A DNA stretch of 64,000 nucleotides from Polaromonas sp. UBA4122 (GTDB taxonomy: Bacteria > Pseudomonadota > Gammaproteobacteria > Burkholderiales > Burkholderiaceae_C): positions 21,268 through 85,267 of the forward strand of contig NZ_DFWY01000078.1 in assembly GCF_002381615.1 (NCBI RefSeq). The letters are read 5' to 3'. The notes beneath the pieces were generated by a model. It saw only the letters and a list, made by a program, of their open reading frames with translations. It was not told where the DNA came from and made no database searches. Positions 1-64,000 of the stretch are shown here, piece after piece; positions within the stretch are counted from its first letter, which is position 1; every line of letters starts with the position of its first letter. A program made the position numbers and the translations under genes.

Positions 1-450
1 GGCAGCCACACGCTGGAGCAGCGCAAGAAAAAACTGCCGGAGTTTCTGGCCAAAAACCGCCGTCCTATCGACCGCGCGTTCGTCCACAGCATTTTCCAGC
101 GCGACCATCCCGGTACTGCCGACGAGAACACCGTCAACGCGTTTGCCGATGCCATCCTGACACTGGATGATTCGATGCCCACGGGAACCTATGTCGATAT
201 GTGCTCAAAACTGCCGCTGCTGAATCCTCAAAAAATCCCGGTGCCCTCCCTCATTTTGCGGGGTGAGTACGACGGCATTGCAGGCCTGGACGACCTGATC
301 AATTTCTTCAAGCTGCTACCCAACATGAACAAGCAGTTCAGCGTGATGGCGGGCATCTCGCACGCCAGCTTCCAGCAGAAGAACTACATGATGGTCTACC
401 AGATACTGCACAGTTTCTTCACCATGCCAGAGCCAGCTTACAAGGGGTAA
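1..450 (+). CDS. alpha/beta hydrolase, 5'-truncated by window edge
   Basis: Frame 1 is open from base 1; C-terminal part has LILRGEYD...GISHA (acid and His motifs of the alpha/beta fold). Confidence 0.7.
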   Translation, partial: GSHTLEQRKKKLPEFLAKNRRPIDRAFVHSIFQRDHPGTADENTVNAFADAILTLDDSMPTGTYVDMCSKLPLLNPQKIPVPSLILRGEYDGIAGLDDLINFFKLLPNMNKQFSVMAGISHASFQQKNYMMVYQILHSFFTMPEPAYKG

Positions 451-454
451 CACC

Positions 455-1423
455 ATGAAAACCATTGCCAAGTCACTGTTGCTGGGGCCGCTGCTTGCGG
501 TAACGCTGTCAACAGGGTTTGCCCAGACTTATCCAAGCAAACCGATCAAGCTGATTGTTCCGTTTGCGCCGGGTGGCTTTACCGATGTGGTAGCGCGCAT
601 CCTGGGACAAAAGCTCTCTACCGCCATGGGGCAGCAATTTGTGATTGAAAACAAGGCCGGTGCGGGCTCCATCATCGGCACTGATTTTGTGGCCAAGTCG
701 GCGCCAGACGGCTATACACTGGTAATGGTTTCCACCACGCATGTGATCAGCCCCTGGATCTACAAAAGCTTGCCTTACGATCCGATTAAGAGCTTTACGG
801 TGATCTCCAAACTGGTCGACTCACCGTATGTGCTGCTGGTCAACCCCAAGGTGCCCGCGCGCAATGTGAAGGAATTCATTGCCTTGGCCAAGGCCGCGCC
901 CGATACCATTCACTATGCCTCATCGGGCAACGGCAGTTCGCAGCACCTGATGGGCGGGCTCTTTGTTTCCATGACGGGAGCCAAGCTCGCGCATGTGCCC
1001 TACAAGGGCAGTGCCGGTGCGACTACCGATCTGGTAGGCGGTGTAGTGGAGAGCAGTTTTGCAGGTGTTCCCAATGCGCTGTCGATGGTGCCGCAGGGCC
1101 GACTAAGGGCGCTGGCAGTGACGACGGCCAAACGCATCCCGCAGTTGCCTGACGTTCCCACCATGCAGGAAGCCGGTGTACCGGGCTATGTAGCGTCGGT
1201 CTGGCTGGCCCTGCTGGCTCCGGCAGGCACGCCCCGTGACATCGTCAACAAGCTGAACGCTGAAATCCGCAAGGCGATGGATTCTCCGGACACGAAGAAA
1301 GCCCTGTATAACGCGGGCGTCGAAGTCTCACCCTCCAGCCCCGAGGCCATGTCGGAGTATATGGTGCAGGAGATGGAGCGCTGGGGCAAAGTCGTCAAGG
1401 AAACCGGCATCAAGATCGAATAA
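455..1423 (+). CDS. Bug/TctC tripartite tricarboxylate transporter substrate-binding protein
   Basis: Signal peptide followed by YPSKPIKLIVPFAPGG, ENKAGAGS and HVPYKGS motifs. Confidence 0.95.
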   Translation: MKTIAKSLLLGPLLAVTLSTGFAQTYPSKPIKLIVPFAPGGFTDVVARILGQKLSTAMGQQFVIENKAGAGSIIGTDFVAKSAPDGYTLVMVSTTHVISPWIYKSLPYDPIKSFTVISKLVDSPYVLLVNPKVPARNVKEFIALAKAAPDTIHYASSGNGSSQHLMGGLFVSMTGAKLAHVPYKGSAGATTDLVGGVVESSFAGVPNALSMVPQGRLRALAVTTAKRIPQLPDVPTMQEAGVPGYVASVWLALLAPAGTPRDIVNKLNAEIRKAMDSPDTKKALYNAGVEVSPSSPEAMSEYMVQEMERWGKVVKETGIKIE

Positions 1424-1444
1424 GCATTTTTGCCCGTTCCACGA

Positions 1445-1484
1445 AAAAGGTCGCTGCAAACCTTGCGGTTTGCAACGACCTTTT
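1445..1484. terminator. bidirectional intrinsic terminator between Bug and helicase
   Basis: AAAAGGTCG-CTGCAAACC/ttgc/GGTTTGCAA-CGACCTTTT hairpin with A/T tracts on both sides; a second hairpin GGCTGATCA/TGATCAGCC lies at 1493-1514. Confidence 0.8.
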
Positions 1485-1518
1485 AGCGCTGGGGCTGATC
1501 AAAAATGATCAGCCACCA

Positions 1519-3396
1519 TCAGTCACGTACGGGCTTGGAAAACTTGCCAGCCTTTTTTGCTGCATCGCGCGGCACAAACACCTTGCCAGCTGGTTTGGCG
1601 AAACCGGGTTTACGGTTTGCAAAATCAGGACGAGGTGCGAAGCCTTCGTTGCGGGCGTCAAAGTTACGGTCTTCACGCGGCGCAAAGCTGTTGCTGTTGC
1701 TGTTGCCGCCGCCAAATCCGCGGTCGTCCTGACGGCGTGGGCCGCGGTCGTTGAAGCTGGTGCGGTCCGCATAAGCATTGCCCTGAGGCGCTGCTGGCCG
1801 GCCCTGGAAGGAGCCACCACGGTCATCACGGTTGCCGCCGAAGCCGCCACCCGAACCGCCGCCTGCTGGCTTGCGGCCAGCAAAGCCGCCGCCGCCAAAA
1901 TTGCGACCACCACGGTCAGGACCGTTGCCAAAATTACCGCGTGGACGCTCGGAGGTTGGCGCAAAACGCTGCTGCGGCTCCAGACCGGCGATCACGCTGG
2001 GCTTGAGGTTTTGCTGCGTGTAGTGCTCAATATCCTGAATCTTGCGGCGGTCGCGGAATTCGGCAATCGTGATCGCCTGACCTTGTCGGCCGGCACGGCC
2101 GGTACGGCCAATGCGGTGCACATAGTCTTCAGCTTTCATCGGCAGGCCGTAGTTGATCACGTGGGTGATGGTCGGCACATCCAGGCCGCGGGCGGCCACA
2201 TCGGTGGCCACCAGAACCTGCACGCGGCCGTCACGGAAAGCCATCAAACGGCGGTTGCGCAGACCCTGGCCCAAAGCGCCATGCAGCGCCACGGCGCTAA
2301 AGCCTTCTTGCACCAGATCATTGGCCAGGCCATCACATTCAACCTGCGTGCAGGCAAACACGAGGGCCTGGTTGATGGTGGTGTCGCGCAGCCAGTGGTC
2401 CAGCAGCTTGCGCTTGTGCGTCATGTTGTCGGCCCACAGCAGGGATTGCGTGATCGAAGCGTGTTTTTCATGCGGAGAGTCAATCTCCACGCGCTGCGGC
2501 TGCCGCATCACGCGGGTAGCCAGCTGCATGATGCGCGGCGCAAAGGTGGCGCTGAACATCATGGTCTGCTTGCGCTCAATGGTCAGCTGGTTGACCTCGG
2601 TCAGGTCGTCGGCAAAGCCGAGGTCCAGCATACGGTCAGCTTCGTCAACCACCAGGAATTGCACCTTGTCGAGCTTGATCTGCATGCTGCGCTGAAGGTC
2701 CAGCAGACGGCCGGGCGTGGCCACCACCAGGTCAGCATTTTGCAGCTTGGCAATTTGCAACTGGTAAGGAATACCGCCCACCACATTGGCAATGCGCAAG
2801 CCGCGGCAATGACGAACCAGATCAATCGCGTCCGCGCAGACTTGCTGGGCCAGCTCGCGTGTCGGGCAGAGAATCAGCGCGCCGGGCGTGGCGGCTTTGA
2901 AATTGCGGGCGTTGGTCGGGTCTTTGCGCTTGGGTTTTTTCAGAGGCGCTTCGCCTCTGGCGATGGCTTCCGCGCTAAGGCGTTCAAATTCAGCGCGTTC
3001 ATGGCGCTCGGCTTCAACTTGCTGCATGAGCAGGGTGTGCAGCACGGGCAGCAGGAAGGCTGCAGTTTTGCCACTACCGGTCTGGCTGGAGACCAGTAGA
3101 TCGGTGAATTTTTCTGCCTTTGGGTCGGCATCCAGCGCCTGCATGGCTTTGGGTATGGTCGCCAGCTGCACCGCGGTGGGCTGGGTAAATCCCATGTCGG
3201 CCACGGCTTGCAGCAGTTCCCTGGCCAGGCCCAGCTTCACGAAGCCGTTGGGCTCGGGCGCAATGGCTTCCAGCGAGGTTTCTGCATCAACAGGCGCGTC
3301 GGAAAAGTCCGGAATCACGTTGATTTCGATATCGGAAATGGTGTCGGTAATGGCTTCGGACAAAAAGTCGCCACGAGCCTCAAAAGAGTCAGTCAT
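1519..3396 (-). CDS. DEAD-box RNA helicase (RhlE/DeaD-like) with Gly/Arg-rich C-terminal tail
   Basis: Q motif (PTAVQ), SQTGSGKT, PTRELA, DEAD, SAT, HRIGRTGR; ATG at 3396 preferred over GTG at 3408. Confidence 0.95.
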   Translation of the reverse strand: MTDSFEARGDFLSEAITDTISDIEINVIPDFSDAPVDAETSLEAIAPEPNGFVKLGLARELLQAVADMGFTQPTAVQLATIPKAMQALDADPKAEKFTDLLVSSQTGSGKTAAFLLPVLHTLLMQQVEAERHERAEFERLSAEAIARGEAPLKKPKRKDPTNARNFKAATPGALILCPTRELAQQVCADAIDLVRHCRGLRIANVVGGIPYQLQIAKLQNADLVVATPGRLLDLQRSMQIKLDKVQFLVVDEADRMLDLGFADDLTEVNQLTIERKQTMMFSATFAPRIMQLATRVMRQPQRVEIDSPHEKHASITQSLLWADNMTHKRKLLDHWLRDTTINQALVFACTQVECDGLANDLVQEGFSAVALHGALGQGLRNRRLMAFRDGRVQVLVATDVAARGLDVPTITHVINYGLPMKAEDYVHRIGRTGRAGRQGQAITIAEFRDRRKIQDIEHYTQQNLKPSVIAGLEPQQRFAPTSERPRGNFGNGPDRGGRNFGGGGFAGRKPAGGGSGGGFGGNRDDRGGSFQGRPAAPQGNAYADRTSFNDRGPRRQDDRGFGGGNSNSNSFAPREDRNFDARNEGFAPRPDFANRKPGFAKPAGKVFVPRDAAKKAGKFSKPVRD

Positions 3397-3650
3397 GTTT
3401 TTTCTCACTAATCACCTGCGCACGACGCTTTTGACAGGTAGCCAAAAAAGTAAAAGTGCAGCAGGAAACTTCACCTCCCGCGATGCAGAAGGCTTCGTTC
3501 ATGGTTAATAAAACATCAACCATCAAACGAATATTTCGGTCCAGGCGACTCCGGTAAACCGGTGCCTGAAGCGGTGACTCTGTTAGTAGAGTCCAAAAGT
3601 GTGAGGTAGATGTACAAATGCAGCACACCCTGTGCAACTGCAAGCCCGTG

Positions 3651-3680
3651 ATTATGCCACGGTTTGCGGGTTTCTACCAA
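3651..3680 (-). promoter_or_regulatory. sigma70-type promoter of the helicase
   Basis: On the minus strand: TTGGTA, 18-nt spacer, then TG-n-CATAAT extended -10. Confidence 0.55.
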
Positions 3681-3740
3681 TTCCCCGGTTTTCCAAAGGT
3701 TATGGAGCCACGTTGCGGCGAGCCGTTCCGTGACTGACCT

Positions 3741-3803
3741 GCTATTATTTCAGGAGCTTCTTGTGCCCGCGCTTATTGGGCTAGAGGCCTAATTTATCTA
3801 AAA
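3741..3803 (+). repeat. family A repeat, intergenic (downstream of orn)
   Basis: GCTAT-TATTTCA-GGAGC core plus tail TTCTTGTGCCCGCGCTTATTGGGCTAGAGGCCTAATTTATCTAAAA. Confidence 0.85.
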
Positions 3804-3813
3804 TTCCTGAGAC

Positions 3814-4377
3814 TCACTTCAAAAAGTGTTCCCGGTAGTGTTCAAGTTCGTCAATTGATTCATTCACGTCAGCCAGGGCGGTATGCTTTTGGCGCTTCTT
3901 GAAAGCGCTGTAAACCTCGGGCCGCCAGCGTTTGGCCAGTTCCTTGAAGGTGCTGACATCGACATTGCGGTAGTGAAAAAATGCTTCAAGTTTGGGCATG
4001 TACTTGACCAGAAAGCGCCGGTCCTGGCTGATGGTATTGCCGCACATCGGCGACGTGCCTTTAGGCAGGTACTGCGCGAGAAAGACCAGCAACTGCTTTT
4101 CGGCTTCTTCTTCAGTTAACGTGCTGGCCTTGACCTTGTCGATCAGGCCGCTGCGGCTGTGGGTGCCCTTGTTCCACTTGTCCATCTGCCCCAGGAGCTC
4201 GTCGGACTGGTGGATGGCCAGTACCGGGCCTTCGATACGCGGCGTGAGTTGCGGGCCGGTGACGATCACGGCGATTTCGATCAGGCGTTCCTTTTCCGGG
4301 TCGAGACCGGTCATTTCGCAGTCCAGCCAGACAAGGTTCTGGTCTGATTTTTTGAGAGTGAATTCAATTTCAGGCAT
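3814..4377 (-). CDS. orn: oligoribonuclease
   Basis: [35 protein letters not shown] (DEDDh nuclease). Confidence 0.97.
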
Positions 4378-4409
4378 CTTGCGATTCTCGCTGATGACCT
4401 AAACTCCTG

Positions 4410-5702
4410 ATGATGTCCCGCTATTCACTTGTCTTTACCCTGCTGTTTTCAGCCATTTTGGTGCTGGGATTGCTCACGAAGTTCTACCTGGCTTCACGGC
4501 AAATACGCCATGTGGCGGGCCACCGCAACAGCGTACCCACTGCGTTTGCAGCCAGAATCTCCCTCCAGGCGCACCAAAAAGCAGCCGACTACACCGTGGC
4601 CAAAGCGCGCTTTGGCCTGCTGGAAACGGCTTTCGCTGCAGCCCTGCTGCTGGGCTGGACGCTTCTGGGCGGCATGGATGCGCTGAACCAGGCGCTGATC
4701 CATTCGGGACTGGCCGCTCACGGCAGTCTGGTGCCGCAGCTGGCATTGCTGGCGGCGTTCGGCGTCATTAGCGGCCTGCTGGACCTGCCCTTCTCCCTGT
4801 ACAGCACCTTCAGAATTGAAGAGCGCTTCGGCTTCAACAAAATGACGTTCCGGCTCTGGCTGGCCGACCTCGCGAAGTCCGCGCTGGTGGGCCTCGCAAT
4901 CGGCCTGCCGATCGTGGCCCTGATCCTGTGGCTGATGGGTAGCGCAGGCAGTTTTTGGTGGCTCTGGGCTTGGGGCACATGGATGGGTTTTAACCTCCTG
5001 GTGCTGGTACTCTTTCCCACCGTGATTGCGCCGTTGTTCAACAAATTCAAGCCGCTGGAAGATGAAGCTCTGAAGGCGCGGGTGACGGCCCTGATGCAGC
5101 GTTGCGGCTTTGCGGCCAAAGGCCTGTTTGTGATGGATGGCAGCAAGCGCTCGGCGCACGCCAACGCCTATTTCACCGGTTTTGGCGCGGCCAAGCGCGT
5201 GGTGTTTTACGACACCTTGCTCAAGCAACTGAGCCCCGGTGAGGTTGACGCCGTGCTGGCGCATGAGCTGGGCCATTTCAAGCACAAACACATCCTCAAA
5301 CGCATCATTTCGATGTTTGCCATGAGCCTGGCTGGCTTTGCGCTACTGGGCTGGCTGTCATCACAAGCTTGGTTTTATACCGGGATGGGTGTCAAGCCCA
5401 ACCTTTCAGAGGCCAACGACGCGCTGGCCTTGCTGTTGTTCTTGTTGGTGGTGCCACTCTTCAGCTTTTTTATCTCACCGGTGTTTGCTCGGTTCTCGCG
5501 CAAGCATGAATTTGAGGCCGACGCCTACGCCGTATCACAAACGAACGGCAAGGATTTGCAAAGCGCACTGCTCAAGCTGTACCAGGACAATGCCAGCACG
5601 CTCACGCCCGACCCGGTGTTTGTGAAGTTTTACTATTCCCACCCACCCGCCGCCGAACGCTTGGGACGCATGGCCCATGCTGTCGAAAGCGCAGTGCCAT
5701 GA
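4410..5702 (+). CDS. M48 (Ste24-like) membrane zinc metalloprotease
   Basis: Several TM helices, NAYFTG, AHELGH (HExxH), HEFEAD, YSHP. Confidence 0.93.
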   Translation: MMSRYSLVFTLLFSAILVLGLLTKFYLASRQIRHVAGHRNSVPTAFAARISLQAHQKAADYTVAKARFGLLETAFAAALLLGWTLLGGMDALNQALIHSGLAAHGSLVPQLALLAAFGVISGLLDLPFSLYSTFRIEERFGFNKMTFRLWLADLAKSALVGLAIGLPIVALILWLMGSAGSFWWLWAWGTWMGFNLLVLVLFPTVIAPLFNKFKPLEDEALKARVTALMQRCGFAAKGLFVMDGSKRSAHANAYFTGFGAAKRVVFYDTLLKQLSPGEVDAVLAHELGHFKHKHILKRIISMFAMSLAGFALLGWLSSQAWFYTGMGVKPNLSEANDALALLLFLLVVPLFSFFISPVFARFSRKHEFEADAYAVSQTNGKDLQSALLKLYQDNASTLTPDPVFVKFYYSHPPAAERLGRMAHAVESAVP

Positions 5703-6019
5703 GCCATCCCATTCATCAAAACCGCCGGTCCCTGAGCGCTACGGAAATTGTCACGCAACTGAGCAAGCTCAACGGCGAGCAGGCACTGGGCTGGCGCCTG
5801 ATCGACGGCGCGCTGGAAAAAACCTTCACCTTCAAAAACTACCACGAGACCATTGGTTTCGTGAATGCAGTGGCTTTCATAGCCAATGCCGAAAACCATC
5901 ACCCGGATCTGGCGGTGAGCTACAACCAATGCACGGTTCGCTTCAACACGCACGATGTGAAGGGCATTTCAGTCAGTGACTTTTTCTGCGCGTCCAAGGT
6001 TGACGCCTTGCTGGTTTGA
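5699..6019 (+). CDS. phhB: pterin-4-alpha-carbinolamine dehydratase
   Basis: LEKTFTFKNY, NHHPDL, NTHDVKG motifs. Confidence 0.9.
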   Translation: MSHPIHQNRRSLSATEIVTQLSKLNGEQALGWRLIDGALEKTFTFKNYHETIGFVNAVAFIANAENHHPDLAVSYNQCTVRFNTHDVKGISVSDFFCASKVDALLV

Positions 6020-6987
6020 GCAAACTGGCCCAACAGGCACGCTCGGGCGCTGCGCCGGTGTTGGGCACCCAGCCTGGCCTGGTGGTGGCCAGTTTTGGCC
6101 GCCATGTTCTGGTTGAAACGGAAACCGGCCAGCGCGTGATCTGCCACCCGCGTGGCAAGAAAAACCAGGCCGTGGTCGGCGACCGCGTGCGGTGGCTGCC
6201 TTCGCAGGATGAAGGCACTCTCGAAAAAATAGAGGAGCGCAGCAACCTGTTTTACCGGCAGGACGAGATGCGCACCAAGTCGTTTGCCGCCAATCTAGAC
6301 CAAGTCCTCATCCTGATCGCCGCAGAGCCAGAGTTCTCGGAAAGCCAGTTGACACGGGCCCTGATTGCCGCTGAAGCAGAACGCATTACCCCCATCATTG
6401 CGCTAAATAAGAGCGACCTGACCGAGCCGTTTGGGCGCGCCTGGACCAAGCTGGCGCCCTACCGGACCATGGGCTACAAAATGCTGCCGCTTGCGATCAA
6501 GCCAAAAACCGCCACAGCCCTTCCCGACGAGGCACAGACCTCCGAGCTGCTGGACCTGATGCGGGGAAAAAAGACACTGGTACTGGGCCCTTCAGGGACC
6601 GGAAAAAGCAGCCTGACCAATCTGCTGGTGCCCCATGCGCGGGTGCTGACGGCCGAGATATCCCAAGCCCTGAACTCGGGCAAGCACACTACCACCAGCA
6701 CGACGCTGTACTGGGTGGACGATGCGAGGACCACCGCACTGATCGACTCGCCAGGCTTCCAGGAATTTGGCCTGAACCACATTGAGCCTATGCAGCTGGC
6801 CAACTACATGCCCGACTTCAAGGCCCATGCGCAGGACTGCAAGTTCTACAACTGCACGCACTTGCATGAGCCAGGCTGCGGTGTGATTTCAGAGGTTAAA
6901 TCGACTGCTAGCCCAAGCAGCATAAGCGCAAGCCGCTATCGTTTGTATAGCGAGCTGTTTGCCGAGCTGTCGCAGACCCGGTACTGA
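6016..6987 (+). CDS. rsgA: ribosome small subunit-dependent GTPase A
   Basis: Circularly permuted GTPase: NKSD, GPSGTGKSS, GKHTTT, DSPG; Zn finger CKFYNCTHLHEPGC. Confidence 0.96.
   Translation: MSKLAQQARSGAAPVLGTQPGLVVASFGRHVLVETETGQRVICHPRGKKNQAVVGDRVRWLPSQDEGTLEKIEERSNLFYRQDEMRTKSFAANLDQVLILIAAEPEFSESQLTRALIAAEAERITPIIALNKSDLTEPFGRAWTKLAPYRTMGYKMLPLAIKPKTATALPDEAQTSELLDLMRGKKTLVLGPSGTGKSSLTNLLVPHARVLTAEISQALNSGKHTTTSTTLYWVDDARTTALIDSPGFQEFGLNHIEPMQLANYMPDFKAHAQDCKFYNCTHLHEPGCGVISEVKSTASPSSISASRYRLYSELFAELSQTRY
6887..6951 (-). repeat. family A repeat inside rsgA 3' end
   Basis: Reverse complement reads GCTAT-ACAAACG-ATAGC-GGCTTGCGCTTATGCTGCTTGGGCTAGCAGTCGATTTAACCTCTGAAA; translated as ISEVKSTASPSSISASRYRLYS. 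Confidence 0.8.
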
Positions 6988-7054
6988 AAACCATCGGAAG
7001 TACGGGAAAGCACGTGGTGAAGCGCTGAGGCGCAGGCCAGCCACCTGGGAATGC

Positions 7055-8074
7055 TCAGCCCAGCAAGCGCGCCAAGGTCAACAGTGCAAGCAGCACCATC
7101 CAGAGCACCACGGAACGCCACACCAGCCCCACAACGCTGCGCAAGTGCGCCACTTCAGGCTCGCGGCCTGGGGTGGACACTGTGACGGTGCCGTCCTCAG
7201 CATCCAGCCCACCGGCCTCAAACCCCGGCGATGCATCGGGTGCCAATGCGGCCTTGAGCGCTTCACCGCCGAGCCGCACATTTACCGCCCCGGAGGTGGC
7301 CGCAAGAATGATGCCGTCGTTGCGGTTTTCGGCGGCGGCGGGTGCATTAGCCGGGAAGCGCTGGTTGTAGTTGCGCCAGGCATCAATGGCATCTTCAAAG
7401 CTTCCCACGACCGCAAACCCCAGCGACGTGACGCGGGCGGGCACAAAGTCGATGGCACCCCAGGCACGGGTGGCGACCAGTTGCAGTGCCGGGCTGGCGC
7501 CTTCTCCGGGGGATTTGCTTGTGTGGCCCCAGTAACGCGAGACAAATTCGCTCATGCGGTACAGCACCGCGCCCGCAGGTCCCAGACCCAGCGCAGCGAG
7601 CACTGAAAACCAGCCCAGCACACCAAACACATGGCGATGGGCAGCAAGCACCGAGTATTCAATCACGTGGCGGACGATTTCACTGCGCGGCAATTCACTC
7701 GCATCCACTTGGCGCCACTGCGCCAGCAGCTCACGTGCCGTGGCTTCATCGCCGTCGTCCAGCGCGTCGCGTATGTCGGTGAAGTAATGGCTGAACTGCC
7801 GAAAACCCAGCGTGATATACAAAATTGCCACGCTCCACGCAAAAGCCAGCAACACACTCACACGCCACAGTAGCCAGTGAATCAGCAGCGTGACCAGCGC
7901 AGGAACCAGCACTGCCACCGTCCACGCCAACCATCCGTGGTGGGGCTTACCGGCATCCAGGTTGCGATTGACCCAACGTGCCCACCTCCGAAAACCGGCA
8001 TGAACCCAGTTGCCGCGGGCCAGTGGCCGGGCCTGTTCGATGATGAGTGCAAACAAAACAGCAAAAAAGCTCAT
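7055..8074 (-). CDS. CobD/CbiB (AmpE-like) membrane protein
   Basis: N-terminal TM segments, HRHVFGVLGWF, WGAIDFVPARVT. Confidence 0.85.
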   Translation of the reverse strand: MSFFAVLFALIIEQARPLARGNWVHAGFRRWARWVNRNLDAGKPHHGWLAWTVAVLVPALVTLLIHWLLWRVSVLLAFAWSVAILYITLGFRQFSHYFTDIRDALDDGDEATARELLAQWRQVDASELPRSEIVRHVIEYSVLAAHRHVFGVLGWFSVLAALGLGPAGAVLYRMSEFVSRYWGHTSKSPGEGASPALQLVATRAWGAIDFVPARVTSLGFAVVGSFEDAIDAWRNYNQRFPANAPAAAENRNDGIILAATSGAVNVRLGGEALKAALAPDASPGFEAGGLDAEDGTVTVSTPGREPEVAHLRSVVGLVWRSVVLWMVLLALLTLARLLG

Positions 8075-8180
8075 GCCGAATCATAACGGTCTCTCGCACT
8101 TCCTGAGGCTTTACGTCCACACCCAGGCTTTGTCGCCCACCCTGCCACCCGCACGGCCAACAAACCTCTGCACAGGCTCC

Positions 8181-8897
8181 TTAAGCGCTCAGGAATCGGT
8201 AGAGGTTGCGCAGCATGCCGGCGGTTGCTCCCCAGATGTAGCGCTCTCTGGCTTCGCTGCTGTCAGTCTCAGCCATAGGATCGGTGTAAGGCATGGAGAG
8301 CCACTGGCGTATCCCGCCGTCGAATTCGATCTCGTGGCGGCGGTGATGGGCGGGATTCATCAAATACCAGAGTGGCACTTCAAATACATCCGCCACCTCC
8401 CCCGGGTTGGGCTGCAGCACGAACCCAGGTTTCACCAGTGCGACCACCGGTGTGATGATGAAGGCCGTACCCGTGACATAGGTCGGCAAGGTGCCCAGCA
8501 CCTCCACATGACCCCGCGGCAAGCCGATTTCTTCCCGCGCTTCCCGCAAGGCCGTGTCAACCGCATCCTGATCGGACTCGTCGGTGCGGCCGCCGGGCAA
8601 GGCGATCTGTCCCGAATGGGTAGAAAGGTTGGTGGTCCGCTCGGTCAGCAACAGGGTGAGCTCGTTGCGCATCACCAGGGGCAGCAGCACCGCCGCAGGA
8701 GCCGGCTCCCGATCGGCAAATTTCTTTTCCACGCTGTGCTCGGGCGTCCAGACCGGTGGATGCCTAAAGCGCTCGCGCATGGCCTGCGGCGTAAGGCGCT
8801 CCAGCGCTACGCCCGCAAGGTGGTCATCGATCCCCAGCACCGGAATGCTGCGAGGATCAAATTTTGGCAATGGCTTGGTGAAGGTCATACGTGTCAC
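8181..8897 (-). CDS. CoA pyrophosphatase, NUDIX family
   Basis: HSGQIALPGG plus Nudix box TALREAREEIG; YIWGATAGML. Confidence 0.93.
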   Translation of the reverse strand: MTRMTFTKPLPKFDPRSIPVLGIDDHLAGVALERLTPQAMRERFRHPPVWTPEHSVEKKFADREPAPAAVLLPLVMRNELTLLLTERTTNLSTHSGQIALPGGRTDESDQDAVDTALREAREEIGLPRGHVEVLGTLPTYVTGTAFIITPVVALVKPGFVLQPNPGEVADVFEVPLWYLMNPAHHRRHEIEFDGGIRQWLSMPYTDPMAETDSSEARERYIWGATAGMLRNLYRFLSA

Positions 8898-8929
8898 AGC
8901 TTAGTACCGCAACTCAGAAATAAAGAAAC

Positions 8930-9025
8930 ATGAAAACCCGTCTTTTCCCGTCTGGCGTTGTTGTCGTAGCTGGGGCTATGTCGCCTCCTCTCGCCTAGCC
9001 AGACAGAAAAATCCATCGGTTTCAT
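8930..9025. repeat. imperfect long palindrome, MITE-like remnant
   Basis: ATGAAAACC..TTTTCCCGTCTGGC / GCCAGACAGAAAAA..GGTTTCAT inverted arms around a GGCGTTG...CGCCTAG core. Confidence 0.5.
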
Positions 9026-9065
9026 TGTGTTCCTCTATCTCCAAGTTAGGGTACCAGCAGGCAAG

Positions 9066-9093
9066 AAAAAGCCGCCCGGAAGAGCGGCTTTTC
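9066..9093 (-). terminator. intrinsic terminator of rplS
   Basis: AAAAAGCCGC-ccggaaga-GCGGCTTTT hairpin just downstream of the rplS stop. Confidence 0.85.
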
Positions 9094-9110
9094 GAGGGCG
9101 TAAACTGCTT

Positions 9111-9476
9111 TTATGCAGCTTTGGCGCCCAGCTTTTCCTTGATACGCGCCGACTTGCCGCTGCGGCTGCGCAAATAGTACAGCTTGGCACGGCGTACATC
9201 ACCGCGACGCTTGACTTCGATCTTGGCGATCAGCGGGCTGTAGAGCTGGAAGGTACGCTCAACGCCTTCGCCATTGGAGATTTTGCGGACGATGAAGCTT
9301 GAATTGAGGCCGCGGTTGCGCTTGGCAATCACCACGCCTTCAAAAGCCTGCATACGCTTGCGGGTACCTTCAACCACGTTCACGCTCACGATGACGGTGT
9401 CGCCAGGTGCGTAAACAGGAATGGTTTTGTTCAAGCGAGCAATTTCTTCCTGCTCAAGGGTTTCGATCAGATTCAT
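9111..9476 (-). CDS. rplS: 50S ribosomal protein L19
   Basis: [34 protein letters not shown]. Confidence 0.99.
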
Positions 9477-9595
9477 GGTTTTTCCAACTAACTTTTTCGT
9501 TCATTCACGCGCTACGCTAAAGACCGCAAATCCATGGTTTCATCAGAAGATGGACAGATGGTTGCAGTGGCCGCCAGAGGATCGAAAAGTTTTTA

Positions 9596-9604
9596 ATTAT
9601 AGCA
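9596..9604 (-). promoter_or_regulatory. extended -10 promoter upstream of rplS
   Basis: Perfect TG-C-TATAAT on the minus strand in the trmD-rplS spacer. Confidence 0.65.
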
Positions 9605-9606
9605 AT

Positions 9607-10386
9607 TTACGAATCCTTCTCCGGATTTTCGATCAAATCGGCAAGGAAGGCCTCGTCGCTTGCGCTCAAATGACCGGCCACTCGCGCTTGTTGCACCAAC
9701 TCCGGGCGTTGTTGCTGGCTCAAGGCCAGCCGCTGTTCACGACGCCAGCGCTCGATGTGAGCGTGGTTGCCAGACAACAAGGTTTTTGGCACAGGCTGGC
9801 CGCGCCAAACTTCCGGCCGGGTGTAATGAGGGCAATCCAGCAGCCCATCAAGCGCCGGATTGAAGCTGTCCATCTGGTGGCTGCCTTCGTCGTTCAAAAC
9901 CCCGGGCTGCAGTCGGGCCACGGCGTCCAGCAGCGCCATCGCGGCAATTTCTCCGCCCGACAGCACGAAATCGCCCAAGCTGATCTGGCGGTCGACATAG
10001 GTTTCTATGAAACGCTGGTCAAGACCCTCATAGCGGCCACAAATCAGCACCGCGCCGCTGCTGGCTGACCAGCGTTCTACGCTGGCGTGGTTCAGGACCT
10101 GGCCCACGGGGGAAAAAAGGACGGTGGGCACAACTGCGGCACCGCTAGCGGCGCGCTCGGCCCGCACATTTTCGAGGCACCGCGTGAGCGGTTCGGTCAT
10201 CATCACCATGCCGGGACCGCCGCCAAATGGCCGGTCGTCCACGCGACGGTAATTGCCCTCGGCGAAGTCGCGAGGGTTCCAGAGCCTGACCTCGACAAGG
10301 CCCGCTTCGTAGGCACGACGGGTTACGCCACTGACAAGAAACGGCGCAAAAAGCTCGGGAAACAGGGTAATGACATCAAAGCGCAT
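9607..10386 (-). CDS. trmD: tRNA (guanine-N1)-methyltransferase
   Basis: MRFDVITLFPE, VDDRPFGGGPGM, CGRYEG, SLGDFVLSGGE; operon context. Confidence 0.98.
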   Translation of the reverse strand: MRFDVITLFPELFAPFLVSGVTRRAYEAGLVEVRLWNPRDFAEGNYRRVDDRPFGGGPGMVMMTEPLTRCLENVRAERAASGAAVVPTVLFSPVGQVLNHASVERWSASSGAVLICGRYEGLDQRFIETYVDRQISLGDFVLSGGEIAAMALLDAVARLQPGVLNDEGSHQMDSFNPALDGLLDCPHYTRPEVWRGQPVPKTLLSGNHAHIERWRREQRLALSQQQRPELVQQARVAGHLSASDEAFLADLIENPEKDS

Positions 10387-10463
10387 GGAAGGGCTATTTT
10401 GCGCGTCTGGGTTACGGCGCGGAATAGGTCAGGGCAATCTGCCCTGCTACAGCCTCTGAGACA

Positions 10464-11084
10464 TCAATAGTCGGGTTGCCAGTCAACGGTGATGCGTTTG
10501 CCAGCGATATCCACCGCATCCACGTAGGCCGCGACAAAAGGAATCATGCGTTCGGCTACGGTGGCTTTTGTGCTTATGCCATCTTCCTGGCTGGTCGTGT
10601 ATTCAACGCACAGCACCGAGTGCGGGCCGGTGGCCATCAGGTCGCGTACAAGCCCCAAGGCCACGCCTTCGCGGTTGACCACGTTCAAGCCGATCAGGTC
10701 GACCCAATAATACTCGTCTTTGGAAGCGGCTGGGAAACTGCTGCGCGGCAGAAAAATCCGGGCACCACGCAATGCCTCAGCGGCATTGCGCTCGTCGACA
10801 CCGCTGAATTTGGCGACCACCGAACCGGAATGGGTTTTGACCTCGTCCACGCCAAGGGAAACCGTGCCGGAAAATGCAGTGAAGCCCGGTCGAAATTTGG
10901 CGTCAGGTACCTGTAAAAACCAGGATTTGGCCGAGAAGAGTGCTTCTGGATCGGCGCTATGCGACAAGACTTTCACCCAGCCTTTCAAACCCCACGCATC
11001 CAGAATGCGCCCGACTTCAATGGCATCGTCCGGAAGGCTTGAAGGAGTCAAACCCGCGGGCGGCTGAAGGCCGGGCAGCATCAA
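10464..11084 (-). CDS. rimM: ribosome maturation factor RimM
   Basis: VGRILDAWGLKG, EYYWVDLIG, IPFV...VDWQPDY; start uncertain. Confidence 0.95.
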   Translation of the reverse strand: MMLPGLQPPAGLTPSSLPDDAIEVGRILDAWGLKGWVKVLSHSADPEALFSAKSWFLQVPDAKFRPGFTAFSGTVSLGVDEVKTHSGSVVAKFSGVDERNAAEALRGARIFLPRSSFPAASKDEYYWVDLIGLNVVNREGVALGLVRDLMATGPHSVLCVEYTTSQEDGISTKATVAERMIPFVAAYVDAVDIAGKRITVDWQPDY

Positions 11085-11096
11085 AACTTCTAAAAA

Positions 11097-11348
11097 TCAG
11101 GCGGCCTTGGCGGCGCCCTGCTTGACCAGACGCTCAACGGTGGGGGACGCTTGGGCACCAACACCGATCCAGTGCGTCAAACGGTCTTGCGCAATGCGCA
11201 GGCCTTCTTCGCCACCTTTGGCAATCGGGTTGTAAAAACCGATGCGCTCGATGAAACGGCCATCGCGGCGAACGCGTTTGTCAGCCACAACAATATTGAA
11301 AAATGGACGGTGCTTAGAACCGCCGCGTGAAAGTCGAATGACGACCAT
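11097..11348 (-). CDS. rpsP: 30S ribosomal protein S16
   Basis: [31 protein letters not shown]. Confidence 0.99.
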
Positions 11349-11546
11349 GATTTATCCTTCGGGTGGTGGGGTAAAAACACCCCAAATATTCCTGCAGCGC
11401 TTGAGACACACGACATGGCACCCGGCCAGCGAAATGCTGCAAAGCCCAATAGTATAACCTGCCGTACGACACTATCGCGTTTTGCCAAAAATCAATTAAA
11501 CCCGCCACCCTCCACTCACGAATCTAACCTTGAATTGTTGACCAAC

Positions 11547-12083
11547 ATGCCTCTCATACGACCCAGCCGCGACGAAGACATTCCCGCCATCACCGCCATC
11601 TACGCACATCACGTGCTTCATGGTACGGGCACTTTTGAAACCGAGCCCCCAAACGTGGCCGACATGGCCATGCGCCGGGCCGATGTCCTGTCCAAGGGCC
11701 TGCCCTACCTGGTCGCCGAGCAGGGCAGAAAGATTGCCGGGTTTGCCTACGGCAATTGGTTCAAGCCCCGTCCGGCTTACCGGTATTCAGTGGAGGACTC
11801 GATTTACCTGGCCCCGGATCTGCACCGCAAGGGTCTTGGCCGTGCCCTGCTGGCCGAACTGCTGGCACGCTGTGAGGCCGTGGGCATTCGCAAAGTGATG
11901 GCCATCGTGGGCGATTCGACCAATGCAGGGTCCGTCGGTGTTCATCGGGCGGTGGGCTTCACGCAGGTCGGAACCATCAATTCCTGCGGCTGGAAATTCG
12001 GCGCGTGGCGTGACATCGTCATCATGGAAAAAACCCTCGGGCTGGGCGACACTCAGCCACCACTCGATCTGCCCACCCCATAA
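11547..12083 (+). CDS. GNAT N-acetyltransferase (phosphinothricin acetyltransferase/YncA-like)
   Basis: IYAHHVLHGTGTFE, VEDSIY, RKGLGRAL, GWKFGAWRD; ATG at 11547. Confidence 0.9.
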   Translation: MPLIRPSRDEDIPAITAIYAHHVLHGTGTFETEPPNVADMAMRRADVLSKGLPYLVAEQGRKIAGFAYGNWFKPRPAYRYSVEDSIYLAPDLHRKGLGRALLAELLARCEAVGIRKVMAIVGDSTNAGSVGVHRAVGFTQVGTINSCGWKFGAWRDIVIMEKTLGLGDTQPPLDLPTP

Positions 12084-12090
12084 TCCCTGT

Positions 12091-12549
12091 ATGCATCCAC
12101 GCACCGTAAAAAACAAAACGGCGGCCGCCTGGCTGGCCCTCATCGGCGGTCAGTTGGGGCTGCACCGCCTGTACCTTTTTGGCTTGAGTGACCTGTGGGC
12201 GTGGATGCACCCCATCGCCGCCGCTCTGGGCTGGTGGGGCGTTGAACGCGTACGGCTTTACGGGCAGGACGACCACCTGGCCTGGGTACTGATTCCGATG
12301 CTGGGTTTTACGCTGGCTGGAACCGCACTGACCGCTATTTACTACGGCTTGATGTCGCCTGAAAAATGGAATGCACAGCACAATCCCGGCGCCCCCGACG
12401 CAGTAGCCGGCCACACCAACTGGCTCACCATAGGTGCGGCCGTGTTTGCCTTGCTGTTTGGGACCATTTCATTGATGTCCAGCATTGTTTTCAGCTTCCA
12501 GCGCTACTTCGAATACCAGGTCGAAGAAGCCCGGAAAATCAGCCAGTAA
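12091..12549 (+). CDS. TM2/NINE-domain membrane protein
   Basis: KNKTAAAWLALIGGQLGLHRLYL motif; ATG at 12091. Confidence 0.8.
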   Translation: MHPRTVKNKTAAAWLALIGGQLGLHRLYLFGLSDLWAWMHPIAAALGWWGVERVRLYGQDDHLAWVLIPMLGFTLAGTALTAIYYGLMSPEKWNAQHNPGAPDAVAGHTNWLTIGAAVFALLFGTISLMSSIVFSFQRYFEYQVEEARKISQ

Positions 12550-12554
12550 ATATA

Positions 12555-12709
12555 GCCCCCACGCTTGTCGCTTCGCGTACTGCGCTGCCCCCCGAGGGGG
12601 CTGTGCTTGCTTGGGGCTGCCCTGCGCGGCGCACTTCGGCCCCCACGCTTGTCGCTTCGCGTACTGCGCTGCCCCCCGAGGGGGCTGTGCTTGCTTGGGG
12701 CTGCCCTGC
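12555..12709 (+). repeat. family B repeat, two identical 71-bp copies (12555-12625, 12639-12709)
   Basis: GCCCCCACGCTTGTCGCTTCGCGTACTGCGCTGCCCCCCGAGGGGGCTGTGCTTGCTTGGGGCTGCCCTGC twice with a 13-bp spacer, between convergent genes. Confidence 0.95.
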
Positions 12710-12740
12710 CGAAAATTGCAGTGCCTTTGCAGGCTGTGAC

Positions 12741-13751
12741 TTAAAAAATCTGCAGGCTGACCCAATAGGCAATCGCCGCCACGAAGGCGGAGGCGGGAAT
12801 GGTAAAAATCCAGGCCCAAACAATCCTGCCGGCTACGCCCCAGCGCACGGCTGAGGCCCGCCGCGTGGAGCCCACGCCCACAATGGCGCCCGTGATGGTG
12901 TGTGTTGTGGACACTGGAATGCCCAGCGCGGTCGCCAGAAACAGCGTCAACGCGCCACCGGTTTCAGCGCAAAAACCGCCCACGGGCTTGAGCTTGGTAA
13001 TTTTCTGGCCCATGGTTTTCACAATGCGCCAGCCGCCAAACATGGTGCCCGCCGCAATGGCGAGGTAGCAGCTCACAATCGTCCAGGTGGGTGGCGAAGC
13101 GTCGCTGGACGAGACATAGCCGGTCGCGATCAGCAACATCCAGATAAGGCCGATGGTTTTCTGCGAATCGTTGCCGCCGTGGCCCAAACTGTAAGCCCCT
13201 GCAGATACGAGCTGAAGGCGACGGAACCAGCGATCAACCTTCGAAGGTGTTGCGCGGCGGCCGACCCACGACACCAGCACCATCATCAGGGAGCCCAGCA
13301 CAAAACCCAGCAGGGGTGATATAAAAATAAAAGCCACCGTCTTCAGAATGCCTCCCGACATCAGCGCTTGGGCGCCGGCCTTGGCAATCACTGCGCCCGC
13401 AATGCCGCCTATCAGCGCGTGCGACGAACTGCTGGGAATGCCGTAAATCCAGGTCGCCAGGTTCCAGGCGATGGCACCCATCAGCGCGCCAAACACCACG
13501 TGCGTATCAACCACGCCAGGCTGGACAATGCCCTTGCCCACAGTGGCCGCCACACTGAGATGGAAGACAAACAGCGCGATCAGGTTAAAAGCGGCTGCAA
13601 ACATGACGGCCTGCCCGGGCTTGAGTACGCCGGTAGACACCACCGTCGCAATCGAATTGGCCGCATCGTGAAAGCCGTTCATGAAGTCGAAGGCAATGGC
13701 CAAAATTACCAGCATGACCACCACCCACAGGGCTGTTTGTGCTGTGCTCAT
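12741..13751 (-). CDS. PiT-family inorganic phosphate transporter
   Basis: GFHDAANSIAT and GHGGNDSQKT signature motifs; ATG at 13751. Confidence 0.96.
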   Translation of the reverse strand: MSTAQTALWVVVMLVILAIAFDFMNGFHDAANSIATVVSTGVLKPGQAVMFAAAFNLIALFVFHLSVAATVGKGIVQPGVVDTHVVFGALMGAIAWNLATWIYGIPSSSSHALIGGIAGAVIAKAGAQALMSGGILKTVAFIFISPLLGFVLGSLMMVLVSWVGRRATPSKVDRWFRRLQLVSAGAYSLGHGGNDSQKTIGLIWMLLIATGYVSSSDASPPTWTIVSCYLAIAAGTMFGGWRIVKTMGQKITKLKPVGGFCAETGGALTLFLATALGIPVSTTHTITGAIVGVGSTRRASAVRWGVAGRIVWAWIFTIPASAFVAAIAYWVSLQIF

Positions 13752-13839
13752 GATTTTGTGCCCTGCACCAGACCACCCCAACAGAAATTGCATCCGCTAG
13801 CGGGACAGATCAGCGACGATGCCGCAAACACGGGAGGCA

Positions 13840-14487
13840 TCACGAATTCTCGAGGACGATGCCCTCGATCAGGTTGGCCACGTCCTCGCACTTGTCGGTG
13901 ATGGTCTCCAGCAATTCGTAAACCGCTTTGAGCTTGATGAGCTCCCGCACATCGGACTCTTCGCGAAACAGGCGGCTCATGGCCGAACGCATCACGTGGT
14001 CGGCGTCGGATTCGAGCCTGTCGATCTCTTCGCAGGTCTTGAGCGCCGCCTCAGCTGTCGCCGCATCCCTCACTTTTTCGATCAGCGCCACGGCATCCTT
14101 GAGCCGCTCGCAGCATTTGACGCTCAAATCGGTCAGGCGAACGATGTCTTCGGTCATGTGATGCACGTCGTAGAGCGCCATGGTCTCGGCGGAGTCCTGA
14201 ATCAGGTCGGCCACATCGTCCATGGTGTTGATCAGCGAATGGATCTGGTCACGGTCGATCGGGGTGATAAAGGTCTTGTGCAACGCGCGGTTGACCTCCT
14301 GGGTGATGCGGTCTGCGGCGCGCTCGGCGTTGTCCACTTCGCGGTTGAACGCTTCACGCTTTTGTACATCGCTGTAGTTGGCCACCATATTCGAGAAGGC
14401 ATGGGCAGCCTCCACAATCCGGTCTGCATGCTGGTTGAACATCTCAAAAAAATTGCCTTCTCGCGGCAAAAATTTGCTAAACAGCAT
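13840..14487 (-). CDS. DUF47 (PhoU-like) phosphate transport regulator
   Basis: TFITPIDRDQI, LETITDKCEDVA; adjacent to PiT. Confidence 0.93.
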   Translation of the reverse strand: MLFSKFLPREGNFFEMFNQHADRIVEAAHAFSNMVANYSDVQKREAFNREVDNAERAADRITQEVNRALHKTFITPIDRDQIHSLINTMDDVADLIQDSAETMALYDVHHMTEDIVRLTDLSVKCCERLKDAVALIEKVRDAATAEAALKTCEEIDRLESDADHVMRSAMSRLFREESDVRELIKLKAVYELLETITDKCEDVANLIEGIVLENS

Positions 14488-14593
14488 GTCAGCTCCTCAG
14501 GAATTAAGTCAAAAATAAGACGTTTTTGTAACTGCCGGAAGTTTAACCGGCAAGGCTTTCACCGCTGACCAGCCGCGGCGCGAACCCTTTTCC

Positions 14594-14664
14594 GTAGGGC
14601 CGCCCCAAGGAAAAGACGCCCCATCGGGGGGCAGCGCAGTATGCGAAGGGACAAGCGTGGGGGC
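14594..14664 (-). repeat. family B repeat, intergenic
   Basis: Reverse complement GCCCCCACGCTTGTCCCTTCGCATACTGCGCTGCCCCCCGATGGGGCGTCTTTTCCTTGGGGCGGCCCTA. Confidence 0.88.
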
Positions 14665-14668
14665 TAAT

Positions 14669-15034
14669 TCAGGCGCTGCGAAAAATGAAGTACACCGCGC
14701 CCACCATGCACAGTGCGGCCCACAAGTAATCCAGCTTGAGCGGCTCGTGCAGATAAAACACGGCAAAAGGCACAAACACGCTCAGCGTGATCACCTCCTG
14801 CATGATCTTGAGCTGGCCCACGCTGAACTGGGTAAAGCCAATCCGGTTACCCGGCACCTGAAACATGTACTCAAACAGGGCAATACCCCAGCTGATCAGC
14901 GCAGCGATGTACCAGGGCGACGTCGCCAGATTCTTCAGGTGCCCATACCAGGCAAAGGTCATGAAAACATTGGACAGCAGCAGCAGGCCAATGGTCTGGG
15001 CCGATACAGGAAGCGATTGCAGGAATTGCATCAA
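14669..15034 (-). CDS. DMT-family small membrane protein (DUF486-like)
   Basis: LLLSNVFMTFAWYGHL, SWGIALFEY, QLKIMQEVITL. Confidence 0.88.
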   Translation of the reverse strand: MMQFLQSLPVSAQTIGLLLLSNVFMTFAWYGHLKNLATSPWYIAALISWGIALFEYMFQVPGNRIGFTQFSVGQLKIMQEVITLSVFVPFAVFYLHEPLKLDYLWAALCMVGAVYFIFRSA

Positions 15035-15050
15035 ACAGTTCTCCAGTAGT

Positions 15051-15477
15051 TCATACAGGTTGCCCGACTAGCAGCAGCACCAGGGTCAGCAGCACCAGCG
15101 AATGCACAGAGACCAGCGTCAACAGCGTGACCAGCCCCGCGGGCCCGTATATCAAACCGATCAGTGCGATGCCAATCATCACTGTGTTGGAGTAGGTATT
15201 GGCCAGCAGCGCGGCGGTTAAAGCCTTGCACCAGCAAGGTACCGGTAAACAGGATGCCGACAGCCAGGAAATAAGCCACCACGGGCTTGAAGTCGAGTCG
15301 CTCGATACGCACCCGGCTCATGGTGCGAAAAAGCAGGGCAGGCGCGAGCAGCAAAAAAACCAGGTTTTAGAGGTATTTAATGGCCTGCGCCCTTATCCAG
15401 CCTGTGCGACCAGCTATAAAACCTGTAGCAATCAACAAAACAACCCGGAGCAGCGACACAAAAACAAGCGGGTTCAT
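15051..15477 (-). pseudogene. AEC-family (auxin efflux carrier) transporter pseudogene
   Basis: MNPLVFVSLLRVVLLIATGFIAGRTGWIRAQAIKYL*NLVFLLLAPALLFRTMS...; in-frame TAA at codon 37, frameshift near 15205 (continues ANTYSNTVMIGIALIGLIYG), 3' half missing. Confidence 0.8.
15365..15429 (-). repeat. family A repeat inside AEC pseudogene
   Basis: Reverse complement GCTAC-AGGTTTT-ATAGC-TGGTCGCACAGGCTGGATAAGGGCGCAGGCCATTAAATACCTCTAAAA. Confidence 0.7.
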
Positions 15478-15591
15478 GGCGCAATCTTAGCGCCCGTTCC
15501 CAACGCCCCGAGCGCCAATATTTTTTTGCAAAACAGGGCATAAACTTGGCCTTCATCGTTTTTGAAAAACCTGTTCCAGGCGCACCTCACC

Positions 15592-16593
15592 ATGACCAAT
15601 CCCACCATTGCCACGCCGGCCCCGGCCACCCGCCGGCCTTCCCACCTGCGCACCCTTAGCTACTGCGGCCTAGCCCCCGGGACACGCCTGCTGGTGCTGG
15701 GCGCGGTGCATGGCAATGAAGTGTGCGGCACGCGCGCCATTACGCAGCTCCTGGCAGAACTCGACAGCGGCGAGCTGGCCGTGGAGCGCGGCACAGTGAC
15801 TTTTGTGCCCATCACCAACCCGCTGGCCTACCAGCTCAAACAACGCACCGGCGAGCGCAACCTCAACCGCAACATGGCGCCCAGTGCGATTCCGCAGGAT
15901 TTCGAAGGCCGCATCGCCAACATGCTGTGCCCCTTACTCGAATCGCACGACGCGCTGCTGGACCTGCACTCCTTCCATACCGGCGGTGCCCCATTCGTGA
16001 TGATTGGCCCGCAAAACAACAGCGGCGAGCTAGAGCCCTTTGCCCGGGCGGCCGAAGAAATGCAGCTGGCCCTCCACACCGGGCCGCACCGCATTGTGGA
16101 AGGCTGGCTGGACACCTATGCGCGGGGCGTACAACGACGCGCCGCAGCACCCCTCACCGCGGGAAACAGCCGCGCACAAACCCTGGTGACCGACCCCAAC
16201 TACGGCGTGGGAACGACCGAATACATGCGCTCACGCGGCGGCTATGCGGTGACGCTGGAATGTGGCCAGCACGACGATCCTCAGGCGGTGCAGGTGGCAC
16301 GCCATGCCATTCTGCAAACACTGGCTTTGCTGGGTATCTCCTCGTTGCCGTTGGCACCGGTGCAGACGGACAGAGAAATCCTGCGCCTGGTCGACGTGAC
16401 GGACCGCGAGCATGCGGGCGACAGGTTCCGCCGCGAATGGCGCAGTTTTGACGCCGTGAAAACCGGCGAAGTGATTGGCGTTCGTCACAGCGGCGCAGAG
16501 GTCAAGGCCCCTGCAGACGGGTTTGTGGTGTTTCCCAATCCGCGCGCCGAAGTGGCGCAGGAGTGGTTTTATTTTGCCCAGCGCCGAGCCTGA
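15592..16593 (+). CDS. succinylglutamate desuccinylase/aspartoacylase (M14) family protein
   Basis: GAVHGNE, RNLNR, LDLHS, TLECGQH. Confidence 0.9.
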   Translation: MTNPTIATPAPATRRPSHLRTLSYCGLAPGTRLLVLGAVHGNEVCGTRAITQLLAELDSGELAVERGTVTFVPITNPLAYQLKQRTGERNLNRNMAPSAIPQDFEGRIANMLCPLLESHDALLDLHSFHTGGAPFVMIGPQNNSGELEPFARAAEEMQLALHTGPHRIVEGWLDTYARGVQRRAAAPLTAGNSRAQTLVTDPNYGVGTTEYMRSRGGYAVTLECGQHDDPQAVQVARHAILQTLALLGISSLPLAPVQTDREILRLVDVTDREHAGDRFRREWRSFDAVKTGEVIGVRHSGAEVKAPADGFVVFPNPRAEVAQEWFYFAQRRA

Positions 16594-16596
16594 AAA

Positions 16597-17136
16597 TCAG
16601 TCCTCGACGCGCGCGGCAAAAGTCTTGCGGAATTTTTCGACTTTGGGGCCCACCACAAAAGCGCAATAACCCTGGTTGGGGTTGTTCTCGAAATAATCCT
16701 GGTGGTAGGCCTCGGCCGACCAGTAATTGGCGAGCGGCAGCACTTCGGTCACGATGGGTGTGCCAAACAGTTTGTCCTGGCTCATCTGGCGGATCATGTC
16801 GTCGGCCACCTGCTTTTGCTCCGCTGTTGAATAGTAGATGCCGCTGCGATACTGCGTGCCCGCGTCATTGCCCTGGCGGTTCAGGCTGGTCGGATCATGG
16901 ATCACAAAAAATATTTCGAGAATTTCACGCAGCGTGATGTCTGCCGGGTCATAGGTGAGTTTGACGACCTCGTTATGCCCGGTTTGGCCGGTACAGACCT
17001 GCTCGTAGCTGGGCCGCTCAACACGTCCGTTGCTGTAGCCCGACTCGACATCGGTGACACCGCGCACTTTGACAAATACAGCTTCGGTGCACCAGAAGCA
17101 GCCGCCGCCCAAGGTGATGGTCTGCAAGTCATTCAT
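16597..17136 (-). CDS. msrA: peptide-methionine (S)-S-oxide reductase
   Basis: GGGCFWC, HDPTSLNRQGND.GTQYRS, AEAYHQDY. Confidence 0.97.
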   Translation of the reverse strand: MNDLQTITLGGGCFWCTEAVFVKVRGVTDVESGYSNGRVERPSYEQVCTGQTGHNEVVKLTYDPADITLREILEIFFVIHDPTSLNRQGNDAGTQYRSGIYYSTAEQKQVADDMIRQMSQDKLFGTPIVTEVLPLANYWSAEAYHQDYFENNPNQGYCAFVVGPKVEKFRKTFAARVED

Positions 17137-18125
17137 GGGATGATTTCCTTGGGTTTACTGGCTCGTTGATTCCCGGCCGGGTTCCACGCCGTCACTTTAG
17201 CTTTTTCTTGTTCCATTTGCTGCCCTGCCGTCTTTCCGGCGGCTTGGCCGGAAGCCGCTCGCACCGCATTGACAAACGCTGCCAGCGCCGCGTTGTCACG
17301 GGCGGTCTTCCATAGGCAGTGGGTGTCGTAAGGCGTGGTGGCCGTATCCAGCGGCACAAAGGCAGTGCCCGCCATGGCGGACTGGCGTAGCGCCGCCGGT
17401 ACCAGCGCGACGCCCATGCCTTGCGACACCAGCGACACCACGCTCAGCCAGTGCCGCAGCTCATAGCGTATTTCTGGGTAAAACCCGGCTTCGGTGCAGA
17501 TCGCCAGAATGCGCTCATGGTAGTCAGGCGACACCGTGCGCGAGACCACGGCAAATGGCTCGCCCTGCAAAAGATTAAGGGATAGCGAGCGCTTGCCCGC
17601 CAGCGCGTGGCCTGCGGGCAGGCAGCAGACAAAGGCCTGACTGGCAACAAGCGTTTGTGACAGCTCGGGCGGCACGCGCGTGGTGTGTACAAACCCCAGG
17701 TCCAGCCGGTCATGGGACAGCTCAATCAGCTGCTCGCTGGAGCTGAGCTCCTTGAGCATCAGCCGCAGCAAGGGATGTTCGGCCTGAAACCGTTCCAGAA
17801 TCTTCGGCAAGCCGCTGTACAGCATGGTGCCCGCAAAACCGATGGTGAGGCTGCCAGCCATGCCCTGCCCCACGTCTCTGGCGTGGCTGGCCGCTTGGGC
17901 CGCTTGTTCAAGCAGAGCCCGCGCCGCAGGCACAAACGCCTGGCCGGCGGCCGTGAGTTGCACCGATTTGCTGTTGCGCGTCAGCAGGCGGGCCCCGACC
18001 GAGGCCTCCAGTTGCTGGATATTCAGCGAGAGCGGCGGCTGGGAAATCGACAAACGCCGCGCGGCCCTGCCGAAGTGCAACTCTTCAGCCAGAACCAGAA
18101 AGTAACGCAGATGACGAAATTCCAT
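17133..18125 (-). CDS. LysR-family transcriptional regulator, divergent from gcdH
   Basis: LRYFLVLAEELHFGRAARRLSISQPPLS HTH plus substrate-binding domain. Confidence 0.95.
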   Translation of the reverse strand: MEFRHLRYFLVLAEELHFGRAARRLSISQPPLSLNIQQLEASVGARLLTRNSKSVQLTAAGQAFVPAARALLEQAAQAASHARDVGQGMAGSLTIGFAGTMLYSGLPKILERFQAEHPLLRLMLKELSSSEQLIELSHDRLDLGFVHTTRVPPELSQTLVASQAFVCCLPAGHALAGKRSLSLNLLQGEPFAVVSRTVSPDYHERILAICTEAGFYPEIRYELRHWLSVVSLVSQGMGVALVPAALRQSAMAGTAFVPLDTATTPYDTHCLWKTARDNAALAAFVNAVRAASGQAAGKTAGQQMEQEKAKVTAWNPAGNQRASKPKEIIP

Positions 18126-18126
18126 G

Positions 18127-18143
18127 GATATAAATAATGTATC
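18127..18143. promoter_or_regulatory. LysR T-N11-A box
   Basis: GATA-TAAATAATG-TATC palindrome abutting the lysR start codon. Confidence 0.6.
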
Positions 18144-18268
18144 GTTAAATCAAATTTTGATATTAGACAAGTATCCATGCCCGTCCAACAATAGGAGCGC
18201 AAGGCCAACCCCGGGGCGCCAGGCCCTACACTTTGCAAAGCATTCCAAACACCAAGAGGACATCCGCC

Positions 18269-19465
18269 ATGAAAGCCAAATTCAACTGGGAAGACCCATT
18301 TTTGCTGTCAGAGCAGCTCAGCGACGACGAACGCGCCATCGTCGAAGCCGCGCATGCCTTCTGCCAGGAAAAACTGCAGCCGCGCGTGCTGATGGCCGCC
18401 CGCCACGAAAAGTTTGACCGCGAGATCATGAACGAGTTCGGCGCCATGGGCTTTCTGGGCTCGACCATTGAAGGCTACGGCTGCACCGGCCTGAATTACG
18501 TGAGCTACGGCCTGGTGGCGCGCGAAGTGGAACGCGTGGACAGCGGCTACCGCAGCGCCATGAGCGTGCAGAGTTCGCTGGTCATGCACCCGATCAATGC
18601 CTACGGCAGCGAAGCCCAGCGCCTGAAGTACCTGCCCAAGCTGGCTACCGGCGAATGGGTCGGCTGCTTTGGCCTGACCGAGCCCAATCACGGCTCAGAC
18701 CCGGCCAGCATGATCACGCGCGCCAAGCCGGTGGACGGCGGATATACCCTCAATGGCGCCAAGATGTGGATCACCAACAGCCCGATTGCCGACGTGTTTG
18801 TGGTCTGGGCCAAACTGGCCGATGCCGATGGCAAGGTCGGCGGCCAGGAAGCGATTCGCGGCTTCATTCTTGAAAAAGGCATGAAGGGCCTGACCGCCCC
18901 CAAGATCGAAGGCAAGATGAGCCTGCGCGCGTCGATCACCGGCGAGATCGTGATGGACGATGTGTTTGTGCCCGAAGCCAATCTGTTGCCCAATGTGAGC
19001 GGCCTGAAGGGCCCGTTTGGCTGCCTGAACAAGGCCCGCTACGGCATCGCCTGGGGTGTGATGGGCGCTGCTGAAGACTGCTGGCACCGGGCCCGCCAGT
19101 ACACGCTGGACCGCGTGCAGTTTGGCCGCCCCCTGGCGCAAACCCAGCTGATTCAAAAGAAGCTCGCCGACATGCAGACCGAAATCACGCTGGGCCTGCA
19201 AGCCTGCCTGCGCGTGGGCCGCCTGATGGATGAGGGCAAGGACCAGCCCGAAATGATCTCGCTGATCAAGCGCAACAACTGCGGCAAGGCGCTCGACATT
19301 GCCCGCATGGCGCGCGACATGCACGGCGGCAACGGCATTCACGATGAATACCACGTGATCCGCCACATGATCAACCTGGAAACCGTCAATACCTACGAGG
19401 GCACGCATGATGTGCATGCACTGATCCTCGGCCGGGCGCAGACGGGGCTGCAGGCTTTTTTCTAA
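18269..19465 (+). CDS. gcdH: glutaryl-CoA dehydrogenase
   Basis: [52 protein letters not shown]. Confidence 0.95.
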
Positions 19466-19467
19466 CA

Positions 19468-19532
19468 TTTTTATAGTATTTTATGGCTATAGCCCAATAA
19501 CAACGGGCATAAGCAGCTATTTATTTTGTAGC
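19468..19532 (-). repeat. family A repeat, intergenic
   Basis: Reverse complement GCTAC-AAAATAA-ATAGC-TGCTTATGCCCGTTGTTATTGGGCTATAGCCATAAAATACTATAAAA. Confidence 0.88.
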
Positions 19533-19537
19533 AAAAC

Positions 19538-20314
19538 ATGGACTTTGGCACACTCAAACCCTTGCTGACCAGCCTGGCCTTGCCGCCCTTGGCGCCGCTG
19601 CTGCTGGCATTGCTGGGGCTGCTGCTGGCTTTCAAAAGAAGACGCGGCGGCCTCGCGCTGGCGGCGCTCTCACTGGTTCTGCTCTGGCTTCTCAGTTGCC
19701 ATGGCATAGCCGTGTGGCTGGCGCGCAATGCACTGCCGCAGTTTGCACCGACCTCCGCAGCACAACTTGAAACCAGCCAAGTGCAGGCCATCGTCGTACT
19801 CGGCGGCGGCCTGCTGCCCGAGGCACCCGAATACGGCCAGTCCCAGCCTCGCGCCGCTACGGCGGCCCGGCTGCGTTATGGCATTGCGCTGGCGCGGCAA
19901 TCGGGTTTGCCCGTGGCCTTTACCGGTGGCGTGGGCTGGGCCGCCAATGGCGCGCAGGCAGCCTCCGAAGCCGAGGTGGCCGCTCGCGTGGCGCAGCAAG
20001 ACTACGGCGTGGCACTGCGCTGGCTGGAAGCGCAGTCGCGCGACACCTCGGGCAATGCGCGCCTGCTGACACCGCTGCTTCAGCGTGATGGCGTGCAGCG
20101 CATTGCGCTGGTGACCGATGCGTGGCACATGCCGCGCGCTGTCGCCGCGTTTGAGCGGGCCGGCCTGACCGTGACGCCTGCGCCTACCGGTTTTATCCTT
20201 CCGGTCGAGCGTGATCTTCTGGAATGGCTGCCCTCTGCGAACGGCCTGCTGGCTTCGCGGGAGGTGCTGCGCGAGTGGCTGGCGCTCGCCGCAGGCCGCT
20301 TCATTCTCCTTTGA
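19538..20314 (+). CDS. YdcF/ElyC (DUF218) family protein
   Basis: IVVLGGG, SRDTSGNA, LVTDAWHMPRA. Confidence 0.9.
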   Translation: MDFGTLKPLLTSLALPPLAPLLLALLGLLLAFKRRRGGLALAALSLVLLWLLSCHGIAVWLARNALPQFAPTSAAQLETSQVQAIVVLGGGLLPEAPEYGQSQPRAATAARLRYGIALARQSGLPVAFTGGVGWAANGAQAASEAEVAARVAQQDYGVALRWLEAQSRDTSGNARLLTPLLQRDGVQRIALVTDAWHMPRAVAAFERAGLTVTPAPTGFILPVERDLLEWLPSANGLLASREVLREWLALAAGRFILL

Positions 20315-20404
20315 CGGGAGCCCCTCACGGCTGCGTGGCTTGACGGCTTGAGCGGGTTGAACCTGGCGCGCGACCGCCAGTGATGGGGACTTGACCGCGC
20401 CAGC

Positions 20405-20453
20405 TTGACGCTCGGAAGGTAAAAAGCTACATTACTAACCAGCCAGTCAGTAA
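20405..20453 (+). promoter_or_regulatory. sigma70 promoter plus TetR operator
   Basis: TTGACG-17 nt-TACATT, overlapped by inverted repeat TTACTAAC-cagcca-GTCAGTAA (20432-20453). Confidence 0.7.
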
Positions 20454-20455
20454 AA

Positions 20456-21157
20456 ATGTCACTCTCCAAATCATTCTGCGACAAGTCCACCGCATTCAGC
20501 GCCAAGCGCGAACGGCGCAAACAGGCACGGCCGGGCGAACTGCTCGATGCGGCGCTGGACCTCTTCGTTGAAAAAGGCTTTGCCGCGACCCGGGTTGAGG
20601 AAGTCGCAGTGCGCGCCGGAGTTTCCAAGGGCACGCTGTTTCTCTACTTTCAAAGCAAGGAAGAGCTGTTCAAGGCCGTGGTGCGTGAGAACATTTCCGG
20701 CCGCTTCAAGGAATGGAACGACGAGTTCGACTCCTTTGAAGGCAGCACCGCCGAGATGCTGAGCTACTGCATGAGCGCCTGGTGGGAGGGCGTGGGTGCT
20801 ACCCGGGCCTCGGGTATCAACAAGCTGATGGTGAGCGAGGCCAAGAATTTCCCGGACATTGCCGCTTTCTACCAGCAGGAGGTCATACGGCCCGGCCATG
20901 CCTTGATCCGTCGCATTCTGCAGCGCGGGATGGATCGTGGCGAATTCCGCAACATGGATCTGGACTATGCCGTCTACAGCGTGGTGGCACCCATGATCTT
21001 CCTGATTCTGGCCAAACACTCCATGGGTGTTTGCGTTCCAGACAATGTTGAGATGGATCCCAAAAAATACATCGCCGCGCAATTGAGCACCATTCTGCAT
21101 GGCCTGAGCCAGCCGCCTGGCGATTCGGGTCAAGGCCCTGAGAAAACCCGAGCATGA
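20456..21157 (+). CDS. TetR/AcrR-family regulator
   Basis: LLDAALDLFVEKGFAATRVEEVAVRAGVSKGTLFLYF. Confidence 0.95.
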   Translation: MSLSKSFCDKSTAFSAKRERRKQARPGELLDAALDLFVEKGFAATRVEEVAVRAGVSKGTLFLYFQSKEELFKAVVRENISGRFKEWNDEFDSFEGSTAEMLSYCMSAWWEGVGATRASGINKLMVSEAKNFPDIAAFYQQEVIRPGHALIRRILQRGMDRGEFRNMDLDYAVYSVVAPMIFLILAKHSMGVCVPDNVEMDPKKYIAAQLSTILHGLSQPPGDSGQGPEKTRA

Positions 21158-22362
21158 AGCGCTGGATCAAATGGGCGGTGGCCCTTGTCGTCATCCTGCT
21201 CGTTGTGGGCGGTGTGCTAAGCGCGCTCTCGGCACGCAAAGCCCAGCAGCAGGCGCTGGTCACTGCCAGCGCGGCCAAAAACCAGGGGCTGGTGGAACTC
21301 GCCGCCACCGACGTGGTAACGGCTCAAACCCGCGAAGTGGTTCAGGGGCTGGCTGTTTCGGGTTCACTCAAGGCCGTCAATTCCGCCGTGATCAAGGCGC
21401 GCGTGGCGGGAGAGCTTCAGGGCCTGACGCTACGCGAAGGCGATTTCGTCAAGGCAGGCCAGGTGATCGCACACATTGAGGCCAGCGAGTACCTCTCGCG
21501 CGTGCGGCAGGCCAGGGAGCAGGCCGAATCGGCCAAAGCGCAAGTGGAGGTGGTGCAGCGCCAGTACGACAACAACAAGGCACTGGTGGACCAGGGCTTT
21601 ATCTCCAGGACAGCCCTGGACCTGTCGCTGGCCAACCTCAACGCGGCGCAGGCCACCTACAAAGCGGCGCTGGCCGCCACCGAGATTGCCGCCAAATCGG
21701 TCGCTGACACGGTGCTGAAGGCGCCCATTTCCGGACAGGTGTCGCAGCGTCTGGCGCAGCCGGGCGAGCGCGTGGGCGTGGATGCCAGAATTGTCGAAGT
21801 GGTGGATTTGAGCCGCCTTGAACTGGAAGCCGCTTTGAGCGCGAGCGACGCCGTGGAAGTGCGCGTGGGCCAGAGTGCCGAACTCCAGATCGAAGGCAGC
21901 CCGCAAGCCATCGGTGCCAAAGTCGTGCGCATCAACCCCAGCGCGCAAGCGGGCAGCCGCAGCGTGCTGGTTTACCTGAGCATTGACAATGCGGGCGGCG
22001 GCACTGCGCTGCCCTTGCGCCAGGGTCTTTTCGCCCAGGGAACGCTGAGCACGACGCGTGCATCAGGGCTGTCGGTTCCGGTCAGCGCGGTACGCACCGA
22101 CAAGCCCGCGCCCTATGTGCAGACGGTTGAAAATGGGCAAGTGGTCCACCGCGCGGTAGAACTCGGGGCGCGCGGCACGACCGGCAGCGAAGCGGTCGTC
22201 GCCGTCAAGGGGCTGGCCGAAGGCGCGCTGGTGATGCGCGGCGAAATGGGCGCTTTACGTGAAGGAACCAAGGTCCGGTTTACGCCGCTGGCCGCCGAGC
22301 AGGCAAGCCCGGCGACGAGTGCCCCGGCAAATGCGTCGGCCGTCACCAAACCAGCGCCTTAA
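21154..22362 (+). CDS. RND efflux periplasmic adaptor (MFP)
   Basis: N-terminal TM, lipoyl halves (VKAGQVIA, LKAPISGQV), coiled coil. Confidence 0.95.
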   Translation: MKRWIKWAVALVVILLVVGGVLSALSARKAQQQALVTASAAKNQGLVELAATDVVTAQTREVVQGLAVSGSLKAVNSAVIKARVAGELQGLTLREGDFVKAGQVIAHIEASEYLSRVRQAREQAESAKAQVEVVQRQYDNNKALVDQGFISRTALDLSLANLNAAQATYKAALAATEIAAKSVADTVLKAPISGQVSQRLAQPGERVGVDARIVEVVDLSRLELEAALSASDAVEVRVGQSAELQIEGSPQAIGAKVVRINPSAQAGSRSVLVYLSIDNAGGGTALPLRQGLFAQGTLSTTRASGLSVPVSAVRTDKPAPYVQTVENGQVVHRAVELGARGTTGSEAVVAVKGLAEGALVMRGEMGALREGTKVRFTPLAAEQASPATSAPANASAVTKPAP

Positions 22363-22373
22363 GGCTTCAACCC

Positions 22374-25300
22374 ATGTGGTTCACGCAGGTCAGCCTCAAG
22401 AATCCGGTGTTTGCCACCATGGTCATGCTGGCCATCGTGGTGCTCGGACTATTCTCCTACCAGCGCATGCAGGTGGACCAGTTTCCCAACATCGACTTAC
22501 CGGTGGTGGTGATCACGGCCGATTACCCCGGCGCTTCGCCCGAGATCGTTGAAAGCGAAGTCACCAAGAAGATTGAAGAAGGCGTCAATTCGATTGCCGG
22601 TATCAATGCCCTGACCTCGCGCAGCTACCAAGGCCAGGCTATCGTCATCATCGAGTTTCAGCTCTATATCGACGGGCGCAAGGCGGCAGAAGATGTGCGC
22701 GAAAAGATTGCCGCGATCCGGCCCAGCTTTCGCGACGAGGTGAAAGAGCCGCGCGTCTTGCGCTTTGATCCGGCAAGCCGCGCCATCTGGTCGGTCGCCG
22801 TGTTGCCGGCCCCCACGCTTGCCACCAAGGAAGGCGGAGCAGTGCAACAAGGCGCGGCCAGTCCATCCGCAGTGGAGCTGACCAACTGGGCCGACCAGGT
22901 GCTGAAAAAACGCCTTGAAAATGTCCGCGGCGCGGGCTCGGTCACGCTGGTCGGCGGCACCAAGCGAGAGATCAACATCTACCTCAATCCGCAAGCCCTG
23001 GAATCGGTCGGCATCACGGCCGACCAGGTGGTCAATGCGGTGCGCAACGAGAACCAGGACTTGCCGGTGGGCGCGATCCGCTCGCTGACACAGGAGCGCG
23101 TGGTCAAGATCGATGCACGCATGAAGCGCCCCGAAGACTTTGGCAAGATCATTGTGGCGCGCAAAGGGCTGGCTACTGGTAGCGGTGGCAGTGCGCCCAT
23201 CACGGTTAGCCAGGTCGCACGTATCGCCGATGGCGCCCAGGAACTCGACAGCCTGGCGCTTTACAACGGCCAGCGCACCTTGCTGCTGACCGTGCAAAAA
23301 GCCCAGGACGAAAACACCATCGGTGTGGTGGACGGACTGAACAAGGCCGTCGCCGAGATGCAGCCGCTACTGCCTCCCGGCGCACGGCTTGAGCTGATTA
23401 CCGACGGTTCGCGCCCGATTCGCGTGGCGGTTGAGAACGTGCGCCGCACGCTGATCGAAGGCGGGTTGCTGACGGTGTTGATCGTGTTCCTGTTTCTCAA
23501 TTCATGGCGCTCCACGGTGATTACCGGGCTGACGCTGCCGATTTCGATCATCGGCACCTTCCTCTTCATGAATTTATTTGGCTTCACCATCAACATGATC
23601 ACGCTGATGGCCCTGTCGTTGTGCGTGGGCCTGCTGATTGACGATGCGATTGTGGTGCGCGAGAACATTGTGCGACACGTACAGATGGGCAAAACGCCCT
23701 ACCAGGCCTCACTGGACGGCACGCAGGAGATCGGCCTGGCTGTGCTGGCCACGAGCTTTTCGATCGTCGCGGTTTTCCTGCCCGTTGGCTTCATGGGCGG
23801 CATCATCGGCAAGTTTTTTCACGAATTCGGCATCACCATTGTGGCGGCCGTGCTGCTCTCGATGTTCGTGAGCTTCACGCTGGACCCGATGCTGTCCAGC
23901 CTCTGGCACGACCCGGCCATTGAAGCGCATGGCAAGCATCATGCGCCGGTAACGTTTTACGATAAAACCATTGGCCGCGTCACCGGCTGGTTTGCCCGCG
24001 CGACCGACTCTCTGATCGACAGTTACCAGGGTATTTTGCGCTGGTCGCTGGCTCACAAACTGGCCACGCTAGCGCTGGCCGTGGTGATTTTTTCGATCAG
24101 CATTGTCATGGTGCCGTTGCTGGGCACCGAGTTTGTCCCCAAGGCCGACTTCTCGGAAACCACGCTCAACTTTTACACACCTGTGGGTTCCTCGCTCGAA
24201 ACCACCGAAGCCAAGGCCCGCCAGGTTGAAGCCATCGTGCGCGAGTTTCCCGAGGTGAAGTACACCCTGGCCACCCTCAACACTGGCAACGCGCAGGGCA
24301 AGATGTACGCCAGCCTGTATGTGCGCCTGGTGGACCGCAAGGCGCGCACGCGCAGTGTGGACGACATGTCGGGCGTGCTGCGCGAGCGGCTCAAACAGGT
24401 GCCGGGCATCACCGTCACCCACGTCGGCCTGCTCGATGCCGTGGGCGGCAACAAGCAGATCGAATTTTCGCTGCTGGGGCCGGACTTTAAGGAACTCGAG
24501 CGCCTGACGCGCCTCATCACGAAAAAAATCCAGGGCATTCCCGGGCTGGTGGACCTGGACTCCAGCGTCAAAGCCGACCAGCCGGTGATTGAAGTGGATG
24601 TGCGGCGCGATGCCGCGTCTGATCTTGGGCTGTCGGTGGCGCAGATTGCCGCTTCGCTGCGCACCCTGGTCGCAGGGCAGACCGTGGGCAACTGGCGCGC
24701 ACCCGACGACCAGACCTACGATGTGAATGTGCGCCTCGCGCCCGAAGCGCGCAACACACCGCAGGACCTGGAGCGCTTGCCTTTTACCAGCAGCGCCCTG
24801 GGCAGCAACCCCGATGGCTCCGCGCGCATCGTGCGGCTCAGCCAGGTGGCAAGCGTGAAGGAATCCACCGGTCCCAACCAGATCAACCGGCGCGACCTGA
24901 CCCGCGAGGTGGCCATCAACGGCAATGTCTACAGCCGCTCGGCCGGCGAAGTGTCCAACGACATCAAGGCAGCGCTGGACGGCTTCAATTTTCCACCGGG
25001 CTACAGCTATCAATTCAGCGGCTCCACCAAGAACATGGCGGAATCGTTTGGCTATGCCGTCTCGGCGCTGGTGATGGCCATTTTATTCATCTACATGATT
25101 CTGGCGAGCCAGTTCAAAAGCTTTCTGCAGCCCATGGCGCTGATGACCTCGTTGCCGCTGACTCTGATTGGGGTGGTGCTGGCCTTGCTGCTGTTCCGCT
25201 CGACGCTGTCGATATTCTCCATCATCGGGGTGGTCATGCTGATGGGCTTGGTCACCAAGAACGCCATTTTGCTGATCGACTTTGCCATCCGCATGCGCGA

Positions 25301-25661
25301 AGACCGGACGGACGCGGACGGACGCCGCGTCGCCGGCATGGAACGCGGCGAAGCCTTGCTGCAGGCCGCCAAGGTCAGGCTGCGCCCCATTTTGATGACC
25401 ACACTGGCCATGATTTTCGGCATGGTGCCACTGGCCTTTGCCTTGACGGAGGGCTCGGAGCAGCGTGCCCCCATGGGCCAGGCGGTGATTGGCGGCGTGA
25501 TCACCTCCTCGCTGCTGACCCTGGTCGTGGTGCCCGTGACTTACTGCTACATGGATGATCTGGCCCAGTGGTTCAAGCGCAAGTTCAGCAAGAAAGCGCA
25601 CCTTGCGTCGCCAGCTGTAGCGGCTGACGCCAGTCCGGATATCGTTACACACCACGTCTAA
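22374..25661 (+). CDS. RND efflux permease (AcrB/AcrD/AcrF family)
   Basis: 1095 aa; [37 protein letters not shown]. Confidence 0.97.
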
Positions 25662-25724
25662 AATAAGGGGTTTCTCTCGATGTCGTCCTTTTCCTCTCTC
25701 CCACCACACTCCAACAGGTCCACC

Positions 25725-26414
25725 ATGAACTACGAACAAGCCCGTTTCAACATGATTGAGCAGCAAATCCGCCCCTGGGAAGTGCTGGACAGTCAGGTCC
25801 TTTCTCTGCTTGCCGTGGTCAAGCGCGAGGATTTTGTGCCGCTTGCCCACAAGGCGCAGGCGTTTATGGACATGGAAATCCCCTTGCCGCCGCAGCAAAA
25901 CCCCAGCCAGTGCATGCTGTCTCCCAAGGTCGAAGCCCGCATCCTGCAGGATCTGGCAGTGCAAAAGCATGAAAAAGTGCTGGAGATCGGCGCCGGCTCG
26001 GGTTACATGGCCGCGCTGCTGGCCCACCGCGCGCAGCAAGTGATCACGCTTGAGATTGAGGCTTCACTGGCCCAGACCGCTCGCGATAACCTCCAAAAAT
26101 CGGGCGTCTACAACTGCGAAGTGCGCACCGGCGACGGCGCCGCCAACTTGGCGCAAGCCGTCTCCGGCAACGACCCGCTGCGTGGCCCTTTTGACGTGAT
26201 TGTGCTTAGCGGCTCGGTCGCTGAAGTACCTGCCTCGCTGCTTTCCCTGCTCAAGGTCGGCGGGCGCCTAAGCGCCATCGTCGGTTTTGAGCCGATGATG
26301 CGGGCCACCCTGATCACGCGTGTGGCCGAAGACGCCTGGCGCACGACGCAGGCCTGGGACACCGTGGCGCCGCGACTGCTCAATTTCCCCGAGCCTTCGA
26401 AATTCGTCTTCTGA
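25725..26414 (+). CDS. pcm: protein-L-isoaspartate O-methyltransferase
   Basis: EQARFNMIEQQIRPW, VLEIGAGSGY. Confidence 0.92.
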   Translation: MNYEQARFNMIEQQIRPWEVLDSQVLSLLAVVKREDFVPLAHKAQAFMDMEIPLPPQQNPSQCMLSPKVEARILQDLAVQKHEKVLEIGAGSGYMAALLAHRAQQVITLEIEASLAQTARDNLQKSGVYNCEVRTGDGAANLAQAVSGNDPLRGPFDVIVLSGSVAEVPASLLSLLKVGGRLSAIVGFEPMMRATLITRVAEDAWRTTQAWDTVAPRLLNFPEPSKFVF

Positions 26415-26426
26415 AAGCGTGTGCTG

Positions 26427-26798
26427 ATGATTTCCCAATTGAGTCCCTCCCACTTCGCCGCCTGGCGTGACAACGCCAGCGCCTTTGAAGGGGCTGCGAC
26501 CGCTGCCCTGCCCGTGGTGCTCGATGTGCGCGAACCCTGGGAATTGCAGACGGCATCGGTCAAGGAAGATGGTTTCACGCTGGTGCACATTCCCATGCGC
26601 GAGATTCCGGAGCGCCTCGCCGAACTGCAGAACGCACTCGGCACCGGCCAGCCGATTGCCTGCCTGTGCCACCACGGAATGCGCAGCCTGCAGGTGGCCA
26701 ATTATTTGATGCAAAGCGGCTTTAGCAAAGTCGTCAACCTGCAGGGCGGCATTAACGCCTGGTCACAGCAGGTGGACCCGTCGGTGCCGATTTACTGA
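26427..26798 (+). CDS. rhodanese-like sulfurtransferase
   Basis: LDVREPWE, CHHGMRS, NLQGGINAW. Confidence 0.92.
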   Translation: MISQLSPSHFAAWRDNASAFEGAATAALPVVLDVREPWELQTASVKEDGFTLVHIPMREIPERLAELQNALGTGQPIACLCHHGMRSLQVANYLMQSGFSKVVNLQGGINAWSQQVDPSVPIY

Positions 26799-26871
26799 TG
26801 CACGTTTGATTTGACCGCTTGACTTTCATTTGCTGACTCGTTAATTTGTTCTAAATTTCTTCAGGACCCTT

Positions 26872-28215
26872 ATGACCACGCCCAAGAAACTGCCGGCGCT
26901 ACTGCCCTTGTCGATGGCGATCGCTTCGGTGCTGATGGCTGTTGCCCCCATGGCGCAGGCCCAGAGTCTCGTGGAGCTGTATGACTCAGCCCGTGCCTTT
27001 GATGCGACCTACCAATCGGCCAAGCTGCAATACGACGCCAATCTCGCCAGGGCCGACCAGGCCAAGGCCGGCATCCTGCCGACCGCAGGCCTTGCCGCGG
27101 GCGTGTCACGCACCGGTTTTGAAAACACCAACCCGCCGATAGACAACAGTTTCAACACGGAAAACGCCACGCTGAGCGCTGCGCAACCGCTGTACCGGCC
27201 TGCCAATTGGGCGACCTACAGGCAGGGCCTCAAGCAGGTGGATCTGGCCAAGGCGCAACTTGAAGTGGCCGAGCAGGACCTGATCGTGCGCACCAGCCAG
27301 GCTTATTTTGACGTACTGGCCGCGCAGGACACGCTGACCTTTGTGCAGGCGCAAAAATCAGCGGTGGATGAACAACTGGCTTTCGCCAAGCGTAACTTCG
27401 AAGTGGGCACGTCCACCATCACCGACACGCGCGAAGCGCAGGCCCGCTACGACCTGGTGATAGCCCAGGAAATTTCAGCCGAGAACGACCTGCGCGTCAA
27501 GAAAATCGCCCTCGATACGCTCGTCGGCCAAAACGAAGCACAGCCCAAAGGCCTGCTGGTCCCGGTGAATTTGCCGCCCGTGCTGCCGGCCGATGTCAAC
27601 GCCTGGGTGCAGCAGTCGGAAACGGTGCATCCCAGTATTCGCCAGGCCCAAAGCGGGCTGGACATCGCCGAGCTTGAAGTAAAAAAGGCGGAAGCCGGCC
27701 ACAAGCCCACGCTGGACGTTGTCGCCAGCTACAACGTCACCCGCAACCCCTCAAGCACGGCGCAAAACGGCGTGTCCACCCGCGCAAACACAGGCAACGT
27801 TGGCCTGCTTCTCAATGTCCCTCTTTTTGCAGGATTTGCGACGCAAAACCGCATCCGGGAAACGCTCTCGCTGAAAGACAAGGCGCGTAGCGACCTCGAA
27901 GGCGCACGGCGCACGGTGGCCCTGAGCACCCGCACCGCTTTCTTCGGCGTGCTGTCAGGCGAGGGGCAGGTGAAAGCGCTGGAGGCGGCCGAGTTGTCCA
28001 GCCAGAGCGCACTCGATGCCAACAAGCTCGGCTACCAGGTTGGTGTGCGCATCAATATCGACGTGCTCAACTCGCAAAGCCAGCTCTTTCAGACCAAGCG
28101 CGATCTGGCGCAGGCACGCTACAACGTGCTGCTGGGCAACCTCAAGCTGCGCCAGGCCAGCGGCACCCTGACGCCTGAGGATTTACTACTGATTAACGCG
28201 CTGCTGGTCAAGTAA
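26872..28215 (+). CDS. tolC: TolC-family outer membrane channel
   Basis: Signal peptide; AYFDVL, RNFEVG, GYQVGVRINIDVLN. Confidence 0.93.
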   Translation: MTTPKKLPALLPLSMAIASVLMAVAPMAQAQSLVELYDSARAFDATYQSAKLQYDANLARADQAKAGILPTAGLAAGVSRTGFENTNPPIDNSFNTENATLSAAQPLYRPANWATYRQGLKQVDLAKAQLEVAEQDLIVRTSQAYFDVLAAQDTLTFVQAQKSAVDEQLAFAKRNFEVGTSTITDTREAQARYDLVIAQEISAENDLRVKKIALDTLVGQNEAQPKGLLVPVNLPPVLPADVNAWVQQSETVHPSIRQAQSGLDIAELEVKKAEAGHKPTLDVVASYNVTRNPSSTAQNGVSTRANTGNVGLLLNVPLFAGFATQNRIRETLSLKDKARSDLEGARRTVALSTRTAFFGVLSGEGQVKALEAAELSSQSALDANKLGYQVGVRINIDVLNSQSQLFQTKRDLAQARYNVLLGNLKLRQASGTLTPEDLLLINALLVK

Positions 28216-28241
28216 ACCCCTGCGGGAATACCGGCGAAAAT

Positions 28242-29624
28242 CTACGCAAGCGCGGCCGCAACCTGAGACTTTGCAGCGACGCCCTGCAGAAAAGGCCGCA
28301 AGGCATTGAGGGTGTGCGCTGTCGCACCCCGGTTTCGCGCCGCAAACGCCAGGCTTGCCGACACGGCGCTGACCTGCGCCTGCGTGTCGCCCAGCAGCAG
28401 GAGCGCCGCCTGCACGGCTTGCGGCAGACCCGCCACCCGGCGGGCCGCGCCTGAGGCTTCGGCCAGCTCGGCGGCCTCGGCAAAGTTGTAGGTGTGCAGA
28501 CCCATCACCACGGGGCAGCCGCAGGCGGCGGCCTCAATCAGGTTCTGGCCGCCCAGCGGTGCAAAGCTGCCGCCCAGCAAGGCCACATCGCTCAAGCCGT
28601 AATACAGCGCCATCTCGCCCAGCGAGTCTCCCAGCCAGATATCGGCCTGCATCGCATCCATGCTCTCAGCCGGCCCAGCCGCCCACGCTGAGCGGCGCGA
28701 AACCCGCAAGCCCTGCTGTTCAGCCAGCGCCTGCACGTCGCCAAAGCGCTGTGGGTGGCGCGGCACAATCAGCGCCTTGAAGCGTCCTGCCGGGACCGCT
28801 TCAGACTGGCTTTCTGCTACCGTATTAATAGCTGCTTGCGCCCGCGCTGCTTTGGCTACAGCACTTATTTCCTTAAAAAATTCGTCTTCTTCACCGTCCC
28901 GCGAGCTGGCAAACATCAGCACCGGTTGCGCCACCGCCTGCCGCCACGCTTGGCCCTGCGCGAGTTGGCGGGCGTCGGGCGTGGCGTCAAATTTGAGGTT
29001 GCCAAACACACCCGCCACCGTGGCGCCCAGCTGGCGAAAGCGCTGGGCATCGGTCTCGGTCTGCGCATAGACCGCCGACAGCGCTCCGTAGGCCGGGCGT
29101 GACAAAGGCGCCATGCGCAGCGCCTGTTGCAGCGATTTTTCAGACAAGCGGCCATTGACGAGCACCAGCGGCATGGCGCGCGCTTGGGCGGCGGCCATCA
29201 TGTTGGGCCAGATTTCGGTTTCCATCAGCAGCCCAAGCCGCGGCTTGAAGTGGTAGAAAAACCGGGCCACGGCGGCCGGGCTGTCCCACGGTTGCCAGAC
29301 CTGCACATCACCCGGCTGCAACAGGCCCACGCCCTCGGCACGACCGGTGGCCGTGCCATGCGTGAGCAGAATGCGCAAGTCCGGATGCTGCGCGCGCAAT
29401 GCTTTGAGCAACAGCGCCGCCGTGCGCGCCTCGCCCAGCGAAACGGCATGCACCCAGACCAATTCCGAAACGCTTTCCGCCTCCTGGGTGTAATGACCAA
29501 AACGCTCGTCCATCGCCACCAGGTAACCCGGCTCCTGCCGACCCCGGCGCGCCAGTTTGCGTCGCATTAGCGGTTGCACCAGCCACATCAGCAGTGAATA
29601 AATGCGAAGGGCCAGGGCATTCAT
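28242..29624 (-). CDS. waaA: 3-deoxy-D-manno-octulosonic acid transferase
   Basis: WVHAVSLGE, METEIWPN, PRHPQRF, GGQNLIEAAACG. Confidence 0.96.
   Translation of the reverse strand: MNALALRIYSLLMWLVQPLMRRKLARRGRQEPGYLVAMDERFGHYTQEAESVSELVWVHAVSLGEARTAALLLKALRAQHPDLRILLTHGTATGRAEGVGLLQPGDVQVWQPWDSPAAVARFFYHFKPRLGLLMETEIWPNMMAAAQARAMPLVLVNGRLSEKSLQQALRMAPLSRPAYGALSAVYAQTETDAQRFRQLGATVAGVFGNLKFDATPDARQLAQGQAWRQAVAQPVLMFASSRDGEEDEFFKEISAVAKAARAQAAINTVAESQSEAVPAGRFKALIVPRHPQRFGDVQALAEQQGLRVSRRSAWAAGPAESMDAMQADIWLGDSLGEMALYYGLSDVALLGGSFAPLGGQNLIEAAACGCPVVMGLHTYNFAEAAELAEASGAARRVAGLPQAVQAALLLLGDTQAQVSAVSASLAFAARNRGATAHTLNALRPFLQGVAAKSQVAAALA
28816..28880 (+). repeat. family A repeat inside waaA
   Basis: GCTAC-CGTATTA-ATAGC-TGCTTGCGCCCGCGCTGCTTTGGCTACAGCACTTATTTCCTTAAAAAA; encodes FFKEISAVAKAARAQAAINTVA. 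Confidence 0.88.
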
Positions 29625-30643
29625 GCGGCGGCTTGACGGTGGACCGCACGACATGCCAGCCAGGCTTGCCAGACGGCCTCCACAGTGGGAGTGGGTTGCG
29701 CAAACACGCTGACCTGCCGCCCTCCTGTGTCAGGCCCGGTGCGCCAGGCGGTGTCAAAGTTGTAGAGCTGCACATGCGGCAAATCCAGCGCCACGGCGAC
29801 ATGGCTCACGCCGCTGTCGACACCGATCACGCCCGCGCACTGCGCCAGCTCCTCGGTCAAGGCATCGAGCGCCAGCAAGGGCCAAACGATGGCGCTGGCG
29901 GGCTCGCGTTCATTCAGGGCATCAGCAATCGCCCGACTTGTCAGCAACTCACTGGCACTGCCATGCGGCAAAGCGACTTGATAACCCGCCGCATTCAGAC
30001 GCTGGCCGAGCGCTATCCAGTGGCTCAGCGGCCACTCCTTGTCGGTGCGCGACGTGCCATGCACGAAGGCCACCCGGTTAGCTATCTTTTCAGGAGCTGA
30101 CTGCACCCGTACCTCCTGGGCTAGAGGCACTTTTAATCCAAAATTCGGGGCCGACTGCAGCGTGTAGCCCAGCGCCCGCGCCGCCAGCTCACGCGAGCGC
30201 TGCACGGCATGGGTGTGCGGTGCGATGCGGATGGCCACGTCAGCCACCCAGCGTGTCGGCGCCTCGTAAGCCGAACCATCGGTCTGGTTGGCCAGCGCGT
30301 AACGCTTGCCGCCGGGCGCCAGTTGCGCCAGCCTGGCCACCACGGCGGATTTCGTCAGGCCCTGAAGATCGATGACGGCATCGTAGGCCTCCTGCTGCAA
30401 CTGCGCCAGGAAGGCCCGCCATTCCCGTCGCGTCGCCGCCGCCAAGGGCGACTTGCGCCAGCGCCTGATTTCGCAGGGAATGATGCGGTGCAAGCCCGGG
30501 CAGCGCGCCAGCAATGAAGCAAACGATTTTTCCACCACCCAGTCGATCTGCGCACCGGGCAAGGCCGCACGGATGTCCTGCACCACCGGCAGGGCATGAA
30601 CCACATCGCCCAGCGACGACAGCTTGACCAACAGAATCTTCAC
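29621..30643 (-). CDS. waaC: lipopolysaccharide heptosyltransferase I
   Basis: KILLVKLSSLGDVVH, IDLQGLTKSA, GVDSGVSH; GTG start at 30643. Confidence 0.94.
   Translation of the reverse strand: MKILLVKLSSLGDVVHALPVVQDIRAALPGAQIDWVVEKSFASLLARCPGLHRIIPCEIRRWRKSPLAAATRREWRAFLAQLQQEAYDAVIDLQGLTKSAVVARLAQLAPGGKRYALANQTDGSAYEAPTRWVADVAIRIAPHTHAVQRSRELAARALGYTLQSAPNFGLKVPLAQEVRVQSAPEKIANRVAFVHGTSRTDKEWPLSHWIALGQRLNAAGYQVALPHGSASELLTSRAIADALNEREPASAIVWPLLALDALTEELAQCAGVIGVDSGVSHVAVALDLPHVQLYNFDTAWRTGPDTGGRQVSVFAQPTPTVEAVWQAWLACRAVHRQAAA
30081..30143 (+). repeat. family A repeat inside waaC
   Basis: GCTAT-CTTTTCA-GGAGC-TGACTGCACCCGTACCTCCTGGGCTAGAGGCACTTTTAATCCAAAA; encodes FGLKVPLAQEVRVQSAPEKIA. Confidence 0.88.
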
Positions 30644-30662
30644 AGAGCCACGCGTTAAAGCG

Positions 30663-32048
30663 TCAATGCGCTGCGGCTGCAATACTCGCGTCGGGCTTCA
30701 CGCTACGCAGCAAGGCGAGCATGTCGGCCTCGATGCGGTGGAGCGCCTCTTGCGTATGGCCTTCAAAACGCAGCACCAGCACCGGCGTGGTGTTGGAGGC
30801 CCGGATCAGGCCAAAACCGTCCGGCCAGTCCACGCGAACGCCGTCGATGGTGGAAATTTTTGCGGGTGCAGGGAAAGAAGCCGCCTTGATCAGCGCCTCC
30901 ACTACCGTGTGGGGCTCACCCTCTTTGCAGGCGACGTTGAGCTCAGGCGTGCTGAAGCTGGTGGGCAGGCCGTTGAGCAAGGCGCCCGCGTCCGGCACCC
31001 GGCTCACAATCTCCAGCAGGCGCGCGCCGGCATACGTGCCGTCGTCAAAGCCGTACCAGCGCTCCTTGAAGAAGATGTGCCCGCTCATCTCGCCACCCAG
31101 CGGCGAGTTGACTTCTTTCATCTTGGCCTTGATCAGCGAATGGCCGGTTTTGTACATCATCGGCACACCGCCGGCCGCCTCAATCTCGGGCGCCAGACGC
31201 TGCGAGCATTTGACGTCAAACAAGATCGTGCCGCCCGGCACGCGCGACAGCACGTCGCGGGCAAACAGCATCATTTGCCGGTCGGGGTAGATGTTCTGAC
31301 CGTCCTTGGTCACAATGCCCAGCCGGTCGCCGTCACCGTCAAAGGCCAGGCCCAGCTCGGCATCGCCGCTTTGCAAGGCGCGAATCAGGTCCTGCAAATT
31401 CTCCGGCTTGCTCGGGTCGGGGTGGTGGTTGGGGAAATTGCCGTCGACTTCGCTGAACAGTTCAGTGACTTCACAACCCAGCGCCCGAAAAATCGCGGGG
31501 GCTGATGCACCGGCAATGCCGTTGCCCGAATCAATGACGATTTTCAGGGGGCGCGACAGCTTGATGCTGGAGACGATGCGCTCACGATAGGCTGGCTCCA
31601 CATCCACACGGCTGATGACGCCTGAAGTACCCGGCAACACCCAGGATTCGGATTCCATCATGCGGCGCAGCGCCTGGATGTCTTCGCCGTAAATCGCGCG
31701 CCCCGCCAGCACCATCTTGAAGCCGTTGTAGTCCTTGGGGTTGTGGCTGCCGGTGACCTGGATGCCCGAAGTGGCCAGCGTGCTGGCCGCAAAATAAAGC
31801 ATGGGCGTGGTGACCCTGCCGACATCGATCACATTCACACCCGCCGCCGCAAGGCCACGTGCCAGGGCCGCGCAGAGGCCGGGTCCGCTGAGCCTGCCAT
31901 CACGGCCCACCGCCACGGTGGTCTCACCTTCTGCCAGCGCGATGGTGCCAAAGGCTTTTCCAAGGGCAACGGCTAGCTCTTCGTTGATGGTGGACGGCAC
32001 CACGCCGCGAATGTCATAGGCCTTGAAAATGGATGCGTTGACTTGCAT
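30663..32048 (-). CDS. phosphomannomutase/phosphoglucomutase (AlgC-like)
   Basis: FKAYDIRG, TGSHNP, DGDGDR, GEMSGH. Confidence 0.96.
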   Translation of the reverse strand: MQVNASIFKAYDIRGVVPSTINEELAVALGKAFGTIALAEGETTVAVGRDGRLSGPGLCAALARGLAAAGVNVIDVGRVTTPMLYFAASTLATSGIQVTGSHNPKDYNGFKMVLAGRAIYGEDIQALRRMMESESWVLPGTSGVISRVDVEPAYRERIVSSIKLSRPLKIVIDSGNGIAGASAPAIFRALGCEVTELFSEVDGNFPNHHPDPSKPENLQDLIRALQSGDAELGLAFDGDGDRLGIVTKDGQNIYPDRQMMLFARDVLSRVPGGTILFDVKCSQRLAPEIEAAGGVPMMYKTGHSLIKAKMKEVNSPLGGEMSGHIFFKERWYGFDDGTYAGARLLEIVSRVPDAGALLNGLPTSFSTPELNVACKEGEPHTVVEALIKAASFPAPAKISTIDGVRVDWPDGFGLIRASNTTPVLVLRFEGHTQEALHRIEADMLALLRSVKPDASIAAAAH

Positions 32049-32180
32049 GGGAGAGCCTCGGTGAAAGTGGGATTGAATCGATTGTAGGCGTCGCCCCTCC
32101 TCCAACCGGTCTCATGGACGGCTTCAGGGACATGTCCGAAAACGGCTAGTCCAAAGGCCTGTCCGGCGTATCATTTCCCC

Positions 32181-33857
32181 ATGACGACTGAAACCGCTCC
32201 CCTCGCCGATAGCGACTGCTACCTCGCCCTGAAGGCGCGGGACGCACGCTTTGACGGCAGCTTTTTTACCGGCGTGACCTCCACCGGCATTTACTGCCGG
32301 CCGGTCTGCAGCGTCAAAACCCCCAAGCGTGAAAACTGCCGCTTTTTCCGTCATGCGGCGCAAGCCGAGCAGGCTGGTTTTCGCCCCTGCCTGCGCTGCC
32401 GGCCCGAGCTGGCGCCGCATTCGGTGGTGTGGTCTATCCAGGACGCGTCTTACATCCTGGCGCACCAGGCCGCCCGCCTGCTCGATGAGCCCGAGGGCTG
32501 GGCCGACGCCGCGCCCTCGGTCGACAAGCTGTCCGCACGGCTGGGCGTGAGCGACCGCCATATGCGGCGGATTTTCGAGGCACAGTTTGGGGTGTCGCCC
32601 ATGCAGTACCTGCAGACACGGCGGCTGCTGACTGCCAAGCAATTGCTGGCCGACACGACTATGCCGATTACACAAGTCGCCCTGATCAGCGGCTACGCCA
32701 GCGTTCGGCGCTTCAATGCCGCGTTCGTGGCGCACTACAAACTCAACCCGACGCAATTGCGGCGCCAGGGCGCTGACCGTTCAGGCGATAACCTCACCAT
32801 CCGGCTCGGCTACCGCCCGCCTTACGACATCGCGGCCCTGCTTGGATTTTTCAGCAAGCGATGCATCAATGCTATTGAATTTATAGCTACCGATACCCAT
32901 CAACCGGCCATTGGAAGGACATTACGTGTTGAATCTGGCGGCAAAGTTCAGGCCGGCTGGTTGCTGGCCAGTTTTGACGAAGCACGTTCCCAACTGGTGC
33001 TGCGTGTCAGCGACTCCCTGCTTGAAGTGTTGCCACTGGTGATCCGCCGGGTGCGTGCGATGTTCGATCTGGATGCCGACCCGGCCGCCATCAACAGCGT
33101 GCTGCATGCCAGCTTTCCCGGCGGCGACGGGCTGCGCGTGCCCGGAGCGCTGGATGGCTATGAGCTGGCCGTTCGCGCAGTGCTGGGCCAGCAGATCACG
33201 GTGGCAGCGGCCCGCACCCTGGCGCAGCGCATGGTGGACCGCTTTGGCGAGCCGCTAGCTACACCCTGGCCGCAGCTGACTCGCCTGTTTCCCGCACCTG
33301 CAGTGCTGGCCGCTGCCAGCGGCGACGCGCTGGGCCAGCTTGGCATTGTCAAGCAGCGCCAGGCCGCCATTGTCGGGATTGCCCAGGCCGTGGCGGAAAA
33401 GCGCCTGCAATTGCATGGCGGCGCCGATGTCAATGCCACCCTTGCCATGCTGAAAGAGCTGCCCGGCGTCGGCGACTGGACGGCGCAGTACATTGCCATG
33501 CGTGCCCTGCGCTGGCCCGATGCATTTCCGGCTGGCGATGTCGCGCTGCACAAGGCGCTGGGCGTGCAGGCGCTGAAAAATCCGGCCAGGCAAGCCGAGC
33601 TGGCATCGGCCGCCTGGAAACCGTGGCGCAGCTATGCCGTCATTCGCGCCTGGAGCGGGACGCTGGGCGCCGGGCCCGCCACACCGCCCACAATAGCGCC
33701 AACCGCAGCAACATTGGCGACATCAGCAGTTACTACTGAATTGATAGCTACTCGAACCCGTCCTGCAAGGTCCAACGCTATAAAACACTCCATAAAATCG
33801 CAAAAAACAGGCGCCGAACAAAGAAGAGACACTCAAGGTGAGCACCATGAAATTTGA
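32181..33857 (+). CDS. alkA: Ada metal-binding/AraC HTH fused to AlkA DNA-3-methyladenine glycosylase
   Basis: GIYCRPVC..CLRCRP Zn site, AraC HTH, VLGQQITV, LPGVGDWTA, DAFPAGD. Confidence 0.93.
   Translation: MTTETAPLADSDCYLALKARDARFDGSFFTGVTSTGIYCRPVCSVKTPKRENCRFFRHAAQAEQAGFRPCLRCRPELAPHSVVWSIQDASYILAHQAARLLDEPEGWADAAPSVDKLSARLGVSDRHMRRIFEAQFGVSPMQYLQTRRLLTAKQLLADTTMPITQVALISGYASVRRFNAAFVAHYKLNPTQLRRQGADRSGDNLTIRLGYRPPYDIAALLGFFSKRCINAIEFIATDTHQPAIGRTLRVESGGKVQAGWLLASFDEARSQLVLRVSDSLLEVLPLVIRRVRAMFDLDADPAAINSVLHASFPGGDGLRVPGALDGYELAVRAVLGQQITVAAARTLAQRMVDRFGEPLATPWPQLTRLFPAPAVLAAASGDALGQLGIVKQRQAAIVGIAQAVAEKRLQLHGGADVNATLAMLKELPGVGDWTAQYIAMRALRWPDAFPAGDVALHKALGVQALKNPARQAELASAAWKPWRSYAVIRAWSGTLGAGPATPPTIAPTAATLATSAVTTELIATRTRPARSNAIKHSIKSQKTGAEQRRDTQGEHHEI
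32871..32925 (+). repeat. family A repeat (degenerate tail) inside alkA
   Basis: GCTAT-TGAATTT-ATAGC-TACCGATACCCATC...; encodes AIEFIATDTHQ. Confidence 0.65.
33732..33797 (+). repeat. family A repeat in alkA C-terminal tail
   Basis: ACTAC-TGAATTG-ATAGC-TACTCGAACCCGTCCTGCAAGGTCCAACGCTATAAAACACTCCATAAAA; encodes TTELIATRTRPARSNAIKHSIK. Confidence 0.75.
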
Positions 33858-34458
33858 CACCCCCATCGTCCAGACCACTTTCCAAAGTCCGCTGGGGACC
33901 ATGATCATCGCGGCCACGGCCAAAGGCCTGGCCGGGCTCTGGTTTGAAGGTCAGCGACACCTGCCGCCGGAGTTGGGAGGGCCAGACCAAAGTGCGCCGC
34001 TAAGGGCCGCCCCGAGCAAACACAGCCCACTCGGGGGGCAGCGTATTACACGAAGTGAAAAGCGGGGGGGCCATACCCTCTGGCCCGCCGATCCCGAACA
34101 CCCGGTGCTCAAAAATGTCAGCCAGCAACTCGCCGAGTATTTCGCGGGGCAGCGCAACCGTTTTGAGGTGCCGCTGGATCTGGCGTGCGGCACGGCCTTC
34201 CAGCAATCGGTGTGGCAGGCGCTGCTGGCCATCCCGTATGGCCGCACCGCGAGCTACGGTGAAGTGAGTCGTCGCATTGGCAAACCGACCGCCGTCAGGG
34301 CCGTGGGCGCCGCGGTCGGGCGCAACCCGGTCAGCATCATCGTGCCGTGTCATCGCGTGATGGGCGCAAACGGTTCGCTCACCGGCTACGCCGGCGGGCT
34401 GGATCGCAAAACCGCCTTGCTCAAGCTTGAAGGTGCACTTCAGGAGACCCTGCTTTGA
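33847..34458 (+). CDS. ogt: methylated-DNA--protein-cysteine methyltransferase with repeat-derived insert
   Basis: SPLG, GTAFQQSVW, RAVGAAVGRNP, IVPCHRV, GYAGG. Confidence 0.95.
   Translation: MKFDTPIVQTTFQSPLGTMIIAATAKGLAGLWFEGQRHLPPELGGPDQSAPLRAAPSKHSPLGGQRITRSEKRGGHTLWPADPEHPVLKNVSQQLAEYFAGQRNRFEVPLDLACGTAFQQSVWQALLAIPYGRTASYGEVSRRIGKPTAVRAVGAAVGRNPVSIIVPCHRVMGANGSLTGYAGGLDRKTALLKLEGALQETLL
33994..34070 (-). repeat. family B repeat in-frame inside ogt
   Basis: Reverse complement GCCCCCCGCTTTTCACTTCGTGTAATACGCTGCCCCCCGAGTGGGCTGTGTTTGCTCGGGGCGGCCCTTAGCGGCGC; encodes APLRAAPSKHSPLGGQRITRSEKRGG. Confidence 0.9.
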
Positions 34459-35399
34459 GTTCCAGGTCTTCGGGACTCGCAGCGCCCGCCACCCTTGCCA
34501 GCCCCAAGCCCTGGGGCACCGATTTCGTGTTGCTGGCGGCCATTTGGGGCTCTTCATTTCTCTTCATGCGCATCGGCACCGTCGAGTTTGGCCCACTGCC
34601 GACGGCCGCCGTGCGCGTGGCGATTGCGGCTGGGTTCCTGCTGCCCATCGTGTGGCTGCGCGGCTTGTTGCCGGAACTCAAAAAACACTGGCGGCGGACT
34701 TTCTTCATCGGCCTGCTCAACTCCGGCATTCCGTTTGCCTGTTTTTCGTTTGCACTGCTGTCCATCAGCACCGGGCTGGCAGCCATTCTCAACGCCACGG
34801 TGCCGATGTTTGGCGCGCTGATTGCCTGGGCTTGGCTGAAGGACAAACCCAATGCCTCGCGCGTGCTGGGGCTGGTCATCGGCTTTGCCGGTGTGGCGCT
34901 GCTCGCCTGGGACAAAGCAAGCTTCAAGCCGGATGCCTCGGGCGTGGCGCCCGGCTGGGCCGTACTGGCCTGCCTGCTGGCCTGCGTGTGCTACGGCATT
35001 TCGGCCAGCTACACCAAGCGCTATCTTTCAGGCTTGCCGCCGCTGGTGACCGCCGCGGGCAGCCAGATTGGCGCGACGCTGGGCCTGACCTTGCCGGCAC
35101 TGTGGCTGTGGCCGGCGCGCATGCCGGGCAGTTCGGCCTGGCTGGCGCTGCTGGCTGTCGGCGTGATGTGCACCGGGCTGGCCTATATCGTCTTTTTCCA
35201 CCTGATTGAAAACGCCGGTCCGGCGCGCGCGCTGTCAGTGACATTTCTGGTGCCGGTGTTTGCCGTGTTGTACGGCGTGCTGTTTCTCGGGGAAGCGGTC
35301 ACGCCGTGGATGGTGGTGTGCGCCGGTGTGATTGTGTGCGGCACAGCGCTGTCCACCGGGCTCTTGAGGCTGGGGCGCGACCGTACACTAAAACGATAA
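34455..35399 (+). CDS. EamA/DMT-family transporter
   Basis: LAAIWGSSFLFM, ILNATVP, LGEAVT; two EamA repeats. Confidence 0.92.
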   Translation: MSSRSSGLAAPATLASPKPWGTDFVLLAAIWGSSFLFMRIGTVEFGPLPTAAVRVAIAAGFLLPIVWLRGLLPELKKHWRRTFFIGLLNSGIPFACFSFALLSISTGLAAILNATVPMFGALIAWAWLKDKPNASRVLGLVIGFAGVALLAWDKASFKPDASGVAPGWAVLACLLACVCYGISASYTKRYLSGLPPLVTAAGSQIGATLGLTLPALWLWPARMPGSSAWLALLAVGVMCTGLAYIVFFHLIENAGPARALSVTFLVPVFAVLYGVLFLGEAVTPWMVVCAGVIVCGTALSTGLLRLGRDRTLKR

Positions 35400-35409
35400 C
35401 AGGAGCACC

Positions 35410-35586
35410 ATGAGTTCTGCACGCAAAACCAAACGGAAACTGAAACTGAAGCTGACGGCACCCAAGCCCAGAAACCCGCTGGTGGCACCCGCCTCCCGGC
35501 GCAAGGCGGGCGCGCACCGCAAGTCGCAAGCGGCCCTCCGGCGCGCTGAAAAAATGGCCTTGAAAAAGCAGCTGCCTGATCAGTGA
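35410..35586 (+). CDS. small basic protein, 58 aa (below ORF-track cutoff)
   Basis: AGGAG RBS at 35401; MSSARKTKRKLKLKLTAPKPRNPLVAPASRRKAGAHRKSQAALRRAEKMALKKQLPDQ. Confidence 0.75.
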   Translation: MSSARKTKRKLKLKLTAPKPRNPLVAPASRRKAGAHRKSQAALRRAEKMALKKQLPDQ

Positions 35587-35595
35587 TAAGTTGAT

Positions 35596-36255
35596 TTACT
35601 GCAGGGCGCCAGCCACCAAATTGATGCTGAGCGCCAGTATCAACATGTTGAAGCCAAAGGAAAGTACACCGTGCACCAGTGTGAGCCGACGCATCTCGCG
35701 CGAGGTCACCTGCACATCGGACACCTGCGAGGTCATGCCGACCACGTGGGCGTAATACAGAAAATCAAAATAGTCCGGATCAAGACCACCGGGAAACCGC
35801 AGGCCTGGTCCATCCGGATCTCTCAGGTTCTCTTCCTGGTAATACCGGTGGGCATAGCGAAACGCAAACATGGTCTGAATGAAAAGCCAGGAGGCGGCCA
35901 ACGCTGCCATGGACAACACAATATGGAACGTGCGCAGCATGCCCGAGAGGTCCCGGGACTGCTGCATCATGACGGTAATGGCCGCCACGCAAGCCGTCGT
36001 TGCCAGCAGCATCAGCAGAAAAAGCACCCCACTGGGCTCATCCTGCGCCTGGGACCGCGCACGTGTCCGATTTGAATCAAAGCGCGCACACAGCCACCAG
36101 GCCAGCATCAGGTAGACGGAAATGCCCACACACCACCCCAAGAGCCCGCGAAACTGCCATGCCAGCGGCATGGGCAGCGCCGCTGTGGCCAAGCCAGCCA
36201 ACAATCCGTAGCCCAGGCGCTGTGGGCCGGTGGTTTCGGAAAGGTGTTTACGCAT
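35596..36255 (-). CDS. DUF1345 membrane protein
   Basis: GLRFPG..PDYFDFLYYAHVVGMTSQVSDV. Confidence 0.9.
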   Translation of the reverse strand: MRKHLSETTGPQRLGYGLLAGLATAALPMPLAWQFRGLLGWCVGISVYLMLAWWLCARFDSNRTRARSQAQDEPSGVLFLLMLLATTACVAAITVMMQQSRDLSGMLRTFHIVLSMAALAASWLFIQTMFAFRYAHRYYQEENLRDPDGPGLRFPGGLDPDYFDFLYYAHVVGMTSQVSDVQVTSREMRRLTLVHGVLSFGFNMLILALSINLVAGALQ

Positions 36256-36300
36256 GGCGTTGATTGTGATGGCAATATCCTTCAGCGTGTCGCGACGACA

Positions 36301-37728
36301 TTATGTTGAGTGCTGATTGTGTGCTTGTGCCGACGCCAGATGATCAGACTGCCAGGCAAATTCCACCACAACTGCGAGCCCGATACCGGTTGCGGGCGTT
36401 GAAAGACTCACCTGTGCGCCGGCTTTGGAGGCAAACTCGCGGACGATGGCCAGTCCGAGGCCGCTGCCGTTGGAATCGCGGTCATGGATCCGGTAGAAAC
36501 GCTCGAATACCCGTTCCCTGCACTCAACAGGAATGCCCGGACCGTTGTCTTCCACGATCAGTGTCGTTCTGCCTTCCACTGAATCGACATGAACCGTTAC
36601 GATGCCTCCCGCTTGGGTATACCGGATGGCGTTATCGACCAAGTTCATCACCATTTCTTTAATGGCAACCGGATGCGCCTTGACCGTGCTTGAGTCACCT
36701 GTCATTTCAAATCCCAGATCGATGTCCTTGGTCTGCGCCTGGGCGGCCAGATTTTCAAACACTTCCTGAACAACGACGGCCAGGTTGTTCGGTGTAACCG
36801 GGTCTGCCTCAGAGTTTGAGGCAAGCGCTTCAGCGGCAGACAAGGTCAACAACTGGTTCACCAATCGCACCGCCTGCTGCAGGGTGCGGCGCGCTGCTTT
36901 CAATGATTCAACCCGACCTTGATCATCAGTGGCCCGCATCGCATAGCTGAGCTGCGTGTTCAATAGCGCAAACGGAGTGCGCAGCTGGTGCGCGGCATTC
37001 TGGATAAAAATGCTCTGGGCGCCAGCGTGTTCTTCCAGCCGTCTGATGTAGTCGTTGATGGAGTCGACCAGGGGCGCCAGCTCTGCCGGCATGCCCTTTG
37101 ACTCTATCGGTTGCAAGGTGCCCGGCACACGAGCGCTGACGGTATTACGCAGCTGGAGCAAAGGCCGCAGTCCACGATTCAGCCCAAACAAAATGAACAC
37201 GGCAGCAAGCGCCAGAATAAGCAGCTGTTGACGGACCGCATGCATCCAGAGGCTATGGGCCAGTTGTTGATGACCATGCATGGTTTGCGCCACTTCCACC
37301 ATGACAGGCCGGGCGTTCGGGTCCCCGATCACCGGCTGCAGGAGCGCCACGACCCGTACTGGCGCTTCGCGCATCGATGAGTTAAAGAAGTAAGGCGACT
37401 CGGCCTGCAATGCGACTGACGGCCTGGCCAGACCGGTGTAGCCTGACAGCAGGTGACCCGCGCCGGTCGTCACGCGGTAGTAGATTCGGTCAGGTTGACT
37501 GGACTGGAACAGCTCCAGTGCGGCGGGCGGAATCTGGTTCTGAAAGGAGCCATCCTCAAAACTGATCTGCTCTGCGATGCTGCGCGCGGAACCCAGTAGC
37601 AAACGGTCCTGTACCACCGAGGCGGTGTCCAGCGCATTGCCGTAGGTGGTCCAGGCATCAACCGCTACAGCACTGGCCAGCGGCAACAGTACCCACCCCA
37701 GCAGCTTGGCGCGCAGGCTACGGAACAT
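36301..37728 (-). CDS. sensor histidine kinase (TctE/QseC-like)
   Basis: DRLLLGSARSIAE sensor region, AAHQLRTP H-box, NLVDNAIRY, DNGPGI, GSGLGLAIV. Confidence 0.93.
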   Translation of the reverse strand: MFRSLRAKLLGWVLLPLASAVAVDAWTTYGNALDTASVVQDRLLLGSARSIAEQISFEDGSFQNQIPPAALELFQSSQPDRIYYRVTTGAGHLLSGYTGLARPSVALQAESPYFFNSSMREAPVRVVALLQPVIGDPNARPVMVEVAQTMHGHQQLAHSLWMHAVRQQLLILALAAVFILFGLNRGLRPLLQLRNTVSARVPGTLQPIESKGMPAELAPLVDSINDYIRRLEEHAGAQSIFIQNAAHQLRTPFALLNTQLSYAMRATDDQGRVESLKAARRTLQQAVRLVNQLLTLSAAEALASNSEADPVTPNNLAVVVQEVFENLAAQAQTKDIDLGFEMTGDSSTVKAHPVAIKEMVMNLVDNAIRYTQAGGIVTVHVDSVEGRTTLIVEDNGPGIPVECRERVFERFYRIHDRDSNGSGLGLAIVREFASKAGAQVSLSTPATGIGLAVVVEFAWQSDHLASAQAHNQHST

Positions 37729-38395
37729 CTGCCACCTCACGCAGCAGATAGCCCAGCCCCCGCAGCGTCACGATCTTGGCGACACTCTTTTCAAGTTTCT
37801 TTCGCAGGCGATGGACATAGATTTCGATCGCATCGGCGGAAACCTCTTCATCCATCGAAAACAGGCTTTGCGCCAAAGCCTGCTTGGACACCGTCGTCCC
37901 TGCCCTGGTCATCAGGACCTCCAGGACTGCACGCTCGCGTGGTGTGAGTGAAAGGCTTGTCTGGGCCAGCTTGAATTCCCTCGTATTGGTGTCGTAGTGA
38001 AGGTCACCACAGACAAGCAGCGGATTGGCGAGCCTGGAAGAGCGTCTGAGCAGTACGCGAATCCGCGCCTCCAGCTCCTCAACCTCGAAAGGCTTGGCCA
38101 TGTAATCATCTGCACCGTGGTCCAGTTCGCTGACACGGCTTTGAATCGTGTTGTTAGCCGTCAGAATCAATACCGGCGTGTTGTCGTTGCGCGCACGAAG
38201 CCGCTTGAGCACCTCCTTGCCATCGAGCTTTGGCAGCGCCAGATCGAGTAGGACCAGACTGTAGGTCTCGGAGCGCAGCACAAAGTCCGCATCAGCGCCA
38301 TTGTCAATCCAGTCAACGGTGTACTGCTCCTTGCGCAGCGTGCGCCTGAGCCAGGCTGCCAGGACCTTGTTGTCTTCAACCAGCAAAATTCGCAT
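37718..38395 (-). CDS. OmpR-family response regulator (TctD-like)
   Basis: MRILLVEDN, LDLALP, KPF, winged-helix IEIYVHRLRKK..TLRGLGY. Confidence 0.95.
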   Translation of the reverse strand: MRILLVEDNKVLAAWLRRTLRKEQYTVDWIDNGADADFVLRSETYSLVLLDLALPKLDGKEVLKRLRARNDNTPVLILTANNTIQSRVSELDHGADDYMAKPFEVEELEARIRVLLRRSSRLANPLLVCGDLHYDTNTREFKLAQTSLSLTPRERAVLEVLMTRAGTTVSKQALAQSLFSMDEEVSADAIEIYVHRLRKKLEKSVAKIVTLRGLGYLLREVADVP

Positions 38396-38602
38396 ATTTA
38401 AAAATTGGGTTCACGCTCTGAACAAAACCGCTCCGGCCGGATTTTTCATTTGGATGGCAAAGGCAAGATGCAGGCTACCCGGATCATAGTAGGGCCACTT
38501 CAATGCGGGTACGCCCCTATCGCCAAAATCAAACCTACGGCTTGCCGGACCGTTCATCCGCCTTCATCGTCACCCCCGTACTTTCCCTAATCCCACAAGA
38601 TT

Positions 38603-38619
38603 GAAAGCCAACGGAAAGC
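38603..38619. promoter_or_regulatory. putative response-regulator direct repeat
   Basis: GAAAGC-N5-GAAAGC (11-bp period) between divergent RR and ABC genes; another GAAAGC at 38686. Confidence 0.4.
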
Positions 38620-38754
38620 TACGGTCTCTTACGCTACCTGTCGATCGAGCTCCAAAACAGATTTTTCTGTGGTGCACCAGAGATGGAAAGCTCATCAGCG
38701 AAAAGTTACCCACATCGCAGCAGGCATGCCTGCACATTACAACCAGGAGATGAT

Positions 38755-39765
38755 ATGAACGCAAAACCAGTCAAACGCGCCCTGCTGACTTCAGTGGCCC
38801 TCGCCGCAACGCTTTTGAGTACATCCGCCGCTTTTGCGGCCGACAAGGTTTCCATCATGATCGGTGGTTATGAAAAGCATATTTACCTGCCCGCCAAGCT
38901 CGCCGAAGGACTGGGCTACTTCAAGGCCGAAGGGCTTGAAGTGGAATTGCTCAATGAAGGTGCCGGCGTGGACGCTGAAAACGAGATGCTGGCCGGCGCC
39001 GTGCAAGGCGTTGTCGGTTTTTACGATCACTGCGTGGACCTGCAGACCAAGGGAAAGTATGTGATGTCCGTGGTGCAGCTCAGCCAGGCACCGGGCGAAG
39101 TCGAGCTGGTCTCAACCAAGCACCCTGAAATCAAATCCATGGCCGACCTCAGGGGCAAGAGTCTGGGCGTCACCGGCCTGGGTTCCTCCACCAATTTCCT
39201 GAGCCAGTATCTGATGGTGAAGTCCGGCGTTCCGCTCGGTGAATTCACATCGATTCCGGTGGGCGCTGGTACGACTTTCATTGCAGCCATGCAGCAAGAC
39301 AAGATTCAGGCCGGCATGACCACCGAGCCCACCATCTCGCGGCTGCTGAAGACCGGCGAAGCGCGTGTACTGATCGATATGCGTTCGATCGAAAAAACCA
39401 AACAGGCGCTAGGCGGCACCTATCCCGCAGCCTCGCTGTACATGTCCACCGACTGGGTTGAAAAGAACAAGCCGACGGTCCAGAAGCTGGCCAACGCCTT
39501 CGTCAAGACCCTGAAATACATCAACACGCACAGCGCTGCCGAGATCGCCGAAAAAATGCCCAAAGACTTCTACGTAGGTGACAAGGAGGGCTATATCAAG
39601 GCTCTCGCCGATGGAAAAGGCATGTTCACGCCCGATGGTGTGATGCCGGCTGGCGGCCCCGAGACGGTGCTTGCCGTTCTGTCCGGTTTCTCCAAAAACG
39701 TCAAGGGCAAAACCGTTGACCTGTCGAAAACCTTCACGACCGAGTTCGTCAAGAACGCAAAGTAA
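38755..39765 (+). CDS. NitT/TauT-family ABC substrate-binding protein
   Basis: AGGAG RBS, signal peptide, YLPAKLAEGLGYFKAEGL, GVTGLGSST. Confidence 0.92.
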   Translation: MNAKPVKRALLTSVALAATLLSTSAAFAADKVSIMIGGYEKHIYLPAKLAEGLGYFKAEGLEVELLNEGAGVDAENEMLAGAVQGVVGFYDHCVDLQTKGKYVMSVVQLSQAPGEVELVSTKHPEIKSMADLRGKSLGVTGLGSSTNFLSQYLMVKSGVPLGEFTSIPVGAGTTFIAAMQQDKIQAGMTTEPTISRLLKTGEARVLIDMRSIEKTKQALGGTYPAASLYMSTDWVEKNKPTVQKLANAFVKTLKYINTHSAAEIAEKMPKDFYVGDKEGYIKALADGKGMFTPDGVMPAGGPETVLAVLSGFSKNVKGKTVDLSKTFTTEFVKNAK

Positions 39766-39869
39766 GCCACTGACCGGGCCAGGCGATGAGGGTTGCATGG
39801 TCATCGCCTGGCACTGGTCAGCGTATCAAAAACTCAATGCCAGAGTGCCCTCTGGCATACGGAAAATTT

Positions 39870-40694
39870 ATGTCCGAAGTCTCCAAGCCCACCAGCCCAG
39901 CGATTGAGCTCATCAATGTGAGCCGACGCTTTCTCACCCCCGACGGCAAGTCAATGACAGCGCTGCGGGATTTCAATATGACGGTTGCCCGTGGCGAATT
40001 CGTCGCTGTCGTGGGCCCCACGGGCTGCGGCAAGTCGACCACGCTCAATCTGGTCACCGGCCTGACCAAACCGTCCAGCGGCGAAGTACGCGTGATGGGT
40101 GGGCCCGTGACGGGCATCGATCCCGGCATCGGCTTTGTCTTTCAGACAGACGCCCTGTTTCCATGGCGCAGCGTCATTGACAACGTCGTGGCCGGCCCGC
40201 TCTTTCGTGGCGTACCCGAAAGTCAAGCCTACGCAAGTGCACGGCAATGGCTCGCCCGCGTCAATCTTTCCGATCACGAATCGAAATATCCGCACCAGCT
40301 CTCGGGGGGAATGCGCAAGCGGGTCTCACTCGCCCAGACCTTTATCAATGAACCACAGATTCTGCTGATGGATGAGCCCTTTTCCGCGCTGGACGTGCAA
40401 ACCCGCGTCCTGATGCATGAAGAACTATTGCGCCTCTGGTCCCAGGCCAAGGCATCCGTGGTTTTTGTCACCCATGATCTTGAGGAGGCCATCGCCCTGG
40501 CCGACAAGGTGTACGTCCTGACGGCCGGCCCGGCAACGGTGAAGTCGGTGTACGCCATTGACATTCCACGGCCCCGTGTTGTAAGCGAGATTCGTTACGA
40601 CAAGGCCTTTATTGACATTGCGCACACCATCTGGGAAGACCTGCGTGATGAGGTGCAGCGCGGCGCAGCGCGCCAAGAAGCCCTTGTGGCCTGA
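39870..40694 (+). CDS. NitT/TauT-family ABC ATP-binding protein
   Basis: GPTGCGKST, LSGGM, LLMDEPFSALD. Confidence 0.95.
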   Translation: MSEVSKPTSPAIELINVSRRFLTPDGKSMTALRDFNMTVARGEFVAVVGPTGCGKSTTLNLVTGLTKPSSGEVRVMGGPVTGIDPGIGFVFQTDALFPWRSVIDNVVAGPLFRGVPESQAYASARQWLARVNLSDHESKYPHQLSGGMRKRVSLAQTFINEPQILLMDEPFSALDVQTRVLMHEELLRLWSQAKASVVFVTHDLEEAIALADKVYVLTAGPATVKSVYAIDIPRPRVVSEIRYDKAFIDIAHTIWEDLRDEVQRGAARQEALVA

Positions 40695-40705
40695 GGAAAT
40701 ACGCC

Positions 40706-41581
40706 ATGACCGATACAACACTCCTTCCCGGCATCCTGTTCCAGCCCGGCACGTCTGATGCGGAAATCGAAGCCGCCGCCGTGCGTGCCGCGCGCAAACG
40801 AAACCAGACCGTTTACTTCTGGCGGTATTTCATCCTGGTGGTGTTCTTGGGTGGATGGGAATTGTTGGCCAGTACCAAGCTGATAGATGAATTCTTTTTT
40901 TCCAAGCCTTCCGCCATCGTCTTTCGACTCTATGAATGGATCACCGAAGGCACCTCGGAAGGACCCCTCTGGTTCCACCTGTGGGTGACCATGGAAGAAT
41001 CGCTGCTCGGATTCTTCACCGGAGCCTTTGGCGGGATCGTCGCCGGCATAGCACTCGGCCGCAACCGCATGCTGTCCGATATTTTTTCGGTCTATATCAA
41101 GGTAATCAACTCGGTGCCGCGGGTCGTCCTGGCGCCAATCTTCATCATGCTGTTCGGCTTGGGACTGACGTCGAAAGTAGCGCTGTCGTTTGTGATGGTT
41201 TTCTTCGTTGTCTTTTCCAACGCCTTCCAGGGTGTGCGCGAAGCGGACCGTAACCTGCTGGCCAATGCGCAAATTTTGGGCGCCAAGGACTGGCAGCTCA
41301 CCCGCGCCGTCATTATTCCCTCCGCCATGAGCTGGATTTTTGCCTCGCTGCACGTGAGCTTCGGCTTTGCCATCGTGGGCGCCATTGTGGGCGAATTTGT
41401 GGGCGCACGCTACGGCATCGGTCTGCTTATCAATGTTGCCAAGGGTTCGTTTGACGCCGCTGGCATGTATGCAGCCATCGTCATCATCATGGTGGTTGCG
41501 CTCGCAGCGGAATATTCGATGACCCTGATCGAAAATCGTCTGGCCAAATGGCGACCTGCTCCCTTGCAAGACACCCAATGA
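40706..41581 (+). CDS. NitT/TauT-family ABC permease
   Basis: NSVPRVVLAP, AIVGAIVGEF. Confidence 0.93.
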   Translation: MTDTTLLPGILFQPGTSDAEIEAAAVRAARKRNQTVYFWRYFILVVFLGGWELLASTKLIDEFFFSKPSAIVFRLYEWITEGTSEGPLWFHLWVTMEESLLGFFTGAFGGIVAGIALGRNRMLSDIFSVYIKVINSVPRVVLAPIFIMLFGLGLTSKVALSFVMVFFVVFSNAFQGVREADRNLLANAQILGAKDWQLTRAVIIPSAMSWIFASLHVSFGFAIVGAIVGEFVGARYGIGLLINVAKGSFDAAGMYAAIVIIMVVALAAEYSMTLIENRLAKWRPAPLQDTQ

Positions 41582-41611
41582 CACCGCAGGAACCACGGAC
41601 AGGCTTGTTTT

Positions 41612-41647
41612 AAAACCCGGTCGTTGAGCATACGACGCTCAACGACC
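41612..41647 (-). terminator. hairpin terminator, probably of qor
   Basis: 11-bp perfect stem GGTCGTTGAGC/GCTCAACGACC followed by GGGTTTT on the minus strand. Confidence 0.6.
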
Positions 41648-41732
41648 GCCCTCCTTGAGCAGAATACCCCAGGAGCGCGTTTTATCCAAACAGGACTGGA
41701 CAGACCGGCAACACGGTGCAAATCATGCGCCG

Positions 41733-42728
41733 TTAAAGCGTGAGGATGGTGCAACCCGTGGTTTTACGGGCTTCAAGGGCACGATGGGCTTCGGCCACAT
41801 CGGCCAGAGCAAAGCGCTGGTCGATGCGAATGCTCACCTTGCCGCTGGTGACCATATCAAACAGCTCATCGGCCATCTCCTGCGTGGATTCTCGCGTGGT
41901 GATGTGGCTGAACAGCGTCTGGCGCGTCAGGTAGAGTGAGCCTTTGGTGCCCAGGATGCCGGGCGAGAATGGCGCGACCGGGCCAGAGGCATTGCCAAAA
42001 CTCGCCATCAGGCCGAGGGGGCGCAGGCAATCAAGCGAACGGTCAAAGGTGTCCTTGCCTACCGAGTCATACACCACCTTGACGCCTTGGCCGCCGGTAA
42101 TTTCCTTCACGCGCGCCACAAAATCCTCTTTCGCATAGTTGATGACAAAGGCCGCACCATGCGCCTTGGCCAGTGCACATTTCTCATCAGAACCCGCGGT
42201 GCCGATCAGCTGCAGGCCCATGGCCTTGGCCCATTGGCAGGCGATCAGACCCACGCCGCCAGCGGCCGCGTGAAACAGCACAAAGTCGCCTTCCTTCAGC
42301 CCGCCCTGCGGCTGCGTGCGGCGCAGCAGGTATTGCGCGGTAAGGCCCTTGAGCATCATGGCCGCGCCCGTCTCAAACGAAATCGCATCCGGCAGCTTGC
42401 ACACGCACTTGGCGGGCATCACGCGCACCTCGCAGTAGCTACCCGGTGGCTGGCTGGCATATGCGGCGCGGTCGCCCGCTTTGAGGTGCGTCACGCCCGC
42501 CCCTACGGCTTCGACCACGCCCGACGCTTCCATGCCCAACTGCAGCGGCATGGGCAGCGGGTACAAGCCGCTGCGCTGGTAGACATCAATGAAGTTCAGG
42601 CCTATGGCCTTGTGACGAATGCGAATCTCGCCGGGGCCGGGCTCGCCCACCTGCACCTCGACGATCTTGAGTTCTTCGGGGCCACCGTGCTGGTCAATGC
42701 GCACGGCTTTGGAGATGATGGGGGTCAT
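41733..42728 (-). CDS. qor: NADPH:quinone oxidoreductase
   Basis: GLNFIDVYQRSG, HAAAGGVG, YDSVGKDTF. Confidence 0.92.
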   Translation of the reverse strand: MTPIISKAVRIDQHGGPEELKIVEVQVGEPGPGEIRIRHKAIGLNFIDVYQRSGLYPLPMPLQLGMEASGVVEAVGAGVTHLKAGDRAAYASQPPGSYCEVRVMPAKCVCKLPDAISFETGAAMMLKGLTAQYLLRRTQPQGGLKEGDFVLFHAAAGGVGLIACQWAKAMGLQLIGTAGSDEKCALAKAHGAAFVINYAKEDFVARVKEITGGQGVKVVYDSVGKDTFDRSLDCLRPLGLMASFGNASGPVAPFSPGILGTKGSLYLTRQTLFSHITTRESTQEMADELFDMVTSGKVSIRIDQRFALADVAEAHRALEARKTTGCTILTL

Positions 42729-42746
42729 GATGGGTTTCCTTGTAGT

Positions 42747-42805
42747 TTGTCGGTTGTCGGTTGTCGGTTGTCGGTTGTCGGTGAATCAGTGAATCAGTGA
42801 ATCGA
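42747..42805. repeat. compound tandem repeat (TTGTCGG)x5 plus (TGAATCAG)x2-3
   Basis: Counted directly: five exact 7-mers at 42747-42781, then TGAATCAG TGAATCAG TGAATCGA. Confidence 0.95.
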
Positions 42806-42928
42806 TGAAATTGAACAGTAAGAGCGACTGGCCGTCATGGTGCCATGAATCGAATTAAGCTGCTGTTGCCAAGGGCTGAAAGGTGGCCCGCAGCGCGGAT
42901 TCATGGGCGACTTGGTAAAGTCCCGGGC

Positions 42929-43828
42929 ATGAAACAACGCCTGACACCCGCCACCGCCCTGCTATTGGTGGTTCCTCCTTTACTCTGGGCGGGCAACGCG
43001 GTAGTGGGCCGCCTCGTCACTGGGCTGGTTCCGCCCATGACGCTTAATTTTCTGCGCTGGGCGCTGGCTTTTGTGATTCTTTTGCCACTGGCCCACCGGG
43101 TACTGCGGCCGGGCAGCGCCATGTGGCCGAACTGGAAGCGCTTTGCATTGCTGGGTTTGCTGGGCGTGGGCTGCTACAACGCCCTGCAATACCTGGCACT
43201 GAAAACGTCCACCCCGCTCAACGTGACGCTGGTGGCGTCCAGTGTACCGGTCTGGATGCTCGCGGTCGGAGGGCTCTGCTTCGGCCAGCGCGTTTCACGC
43301 CAGCAGATCGCCGGGGCTTTGCTATCGATTGCCGGCGTGCTCGTGGTGCTGTCACGAGGCCAGTGGGCCATGCTGGCAGAAGTCCGGCTGGTGCCTGGCG
43401 ATATCTATGTGCTGGTGGCGACCCTGGCCTGGGCGTTTTACAGCTGGCTGCTGTCGCAACCTAAGGAGCCGCCCGAAATCCGCCAGGACTGGGCCGCCTT
43501 CCTGATGGCGCAAATTGTCTTTGGCTTGGGCTGGTCCGGTTTATTTGCAGGCAGCGAATGGGCGCTGACGGATGCGCACATCACATGGGGCTGGCCATTA
43601 GCTGCAGCCTTGCTGTTTATCGCCGTCGGCCCCGCGGTGATCGCCTACCGCTGCTGGGGCATGGGCGTGCAGCGCGTCGGACCGGCCATCGCCGGCTTTT
43701 TCTCCAACCTCACACCGTTGTTTGCAGCCCTGCTGTCAGCGGCCTTCCTGGGGGAATTGCCGCATCTTTACCACGCGCTGGCGTTTGTGCTGATTGTGGG
43801 CGGGATTGTGGTGTCATCGCGGCGGTGA
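42929..43828 (+). CDS. EamA/DMT-family transporter
   Basis: LLWAGNAVVGR, FSNLTPLF; ATG at 42929. Confidence 0.92.
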   Translation: MKQRLTPATALLLVVPPLLWAGNAVVGRLVTGLVPPMTLNFLRWALAFVILLPLAHRVLRPGSAMWPNWKRFALLGLLGVGCYNALQYLALKTSTPLNVTLVASSVPVWMLAVGGLCFGQRVSRQQIAGALLSIAGVLVVLSRGQWAMLAEVRLVPGDIYVLVATLAWAFYSWLLSQPKEPPEIRQDWAAFLMAQIVFGLGWSGLFAGSEWALTDAHITWGWPLAAALLFIAVGPAVIAYRCWGMGVQRVGPAIAGFFSNLTPLFAALLSAAFLGELPHLYHALAFVLIVGGIVVSSRR

Positions 43829-43859
43829 ATAGCCTGCACGCTTGCCACTGCACGCGTCG

Positions 43860-44246
43860 CTATGTCTGCCCATCCAGACCGAACTGCTGCCTGAACGCGG
43901 CGCAGAACCCGCTGGTGCCGCTGATCGACAGGGTCACCGTGTGCCGCGGCCTGCCGACCGGCCCGATGTGCACCGAGAACCGGCGCGCGGAGGCGTCGTA
44001 CTCGATGTGCTGCGGGGCCGTGAACTCCTGCTGGCCCTGCAGGTCGAAGTCCCAGTCTCCCCCCTCGCCCAACGGCCCACGGATGCCCACAAACATCGTG
44101 TAGGCCCAGTCCAGCACCTGGACGATCTCGTCCTGCACGGCAGCCACCTGCTCCGGCCAGGTCGAGGTCATCGCGTCGAAAGTGCCGATGCCGTCGGTGT
44201 CCTCGCTGTAGTCGAAGTCCAGGTAGTTGAGGTGGTAAATGCTCAT
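43860..44246 (-). CDS. hypothetical acidic protein
   Basis: High-GC3 ORF (YLDFDYSED..GTFDAM..LSISG) directly after the SDR; function unknown. Confidence 0.7.
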   Translation of the reverse strand: MSIYHLNYLDFDYSEDTDGIGTFDAMTSTWPEQVAAVQDEIVQVLDWAYTMFVGIRGPLGEGGDWDFDLQGQQEFTAPQHIEYDASARRFSVHIGPVGRPRHTVTLSISGTSGFCAAFRQQFGLDGQT

Positions 44247-44263
44247 GAGACAGGCATGCCCGC

Positions 44264-45058
44264 TCAATAGGTACCGGGATACGTCCCGCCATCAGCCAAC
44301 ACGTTCTGACCAGTCATGTAACCGGCCTGCATGCTGCACAGGAAAGCACAAATGGCGCCGAACTCTTCGGGTGTGCCAAAACGCCGGGCGGGGATTTTTT
44401 TGCGGCGCGCATCCATGACGGCATCAAGCGACTGTCCGGTTTTTTGAGCTGCGCCGCTCATGGTGACTCTCAGGCGATCCGTATCAAACGCGCCCGGCAG
44501 CAAGTTGTTGAGCGTAACCCCCTGAGAAGCGAGCTTGCTGCGCGCCACACCGGCGACAAAGCCCGTCAGGCCGCTGCGCGCGCCGTTGCTCAGACCCAGA
44601 ATGTCGATCGGTGCCTTGACGGCGCTGGAGGTGATGTTGACGACACGGCCAAAACCGCGTGCCGCCATGCCGTCCACGGTGGCCTTGATCAGTTCGATCG
44701 GTGTCAGCATGTTGGCGTCCAACGCCTTGATCCACGCGTCCCGGTCCCAGTCGCGGAAATCGCCAGGCGGCGGGCCGCCCGCGTTGGTGACCACGATGTC
44801 GAAGTCCTTGCGCACCGCAAAGACGGCGGCGCGGCCTTCCACCGTGGTGATGTCCGCCGAAACAAATTGGACGCTAGCGCTTGCGGGACGGGCGTTGTCA
44901 GCTATCAATTTCGCAGCAGCAGCGTGTAAAACCTCGGCGCCCCGCGCCACGATCAGCACATGGACGCCCTCGCGCACCAGCGCCTGCGCGCAGCCGAGGC
45001 CCAACCCTTTGCTGGCACCGCACACCAGCGCCCATTTTCCGGCAATACCTAAATCCAT
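44264..45058 (-). CDS. short-chain dehydrogenase/reductase
   Basis: GASKGLG, NAGGPPPG, LSNGARSG, YMTGQNV; ATG at 45058. Confidence 0.93.
   Translation of the reverse strand: MDLGIAGKWALVCGASKGLGLGCAQALVREGVHVLIVARGAEVLHAAAAKLIADNARPASASVQFVSADITTVEGRAAVFAVRKDFDIVVTNAGGPPPGDFRDWDRDAWIKALDANMLTPIELIKATVDGMAARGFGRVVNITSSAVKAPIDILGLSNGARSGLTGFVAGVARSKLASQGVTLNNLLPGAFDTDRLRVTMSGAAQKTGQSLDAVMDARRKKIPARRFGTPEEFGAICAFLCSMQAGYMTGQNVLADGGTYPGTY
44864..44917 (-). repeat. family A repeat inside SDR
   Basis: Reverse complement GCTGC-GAAATTG-ATAGC-TGACAACGCCCGTCCCGCAAGCGCTAGCGTCCAATTT; encodes AAKLIADNARPASASVQF. Confidence 0.75.
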
Positions 45059-45112
45059 ACGATATCCTTGATGAAAAAAATTAACGGGAAAGAGTAAGTG
45101 CCACAATTTTTC

Positions 45113-45282
45113 GAGGGGCCGCCCCTGGAAAAATTAATGCCCTAGGGGGGCAGCATATTACATGCAGTGAAAAGCGTAGGGGCGAGCGAACGCAGCGCCA
45201 GGCCGCCCCAAGCAAGTTCAGACCCCTCGGGAGGCATCCTTCGACAAGCTCAGGACGAACGGAGACACGAGAGCGTGGGGGC
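45113..45282 (-). repeat. two family B repeats (45113-45182, 45192-45282), the second with a nested REP-like hairpin (45237-45262)
   Basis: Both retain CCCC(T/C)ACGCT...GCC(C/T)CCC.AGGG...GGGGCGGCC; the second contains TCCTTCGACAAGCTCAGGACGAACGG. Confidence 0.85.
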
Positions 45283-45290
45283 AACATTCC

Positions 45291-46232
45291 CTAACGGCCC
45301 GCTCTGGTAAACACAAAAATTCCGGCGATCACCAGCACTGTACCCGCGGCCAGCCAGGCGGTGAAAGGTTCGCCCAAAATAACCACCCCCATCAGGATGG
45401 TGGACATGGGGCCCACCATGCCGGTCTGCGCGGCCAGGCTGGCACCAATACGCTCGATCGCCATCATCACCATCAGCACGGGCGCGGCCGTGCACAAGGT
45501 GGCGTTGAGAACGGACAGCCAGATCACCTCAGGCGCGACTAGAGCAGCGCTCAGGGGCCTGAGCACCACGAACTGCAGGATGCAGAGCAGGCAAGCAACG
45601 GTAGTTGCCAGTCCCACCAGCCGCAAGGAGCCCAGACGCCCGACCATTTCGCCGCTGTAAACCAGGTAAACCGCATAGCTGACCGCGCTCAGGAAGACCA
45701 GCAGCGCACCCCAGGCCGCATCGGCGCCTTGCAGCGTGATCTCGTGGCCAAATACCAGCACCACCCCGCAGTAGCTGATGGCCATGCCGATGATCTGCCG
45801 CGCCCTCACGCGTCGCTGGTACAGCCCCAGCCCCAGCAGCAAGACCACCGTGGGATTGAGGTACAGAATCAGGCGCTCCAGCGAGGCGCTGATGTATGCC
45901 AACCCGGCAAAGTCCAGAAAGCTGGCCAGGTAGTAGCCGGTGAATCCGAGCCAGAGCACCCCCAGCCAGTCTTTGCGCGTGAGAGGTGCTTTGCCCCGGC
46001 TGGCCCACCAGGCCATCATGGCAAAAAACGGCAGCGCAAACAGCATGCGGTACATGATCAGCGTGACGGCATCGACGCCGTAGCGGTAAGCCAGCTTGAC
46101 GATGATCGCCTTGCCACTGAACGCAATCGCCCCGAAGGTGGCGAGCAGCAAGCCTGGCGCTATGCTTTTTGTAGCTGCTTGTTCCCGTCCCTCCTGGGCT
46201 ATAGGTACTTTTTGTTCTGAACTATTGCTCAA
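45291..46232 (-). CDS. EamA/DMT-family transporter
   Basis: FSGKAIIVKLAY, GYYLASFLDF, LGEPFT. Confidence 0.92.
   Translation of the reverse strand: MSNSSEQKVPIAQEGREQAATKSIAPGLLLATFGAIAFSGKAIIVKLAYRYGVDAVTLIMYRMLFALPFFAMMAWWASRGKAPLTRKDWLGVLWLGFTGYYLASFLDFAGLAYISASLERLILYLNPTVVLLLGLGLYQRRVRARQIIGMAISYCGVVLVFGHEITLQGADAAWGALLVFLSAVSYAVYLVYSGEMVGRLGSLRLVGLATTVACLLCILQFVVLRPLSAALVAPEVIWLSVLNATLCTAAPVLMVMMAIERIGASLAAQTGMVGPMSTILMGVVILGEPFTAWLAAGTVLVIAGIFVFTRAGR
46159..46221 (+). repeat. family A repeat forming the EamA N-terminus
   Basis: GCTAT-GCTTTTT-GTAGC-TGCTTGTTCCCGTCCCTCCTGGGCTATAGGTACTTTTTGTTCTGAA; encodes SEQKVPIAQEGREQAATKSIA. Confidence 0.85.
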
Positions 46233-46241
46233 GATGTATTC

Positions 46242-47852
46242 TTAAAAACCCACGGCCTGCCCATCACGACGGGCGTCGCTCGCCGCCACGTAGCCTTCGA
46301 CTTTGGGGTTGCCGGCGCGCCAGATGAACTGGCCGGCGCCAAAGTCCTGGTAGGAGTCGTTGATGACTTCGACCCGGTGGCCGCGGTCTGCCAGGCCTTG
46401 TAGCGCCTGCGGGTTCATTGCGGCTTCGACGTTGATCTCCAAGCCAGCGTTGTAGCGCCAGCGCGGCGCGTCGCAGGCCACCTGCGGGCTCTGGCGGTAG
46501 TCCAGCATGCGCACCAGCGTCTGCATGTGGCCCTGCGGCTGCATGTTGGCACCCATCACGCCGTAGCTCATCACGGGCTGGCCGTCTTTGCTAAGGAAGG
46601 CCGGGATGATGGTGTGAAAAGGACGCTTGCCCGGTGCAACCTGGTTGGCACCGGCCTGCAGGCTGAAGCCATGGCCGCGGTTTTGCAGGCTGATGCCAAA
46701 TTCGGGCTCGACACAACCCGAGCCAAAGCCCATGTAGTTGCTCTGGATGAAGCTCACCATCATGCCGTCCTCGTCCGCCGCAGTCAGGTAAATCGTGCCG
46801 CCCTTGACCGGATTGCCCGCCCCGAAATCCTGCGCCTTGTTCATGTCTATGAGTTTGGCGCGCGTTGCGAGGTAGGCGTCATCGAGCATTTGCGCGGGTG
46901 TCACCTCCATGGACGAGGGCTCGGCGACATATTTATAGACATCGGCAAACGCCAGCTTCATGGCTTCGATCTGCACATGCTGGGAATCCACGCCATCGAC
47001 CGGCAGACCCGCCACGTCGAATTGATCCAGAATGCCCAGCGCAATCAGCGCTGCAATGCCCTGGCCATTGGGGGGAATCTCGTGCAGGGTGTAGCCGCGG
47101 TAGTCTTTGGCGATGGGCTGGACCCACTCGGGCTGGTAGGCCTCAAAATCCCTGGCGGTGATGCTGCCGCCGTTTTGCGCAGAAAATCTTTCAATGGCCT
47201 GGGCGATGGCGCCGCCGTAATACGCGGCGCCTTTGCTCTCTGCAATGGCCCTCAGCGCTTTGGCCGCGGCCTTGCACTGGAACAGTTCACCCACCTTGGG
47301 CGCCCGGCCCCAGGGCAAGAAGGCCCCGGCAAACCCGGGCTGCGATTGCAGTTCAGCCGTAGCGGCGGCCCACTTCTGCTGCACCACGATCGGCAGCAGG
47401 TAGCCGCGCTCGGCAATTTCAATGGCGGGCTCCATCAGGTCGGCGAACGGCAGCTTGCCAAAGCGCTCACTCAGTGCAACCCAGCTGCCCACGGCACCCG
47501 GCACCGTCACGGCATCCATGCCGCGTTTGGGTGGCGTGCGGGCCTCCGCGCCGTATTTGCGCTTGAAGTACTCGGGCGTCCAGCTCTGCGGTGCGCGCCC
47601 CGATGCGTTCAGCCCGTGGAGCTCCTTGCCATCCCACAAAATGCAGAAGGCATCGCTGCCCAAGCCGTTGCTGACCGGCTCGACGATGGTCATGGCCGCC
47701 GCCGCCGCTATTGCCGCGTCTACCGCATTGCCGCCCTTGAGCATCATGCGCAAGCCGGCCTGCGCCCCCAGCGGGTGGGAGGTGGACACGACATTGCGGG
47801 CAAACAGGGGAAGTCGGGTGGAGGGGTAAGGATTGCTGAAGTTGAAGTTCAT
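46242..47852 (-). CDS. ggt: gamma-glutamyltransferase family Ntn hydrolase (no signal peptide)
   Basis: GGNAVDAAIA, GTIYL (nucleophile Thr), PGKRPFHTIIP, GANMQPQGH. Confidence 0.93.
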   Translation of the reverse strand: MNFNFSNPYPSTRLPLFARNVVSTSHPLGAQAGLRMMLKGGNAVDAAIAAAAAMTIVEPVSNGLGSDAFCILWDGKELHGLNASGRAPQSWTPEYFKRKYGAEARTPPKRGMDAVTVPGAVGSWVALSERFGKLPFADLMEPAIEIAERGYLLPIVVQQKWAAATAELQSQPGFAGAFLPWGRAPKVGELFQCKAAAKALRAIAESKGAAYYGGAIAQAIERFSAQNGGSITARDFEAYQPEWVQPIAKDYRGYTLHEIPPNGQGIAALIALGILDQFDVAGLPVDGVDSQHVQIEAMKLAFADVYKYVAEPSSMEVTPAQMLDDAYLATRAKLIDMNKAQDFGAGNPVKGGTIYLTAADEDGMMVSFIQSNYMGFGSGCVEPEFGISLQNRGHGFSLQAGANQVAPGKRPFHTIIPAFLSKDGQPVMSYGVMGANMQPQGHMQTLVRMLDYRQSPQVACDAPRWRYNAGLEINVEAAMNPQALQGLADRGHRVEVINDSYQDFGAGQFIWRAGNPKVEGYVAASDARRDGQAVGF

Positions 47853-47862
47853 GGGTGACCTG

Positions 47863-47958
47863 TCAAAGTCGGTTGAGATACGGCTGGGCAGCTGCCGGCA
47901 GGAGCAGCGACAGAGACGAGCCTGCCAGCAGCAGGCTCAAGAGATGTCCAGGTTTCAT
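47863..47958 (-). pseudogene. 31-codon signal-peptide-like gene remnant
   Basis: MKPGHLLSLLLAGSSLSLLLPAAAQPYLNRL*: Sec-type signal peptide followed almost at once by a stop. Confidence 0.35.
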
Positions 47959-48107
47959 CGGATTCCAGGTTTCTTGGGTTTGCTGTTCAACGATTTTGCG
48001 GTGCAGCTTGCGCATGGACCACCACACCATGCAAAACCTCGTTGCTGCCATTGTGACGCACGGAAGTTACCGCACGGCTATGGACGCCCCATGGCGCTGA
48101 CGCCATG

Positions 48108-48130
48108 AAAAACGGCACCCGAAAGTGCCA
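48108..48130 (-). terminator. terminator after tctA
   Basis: On the minus strand TGGCAC-tttcgg-GTGCC-GTTTTT. Confidence 0.6.
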
Positions 48131-48156
48131 TTGAGAACCCAGGTGGCAGCCTATGT

Positions 48157-49668
48157 TCAGTCTTCCACAAAAGCCTCCTCGCGCTTGTGCTTGACCGAAG
48201 GCATCAGCACAACCACCAGCAGCAACAGAGCGGCTGCCAGCAGCCCAGCCGACAGGGGACGCGTCACAAACACGCTCCAGTCACCACGCGACAGCAGCAG
48301 CGCCCGGCGCAGGTTTTCTTCCATCATGGGGCCCAGAATAAAGCCCAGCAGCAAAGGCGCGGGTTCAACGCCCAGCTTGAGAAATAGGTAACCGATCACG
48401 CCAAAACCGCCGACCATCCACACGTCAAACGTGTTGTTGTTGGTGGTGTAAACCCCAATCGCACAGAACAGCACAATCGCCGGGAACAGGTAGCGGTAAG
48501 GCACCGTCAGCAGCTTGATCCACATGCCAATCAGCGGCAGGTTCAAAATGATCAGCATCGCGTTGCCGATCCACATCGAGGCAATCAGGCCCCAGAACAG
48601 TTCGGGGTTGCTGGTCATGACCTGCGGACCCGGCTGGATGTTGTGAATCGTCATGGCGCCCACCATCAGGGCCATCACGGCGTTGGGCGGAATACCCAGC
48701 GTGAGCAGCGGAATGAACGAGGTCTGCGCACCGGCGTTGTTGGCCGACTCTGGCGAAGCCACGCCGCGGATGTTGCCTTGGCCGAAGGGAACTTCGCCGG
48801 GCTTCATCTTGATTTTTTTCTCTAGCGCGTAGGCTGCGAACGCTGCCAGCACCGCACCACCGCCGGGAAGAATGCCCAGAGCAGAACCCAGGAAGGTACC
48901 GCGCAGTACCGCGGGTGCCATGTCCTTGAAATCCTGCTTCGTGGGAAACAGGCCCGTCACATTGGCGGTGAATACCTCGCGTTCATGCTCCGGCTGCGCC
49001 AGATTGCTGATGATCTCACCGTAACCGAACACGCCCATGGCAATCACAATAAAGCCGATGCCGTCGGTCAGCTCGGGAATGTCAAAACTGAAACGTGCAA
49101 CACCCGAATTGACGTCGGTGCCGACCAGGCCGAGCAGCAGGCCCAGCACAATCATCGCAACCGCTTTGAGCAGCGAGCCGGAAGCCATCACCACGGCGCC
49201 GATCAGGCCGAGGACCATCAGCGCAAAATATTCAGCCGGGCCAAACTTGAAAGCCAGTTCGGTCAGCGGAGGCGCGAACGCCGCCAGAATCAGCGTGCCA
49301 ACGCTACCCGCAAAGAACGAGCCCAGACCCGCCGCGGCCAGCGCAGGCCCGGCCCGGCCTTTTCGCGCCATCTGGTAACCGTCGATACAAGTGACCACCG
49401 ATGAAGTCTCACCGGGCAGATTCACCAGAATGGCCGTGGTGGACCCGCCGTATTGCGCGCCGTAATAAATACCGGCCAGCATGATCAGCGCAGAAACGGG
49501 GGGCAACGCGTAAGTAGCTGGCAGCAGCATGGCAATGGTAGCTACCGGGCCGATGCCAGGCAGCACACCAATCAGCGTACCCAGCAGGCAGCCGATAAAG
49601 GCATACAACAGGTTAATCGGCGTGAACGCCACGCCAAAACCCAGCGCCAAATGTGAAATCAGATCCAT
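48157..49668 (-). CDS. tctA: tripartite tricarboxylate transporter large subunit
   Basis: GTLIGVLPGIG, IYYGAQYGGS, ESANNA, TLGIPP. Confidence 0.96.
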   Translation of the reverse strand: MDLISHLALGFGVAFTPINLLYAFIGCLLGTLIGVLPGIGPVATIAMLLPATYALPPVSALIMLAGIYYGAQYGGSTTAILVNLPGETSSVVTCIDGYQMARKGRAGPALAAAGLGSFFAGSVGTLILAAFAPPLTELAFKFGPAEYFALMVLGLIGAVVMASGSLLKAVAMIVLGLLLGLVGTDVNSGVARFSFDIPELTDGIGFIVIAMGVFGYGEIISNLAQPEHEREVFTANVTGLFPTKQDFKDMAPAVLRGTFLGSALGILPGGGAVLAAFAAYALEKKIKMKPGEVPFGQGNIRGVASPESANNAGAQTSFIPLLTLGIPPNAVMALMVGAMTIHNIQPGPQVMTSNPELFWGLIASMWIGNAMLIILNLPLIGMWIKLLTVPYRYLFPAIVLFCAIGVYTTNNNTFDVWMVGGFGVIGYLFLKLGVEPAPLLLGFILGPMMEENLRRALLLSRGDWSVFVTRPLSAGLLAAALLLLVVVLMPSVKHKREEAFVED

Positions 49669-49677
49669 TTTTTTTCC

Positions 49678-50166
49678 TTAGCCGGTGATGAAGGTGGGCC
49701 ACACGGCAATCTGCAGCTGGAGCACAAGCACAAAAGCGATATAACTGCCAACGGCCAGCACGGTGGCCAGAATGAAGGTGGCCTTAACCTTCCAGCCAGA
49801 CTCGGCCATGCTGGAGATGAACGTCAGGGCGTAAATGGCCACAATCATGCCCATCGCAGGAAAATTGATGCTGGGCAAACCGGCCAGCAAGGCACCAAAC
49901 ACCAGATTGGCCAGAATAATAAAAATCAGCGGCTTCCAGGCCCATTTGCCAATTTTGTCGCCGCCCAGGGTCTCAACCACCAGGGCCTTAAAGGTGATGG
50001 CCGCCCCCAAAATGGTCATCAGGATGCCCAGCCAGAGCGGAAAATAGCCGGGGCCCATGCGGGCGGCTTCGCCGATGTTGTAGGTGGTTGCGCCCCAGGC
50101 AAATGCCACGCCGATGCCCATGAACATGAGCCCGGAAAAAAAGTCTTTTTGACTCTTGATATTCAC
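49678..50166 (-). CDS. tctB: tripartite tricarboxylate transporter small subunit
   Basis: KDFFSGLMF, MGPGYFP; four TMs, upstream of tctA. Confidence 0.92.
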   Translation of the reverse strand: MNIKSQKDFFSGLMFMGIGVAFAWGATTYNIGEAARMGPGYFPLWLGILMTILGAAITFKALVVETLGGDKIGKWAWKPLIFIILANLVFGALLAGLPSINFPAMGMIVAIYALTFISSMAESGWKVKATFILATVLAVGSYIAFVLVLQLQIAVWPTFITG

Positions 50167-50318
50167 GGTTTGTCTCCTCTATATAAAGAATGAATTGGTC
50201 GATTGTGCATTCAATCACCGGCGCAGGACATGTGGCTTTCACCTATACGGCCCGGCGGTGCCAGGAAGCCGTAAGTCCGGCCGCAACTTCGGCGGGAGGG
50301 CCAAAAGGCGAAAGCACC

Positions 50319-52133
50319 TCAGGAAAGCGGGGGGGTGGACGCCAGGATTTCTTCGATGGTGGTCAGGCCTTCAGCCACTTTCAGGGCACCCCCCAGTCGC
50401 AGCGGGCGCATCCCTTCCGTGATTGCCTGTTGACGCAGCGCATCAATATTGGGTTCTTTCGAAACCTTTTCCTTGAAGCCTTCGGTCACCGTCAGCAACT
50501 CGTACAAGCCCATCCGTCCCCTGAAGCCGGTCATGCGGCAATCCACACAGCCCACAGGTTTGTAGGGCCGGTAGCCGCCGCTGATTTGCCAGGGTTTGAC
50601 CAGTTCCGCGAGGGTTTCCCGCGAGGCACTGTCGTCCGGCTCACGGCACTGGCTGCACAGGGTGCGTACCAGCCGCTGGGCCAGCACGCCCAGCAAGGTG
50701 GCGTTGATCAGGTAGGACGGCACGCCCAGCTCCATCAGGCGGGATACGGCAGAGGGCGCATCGTTGGTGTGCAGCGTGCTGAAGACCAGGTGGCCCGTCA
50801 GCGCGGCCTGCACAGCCATTTCAGCGGTCGGCAGGTCACGTATCTCGCCCACCATGATGATGTCCGGGTCTTGCCGCATCAAAGCGCGCAGCCCTTCGGG
50901 AAAACCAAAATCCAGATGCGGCTGAACCTGCGTCTGGTTGAACGCGGGCTCGATCATCTCGATCGGGTCTTCGATCGTGTTGACATTGACCTCTTCGGTA
51001 GCGAGCCGTTTCAGTGTGGAATACAGCGTGGTGGTCTTGCCCGAACCGGTCGGGCCGGTCACCAGCACAATGCCGTAGGGGCGTTTGACCAGTTGCTCCC
51101 AGCGCTCGGCGTCGTGTTGCGAAAAGCCCAGCGCATCGAGATTTTTAACCGTGGTGTCTGGGTCAAAAATACGCATGACCATTTTTTCGCCAAATGCAGT
51201 GGGCAGGGTGGACAAGCGCATTTCCACCTCATCGCCGCGCGGGTTGCGTGTCTTGATGCGGCCGTCCTGCGGGCGGCGTTTTTCAACCACATCCATACGG
51301 CCCAGCAGCTTGATGCGCGCCGTCATGGCGCCCAGCACGCCCATGGGCAACTGGTACACCGGGTGCAGCACGCCGTCGATGCGAAAACGGATCACGCCCT
51401 GCTCGCGCCGCGGCTCCAGATGAATATCGCTGGCGCGCTGGTCAAAGGCATATTGCCAGAGCCAGTCCACCACCTGCACCACCCCCTGGTCATTGGCGTC
51501 GAGCTGCTTGTTGCTCTTGTTCAGTTCAACCAGTTGCTCAAAGCTGGCCGAGCCAGACGTTCCGCCCGCCTTGAGCGCCGCCTTGACGGATTTGGCCAGC
51601 GCAAAAAATTCCGCCGTGAACTTGGTGATTTCCAGCGGATTGGCCACCACCAGACGCACGCTGCGTTTGGACTGGCGCTCGATCTCCGACACCCAGTCCG
51701 TGACGAACGGCTCGGACGTCGCAATCACCACCTCGCTAGGTGTGACCTTCACCGGCAACACCTTGTGCCGCTCGGCATATACGGCCGACATGGTGTCTGC
51801 CACCTTGCCCACGTCCACCTTGAGGGGGTCAATCCTCAAATAGCTGAGGCCTGCGCGGCCGGCCAGCCACTGGGCAATGGTTTCGATATCCAGCGGTTTG
51901 CCATCGGCCACACGTGTCATGCTGACACTGGCCAGCCTGACCAGGGGATGCTGCGCGCTTTGCACTTGCGAACAGCGGGCAAGGGTGCGCTGCGCCTCGG
52001 CGCTGCTGATGACGCCGTCTTCACTGAGCCATTCGACCAGGCGACGCCAGTCCAGCGGGCCGGCATGGGGCGCGGAGGAGACCTTTTTAGCCTGATGATC
52101 CCGTGGGGTTTTGGGGGGCATGACTGCACTCAT
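50319..52133 (-). CDS. GspE/PulE/PilB-family ATPase
   Basis: ASDIHLEP, RRPQDGRI, GPTGSGKTTT, EDPIE, RQDPDIIMVGEIRD, TLHTN. Confidence 0.95.
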   Translation of the reverse strand: MSAVMPPKTPRDHQAKKVSSAPHAGPLDWRRLVEWLSEDGVISSAEAQRTLARCSQVQSAQHPLVRLASVSMTRVADGKPLDIETIAQWLAGRAGLSYLRIDPLKVDVGKVADTMSAVYAERHKVLPVKVTPSEVVIATSEPFVTDWVSEIERQSKRSVRLVVANPLEITKFTAEFFALAKSVKAALKAGGTSGSASFEQLVELNKSNKQLDANDQGVVQVVDWLWQYAFDQRASDIHLEPRREQGVIRFRIDGVLHPVYQLPMGVLGAMTARIKLLGRMDVVEKRRPQDGRIKTRNPRGDEVEMRLSTLPTAFGEKMVMRIFDPDTTVKNLDALGFSQHDAERWEQLVKRPYGIVLVTGPTGSGKTTTLYSTLKRLATEEVNVNTIEDPIEMIEPAFNQTQVQPHLDFGFPEGLRALMRQDPDIIMVGEIRDLPTAEMAVQAALTGHLVFSTLHTNDAPSAVSRLMELGVPSYLINATLLGVLAQRLVRTLCSQCREPDDSASRETLAELVKPWQISGGYRPYKPVGCVDCRMTGFRGRMGLYELLTVTEGFKEKVSKEPNIDALRQQAITEGMRPLRLGGALKVAEGLTTIEEILASTPPLS

Positions 52134-52211
52134 GAGTCGCAATGTACCGCATCCACAGCACGAGCCCGTGTCGCCGTGCCGCAATAACGCCTTGCCGCCA
52201 TCACGCGCGCA

Positions 52212-52979
52212 TCAGGCCACCGGCCCGAAAAGCCGCAACCACTTTTTGGCGGGCAGGTCCCAGCGCGATTCAATCACGTCGGCCTGCAGCAAGAGGTCGG
52301 CCCGCTCGGGGCGCGTGGGTTCGCGCTGGGCCATCACCACCGTGTTGCCCTCACGCGTCGGCCGGAAAGCCCAGACCGACTCGGGACCGAAGGCCTCGGC
52401 CATCCTGGTAAGCGACTCGACATAGCTGGAATCGCGACCAAAGAGGTTCACCGTCATCACCCCATCGTCGGTCAGCAGGCTCCGACAGTGGGTGTAAAAA
52501 TCAGCGTCGTCCAGCACCGGCGCAGCGGCTTCTTGGTCATACAGGTCAACGTGCAGCAGATCAACCGTGCCCTGATGCTCAGGTTTCTGTATCTCCGAGC
52601 CCGCATCGGCTTCAATGACATGCAGGCGCAAATCGTCGCGCGGCAATTTGAACCACAGCCGACAGGCCGTAACTACCTGCGGGTTGATCTCGACCGCCGT
52701 GGTTTTCATGCGCAGCTTTTTGTAGCAGAACTTGGTCAGCGCCGCCGAGCCCAGGCCCAGTTGCATCGCATGCTTTTTGGCCACCGTCTGCGCATCCACG
52801 AACAGCAGCCCCACCATCATGCGCTGCACATACTCCAGCTCAATGTCATAGGGCGCATCGCGCAGCATGGAGCCTTGCACCCATTCGGTGCCCAAGTGCA
52901 GAAAGCGCACCTCGCCGTAGTCTGAAAAATTGACTTCGGGGAGCTCTGCAGTGGCTTTAACCGTCTCTTTTTTCGACAT
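52212..52979 (-). CDS. spermidine synthase-like SAM-dependent transferase
   Basis: LHLGTEWVQG, LGLGSAALTK, VEINP, VDLYD. Confidence 0.88.
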   Translation of the reverse strand: MSKKETVKATAELPEVNFSDYGEVRFLHLGTEWVQGSMLRDAPYDIELEYVQRMMVGLLFVDAQTVAKKHAMQLGLGSAALTKFCYKKLRMKTTAVEINPQVVTACRLWFKLPRDDLRLHVIEADAGSEIQKPEHQGTVDLLHVDLYDQEAAAPVLDDADFYTHCRSLLTDDGVMTVNLFGRDSSYVESLTRMAEAFGPESVWAFRPTREGNTVVMAQREPTRPERADLLLQADVIESRWDLPAKKWLRLFGPVA

Positions 52980-53572
52980 TAAATCAATCCATGTTTTTCA
53001 AAAACCTCGCGCCAGGCAGCGAGTTTGCGCTCAAAACTCCACGACGCATTCGCCGGACTGGTTGAAGGCAACTTGTGAAATTGGACCCCCACGCTTTTCA
53101 CTTCGTGTAATGCGCTGCCCCCCGAGGGGGCGGTGCTTGCTTGGGGCGGCCCGGCGCGGCGCACGGCGGCTCCCGTCCCCTCTAATGCAGCCCTGACATG
53201 GAGCGAATGCTTGAAGCTCTCCCCGCCGTTATGGGCAATGGCCTGCAATGCAGGGCAAAGCCGCTGTATCTCTGCAAAATCGTTCACCACCGGATGGCGG
53301 ATATGACTGTCCAGGCTGCCTTCGCGTTCGCACGCCACATACACGTCCCACAGACCCAGCTGCTTGGACAACAGCCAATCACTACGAATTTTATAGCTGC
53401 TCACGCCCGTATCTATTGGGCTAGAAGGCCAAATGGCTTGCAGAATCTTCCAGAAATGGTTTTGCGGATGGCCATAATACTGCCGCGCCGCGAGCGACGC
53501 CACGCTCGGAAAACTACCCAGTATCAGCAGGCGCGTGCGGCTGGAAACCAGCGGCGGCAAACCGATCAGCAC
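52979..53572 (-). CDS. DNA-deoxyinosine/MUG-like glycosylase (UDG superfamily) carrying two repeat-derived segments
   Basis: LILGSFPS, YYGHPQNHFW, LWDV...SLDS, LPSTSPANA. Confidence 0.9.
   Translation of the reverse strand: MLIGLPPLVSSRTRLLILGSFPSVASLAARQYYGHPQNHFWKILQAIWPSSPIDTGVSSYKIRSDWLLSKQLGLWDVYVACEREGSLDSHIRHPVVNDFAEIQRLCPALQAIAHNGGESFKHSLHVRAALEGTGAAVRRAGPPQASTAPSGGSALHEVKSVGVQFHKLPSTSPANASWSFERKLAAWREVFEKHGLI
53086..53162 (+). repeat. family B repeat in-frame inside MUG-like gene
   Basis: CCCCCACGCTTTTCACTTCGTGTAATGCGCTGCCCCCCGAGGGGGCGGTGCTTGCTTGGGGCGGCCCGGCGCGGCGC; encodes VRRAGPPQASTAPSGGSALHEVKSVG. Confidence 0.92.
53381..53446 (+). repeat. family A repeat in-frame inside MUG-like gene
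   Basis: ACTAC-GAATTTT-ATAGC-TGCTCACGCCCGTATCTATTGGGCTAGAAGGCCAAAT; encodes AIWPSSPIDTGVSSYKIRS. Confidence 0.85.
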
Positions 53573-54414
53573 GAGATCAGCGCCCTGAGCTTGGGCAAGG
53601 CCTGCAGCGCGTTGGCGGTGGTGGCCAGGGCCAGTGCTTCAGCCGACAGGCTCCGCAGGCTCGCCACCTGCTGCGCGATGCGCGGCAACTCGCCCGGCTC
53701 ATTGCGGCCCTGCGCCTGGCCTGCCCCGCGCTGCGCTGCGGTGGTGTAAATCCAGTGCGGCGGAATGTCGGGTGAGTCGGTTTCCATCACCAGCGCGTCC
53801 AGTGGCAACTCAACGGCCAGGTGCCTGAGCTGCCGGGCTGGCTCAAACGTCACCGCGCCACCGAAACCCAGCTTGAACCCCAGTTTGATGAACGCCATCG
53901 CCTGCTGCTGGCTGCCATTGAAGGCGTGGGCAATACCGCTCCAGCCGCCTTCAGGCACCAGTTCACGCAAGTGCTTGAGCAGCTTGTCGGCCGAGCGCCG
54001 CACATGCAGGATGACCGGCAAGCCGTGCTTGCGCGCCAGTTTGAGCTGCTCGCGATAGAAATGCTCCTGCCGCTCCCGCATCGGGCTTTCGGTCAGCGCG
54101 GGCACAAAATAATCAAGCCCGATTTCACCCACCGCCACCAGGCGCGGGTCAGACTTTCTGAGGGCCAGCTCTGCATCCAGCACCTGCAAATCGGCGTCTT
54201 GCGCCCTGGGCACCAACAGCGGGTGAATGCCCAGCGCATAGCTGAAAGAAAACTCATTCGCCAGCCTACGCACCGCAGCAAAGTTGCCGACCTCAACAGC
54301 AGGCAACACGCAATGCGCCACCCCGTTGACAGCAGCCCGCGCGCGCACCGCTGCCACATCCGGGGCGAACTCCCCCGCATCGAGGTGGCAGTGGGTATCG
54401 ATCCAGAACGTCAT
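53566..54414 (-). CDS. tatD: TatD-family hydrolase/DNase
   Basis: IDTHCHL, GIHP, VGEIGLD, LHVR, AHAFNGS, METDSP. Confidence 0.93.
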   Translation of the reverse strand: MTFWIDTHCHLDAGEFAPDVAAVRARAAVNGVAHCVLPAVEVGNFAAVRRLANEFSFSYALGIHPLLVPRAQDADLQVLDAELALRKSDPRLVAVGEIGLDYFVPALTESPMRERQEHFYREQLKLARKHGLPVILHVRRSADKLLKHLRELVPEGGWSGIAHAFNGSQQQAMAFIKLGFKLGFGGAVTFEPARQLRHLAVELPLDALVMETDSPDIPPHWIYTTAAQRGAGQAQGRNEPGELPRIAQQVASLRSLSAEALALATTANALQALPKLRALISC

Positions 54415-55415
54415 CCGAGGTGGATCAGCACCTTGCCGACGTGGGTCATGCTCTCGGTCGCCTCATGCGCCGCCACCACCTCGTCCAGACTGAAACCGAA
54501 GCGCGCAAACACCTGGTGCTTGAACTTGCCCGCCCGCAGGGCCGCGGTGATGTAACGCGCGGCCTCGTCATGGGCCTGATGCGACATGGCGTACACCAGC
54601 ACGAAGCGCACCGTCAGGTCCTTGCCCAGCATGGGCCAGAACGGAATCGCGGGCTCGTGAATGGCATCGGAGGCGTAGGTGGCGATCACGCCGTCGGTCG
54701 TGAGCAGCGCCACATCGGTGACCAGGTTCACGCCAAACGCCACCTCGATCACCCGGTCCAGGCCACTGTCCTCGCCCGTGATGTCCTTGACCCGGCGCGC
54801 CACGTCCTCGGTCTTGTAGTTGATCACATGGTCGGCCCCGGCGAGCCGGGCTTGCGCTGCCTGCTCGTCGCGGCTGACGGTGGCGATCACGCGGGCGCCT
54901 TCGAGCTTGGCGATCTGCACCGCATAAAAGCCGACGGCGCCGGCGCCGCCTTGCACCAGCACCGTTTTGCCTTTGACCGGGCCGTCGGCGAGCACGCAGC
55001 GGTGCGCCGTCATCGCCGGAATGCCCATGCAGGCGCCAACCTCGAAATCGACCGCATCAGGCAGCGGCACGGCCTTGTGCTCGGGCACCGTGGTGTATTC
55101 GGCGCAGGTGCCGAAGGGCCGACCCAGCGTGGCCTCGTACACCCAGACGCGCTGTCCGATCCGGGCCTGGTCCACGCCCGGCCCCACGGCGTCGATCACG
55201 CCCGCGCCGTCCTGGTGCGGAATGACCAGCGGAAACGGCATGGCCAGCATCCCGCGGTAGCCACCGCGCCCCTTGGTGTCGGACGGATTGACCGCCGAGA
55301 CATGGATGCGCACCCGCACCTCGCCGGCCTGCGGCTCGGTCAGGGGACGTTCGCCGGCCTGCAACACCTGCCGCGCCGGCCCTTTTTGTTCGTAATAGAC
55401 AGCTTTCATCGTCAT
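54411..55415 (-). CDS. NADPH:quinone reductase (zeta-crystallin/MDR family)
   Basis: SAVNPSD, PHQDGAG, GGAGAVG; stop overlaps the tatD start (ATGA). Confidence 0.92.
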   Translation of the reverse strand: MTMKAVYYEQKGPARQVLQAGERPLTEPQAGEVRVRIHVSAVNPSDTKGRGGYRGMLAMPFPLVIPHQDGAGVIDAVGPGVDQARIGQRVWVYEATLGRPFGTCAEYTTVPEHKAVPLPDAVDFEVGACMGIPAMTAHRCVLADGPVKGKTVLVQGGAGAVGFYAVQIAKLEGARVIATVSRDEQAAQARLAGADHVINYKTEDVARRVKDITGEDSGLDRVIEVAFGVNLVTDVALLTTDGVIATYASDAIHEPAIPFWPMLGKDLTVRFVLVYAMSHQAHDEAARYITAALRAGKFKHQVFARFGFSLDEVVAAHEATESMTHVGKVLIHLG

Positions 55416-55565
55416 GCTTTCCGGGAATGGTTCGAAGGCGCGGACAGCGCACCCTTCAGGCGCAAAGGATAGCGTCATTGGCCATGCGATGTGCAGAAAA
55501 TCGCAGACAAGCCTTCACAGGATAGCGTGTTGCGTCGTCGGACACCGCCTCAACTTCGGTGGCCC

Positions 55566-55579
55566 TTGACCTAGATCAG
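55566..55579. promoter_or_regulatory. FNR/CRP-family box
   Basis: TTGAC-CTAG-ATCAG versus consensus TTGAT-N4-ATCAA (2 mismatches), upstream of the DASS gene. Confidence 0.5.
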
Positions 55580-55712
55580 ACGCACATATAAGCATTGCCT
55601 TAATTCCTCGATACACTCGCACAGGAGATCATGAAATTTCAAGTCATTGGTTCTCGGAAATTCTTCTTTTGTCTACGGCTGCACCGCAGACGGGCTTTTG
55701 GTAAAAACCGCG

Positions 55713-57185
55713 ATGAACAACCCATCCCTTCCCAAACCCATTCCAACCGCCATTGCGGTTGGCATTACCCTTCTTATCTGGTTTGTCATTCCAGTCCCTG
55801 ACAAAGTCAGTCCTGAAGCGTGGCACTTGCTGGCGCTATTTATCGGAACCATTGCCGCCATCATTGGCAAAGCCATGCCGATTGGCGCTTTGTCGATCGT
55901 GGCCATTTCTTTGGTGGCCATTACAGAAGTGACCCGACCCGGCAAACCGGAAGGCGCGATTGCCGATGCCTTGAGTGGTTTTTCCAATCCCTTGATCTGG
56001 TTGATTGCCATTGCCGTGATGATCTCTGTGGCCTTGACCAAAACCGGACTCGGTACGCGAATTGGCTACAACTTTATTTCGCTGTTTGGCAAGAAAACTA
56101 TCGGGGTGGCCTACAGTCTGGTTTTGTCCGAGTTGGTTATTGCCCCGGTCACGCCCAGTAACACGGCACGCGGCGGGGCCATTATTCACCCCATCATGCG
56201 CTCGATCGCGGATGCCTTTGGCTCCAGCCCTGAATTGGGCACCTCGAAAAAAATAGGCCGGTATCTGGCGCTGGTCAATTACAACACCAACCCCATCACG
56301 TCGGCCATGTTCATCACGGCCACCGCGCCCAATCCCTTGATCGTGGATTTGGTTGCCAAAGCCACCAACTCAGCCATCAAGATCACCTGGGGCCAATGGG
56401 CTTTGGCGGCGCTGCTGCCGGGGCTGTGCATGCTGCTGCTGATGCCGCTGGTGTTGTATTTTCTTTTCCCGCCTGAAATCAAAAACACACCCAACGCCAA
56501 AGAGTTGGCCCAAACCGAGCTGACCAAACTGGGGCCAATGAAGTCTTCAGAATTCATCACGCTGGGCGTTTTAGGTCTGATGCTGGCCATGTGGGCTGGC
56601 GTGCCGACCCTGCTGTTTGGCCCAGCATTTGACCTCAACGCCACCACCACAGCCTGGATTGGCCTGTCGCTGTTGTTGATTACCGGTGTGCTGGACTGGG
56701 ACGACATTCTCAAAGCCAAGAGCGCTTGGGACACCTTGATCTGGTTTGCAGCGCTGGTGATGATGGCTACTTTTCTGGGAAAGCTGGGTTTGGTTGGCTG
56801 GTTTGCGTTGTCCATTCAAAATGGCATTAGCTATCTGGGCCTGGGCTGGATGAGTGCCACCGCCGTTTTGGTTCTGGTTTATTTCTACTCCCACTATTTC
56901 TTTGCCAGCACCACAGCCCACATCACGGCCATGTTTGCAGCCTTTTTTACCGCAGGTTTGGCGCTTGGCGCACCGCCCATGCTGCTGGCTTTGGTGCTGG
57001 CCTTTTCGTCTTCGCTGATGATGTCGCTGACCCACTACGGAACCGGCACGGCGCCCATCATTTTCGGCTCGGGCTACACCACCTTGAATGAGTGGTGGAA
57101 GGCCGGCGCGGTGATGAGCGTGGTCAACCTGCTGGTTCTGGTGGTGGCGGGCGGCATTTGGTGGAAGATTTTGGGGTATATCTGA
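55713..57185 (+). CDS. DASS-family (CitT/TtdT-like) di/tricarboxylate transporter
   Basis: PSNTARGGAII, MFITATAPNP, AWDTLIWF, THYGTGTAPI; start uncertain. Confidence 0.93.
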   Translation: MNNPSLPKPIPTAIAVGITLLIWFVIPVPDKVSPEAWHLLALFIGTIAAIIGKAMPIGALSIVAISLVAITEVTRPGKPEGAIADALSGFSNPLIWLIAIAVMISVALTKTGLGTRIGYNFISLFGKKTIGVAYSLVLSELVIAPVTPSNTARGGAIIHPIMRSIADAFGSSPELGTSKKIGRYLALVNYNTNPITSAMFITATAPNPLIVDLVAKATNSAIKITWGQWALAALLPGLCMLLLMPLVLYFLFPPEIKNTPNAKELAQTELTKLGPMKSSEFITLGVLGLMLAMWAGVPTLLFGPAFDLNATTTAWIGLSLLLITGVLDWDDILKAKSAWDTLIWFAALVMMATFLGKLGLVGWFALSIQNGISYLGLGWMSATAVLVLVYFYSHYFFASTTAHITAMFAAFFTAGLALGAPPMLLALVLAFSSSLMMSLTHYGTGTAPIIFGSGYTTLNEWWKAGAVMSVVNLLVLVVAGGIWWKILGYI

Positions 57186-57394
57186 CCAAGCTGCCTGCAG
57201 TTGCACAAGCTGCCAAGGCTTGAAGCACTTCGCAATACCGCCTGATCCCTTCAAGGTTTTTTGACAGCGTGGGCGCGAATCCAGTCGGCCAATTCGGCTT
57301 CGAGATAGGCAGCAAGTCGACAAATATCTGTAAAAACCGGAACGAAAAGACGGCACTGGCCTTGGGTGAAGACCATGACCCGGCACCCAAAAAC

Positions 57395-57540
57395 GATGAA
57401 GCGCCCGTGCCTGCGGTGCTGCCCATTTTGCTGCGCGGCATGGCCTGCCCGCCGCGTTGCTGGACCTCGTGGAAAACTTCACGCTGTTTGACCGCAGCAA
57501 AGGCGAGCCGCTGAAGATTGCGGCGCGCAACCAGCAGTAG
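57395..57540 (+). pseudogene. fragment of type I restriction subunit R (HsdR)
   Basis: PILLRGM[frameshift]LLDLVENFTLFDRSKGEPLKIAARNQQ* resembles the HsdR segment just before the helicase motifs (from memory of the family). Confidence 0.6.
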
Positions 57541-57786
57541 CTGGCCAAGCCTTGCACCAACTCGCATATCGTAGAAACTTGGAAATAACCTGGCTGCGAA
57601 AACCGGCTCACTGCAACTTGGTCCGGACCGCGTGGCAACTGGCACACCAGCCGCAAAAACCGTCTGTTACAACGGTCCTGTTGTGATGGCCCAATGGCGT
57701 GCAGAAATACACAAATCGTGATACGGTGCATCTGTTGATTTGCCGTGTTTTGACCGGTTTTTGATACTTACCTCACAGGTGAACGG

Positions 57787-58740
57787 ATGCGAAGGCCTGC
57801 CCTTTACAGTAGCTCCCGCCGCTCCAGCCACGACCTCAGTGGCAGTCACTTCCCGGGCGCACCCGATGCCGAAGCGCCGCCACTAGCGCAGCCGCTGGCC
57901 CGCCCTTCCCACCCCTCCCGCTTTTCCCGCCTGATCAAGCACTTCTCTGGCAACACTGGCAACCAGCTGTACCTGCTCTGGTCTGTGGTGGGCCTGCTGG
58001 CTTTGTTGCTGGCCATCGGCTTTTCCCCGTCGCTGGGGCATTCGCCGCGCCAGCTGACCCAGGACGACATCAATGCAGCGGTCTTGAAGACCCTGGAGAC
58101 AATCACCCTACCCTCGCCCGCAGCGAAAGCCTACGAGGCCATCAGCCCGTCGGTGGTGCGCGTTGTGGGCCTGGGCAAAGACAAGGATGGCAAGGAAGCG
58201 GCCGAGCACAGTGTGGGGACCGGCGTGGTCATTGTGGACAAGGGAATCATCCTGACCAACCTGCATGTGGTGCAAGGCGCCGAGACCATCAAGGTCACGT
58301 TTGCGGACGGCCTGGAGTCCATCGCAACGATTACCGGCGTGCAACCGGAAAACGACCTGGCGGTGCTGCAGGCACACACCATTCCGGATGATCTGGCGGC
58401 GGCCACCATGCGCTCAAGCACCGATCTGGCGCCGGGCGATCAGGTGGTGGCCGTGGGCTATCCTTTTGGCATCGGCCCCTCCGCCTCGGCCGGGGTCATT
58501 TCGGGGCTCGACCGCACTTTCCGCTCCCCCGAGGGCAAGCAGCAAATGACCAACCTCATCCAGTTTGATGCGGCCGCCAACCCCGGCAATTCAGGCGGCC
58601 CGCTGGTCACCATGGACGGCGAGGTGATTGGCATCGTCACTGCCATTTACAACCCCAATCATCAACGCACGTTTGTCGGTATTGGTTTTGCCGTGCCGAT
58701 TGAAAATGCAGCCTCGGCTGCCGGCATGACCCCCTTCTGA
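57787..58740 (+). CDS. S1C trypsin-like serine protease, single TM, no PDZ
   Basis: GTGVVI, TNLHVV (His), ENDLAVL (Asp), NPGNSGGPL (Ser). Confidence 0.93.
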   Translation: MRRPALYSSSRRSSHDLSGSHFPGAPDAEAPPLAQPLARPSHPSRFSRLIKHFSGNTGNQLYLLWSVVGLLALLLAIGFSPSLGHSPRQLTQDDINAAVLKTLETITLPSPAAKAYEAISPSVVRVVGLGKDKDGKEAAEHSVGTGVVIVDKGIILTNLHVVQGAETIKVTFADGLESIATITGVQPENDLAVLQAHTIPDDLAAATMRSSTDLAPGDQVVAVGYPFGIGPSASAGVISGLDRTFRSPEGKQQMTNLIQFDAAANPGNSGGPLVTMDGEVIGIVTAIYNPNHQRTFVGIGFAVPIENAASAAGMTPF

Positions 58741-58749
58741 AAGACCCGT

Positions 58750-59773
<1,024 letters not shown>

Positions 59774-59793
<20 letters not shown>

Positions 59794-60847
59794 AGCTATG
59801 AGCCCCCACGCTCCGCCGCTGCGCGGGTCGCTGCCCCCCGAGGGGGCTGGCCTTGCTTGGGGCGGCCCGGCGCTGCGGCCGCCTCAATCCCTTGCTAGGT
59901 CAGCTCCGGCAGCGGGTGCAGAACAGCTGCTGCGCCGACTGGAATGGACGGTGCTGCGCCGTCTTGACGGGCTGCTGCAGGGCGACTACCGCACGCTGCT
60001 GCGCGGCACCGGCATGGACCTGGCCGATCTGCGTGAGTACCAGTACCACGACGATGTGCGCCACATCGACTGGAACGTGACCGCCCGCCTGCAGCAGCCG
60101 CATGTGCGGGTGTTCACCGAAGACCGCGAAATGAGCGCCTGGTTTTTACTCGACCTGAGCCCGTCGGTGGATTTCGGCTCCGGCGAACAACACAAGCGCC
60201 AGGTGTCGACCGAATTCGTCGCCGTACTGGCGCGCCTGCTGACGCGCCACGGCAACCGCGTGGGTGCCCTGCTCTATGGTTCGGGCGTTGATGCGGTGAT
60301 ACCGGCGCGCGGCGGTCGCCACCATGTGTTGCACCTGCTGCATACCCTGCAAACGCGGCCTGATGCCACTGAGGCTGGCCTTACCCGCCTGAACGAGCTG
60401 CTGCAGTCTGCTGCCAACCTGGTGCGTCGGCGCTCCACCCTGTTTGTGGTGTCTGATTTCATCAGCGAACCGGGCTGGGAAAAGCCTTTGGGCTTGCTCG
60501 CCCAGCAGCACGAAGTGGTGGCCGTGCGCCTGCTGGACCCGCTGGAGCTGGCGTTGCCCGATCTGGGCCTGATTCCGATTTGCGATGTGGAAACCGGCGA
60601 GCAGCTGCTGGTGGACACCCATGATGCGGGCTTTCGCAAGCGCTTTGCGCGCATTGCGGCCCAGCGCGAAGCCGAGTTGCGGCAAGCCCTGGCGCGCGCC
60701 GGTGTCGACACGCTGGAGCTCTCCACTGATGACAACCTGGTCGATGCCATCATGCGTTTCACCGACCTGCGCAAACGCCGCAACCGCTCGTCGGGCGCCC
60801 ATGCGGCAGCAGGCAAGCTGCCCGCCCACTTGAGGCACGCCGCCTGA
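59774..60847 (+). CDS. DUF58 (VWA-like) MoxR partner with repeat-derived N-terminus
   Basis: LADLREYQYHDDVRHIDWNVTAR, LDLSPSV, VVSDF; start at 59774 or 59798. Confidence 0.92.
59802..59876 (+). repeat. family B repeat in DUF58 N-terminal coding region
   Basis: GCCCCCACGCTCCGCCGCTGCGCGGGTCGCTGCCCCCCGAGGGGGCTGGCCTTGCTTGGGGCGGCCCGGCGCTGC; encodes PHAPPLRGSLPPEGAGLAWGGPAL. Confidence 0.9.
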
Positions 60848-60865
60848 ACCGCGCCGAGGACGCTC

Positions 60866-61927
60866 ATGACTTTTCTCTGGCCCCAATTTCTCTGGCTGTT
60901 GCTGGCCCTTCCGCTGCTGATCGCGCTATATGTCTGGCTGCTTGGCCGCAAGAAAAAGTTGGCCTTGCGTTACGCCAGCCTGTCCATCGTGCGCGAAGCC
61001 ATGGGCAAAGGCCCGAGCATTCGCCGGCATATTCCGCCACTGCTGATGTTGCTGTCACTCGCGGCCATGCTGGTGGCGTCTTCACGCCCGTCTGCCGTCG
61101 TCACCCTGCCATCGCAACATGAAACCATCATGCTTGCCATGGACGTGTCGGGCAGCATGCGGGCGACCGATGTGCTGCCCAATCGCCTGGTGGCCTCCCA
61201 AAACGCCGCCAAGGCTTTTCTGGCCGATTTGCCGCGCACTGTGCGGGTGGGTATTGTGGCGTTTGCCGGCACCGCCGCCGTGGTGCAGCCGCCCACCCTG
61301 AGCCGCGAAGACCTGACCGCAGCCATTGACAAGTTTCAGCTGCAGCGCGGCACGGCGATTGGCAACGGCATTGTGGTGGCGCTGGCCGAGCTGTTTCCCG
61401 ATGCCGGTATCGACCTCGCCTCCATGCAATACGGCCGGGAGCGCCAGCGCGGAATCTCCCTGGACCAGGCCCTCAAAGATGGCAAAGAGGCCAAGGATAC
61501 GAAGAAGGCCTTCACGCCGGTAGCGCCCGGCTCCTACACCTCAGCCGCCATTATTTTGCTGACCGACGGACAGCGCACCACCGGCGTCGATTCACTCGAC
61601 GCCGCCAATGCAGCCGCCGACCGCGGGGTACGGGTGTACACCGTCGGTGTGGGCACCGTGGCGGGCGAAACCATAGGCTTTGAAGGCTGGTCCATGCATG
61701 TCAGGCTCGACGAGGAAACCCTCAAGGGCATCGCCAGAGCCACACAGGCCGAGTACTTTTATGCGGGTACGGCAGCTGACCTTAAAAAAGTTTACGAGAC
61801 CCTCAGTTCCCGCATCACTGTGGAGAAAAAGGAAACTGAAATTTCTGGTCTGATGGCACTGCTGGCGGCGGCGCTGGCGCTGGTCTCGGCCACTTTGTCG
61901 CTACTCTGGTTTAACCGGATTTTATGA
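60866..61927 (+). CDS. membrane VWA-domain protein (BatA-like)
   Basis: N-terminal TMs, MIDAS DVSGS, TAIG, LLTDG, C-terminal TM. Confidence 0.93.
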   Translation: MTFLWPQFLWLLLALPLLIALYVWLLGRKKKLALRYASLSIVREAMGKGPSIRRHIPPLLMLLSLAAMLVASSRPSAVVTLPSQHETIMLAMDVSGSMRATDVLPNRLVASQNAAKAFLADLPRTVRVGIVAFAGTAAVVQPPTLSREDLTAAIDKFQLQRGTAIGNGIVVALAELFPDAGIDLASMQYGRERQRGISLDQALKDGKEAKDTKKAFTPVAPGSYTSAAIILLTDGQRTTGVDSLDAANAAADRGVRVYTVGVGTVAGETIGFEGWSMHVRLDEETLKGIARATQAEYFYAGTAADLKKVYETLSSRITVEKKETEISGLMALLAAALALVSATLSLLWFNRIL

Positions 61928-62119
61928 GCTTGGCCAGGCGGCCATGGTGATGGGCCAGAGCGCTGAAGCAATCGAGAAATATCGTTTTAGAAAATCTTTG
62001 AAAGGGGTAACGAAAGTCGGCTATCGACCCGAAGCAGAACTTCCAGCGGCTGGAGTGTGCTGCGCGCAAAGTGCTCGTTCAGATCACTGCCGGACACAGA
62101 GTGGTGCTAGCATCCCGCC

Positions 62120-62932
62120 ATGGCTGGAACCGACCAACACGCAGCAATTACCACCTTCGAGTTGAGCAAGCGCTTCGACGACTTCACAGCGCTCGACCGG
62201 CTGAACCTGAATGTGGTGCGCGGCCTGATTTTTGGCCTTCTCGGGCCCAATGGTGCAGGCAAAAGCACGGCGATCAAGATTCTCACCACGCTGCTGGACG
62301 CGAGCTCTGGCTCGGCCACTGTCGCGGGTTTCGATGTGGCGGCGGAACCGGTCGAGGTCAGGCGGCGGATTGGCTATGTGCCGCAGCTGCTGTCAGCCGA
62401 CGGCGCGCTGACGGCCATCGAAAACCTCAACCTCTCGGCCCGCCTGCAAGGTCTGCACGGTGCAGAGCGTGCGGCGCGCGTGAGCGAGGCCGTAGCGTTT
62501 GCCGGTATCGAGGATGTGGCGGGGAAGCTGGTTCGAACCTACTCCGGCGGCATGGTCCGCCGGCTGGAGATCGCGCAGGCGACGCTGCACTACCCGGAAG
62601 TGCTGTTCCTGGACGAGCCGACGATCGGCCTGGACCCCGTCGCCCGGCGGACCGTGTGGGAAAGACTGCTGCAACTGCGGCAGGACAAGGGAATGACCAT
62701 CCTGATCACCACCCACGACATGGAAGAGGCTGACGTCCTGTGCGACGAGCTGGCGATACTTCACCAGGGGCGCCTGGCCGTGGTGGGCAAGCCCGGAGAG
62801 CTCAAGGCGCAGGTGGGGCCGGAGGCCAATCTGGGCGATGTGTTTGCCCATTTCAGCGGCGCTGTGATCGATCACGGCGGCCACTACCGCGATGTGCGCG
62901 AAAGCCGCGATGCCGCCCGGCGGCGGGGGTGA
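62120..62932 (+). CDS. ABC exporter ATP-binding protein (DrrA-like)
   Basis: GPNGAGKST, YSGGM, FLDEPTIGLD, TTHDMEEA. Confidence 0.94.
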   Translation: MAGTDQHAAITTFELSKRFDDFTALDRLNLNVVRGLIFGLLGPNGAGKSTAIKILTTLLDASSGSATVAGFDVAAEPVEVRRRIGYVPQLLSADGALTAIENLNLSARLQGLHGAERAARVSEAVAFAGIEDVAGKLVRTYSGGMVRRLEIAQATLHYPEVLFLDEPTIGLDPVARRTVWERLLQLRQDKGMTILITTHDMEEADVLCDELAILHQGRLAVVGKPGELKAQVGPEANLGDVFAHFSGAVIDHGGHYRDVRESRDAARRRG

Positions 62933-62937
62933 AGCGC

Positions 62938-63708
62938 ATGCTCAATTTTGTCCGCGAGACGGCGGCGGTCGCCGACGCCGAGGTACGCAAGCTGATGCGG
63001 GATCCGTCCGATCTGCTCTCGCGCGCGGTGCAGCCGGTGCTGTGGCTGGCCGTATTCGGGCAGGTCTTCAGTCAGGTGCGGGGCATGCCGACTGGCAATC
63101 TGCGCTACCTGGACTACATGGCGCCAGGCATCCTCGCCCAGAGCATTCTGTTCAGCGCCATCTTCTATGGCATCGCGATCATCTGGGAGCGCGACCTGGG
63201 CATCGTTCACAAGCTGCTGGTCACACCCGCCCACCGCAGCGCGCTGGTGCTGGGCAAGGCCGTGGCGGCGGGGCTGCGGGGGCTGGTGCAGGCCACAGTG
63301 GTCTACCTGGTGGCGATCGCCCTGGAAGTGAACATCCGCTGGGAGCCCTTGCCCATGCTGACCGTGGCTGCCGGCGTCGTCCTCGGGTCGTGCATCTTCT
63401 CAACCTTTTCTCTGGTCATTGCGTGCCTCGTCAAGACGCGCGAGCGCTTCATGGGCATCGGCCAGGTGCTGACGATGCCGCTGTTCTTCGCGTCGAATGC
63501 GCTCTACCCGCTGGACCTGATGCCCGCCTGGCTCAAGACCATTGCGGTGTTCAACCCCCTGACTTATCTGGTGGACGTGTTGCGCGGGGCGATGATTGTT
63601 GGCGGCAGGAGCATCTATGCCGGCAGTACGAGCTTCGGCGTGATGCTGCTGGTATTTGCGGTGCTGTTGGCCCTGGCGTCGAAGCTCTATCCGGGACTGG
63701 CGCACTAG
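62938..63708 (+). CDS. ABC-2 type permease (DrrB-like)
   Basis: YMAPGILAQ, WERDLG, FASNALYP, NPLTYLVD. Confidence 0.92.
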   Translation: MLNFVRETAAVADAEVRKLMRDPSDLLSRAVQPVLWLAVFGQVFSQVRGMPTGNLRYLDYMAPGILAQSILFSAIFYGIAIIWERDLGIVHKLLVTPAHRSALVLGKAVAAGLRGLVQATVVYLVAIALEVNIRWEPLPMLTVAAGVVLGSCIFSTFSLVIACLVKTRERFMGIGQVLTMPLFFASNALYPLDLMPAWLKTIAVFNPLTYLVDVLRGAMIVGGRSIYAGSTSFGVMLLVFAVLLALASKLYPGLAH

Positions 63709-63826
63709 CCTGAGCGGATGCAGCCTCTCTTGAGAACGGACGAGCACCGTAACTGTCACCGCCGAATGATGGAAATTGACCGATCCGACTCCTTCATGCC
63801 TCACCCACGCAAACACCCCTGCACTC

Positions 63827-64000
63827 TCACCCCGCCTCCGACAACTTCCCCAACACCAGCCTGAGATGGCGCCCGCAGCGCGCGGCCAGCGCTTCATCAT
63901 GCGTCACCAGCACAAACGCGGTGCCATGCTCGCGCGCCAGCCGTAGCATCAACTCAAACACACCGTCGGCGGTGGATCGGTCGAGGTTGCCGGTGGGCTC
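63827..64000 (-). CDS. lolD: lipoprotein-releasing ABC ATPase, 3' end only
   Basis: [42 protein letters not shown]...LSEAG*. Confidence 0.75.

Follow-up and report, generated by a model that had tools for sequence, protein, structure and literature searches.

A dispersed ~65-bp motif in the intergenic and coding DNA of Polaromonas is a candidate long DNA recognition signal

Rickettsia palindromic elements (RPEs), associated with the work of Ogata et al., are reportedly hairpin-forming insertions of 100–150 bp whose full length is added to the protein. Family A, the repeat analysed here, resembles them in being a dispersed repeat that lies in intact functional genes, is translated in more than one frame and occupies sites shared between species. 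Unlike RPEs, it is only 65–70 bp long, has no excess structure, adds no residues in about half of the tested genes, holds synonymous sites to its motif and resides in a free-living soil bacterium. Uptake sequences, such as USS of Pasteurellaceae and DUS of Neisseriaceae, are 9–12 bp long, up to ~30 bp when extended, with about one occurrence per kb. Family A shares with them a DNA-level motif superimposed, without indels, on coding sequence in the frames that tolerate it, the use of both orientations, shared or dialect forms among related taxa and depletion in recently acquired DNA, but it measures 63–70 bp, occurs at ~1 per 8 kb and forms discrete 65-bp blocks between genes. Like REP/BIME (REPIN) sequences, Family A is present in hundreds of copies directly after genes and in convergent or tandem spacers, sometimes supplies a stop codon, is sometimes intragenic and persists vertically over long periods. 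REPs, however, are stable palindromes of 20–40 bp, often in inverted pairs and tied to the RAYT gene that they flank, whereas Family A is mostly single, without a stable hairpin, and its (A/G)TAG is not the terminal tag of a stem; the comparison included the GTAG- and CGTC-tagged palindromes of REP/RAYT families (PMC3733652). MITEs, such as Correia/NEMIS, are also short, abundant, non-coding repeats near or within genes, but Family A lacks terminal inverted repeats, a target-site duplication and a parent IS.

A statistical motif survey of Polaromonas naphthalenivorans CJ2 reported the spaced motif ATAGCT(N)22CAAAAG, with 125 copies, most of them intergenic and located at ~50 bp from the end of a gene; convergent genes flank 34 copies, and 18 are intragenic (PMC5217627). 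The survey lists the motif pair only, with no full element, coding overlay, cross-species conservation or function (PMC5217627). With 22 nt after ATAGCT, the second half of the pair falls at the CTAGAG/CAAAAG position of the Family A element, where CAAAAG is a minority form in the present genome, and the two motifs almost certainly belong to the same family.

The window, the whole stretch of DNA analysed, comprises 64,000 nt of Polaromonas sp. UBA4122. The initial annotation had proposed a real repeat with 11 copies, and all 11 were recovered by window-only nhmmer search, two of them weakly:

3740..3802, + strand: intergenic copy, 50.0 bits (nhmmer), flanked by genes 1519-3396 and 3814-4377, both on the minus strand, and 12 bp past the stop codon of the latter
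6890..6952, - strand: copy in rsgA (6058-6987, +; Pfam RsgA_GTPase), antisense to the gene, 29.8 bits, spanning approximately residues 277-300, past the zinc-finger motif
15379..15430, - strand: weak degenerate copy, 13.8 bits, E = 0.003 (window-only search), upstream of gene 15562-16593, intergenic by our own gene calls or possibly in a pseudogene
19471..19533, - strand: intergenic copy, 49.5 bits, filling the entire 72-bp spacer between an acyl-CoA dehydrogenase (ACAD) gene (18269-19465) and a DUF218 gene (19538-20314)
28815..28877, + strand: copy in waaA/kdtA (28242-29624/29654, -; Pfam Glycos_transf_N), antisense, 46.2 bits, encoding FFKEISAVAKAARAQAAINTVA between the two glycosyltransferase domains
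30080..30142, + strand: copy in a waaC-like GT9 heptosyltransferase gene (29621-30643, -; Pfam Glyco_transf_9), antisense, 41.0 bits, encoding PNFGLKVPLAQEVRVQSAPEKIA in the inter-domain linker
32870..32901, + strand: weak partial copy, head palindrome only (model positions 1-32), sense, 13.5 bits, in an ada-alkA fusion gene (32181-33857, +), where Pfam AlkA_N runs across the region without insertion
33731..33793, + strand: copy in the C-terminal tail of ada-alkA, sense, 22.5 bits, residues ~517-538 of 558, the HhH-GPD domain ending at residue 483
44856..44918, - strand: copy in an SDR gene (44264-45058, -), sense, 35.9 bits, encoding AAAKLIADNARPASASVQFVSA
46158..46220, + strand: copy at the 5' edge of an EamA transporter gene, 33.6 bits, ambiguously intergenic or N-terminal (gene 45291-46151 by the gene caller; ORF to 46232 with a long TTG start)
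53380..53442, + strand: copy in a UDG-superfamily (family-6-like) glycosylase gene (52979-53572, -), antisense, 44.6 bits, encoding QAIWPSSPIDTGVSSYKIRS

Nine of these had been assigned to CDSs or a pseudogene, an assignment that was retained for six copies in Pfam-supported CDSs (RsgA, WaaA, GT9 heptosyltransferase, the Ada-AlkA C-terminal tail, SDR and UDG-family glycosylase) and for the weak one in Ada-AlkA, the others being intergenic or ambiguous.

In a genome-wide profile scan, as suggested in the initial annotation, a seed profile from nine window copies gave 462 matches, and iteration of the search raised this to 506 copies in the 4.17-Mb Polaromonas genome (~1 per 8 kb), against 0 matches each in the reversed genome and in a 100-bp-block-shuffled genome. 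The element is fixed in length (~65–70 bp), with 98 copies aligning without any gap, and consists of a GCTAT-N7-ATAGC head (17-bp dyad), then TGCTTGCGCCCGT-N6-TGGGCTAGAGGC, then two A/T tracts that are helically phased. These ungapped copies bear out the proposed invariant 7-nt spacer in a GCTAY-N7-RTAGC core, and the spacer is A/T-rich, as had been stated, and otherwise free in sequence. The sequence of the tail had been described correctly, but its loop is fixed at 6 nt and not N4-6. Autocorrelation of column information, estimated from ~66 columns only, peaks at lags 12 (0.44) and 24 (0.41), indicating periodic conservation.

By our own gene calls, 58% of the copies are intergenic, near stop codons, 28% lie wholly in CDSs and 14% run across gene ends. 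An intergenic copy is a discrete block of ~65 bp just past a stop codon, typically 30–35 bp downstream; 101 copies occupy convergent spacers versus 33 in divergent ones, and 54 genes draw their own stop codon from a copy. Both orientations are used in CDSs (66 sense, 75 antisense) and in tandem spacers (69 versus 81), the copies follow GC skew in 184 of 383 cases, giving no strand bias, and the spacing between copies is Poisson-like (CV 0.93 versus 0.96 under random placement). The claim of at least three reading frames in both orientations proved conservative, as all six frames are used genome-wide, although two dominate, and the recurrent peptides A-I-x-x-I-A, Q-A-A-I and S-S-Y were all reproduced. 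The per-column information profiles of intergenic and CDS copies correlate at r = 0.94.

About half of the genic copies lie over codons that already existed, in protein segments of low conservation, and leave protein length unchanged. These overlaying copies use rare A/T-ending codons, and the remaining genic copies add 3 to 23 residues. Compared with an element-free genus (G056), assumed to have lacked the element throughout its history and providing 15 usable pairs, 7/15 host proteins have the same length, 6/15 are longer by 3 to 13 aa and 2/15 by 20 or 23 aa; in the zero-change pairs the alignment of native residues continues across the copy, as in AIELLA versus AIKLLA. Zero length change was also found in 24 of 46 host proteins compared with an element-free congener (G001), a result that cannot polarise the changes, since an ancestor of G001 probably carried the element. 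In nine equal-length pairs, the same 21 codons have a GC3 of 0.34 in G000 versus 0.79 in G001. PDB homologues of the glycosylase, heptosyltransferase, RsgA and SDR are shorter by 3 to 4 aa only: the copy segment is +4 aa in the alignment with E. coli RsgA and relative to the 64%-identical Burkholderia SDR 5va8, ~+4 aa compared with E. coli WaaC (~+5 aa when other families are the reference), and the equivalent native segment of the glycosylase homologue 2l3f is only 3 aa shorter.

The DNA of Family A is constrained beyond the needs of the protein. Free third-codon positions of orthologous copies match the motif at 72% in WaaA, 72% in GT9 and 67% in the glycosylase, compared with codon-usage expectations of 24%, 23% and 37%, respectively; the orthologues were picked up by the motif profile, an ascertainment bias that is small within Polaromonas because nearly all loci there score. 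GC3 in these copy segments is 0.37–0.46 versus 0.75 genome-wide, and synonymous sites elsewhere in the three genes show ~0.57 identity.

Family A matches occur in 55 of 150 genera of Comamonadaceae, being abundant in about a third of genera, and in 0 of 16 other families of the order. Most Polaromonas species are copy-rich, with wholesale loss in some lineages. The copies are old and vertically inherited, and orthologous copies are kept across species and genera: the waaA copy in 14 related species, the GT9 copy in 14 species, and the glycosylase copy detectably at ~40 loci of Polaromonas, with weaker matches in Rhodoferax, Albidiferax and Variovorax. The copy in the ACAD-DUF218 spacer is kept at the same place in seven element-rich Polaromonas species, whereas this spacer is 12–35 bp long and without a copy in element-poor species. 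Other species have lineage-specific copies, and the four copies checked among ~99.5%-identical strains showed no presence/absence polymorphism.

With about even confidence, we read Family A as a dispersed, Comamonadaceae-specific DNA motif whose sequence is maintained whatever the strand, frame or context, and which would act as a long DNA recognition signal. The likeliest mechanism is that it is read as double-stranded DNA by a conserved protein or complex of the host, with a dimer on the dyad plus further contacts about every 12 bp, and selection or transmission bias on this recognition would retain copies and probably create them in place. The suggestion of a genome-wide protein-binding site in the initial annotation fits the synonymous-site conservation, the profile shared by intergenic and CDS copies and the lack of strand bias. 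The data themselves show conservation at the DNA level, overlay on native codons, a lack of structure and of transposon hallmarks, and the taxonomic range; we infer the binding of a protein, the kind of benefit or bias at work, and whether sites gained the motif in place or relatives lost it by decay.

Known element classes were tested separately. A MITE was rejected given that no terminal inverted repeats, target-site duplication or parent IS were found, the best duplication signal being a 2-bp repeat in 40 of 344 copies versus 25.5 expected. REP/RAYT was rejected on the lack of a stable hairpin, of covariation and of a co-distributed RAYT gene. Base pairing in the copies (78.3%) is not in excess of that in shuffles (79.0%), 414 copies gave no long-range mutual information, and folding z-scores, mostly -1.3 to +1.4, revealed no excess stability. 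The suggested co-distribution with RAYT was not borne out, as 52 of 53 genomes, element-free ones included, carry a RAYT-like gene, which does not track the element; that of the present genome is flanked by a different repeat. As for an RPE-like coding element, in-frame translation in intact genes and in both orientations was upheld, but full-length addition occurs only in a minority (2/15). The classic RPE was rejected, with 7/15 genic copies adding no residues and no excess folding stability or covariation.

An old, almost inactive non-autonomous mobile element, REP- or RPE-like, that inserted as a ~65-bp block mostly just past genes is a possible but rather unlikely explanation. Genic copies would then be in-frame survivors, later trimmed by flanking deletions, and the apparent overlay would reflect trimming plus alignment noise in variable loops. 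Spacers with one copy have a median length 65.5 bp greater than in G001 (n = 32), versus +3 bp for copy-free spacers (n = 291); such discrete blocks, like the 72-bp ACAD-DUF218 spacer consisting of a single element, are what an inserted element would give. Every non-zero CDS length difference from G056 is positive, 2/15 equal the full element, and in WaaA the segment accounts for 12 to 22 extra aa compared with congeners and other families that do not have it; insertion therefore does occur. The placement after stops and between convergent genes and the copy number are REP-like, lineage-specific copies exist, and stop codons are supplied by copies as for REPs (PMC3733652). Against this reading stand the absence of terminal inverted repeats, target-site duplication, hairpin stability, covariation and a cognate transposase (the widespread RAYT-like gene being flanked by another repeat), the unchanged length of about half of the host proteins with native residues aligning through, the lack of polymorphism among near-identical strains and the rarity of copies on both plasmids searched. 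Moreover, the motif is held at synonymous sites against codon bias over genus-level divergence, which is unexpected for a dead element.

A further alternative is an uptake-signal-like motif (USS/DUS analogue) or another biased-transmission signal, whereby motif-bearing DNA is preferentially taken up or recombined and molecular drive accumulates point changes towards the motif in all vertically inherited DNA, genes included, with no benefit per site; we consider this clearly improbable. It would account for the overlay on native codons in tolerant frames, in about half of the cases at unchanged length, the equal orientations and random placement, and the orthologous retention, and wholesale loss in some lineages would follow from lost uptake machinery. 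The extended Haemophilus USS has similar helically phased A/T tracts to those of the Family A tail. Copies are also rare on plasmids, measured on two only, with two on the 353-kb pPNAP01 and one on the 305-kb pOS401; the first-look candidates numbered 4 per 353 kb of plasmid versus 1807 per 4.5 Mb of Polaromonas chromosome. The P. naphthalenivorans variant ATAGCT(N)22CAAAAG (PMC5217627) would represent one of the shared or dialect forms across genera. However, at 63–70 bp in fixed register the motif exceeds every known uptake sequence several-fold in length, the density is roughly ten times lower, drive through point mutation does not explain the extra 65-bp intergenic blocks, no receptor candidate is known, and a literature search on Comamonadaceae turned up no evidence of sequence-biased natural competence.

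An RNA-level element acting post-transcription, as a terminator, mRNA stabiliser or small RNA, would suit the position of intergenic copies downstream of stops and between convergent genes, but is highly improbable given that Rfam returned no match to Family A, there is no stable fold or compensatory change, the tail lacks the hairpin-plus-T-run form of an intrinsic terminator, orientation is unbiased relative to the flanking or host gene, and over a quarter of the copies lie inside CDSs in either orientation.

All 11 positions at which the initial annotation had placed Family A, a dispersed DNA motif with a GCTAT-N7-ATAGC head, contain recognisable copies of a single repeat. With a profile made from nine of the window copies, 462 matches were obtained in the host Polaromonas genome (G000; soil/permafrost metagenomes; a 4.17-Mb assembly of 172 contigs, with the window on contig C24), rising to 506, about one per 8 kb, after iteration of the profile. 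The same profile search gave zero matches in the reversed genome and zero in the genome shuffled in 100-bp blocks, and the initial concern that such matches might be no commoner than in controls could therefore be set aside (506 versus 0), placing Family A above chance. The motif spans about 70 bp (63-70 conserved positions), beyond which its information content is zero, with the consensus aaT-TGCTATTAATTTAATAGC-TGCTTGCGCCCGT-cctta(a/t)-TGGGCTAGAGGC-ctATTTTacTtaaAAAttt. Since 98 copies align without gaps across 75 columns, the register is fixed, with free variation in a 6-nt loop and in some stretches of the tail. Within the tail, columns 56-60 of alignment A1 (e.g. window 3791-3796) take two alternative forms, ATTTT and AAAAT, which are mutual reverse complements and whose bases change together as one unit (298 TT versus 88 AA at columns 57-58), and the loop preceding TGGGC also occurs as a few discrete variants. 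A marginal profile match at window 22651-22682 (E = 0.038, model positions 21-52), in a large RND transporter gene, is probably a chance match or a decayed copy.

Placement of the copies relied on our own codon-usage gene caller, which gave 3677 genes at 80% coding and somewhat under-calls. On these calls, 294 of the 506 copies are intergenic (101 convergent, 33 divergent and 150 tandem), and their median distance is 29-35 bp to the stop codon and 94-115 bp to the start codon, with either end towards the gene. A further 71 (14%) overlap gene ends, 54 of them at the 3' end, so that the gene takes its stop codon from the copy, and 141 (28%) lie wholly within coding sequences (66 sense, 75 antisense). 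The latter use all six frames, dominated by the two frames that the consensus leaves open (56 and 53 copies), which produce the recurrent peptides noticed in the initial annotation. Host genes in the window, as assigned by Pfam, encode RsgA, WaaA, a GT9 heptosyltransferase, Ada-AlkA, an SDR, a UDG-family glycosylase and an EamA transporter of ambiguous start, and domains are intact in hosts including RsgA, WaaA, GT9, SDR and the glycosylase. Neighbouring copies share orientation in 214 cases versus 182 in opposite orientation, with only 17 pairs within 400 bp. Orientation in G000 is biased neither with respect to genes nor to GC skew and spacing is Poisson-like, and chromosome-scale polarity or regular spacing was rejected on these grounds.

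Conservation at the DNA level was assessed in true reading frames, with orthologues limited to those detected by the Family A profile. Free third positions carry the motif consensus in 181 of 251 cases (72%) in the WaaA copies, where genome codon usage predicts 24%, in 182 of 252 (72%) in the GT9 copies (predicted 23%) and in 497 of 740 (67%) in the glycosylase copies (predicted 37%). GC3 inside these copies is 0.37-0.46, compared with 0.75 for the genome, and synonymous identity within them is 0.57-0.68 despite the rare codons; the value of ~0.57 elsewhere in the same genes presumably approaches saturation, codon bias being shared. Column conservation profiles of intergenic and genic copies correlate at r = 0.94, the genic copies scoring lower on average (31.4 versus 38.8 bits, p = 8e-9). 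Conservation peaks recur about every 12 bp: over only ~66 columns, the autocorrelation reaches 0.44 at lag 12 and 0.41 at lag 24.

Intergenic copies are extra DNA. In syntenic gene pairs compared with an element-free congener (G001; 1.36 Mb, 0 matches), spacers holding one copy in G000 exceed their G001 counterparts by a median of 65.5 bp (n = 32), versus +3 bp for 291 spacers without a copy. Within genes, 46 orthologue pairs of the same two genomes gave a median net length change across the copy of 0 (0 in 24 pairs, +20 to +24 aa in none), and codon-for-codon homology is visible in nine pairs of unambiguous register, with GC3 of 0.34 in G000 versus 0.79 in G001 and motif scores of +44.5 versus -68.6 bits. 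Because G001 probably descends from an element-carrying ancestor, this comparison alone cannot separate in-place gain from in-place decay, and it was therefore extended to a deeper element-free genus (G056; 800 kb compared, 0 matches, 15 usable pairs). Length change was 0 in seven of these pairs, +3 to +5 in three, +8 in one, +12 or +13 in two, +20 or +23 in two and negative in none, control windows in the same proteins being unchanged in 47 of 60, and in the zero-change cases native residues align through the copy (e.g. RAIELLAETG versus AAIKLLADTG). PDB homologues are in line with this: across the copy, the glycosylase is 3 aa longer than 2l3f, WaaC about 4 aa longer than its E. coli counterpart, and RsgA and the SDR each 4 aa longer than those of E. 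coli and Burkholderia, respectively. WaaA carries a true addition of 12-22 aa at its copy. Both modes therefore exist: native codons are overlaid by about half of the genic copies, full-length insertions form a minority, and the remainder fall in between. As all non-zero length changes are positive, some DNA addition belongs to the process; copies could be installed in spacers as inserted blocks and in genes through conversion in place or directional substitution, or alternatively through insertion and subsequent trimming.

Cross-genome counts were made with a sequence-only covariance model, and the high ones are lower bounds. Copies are abundant in most Polaromonas species and number 0-12 in a subclade of small genomes (G001, G002, G007, G010, G013 and G020); in five of these (G001, G002, G010, G013 and G020; 2.5-3.0 Mb) the genic sites carry ordinary GC-rich codons. 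Within the GTDB family, 55 of 150 genera gave matches, about 35 of these being the strongest in count (each count meaning at least that many), and in 16 other families of the order this model detected no Family A. In 14 related species, the WaaA and GT9 copies occupy the same codons; ~40 Polaromonas loci carry the glycosylase copy, which is detectable also in Rhodoferax, Albidiferax and Variovorax; and the copy filling the spacer between the acyl-CoA dehydrogenase (ACAD) and DUF218 genes is kept in seven element-rich species and absent in two element-poor ones, where the spacer is 12-35 bp. By these shared sites, individual copies are old. Three species have lineage-specific copies upstream of the ACAD gene, where the upstream genes are not syntenic with those of G000. 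At four copies, no presence/absence polymorphism was found among strains ~99.5% identical (four runs, no skipping joints), which are therefore too close to inform on polymorphism. A BLAST search of plasmids and phages with the consensus, of low sensitivity for a 65-mer, returned nothing at E <= 0.01 and three plasmids at E <= 10. A scan of two of these three with the model, both large Comamonadaceae plasmids, gave 2 copies on one (353 kb) and 1 on the other (305 kb). The count of first-look candidates was 4 per 353 kb of plasmid versus 1807 per 4.5 Mb of Polaromonas chromosome. The only two copies on the 353-kb P. naphthalenivorans CJ2 plasmid pPNAP01 (L282), at 186066-186137 and 187421-187491, flank an ATPase gene between pglX and pglW in a BREX-2 defence locus.

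These observations fit a motif whose DNA sequence would itself be the object of maintenance, read as duplex DNA, indifferent to strand and frame, lasting over genus-to-family timescales, rare on the two plasmids searched and lost wholesale in some lineages. Of the two explanations first offered for Family A, a genome-wide protein-binding site is favoured by the DNA-level conservation and the strand and frame indifference, though unproven; the dimeric reader once read from the half-sites stays putative, and the simplest candidate would be a dimer that sits on the GCTAT-N7-ATAGC dyad and makes additional contacts in phase. A tentative possibility, rather doubtful as a whole, is that Family A is a new genome-wide 'written' signal: a ~65-bp composite recognition site, produced by templated short-patch conversion or directional substitution of the sequence already there, essential coding sequence included, kept at synonymous sites from genus to family by a Comamonadaceae-specific machine, and serving, as a signal for self-DNA, chromosome organisation or recombination/uptake, to tell the vertically inherited chromosome from plasmids.

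An old mobile element of the REP or RPE kind is a rival to the maintained-motif reading. RPE-type repeats are in-frame insertions that add their full length to the protein, form a palindrome with a stable hairpin and are translated in intact genes. The RPE-like coding element that had been the other explanation holds in part, given that Family A is translated inside intact genes in several frames (141 copies, six frames), but RPE-like addition is confined to WaaA and 2 of the 15 G056 pairs, with 7 of 15 at zero, and a stable hairpin is missing: folded as single-stranded DNA, eight of nine copies are no stabler than shuffles (z -1.3 to +1.4). One relative's copy has a folding z of -4.6. REP/BIME-RAYT systems (REPIN) consist of 20-40-bp imperfect palindromes with a stable stem-loop and a GTAG or CGTC tag, extragenic and often in inverted pairs, accompanied by a cognate RAYT gene that the repeat flanks and whose distribution it shares. 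In contrast, Family A is 65-70 bp long with weak stems lacking covariation, has 28% of its copies in coding sequences and 14% over gene ends, and does not flank the sole RAYT-like gene of G000 (C79:26320-27018), which lies between inverted GGGTCAGATTCCAATTA repeats. The RAYT/REP link was rejected on this flanking repeat and on the occurrence of a RAYT-like gene in 52 of 53 genomes, Family A-free ones included, and with it went the co-distributed RAYT suggested earlier. The RAYT-like Y1 transposase locus (C79:26250-27140, outside the window) encodes 232 aa with the motifs YPHHIIQRGNNR and HFHLL and is conserved; the GGGTCAGATTCCAATTA repeat, with ~10-30 copies in G000, is probably this gene's own REP family.

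MITEs are defined by terminal inverted repeats, target-site duplications and a related autonomous IS. Family A has neither terminal inverted repeats (best inverted match 9 of 14) nor a target-site duplication (best direct repeat 2 bp, in 40 copies versus 25.5 expected, of 344), which speaks against the described MITE that the initial annotation had named as a possible refutation. A Y1_Tnp search of G000, not exhaustive for IS elements, returned none with Family A ends among its matches; one match is an IS200-type tnpA with different end hairpins of its own, adjoining a Family A copy. This gene (contig C87:2000-2720, outside the window) carries CCCCGGCTTTGCCGGGG hairpins at both ends and abuts the A/T tail of the copy. 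A copy lies within 500 bp of three of the five Y1_Tnp loci, and IS200 may preferentially target the A/T tail.

Uptake-signal-like drive, the second rival, would account for a motif laid over existing sequence. USS/DUS have a core of 9-12 bp, extended to at most ~30 bp, at ~1 per kb. Family A resembles them in its overlay without indels in about half of the genic copies, its balanced orientation and its depletion in acquired DNA (two plasmids searched), but differs in length and density (63-70 positions, ~1 per 8 kb), and a literature search on preferential uptake of motif-bearing DNA by a competent host found nothing relevant. On these tests Family A fits none of the MITE, REP/RAYT, RPE and USS/DUS classes, yet it shares features with each.

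An RNA element, the last rival, is very unlikely. A basis in secondary structure was rejected, as RNAalifold returned zero consensus pairs, two hand-drawn structures had no covariation above shuffles, the top 25 mutual-information pairs among 414 copies were all 1-3 columns apart, and the folding z values were unremarkable, the consensus and the window copies folding no better as single strands than shuffled sequence; a second candidate helix gave only a marginal excess over shuffles. The palindromes are kept as sequence, not as pairs, with 78.3% of cells paired versus 79.0% in shuffles, and the head stem is A/T-rich and weak, the second stem only 4 bp. Rfam 15 at gathering score gave 0 matches in the 64-kb window. 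Metatranscriptomes contained just 5-6% of the words sampled, too few to be of use.

If the reading of Family A as a maintained recognition site holds, each genome of a free-living bacterial family would keep ~500 long sequence-specific sites, paid for in rare codons and in residue changes to housekeeping proteins such as RsgA, WaaA, WaaC and DNA glycosylases, implying a strong DNA-level force, selection or drive, and a predicted reader protein. The system is testable with a defined 65-70-bp probe, with lineages almost without copies (G001, G002, G010, G013 and G020) as natural knock-outs in the search for the reader gene, and with cultured relatives, among them P. naphthalenivorans CJ2, Polaromonas sp. 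JS666 and Rhodoferax. The finding touches on non-coding signals superimposed on coding sequence and on dispersed repeats arising without transposition, and it explains recurrent AT-rich patches and peptides such as A-Q-A-A-I-x-x-I-A in Comamonadaceae proteins, by which annotation and selection analyses could be misled.

In the literature we found a single trace of Family A, one line of a motif survey that lists ATAGCT(N)22CAAAAG with 125 copies in P. naphthalenivorans CJ2 (PMC5217627); two REP surveys do not mention the host taxa. The window also holds a second, GC-rich repeat, a family other than Family A, which probably corresponds to BRE (Hot et al., PMC3110155):

Window 53086-53174: second GC-rich repeat family, ~84 bp, probably BRE (beta-proteobacterial repeat element)
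Window 12556-12728, 14596-14664, 34003-34071, 45115-45236 and 59802-59890: further copies of the GC-rich ~84-bp repeat

Unlike Family A, this repeat behaves as a true RPE-like insertion. It lies in frame in the same UDG-family glycosylase gene, adding ~32 aa (AAVRRAGPPQASTAPSGGSALHEVKSVG...), and other Polaromonas glycosylase orthologues have clean empty sites (165 versus 197 aa).

What the first reader, a model, noticed from the sequence alone, without database searches (positions are those of the whole stretch)
52979..53572. One 197-aa glycosylase hosts both repeat families in-frame
Seen in sequence: family A (53381-53446) and family B (53086-53162) together make up roughly a quarter of the CDS, yet the frame, the GSFPS, YYGHPQNHFW and PSTSPANA motifs and the overlaps with both neighbours are intact. 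The B copy ends a few codons before the PSTS motif. Inference: two independent acquisitions tolerated in a probably active enzyme, making this the best single model for repeat-driven protein evolution in the window.
Basis: partly seen in the sequence, partly recalled or inferred. Interest (0 to 1): 0.65.

Follow-up and report, generated by a model that had tools for sequence, protein, structure and literature searches.

The report
DNA-repair gene carrying translated repeat elements
A small, apparently working DNA-repair enzyme of a Polaromonas bacterium has an ~85-base genome-wide hairpin repeat translated as a floppy surface loop, plus a much older repeat-like stretch; this in-frame "coding repeat" pattern is known from Rickettsia and was seen earlier in this scan.

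Summary
Window 52979-53572 (-) encodes a 197-aa family-6 UDG, a hypoxanthine-DNA glycosylase (TIGR04274, E 1e-41). Its motifs are intact and it overlaps both neighbours (tatD, speE-like).

Family B (53086-53174; about 97 genome copies) is a real in-frame insertion. The loop before the PSTSPANA motif is 17 aa in most orthologues and 49 aa here. AlphaFold models it as low-confidence coil on an intact core.

That loop varies across Polaromonas:
- B in antisense orientation in at least 12 species.
- B in the opposite orientation, at another junction, in two.
- In-frame tandem copies (84-nt period) in one.
- Remnants elsewhere.
- At least 10 state changes on two trees.

Family A (53382-53438) is a significant match (E 4.7e-7), but it is not a recent insertion. 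It sits at the same site in Polaromonas, Rhodoferax and, in part, Variovorax. It adds no length compared with A-free genera.

dN/dS is 0.09-0.22, so the gene is not decaying.

About a third of B copies and a quarter of A copies lie in frame inside genes. Four genes carry both. The closest analogue is the Rickettsia palindromic elements. This scan already reported the same B element in IcmF of another Polaromonas. This is a new member of a known kind.

The parts
52979..53572 (-). CDS of a 197-aa family-6 UDG (hypoxanthine-DNA glycosylase), GTG start
   Evidence: TIGR04274 142.5 bits against a cut-off of 80, E 1e-41. PF03167. PDB 2L3F by sequence, E 2e-21, and by fold, TMt 0.85.
53086..53174 (+). 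Family B repeat copy, antisense to the gene. Translated as about residues 134-162 (GAAVRRAGPPQASTAPSGGSALHEVKSVG).
   Evidence: Absent from most orthologues. pLDDT below 50 for residues 142-159.
53382..53438 (+). Family A-like segment, antisense to the gene. Encodes about residues 46-64 (AIWPSSPIDTGVSSYKIRS).
   Evidence: nhmmer E 4.7e-7 with an independent profile; 43.3 bits after iteration. Shared position across genera.
53504..53518 (-). Motif 1, GSFPS (residues 19-23)
   Evidence: G19, S20, F21 and P22 are invariant in 59 orthologues.
53450..53479 (-). YYGHPQNHFW (residues 32-41)
   Evidence: Y32, Y33, H35, N38, F40, W41 invariant.
53045..53068 (-). Motif 2, PSTSPANA (residues 169-176)
53566..54414 (-). 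Upstream tatD-family hydrolase gene, overlapping the HDG start by 7 nt
   Evidence: PF01026, E 6e-59. Synteny is kept across Comamonadaceae.
52212..52979 (-). Downstream speE-like (PRK04457-type) aminopropyltransferase-like gene, overlapping the HDG stop by 1 nt
   Evidence: NF003380, E 9e-52, below its cut-off. Synteny.

Best explanation
The gene is a functional family-6 uracil-DNA-glycosylase-superfamily enzyme, a hypoxanthine-DNA glycosylase. It is the middle gene of a conserved tatD-HDG-speE-like operon of a Polaromonas.

Family B is an ~85-nt multi-hairpin dispersed repeat found across the bacterial family. A copy lies antisense and in frame in the connection between the last long helix and the beta-strand that leads into motif 2. 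It is translated as a ~30-aa Gly/Pro/Ser/Ala-rich disordered loop on the side of the sheet away from the catalytic loops, so the enzyme tolerates it. This placement is an inference from the model topology.

The element suits such sites for two reasons. Its unit is 84 nt (28 codons), and each orientation has one preferred stop-free frame.

That loop varies across Polaromonas. At least two independent insertions (opposite orientations, different junctions), a tandem amplification and partial deletions have occurred. The antisense-B allele class was probably founded once and then spread patchily by loss and by homologous exchange between species. The exchange step is inferred.

The family A-like stretch is an old embedded copy, or a converted stretch, that predates the genus. 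It now simply encodes a variable loop and the first turn of helix 57-69.
For: Identity and integrity of the enzyme. Purifying selection, dN/dS 0.09-0.22 against 12 orthologues. B is an insertion: loop of 17 aa in about 70 orthologues against 49 aa here. The B peptide is modelled as low-confidence coil while the core is confident. B in both orientations, tandem copies, remnants and conserved junctions. Patchy distribution: at least 10 changes on the tatD+speE tree and on the HDG tree; one clade of antisense-B alleles is rejected (p-AU 2e-84 and 4e-8). All complete B-bearing alleles keep the frame. Genome-wide: 32 of 97 B copies and 120 of 471 A copies lie inside called genes, with strong phase bias. 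Seven sampled B hosts are bona fide Pfam-domain proteins. B hairpins show compensatory changes: covariation 0.21 against 0.11 in shuffles, 0/500. B was found in 100 of 121 genera sampled in the family. A is ancient and length-neutral in this gene.
Against: My gene calls are crude: a codon-usage ORF picker giving 81% coding. The intragenic fractions are therefore approximate. The coding score of this gene is low (10.7). The flanks of the loop differ between B-bearing alleles (HV.AAL...F[HY]K) and short alleles (HT..LGLPVYK). No clean empty site or target-site duplication could be defined, and gain, loss and recombination cannot be separated. B copies are about as similar between paralogues as between orthologues, so divergence gives no date. 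The distance of the loop from the active site was inferred from topology, not measured. HDG was not found in six genus genomes, three of them 93-99% complete, so selection on it may be weak in some lineages.
Confidence: 0.78

Rival explanations
1. The gene is a decaying pseudogene. The repeats mark loss of constraint, and the open frame is kept only because B has stop-free frames.
For: Low codon-usage score. HDG was not found in six genus genomes. A quarter of the CDS is repeat-derived.
Against: dN/dS is 0.09-0.22 outside the loop. All invariant residues and motifs are present. The start and stop overlaps with the neighbours are kept. Every complete B-bearing orthologue is in frame. The AF2 core is confident.
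Confidence: 0.05
2. The B-encoded loop is not merely tolerated but adaptive. It could be a flexible DNA- or partner-binding appendage, or an mRNA structure that tunes translational coupling to the downstream speE-like gene. That would explain why the same loop carries B so often.
For: B alleles recur in this loop in many species, in both orientations and in tandem copies. In the P. glacialis group, B is more conserved than synonymous sites (0.95-0.96 against 0.78-0.86). The mRNA-sense fold is -33 kcal/mol.
Against: The B peptide differs completely between orientations and varies in its modules. Most Polaromonas and other genera do without it. The conservation is equally explained by constraints on the element's own hairpins. 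The AF2 model gives no structure for it.
Confidence: 0.1
3. The family A-like stretch is not derived from an A element at all. The native loop sequence (WP..P[IL]..G...Y..R) merely resembles the element by chance or convergence.
For: There is no length difference from A-free genera. The residues conserved in those genera (P, P, I/L, G, Y, R) are kept. Third-position conservation in the stretch (0.66) is hardly above the rest of the gene (0.60), and that comparison was made on sequences selected for A-likeness.
Against: E 4.7e-7 genome-wide with a profile that excluded it, and 43 bits after iteration. The stretch is AT-rich (47% GC against 58% for the CDS) with atypical codons (AGC TAT AAA ATT CGT AGT). 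In WaaA the same family is a real ~20-aa insertion shared by several genera, so old intragenic A copies do exist.
Confidence: 0.12
4. All B-bearing alleles arose by separate insertions into a strongly preferred target, a true integration hot spot, rather than from one founder plus recombination and loss.
For: At least 10 changes on both trees. B modules are mosaic between species: L031 and L037 share one arm, L033 and L037 the other. Opposite-orientation insertions exist.
Against: All antisense-B alleles share the same 3' junction, the same frame and the distinctive flanks HV.AAL / V.F[HY]K. Remnants in other genera (L070, L074) suggest an old event.
Confidence: 0.25

Closest known systems
Rickettsia palindromic elements (RPEs; Ogata et al. 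2000/2002, as summarised in PMC10969869)
   Same: A dispersed palindromic/hairpin repeat family inserted in frame into many unrelated housekeeping genes. It is translated as an extra peptide at positions compatible with the fold. One search gives the description; searches give the parallel here.
   Different: A different sequence family. The unit is shorter (~85 nt against ~150 nt). The host is a free-living betaproteobacterium. Both orientations are used, each with its own preferred frame. In-frame tandem copies occur. The family is spread over about 100 genera of the bacterial family. Homology to RPEs was not tested.
Family-6 UDG / hypoxanthine-DNA glycosylase (Methanosarcina barkeri HDG, Lee et al. 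2011, cited in PMC8438529 and PMC10776899; structure 2L3F)
   Same: HMM membership, motifs and fold.
   Different: A 32-aa longer loop before motif 2, and 3 extra residues in the loop after helix 40-47. Activity is untested.
REP/REPIN elements mobilised by RAYT (Y1) transposases, and MITEs in general
   Same: Short, structured, multi-copy and non-autonomous. Hairpins show compensatory changes. Y1 transposase genes are present in the genome.
   Different: No terminal inverted repeats or target-site duplications were established. The only RAYT-like hit is below the NCBIfam cut-off (47 against 80 bits). No linkage of B to a transposase was shown. REPs are typically extragenic.
The same B element reported earlier in this scan inside IcmF of another Polaromonas (e1-5196146)
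   Same: The same ~80-nt multi-hairpin Comamonadaceae repeat, in frame in a surface loop, with that loop reported as hit repeatedly in relatives.
   Different: A different host gene (a DNA glycosylase). Here there is also an opposite-orientation allele, a tandem array and a second repeat family in the same gene.

Membership tests
Family-6 UDG (HDG, TIGR04274) | Scores above the curated equivalog cut-off | tested here: met
   142.5 bits against 80, E 1e-41. The match is interrupted at residue 130, where B begins.
Family-6 UDG (HDG, TIGR04274) | Motif 1 GS[FL]PS, the Y-Y-x-x-P-x-N-x-F-W block and motif 2 PS[ST]S-x-A | tested here: met
   All three align to 2L3F.
Family-6 UDG (HDG, TIGR04274) | UDG alpha/beta fold | tested here: met
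   AF2 pLDDT 84, pTM 0.81. Foldseek best hit 2L3F, E 6e-12, TMt 0.85, followed by MUG/TDG.
Family-6 UDG (HDG, TIGR04274) | Excises hypoxanthine and lacks uracil excision | not testable with these tools
   Needs a biochemical assay.
RPE-like in-frame coding repeats | Dispersed multi-copy family with hairpin or palindromic structure | tested here: met
   97 B and 471 A copies. B MFE is -31 to -39 kcal/mol. Compensatory pairs in two helices; 0/500 shuffles reach the observed covariation.
RPE-like in-frame coding repeats | Many copies inserted in frame in unrelated conserved genes | tested here: met
   32 B and 120 A copies lie inside called CDSs with phase bias. Seven B hosts carry Pfam domains. 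The gene calls are crude.
RPE-like in-frame coding repeats | Insert lies at a surface position compatible with the fold | tested here: met
   B residues 142-159 are low-confidence coil between helix 123-140 and strand 164-168, and the core is intact. Prediction only.
RPE-like in-frame coding repeats | Sequence homology to the Rickettsia RPE families | not tested
   No RPE sequences were compared. There is no Rfam hit in the window.
MITE | Terminal inverted repeats and target-site duplication | tested here: inconclusive
   Junctions were inspected. Copies have an AT-rich 5' end, but no clear TIR or TSD, and no clean empty site.
REP/REPIN-RAYT system | A cognate RAYT gene flanked by the repeat | tested here: inconclusive
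   Y1_Tnp hits at five loci: two IS200-type by NCBIfam, one RAYT-like at 47 bits against a cut-off of 80, two not classified. A copies lie within 500 nt of three of the five, which is weakly more than chance. No B linkage beyond one copy about 1 kb away.

The most novel reading that the evidence does not exclude
The helix-to-strand loop of this glycosylase may be a genuine recurrent integration or conversion target for a family-wide mobile hairpin module built to fit coding sequence: an 84-nt (28-codon) unit with one stop-free frame per orientation. Embedded copies would then be kept homogeneous by conversion from the other genomic copies. The length-neutral A-like stretch would be the end product of the same process, repeat sequence overwriting native coding sequence rather than inserting into it. 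That would make these repeats a continuing, templated source of protein loop variation in free-living bacteria.
Probability: 0.2. Interest if true: 0.7.

Novelty: new member of a known kind. Interest (0 to 1): 0.45.

Why it matters
It shows in one small, assayable enzyme that a structured genomic repeat can be carried in frame over long periods under purifying selection. One loop displays most of the element's natural history: both orientations, tandem amplification, nested replacement and deletion remnants. The case extends the Rickettsia "coding palindrome" pattern to free-living Comamonadaceae. It also offers a simple test system for whether such inserts are neutral passengers or functional: the native enzyme, an insert-deleted version and natural B-less orthologues. 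For annotation, it warns that HMM matches to such genes are split (TIGR04274 stops at residue 130) and that codon-usage scores drop.

Tried and rejected
- Rfam scan of the whole window: no family matched.
- Literature search with exact sub-sequences of A and B: only unrelated primer hits.
- RNAalifold on raw MAFFT alignments of genome copies gave no useful consensus. A hand-drawn structure had to be tested instead.
- Dating B by divergence was rejected. Orthologous and paralogous B copies are equally similar: 94% to L032 against 78% for the gene, and roughly 95% by eye to a paralogue in the same genome.
- Testing for DNA-level constraint on the A stretch by third-position identity gave 0.66 against 0.60. 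The sequence set was selected for A-likeness, so I make no claim.
- The idea that A generally overwrites rather than inserts was tested on WaaA and does not hold as a general rule. There A is a ~20-aa insertion relative to several genera.
- A first regex-based extraction of orthologues missed most of them and was replaced by tblastn.

Full report
**1. What is at the coordinates**

The minus-strand ORF 52979..53572 (GTG start, 197 aa) matches NCBIfam TIGR04274, DNA-deoxyinosine glycosylase, at 142.5 bits against a cut-off of 80 (E 1e-41). It also matches Pfam UDG.
- The nearest solved structure by sequence is 2L3F, a Methanosarcina acetivorans putative UDG (E 2e-21).
- Family 6 of the UDG superfamily is the hypoxanthine-DNA glycosylase family first described from M. 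barkeri (PMC8438529, PMC10776899, PMC5387724).
- The gene overlaps tatD by 7 nt and a speE-like gene by 1 nt.
- Record titles of related loci place the genome in Polaromonas. The tatD-HDG-speE-like order is kept through Polaromonas, Rhodoferax, Variovorax, Acidovorax and other Comamonadaceae.

**2. The repeats are real**

I built nhmmer profiles from other window copies, leaving out the copies in this gene.
- The B profile found 88 hits and the A profile 322 hits in the 4.17-Mb, 59% GC genome. After one iteration the counts were 97 and 471.
- The gene's B copy scores E 4.8e-19.
- The gene's A copy scores E 4.7e-7, rising to 43 bits on iteration.
- The repeat finder extends the B copy to 53086-53174, 89 nt.

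**3. B is an insertion**

In 2L3F only about four residues lie where this protein has about 36. I compared about 100 orthologues from the genome search and genome contigs.
- The segment between NGGES and PSTS is 17 aa (FKH..HT..LGLPVYKL) in most Polaromonas and most other genera. It is 49 aa here.
- The AlphaFold2 model, built on a 59-sequence alignment, has mean pLDDT 84 and pTM 0.81. Its core is confident.
- The model has a helix at 123-140 and low-confidence coil for 142-159 (pLDDT below 50). Strand 164-168 then leads into motif 2.
- Foldseek returns 2L3F (TMt 0.85), then MUG/TDG.
- The insert sits in a helix-to-strand connection. In this alpha/beta fold that connection lies at the edge of the sheet opposite the catalytic loops. 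This is my inference from topology; I did not measure it.

**4. The loop varies among species**

Antisense B at the same 3' junction and in the same frame occurs in at least 12 other Polaromonas genomes. These include G021, the P. glacialis/CG9_12 group, LC052, GLR68 and 338R. Other states of the loop:
- G008 and G009 carry B in the opposite orientation. It is inserted about 40 nt upstream and encodes a different peptide, IAPTLATSCAAQPPEGAISPWGGPAAK.
- G017 (the same sequence as swi_bin.257) has at least two in-frame tandem copies with an 84-nt (28-codon) period. Its assembly breaks inside the array.
- In the P. glacialis group the 5' half of B is replaced by unrelated sequence.
- L070, L074 and probably G012 (L018) keep only B termini. 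These look like deletion remnants.

On a tatD+speE protein tree, B presence needs at least 10 changes, and a single clade of antisense-B alleles is rejected (p-AU 2e-84). The same holds on a DNA tree of the HDG gene with the loop removed (10 changes, p-AU 4e-8). I named the allele groups after seeing the trees, so these p-values are only indicative.

The antisense-B alleles share distinctive flanks (HV.AAL upstream, V.F[HY]K downstream) that differ from the short allele. I therefore favour one old antisense insertion, followed by decay, loss and exchange of the loop region between species, plus a second independent sense insertion. I cannot exclude a true integration hot spot.

B modules are mosaic between species. 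B copies are about as similar between paralogues as between orthologues. Divergence therefore cannot date the event.

**5. A is old, and in this gene it adds no length**

The A profile hits the same CDS positions (about 130-194) in most Polaromonas, in Rhodoferax/Albidiferax, and over its 5' half in several Variovorax.
- From N.FW to LWDV the protein is 40 aa here and 39-41 aa in Acidovorax, Diaphorobacter and Curvibacter. Their DNA in this region is GC-rich and not A-like.
- The pattern WP..P[LI]..G...Y..R.W is common to both groups.
- Distant homologues and 2L3F are only 3 aa shorter.
- In this genome the stretch is AT-rich (47% GC against 58% for the CDS) and uses atypical codons.

So the similarity is statistically real, but no insertion event can be shown. 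It could be an old insertion with a compensating deletion, a conversion, or, less likely, convergence.

To see whether A normally inserts, I compared WaaA. There the A copy is a ~20-aa insertion relative to several genera, and it is shared by others. The "overwriting" reading suggested for rsgA by a first-stage note is therefore not a general rule.

**6. The gene is under purifying selection**

Outside the loop, Nei-Gojobori dN/dS between this gene and 12 orthologues is 0.09-0.22, with dS of 0.5-1.0.
- All 35 columns that are invariant in 59 orthologues are kept.
- Every complete B-bearing allele is in frame.
- HDG was not found in six of 24 genus genomes, three of them 93-99% complete. The enzyme is therefore dispensable in some lineages, which may help explain its tolerance of inserts.

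**7. Context of the repeat families**

I called genes with a crude codon-usage ORF picker (3482 genes, 81% coding).
- 32 of 97 B copies and 120 of 471 A copies lie wholly inside genes.
- Phase is strongly biased. For B the counts are antisense 17/4/0 and sense 1/9/1. For A they are antisense 50/10/7 and sense 10/40/3.
- Seven sampled B hosts are genuine proteins: FdhD, MotA/ExbB, SulP, a biotin carboxylase, an APH-family kinase, a Mur ligase and an Edd/IlvD dehydratase. The B copy interrupts or adjoins their Pfam domain alignments.
- Four genes hold both A and B.
- BLAST with the consensus finds B in 100 of 121 genera sampled in the family, at up to 96% identity. It finds A in 26 of 121.
- I tested a five-helix model of B on 52 genome copies. 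It gave 85% paired cells and a covariation score of 0.21. Shuffled controls gave 0.11 (0/500 reached the observed value) and slid controls 0.06-0.10.
- In that test, compensatory changes occur in 4 of 5 pairs of the small hairpin and 6 of 8 pairs of the 3' stem. The structure was drawn from these same sequences and the copies are related, so this is support, not proof.
- The genome has IS200/IS605-type and one weak RAYT-like Y1 transposase genes. I found no convincing link to B.

**8. Comparison with what is known, and verdict**

The closest described phenomenon is the Rickettsia palindromic elements, which insert in frame into many genes at fold-compatible sites (PMC10969869). An earlier follow-up in this scan (e1-5196146) described the same B element in an IcmF loop of another Polaromonas and reached the same comparison. 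My results agree with it and were obtained independently.

The finding is therefore a well-supported new example of a known kind. Two of its points need correcting: A is not a recent acquisition, and the gene is not unique in hosting both families.

Noticed in passing
G000 contig C2:9273-12662 (outside the window): A 1129-aa ORF that looks like IcmF (recognised from memory, not Pfam-tested) carries a sense-orientation B copy at about residues 270-296.
   Followed up: no
G000 contig C124:21548-22372: A MotA/ExbB-family gene ends with two in-frame tandem B copies in sense orientation (…APTLVASRTALPPEGADFPRGGPAENLT ×2), which form its C-terminal tail.
   Followed up: partly
window 28815-28879 (WaaA, gene 28242-29624, minus strand): The family A copy in WaaA is a true ~20-aa insertion relative to several genera. 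A similar peptide (…QAQAAIN…) is present at the same site in other genera, so it too is old.
   Followed up: partly
G000 C87:2217-2573, C151:14029-14392, C68:29142-29300, C79:26356-26685, C138:2-106: Five Y1-transposase (IS200/IS605 or RAYT-like) genes or fragments. Family A copies lie within 500 nt of three of them, slightly more than expected for one A copy per 8.9 kb. This is a lead for what mobilises A.
   Followed up: partly
G000 B copies listed; L034, L036, L038, L039 HDG loop: Several B copies carry a ~70-80-nt nested insert (GCGAGGCCTTGCAGGCC…) between the first hairpins and the GCCCCC hairpin. In the P. glacialis-group HDG alleles the 5' half of B is replaced by other sequence. B behaves as a modular scaffold.
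   Followed up: no
L048 (CALRQR020000013.1): The record is titled as a Synechococcus sp. UW140 MAG. Its tatD-HDG-speE locus sits inside Polaromonas on both trees, next to Polaromonas sp. YR568. It is probably a mislabelled or contaminated bin.
   Followed up: no
genus genomes G001, G002, G004, G013, G016, G022: No HDG orthologue was found; five gave only B-peptide matches in other ORFs and G013 gave no match. Three of these genomes are 93-99% complete. HDG is not universal in the genus.
   Followed up: no
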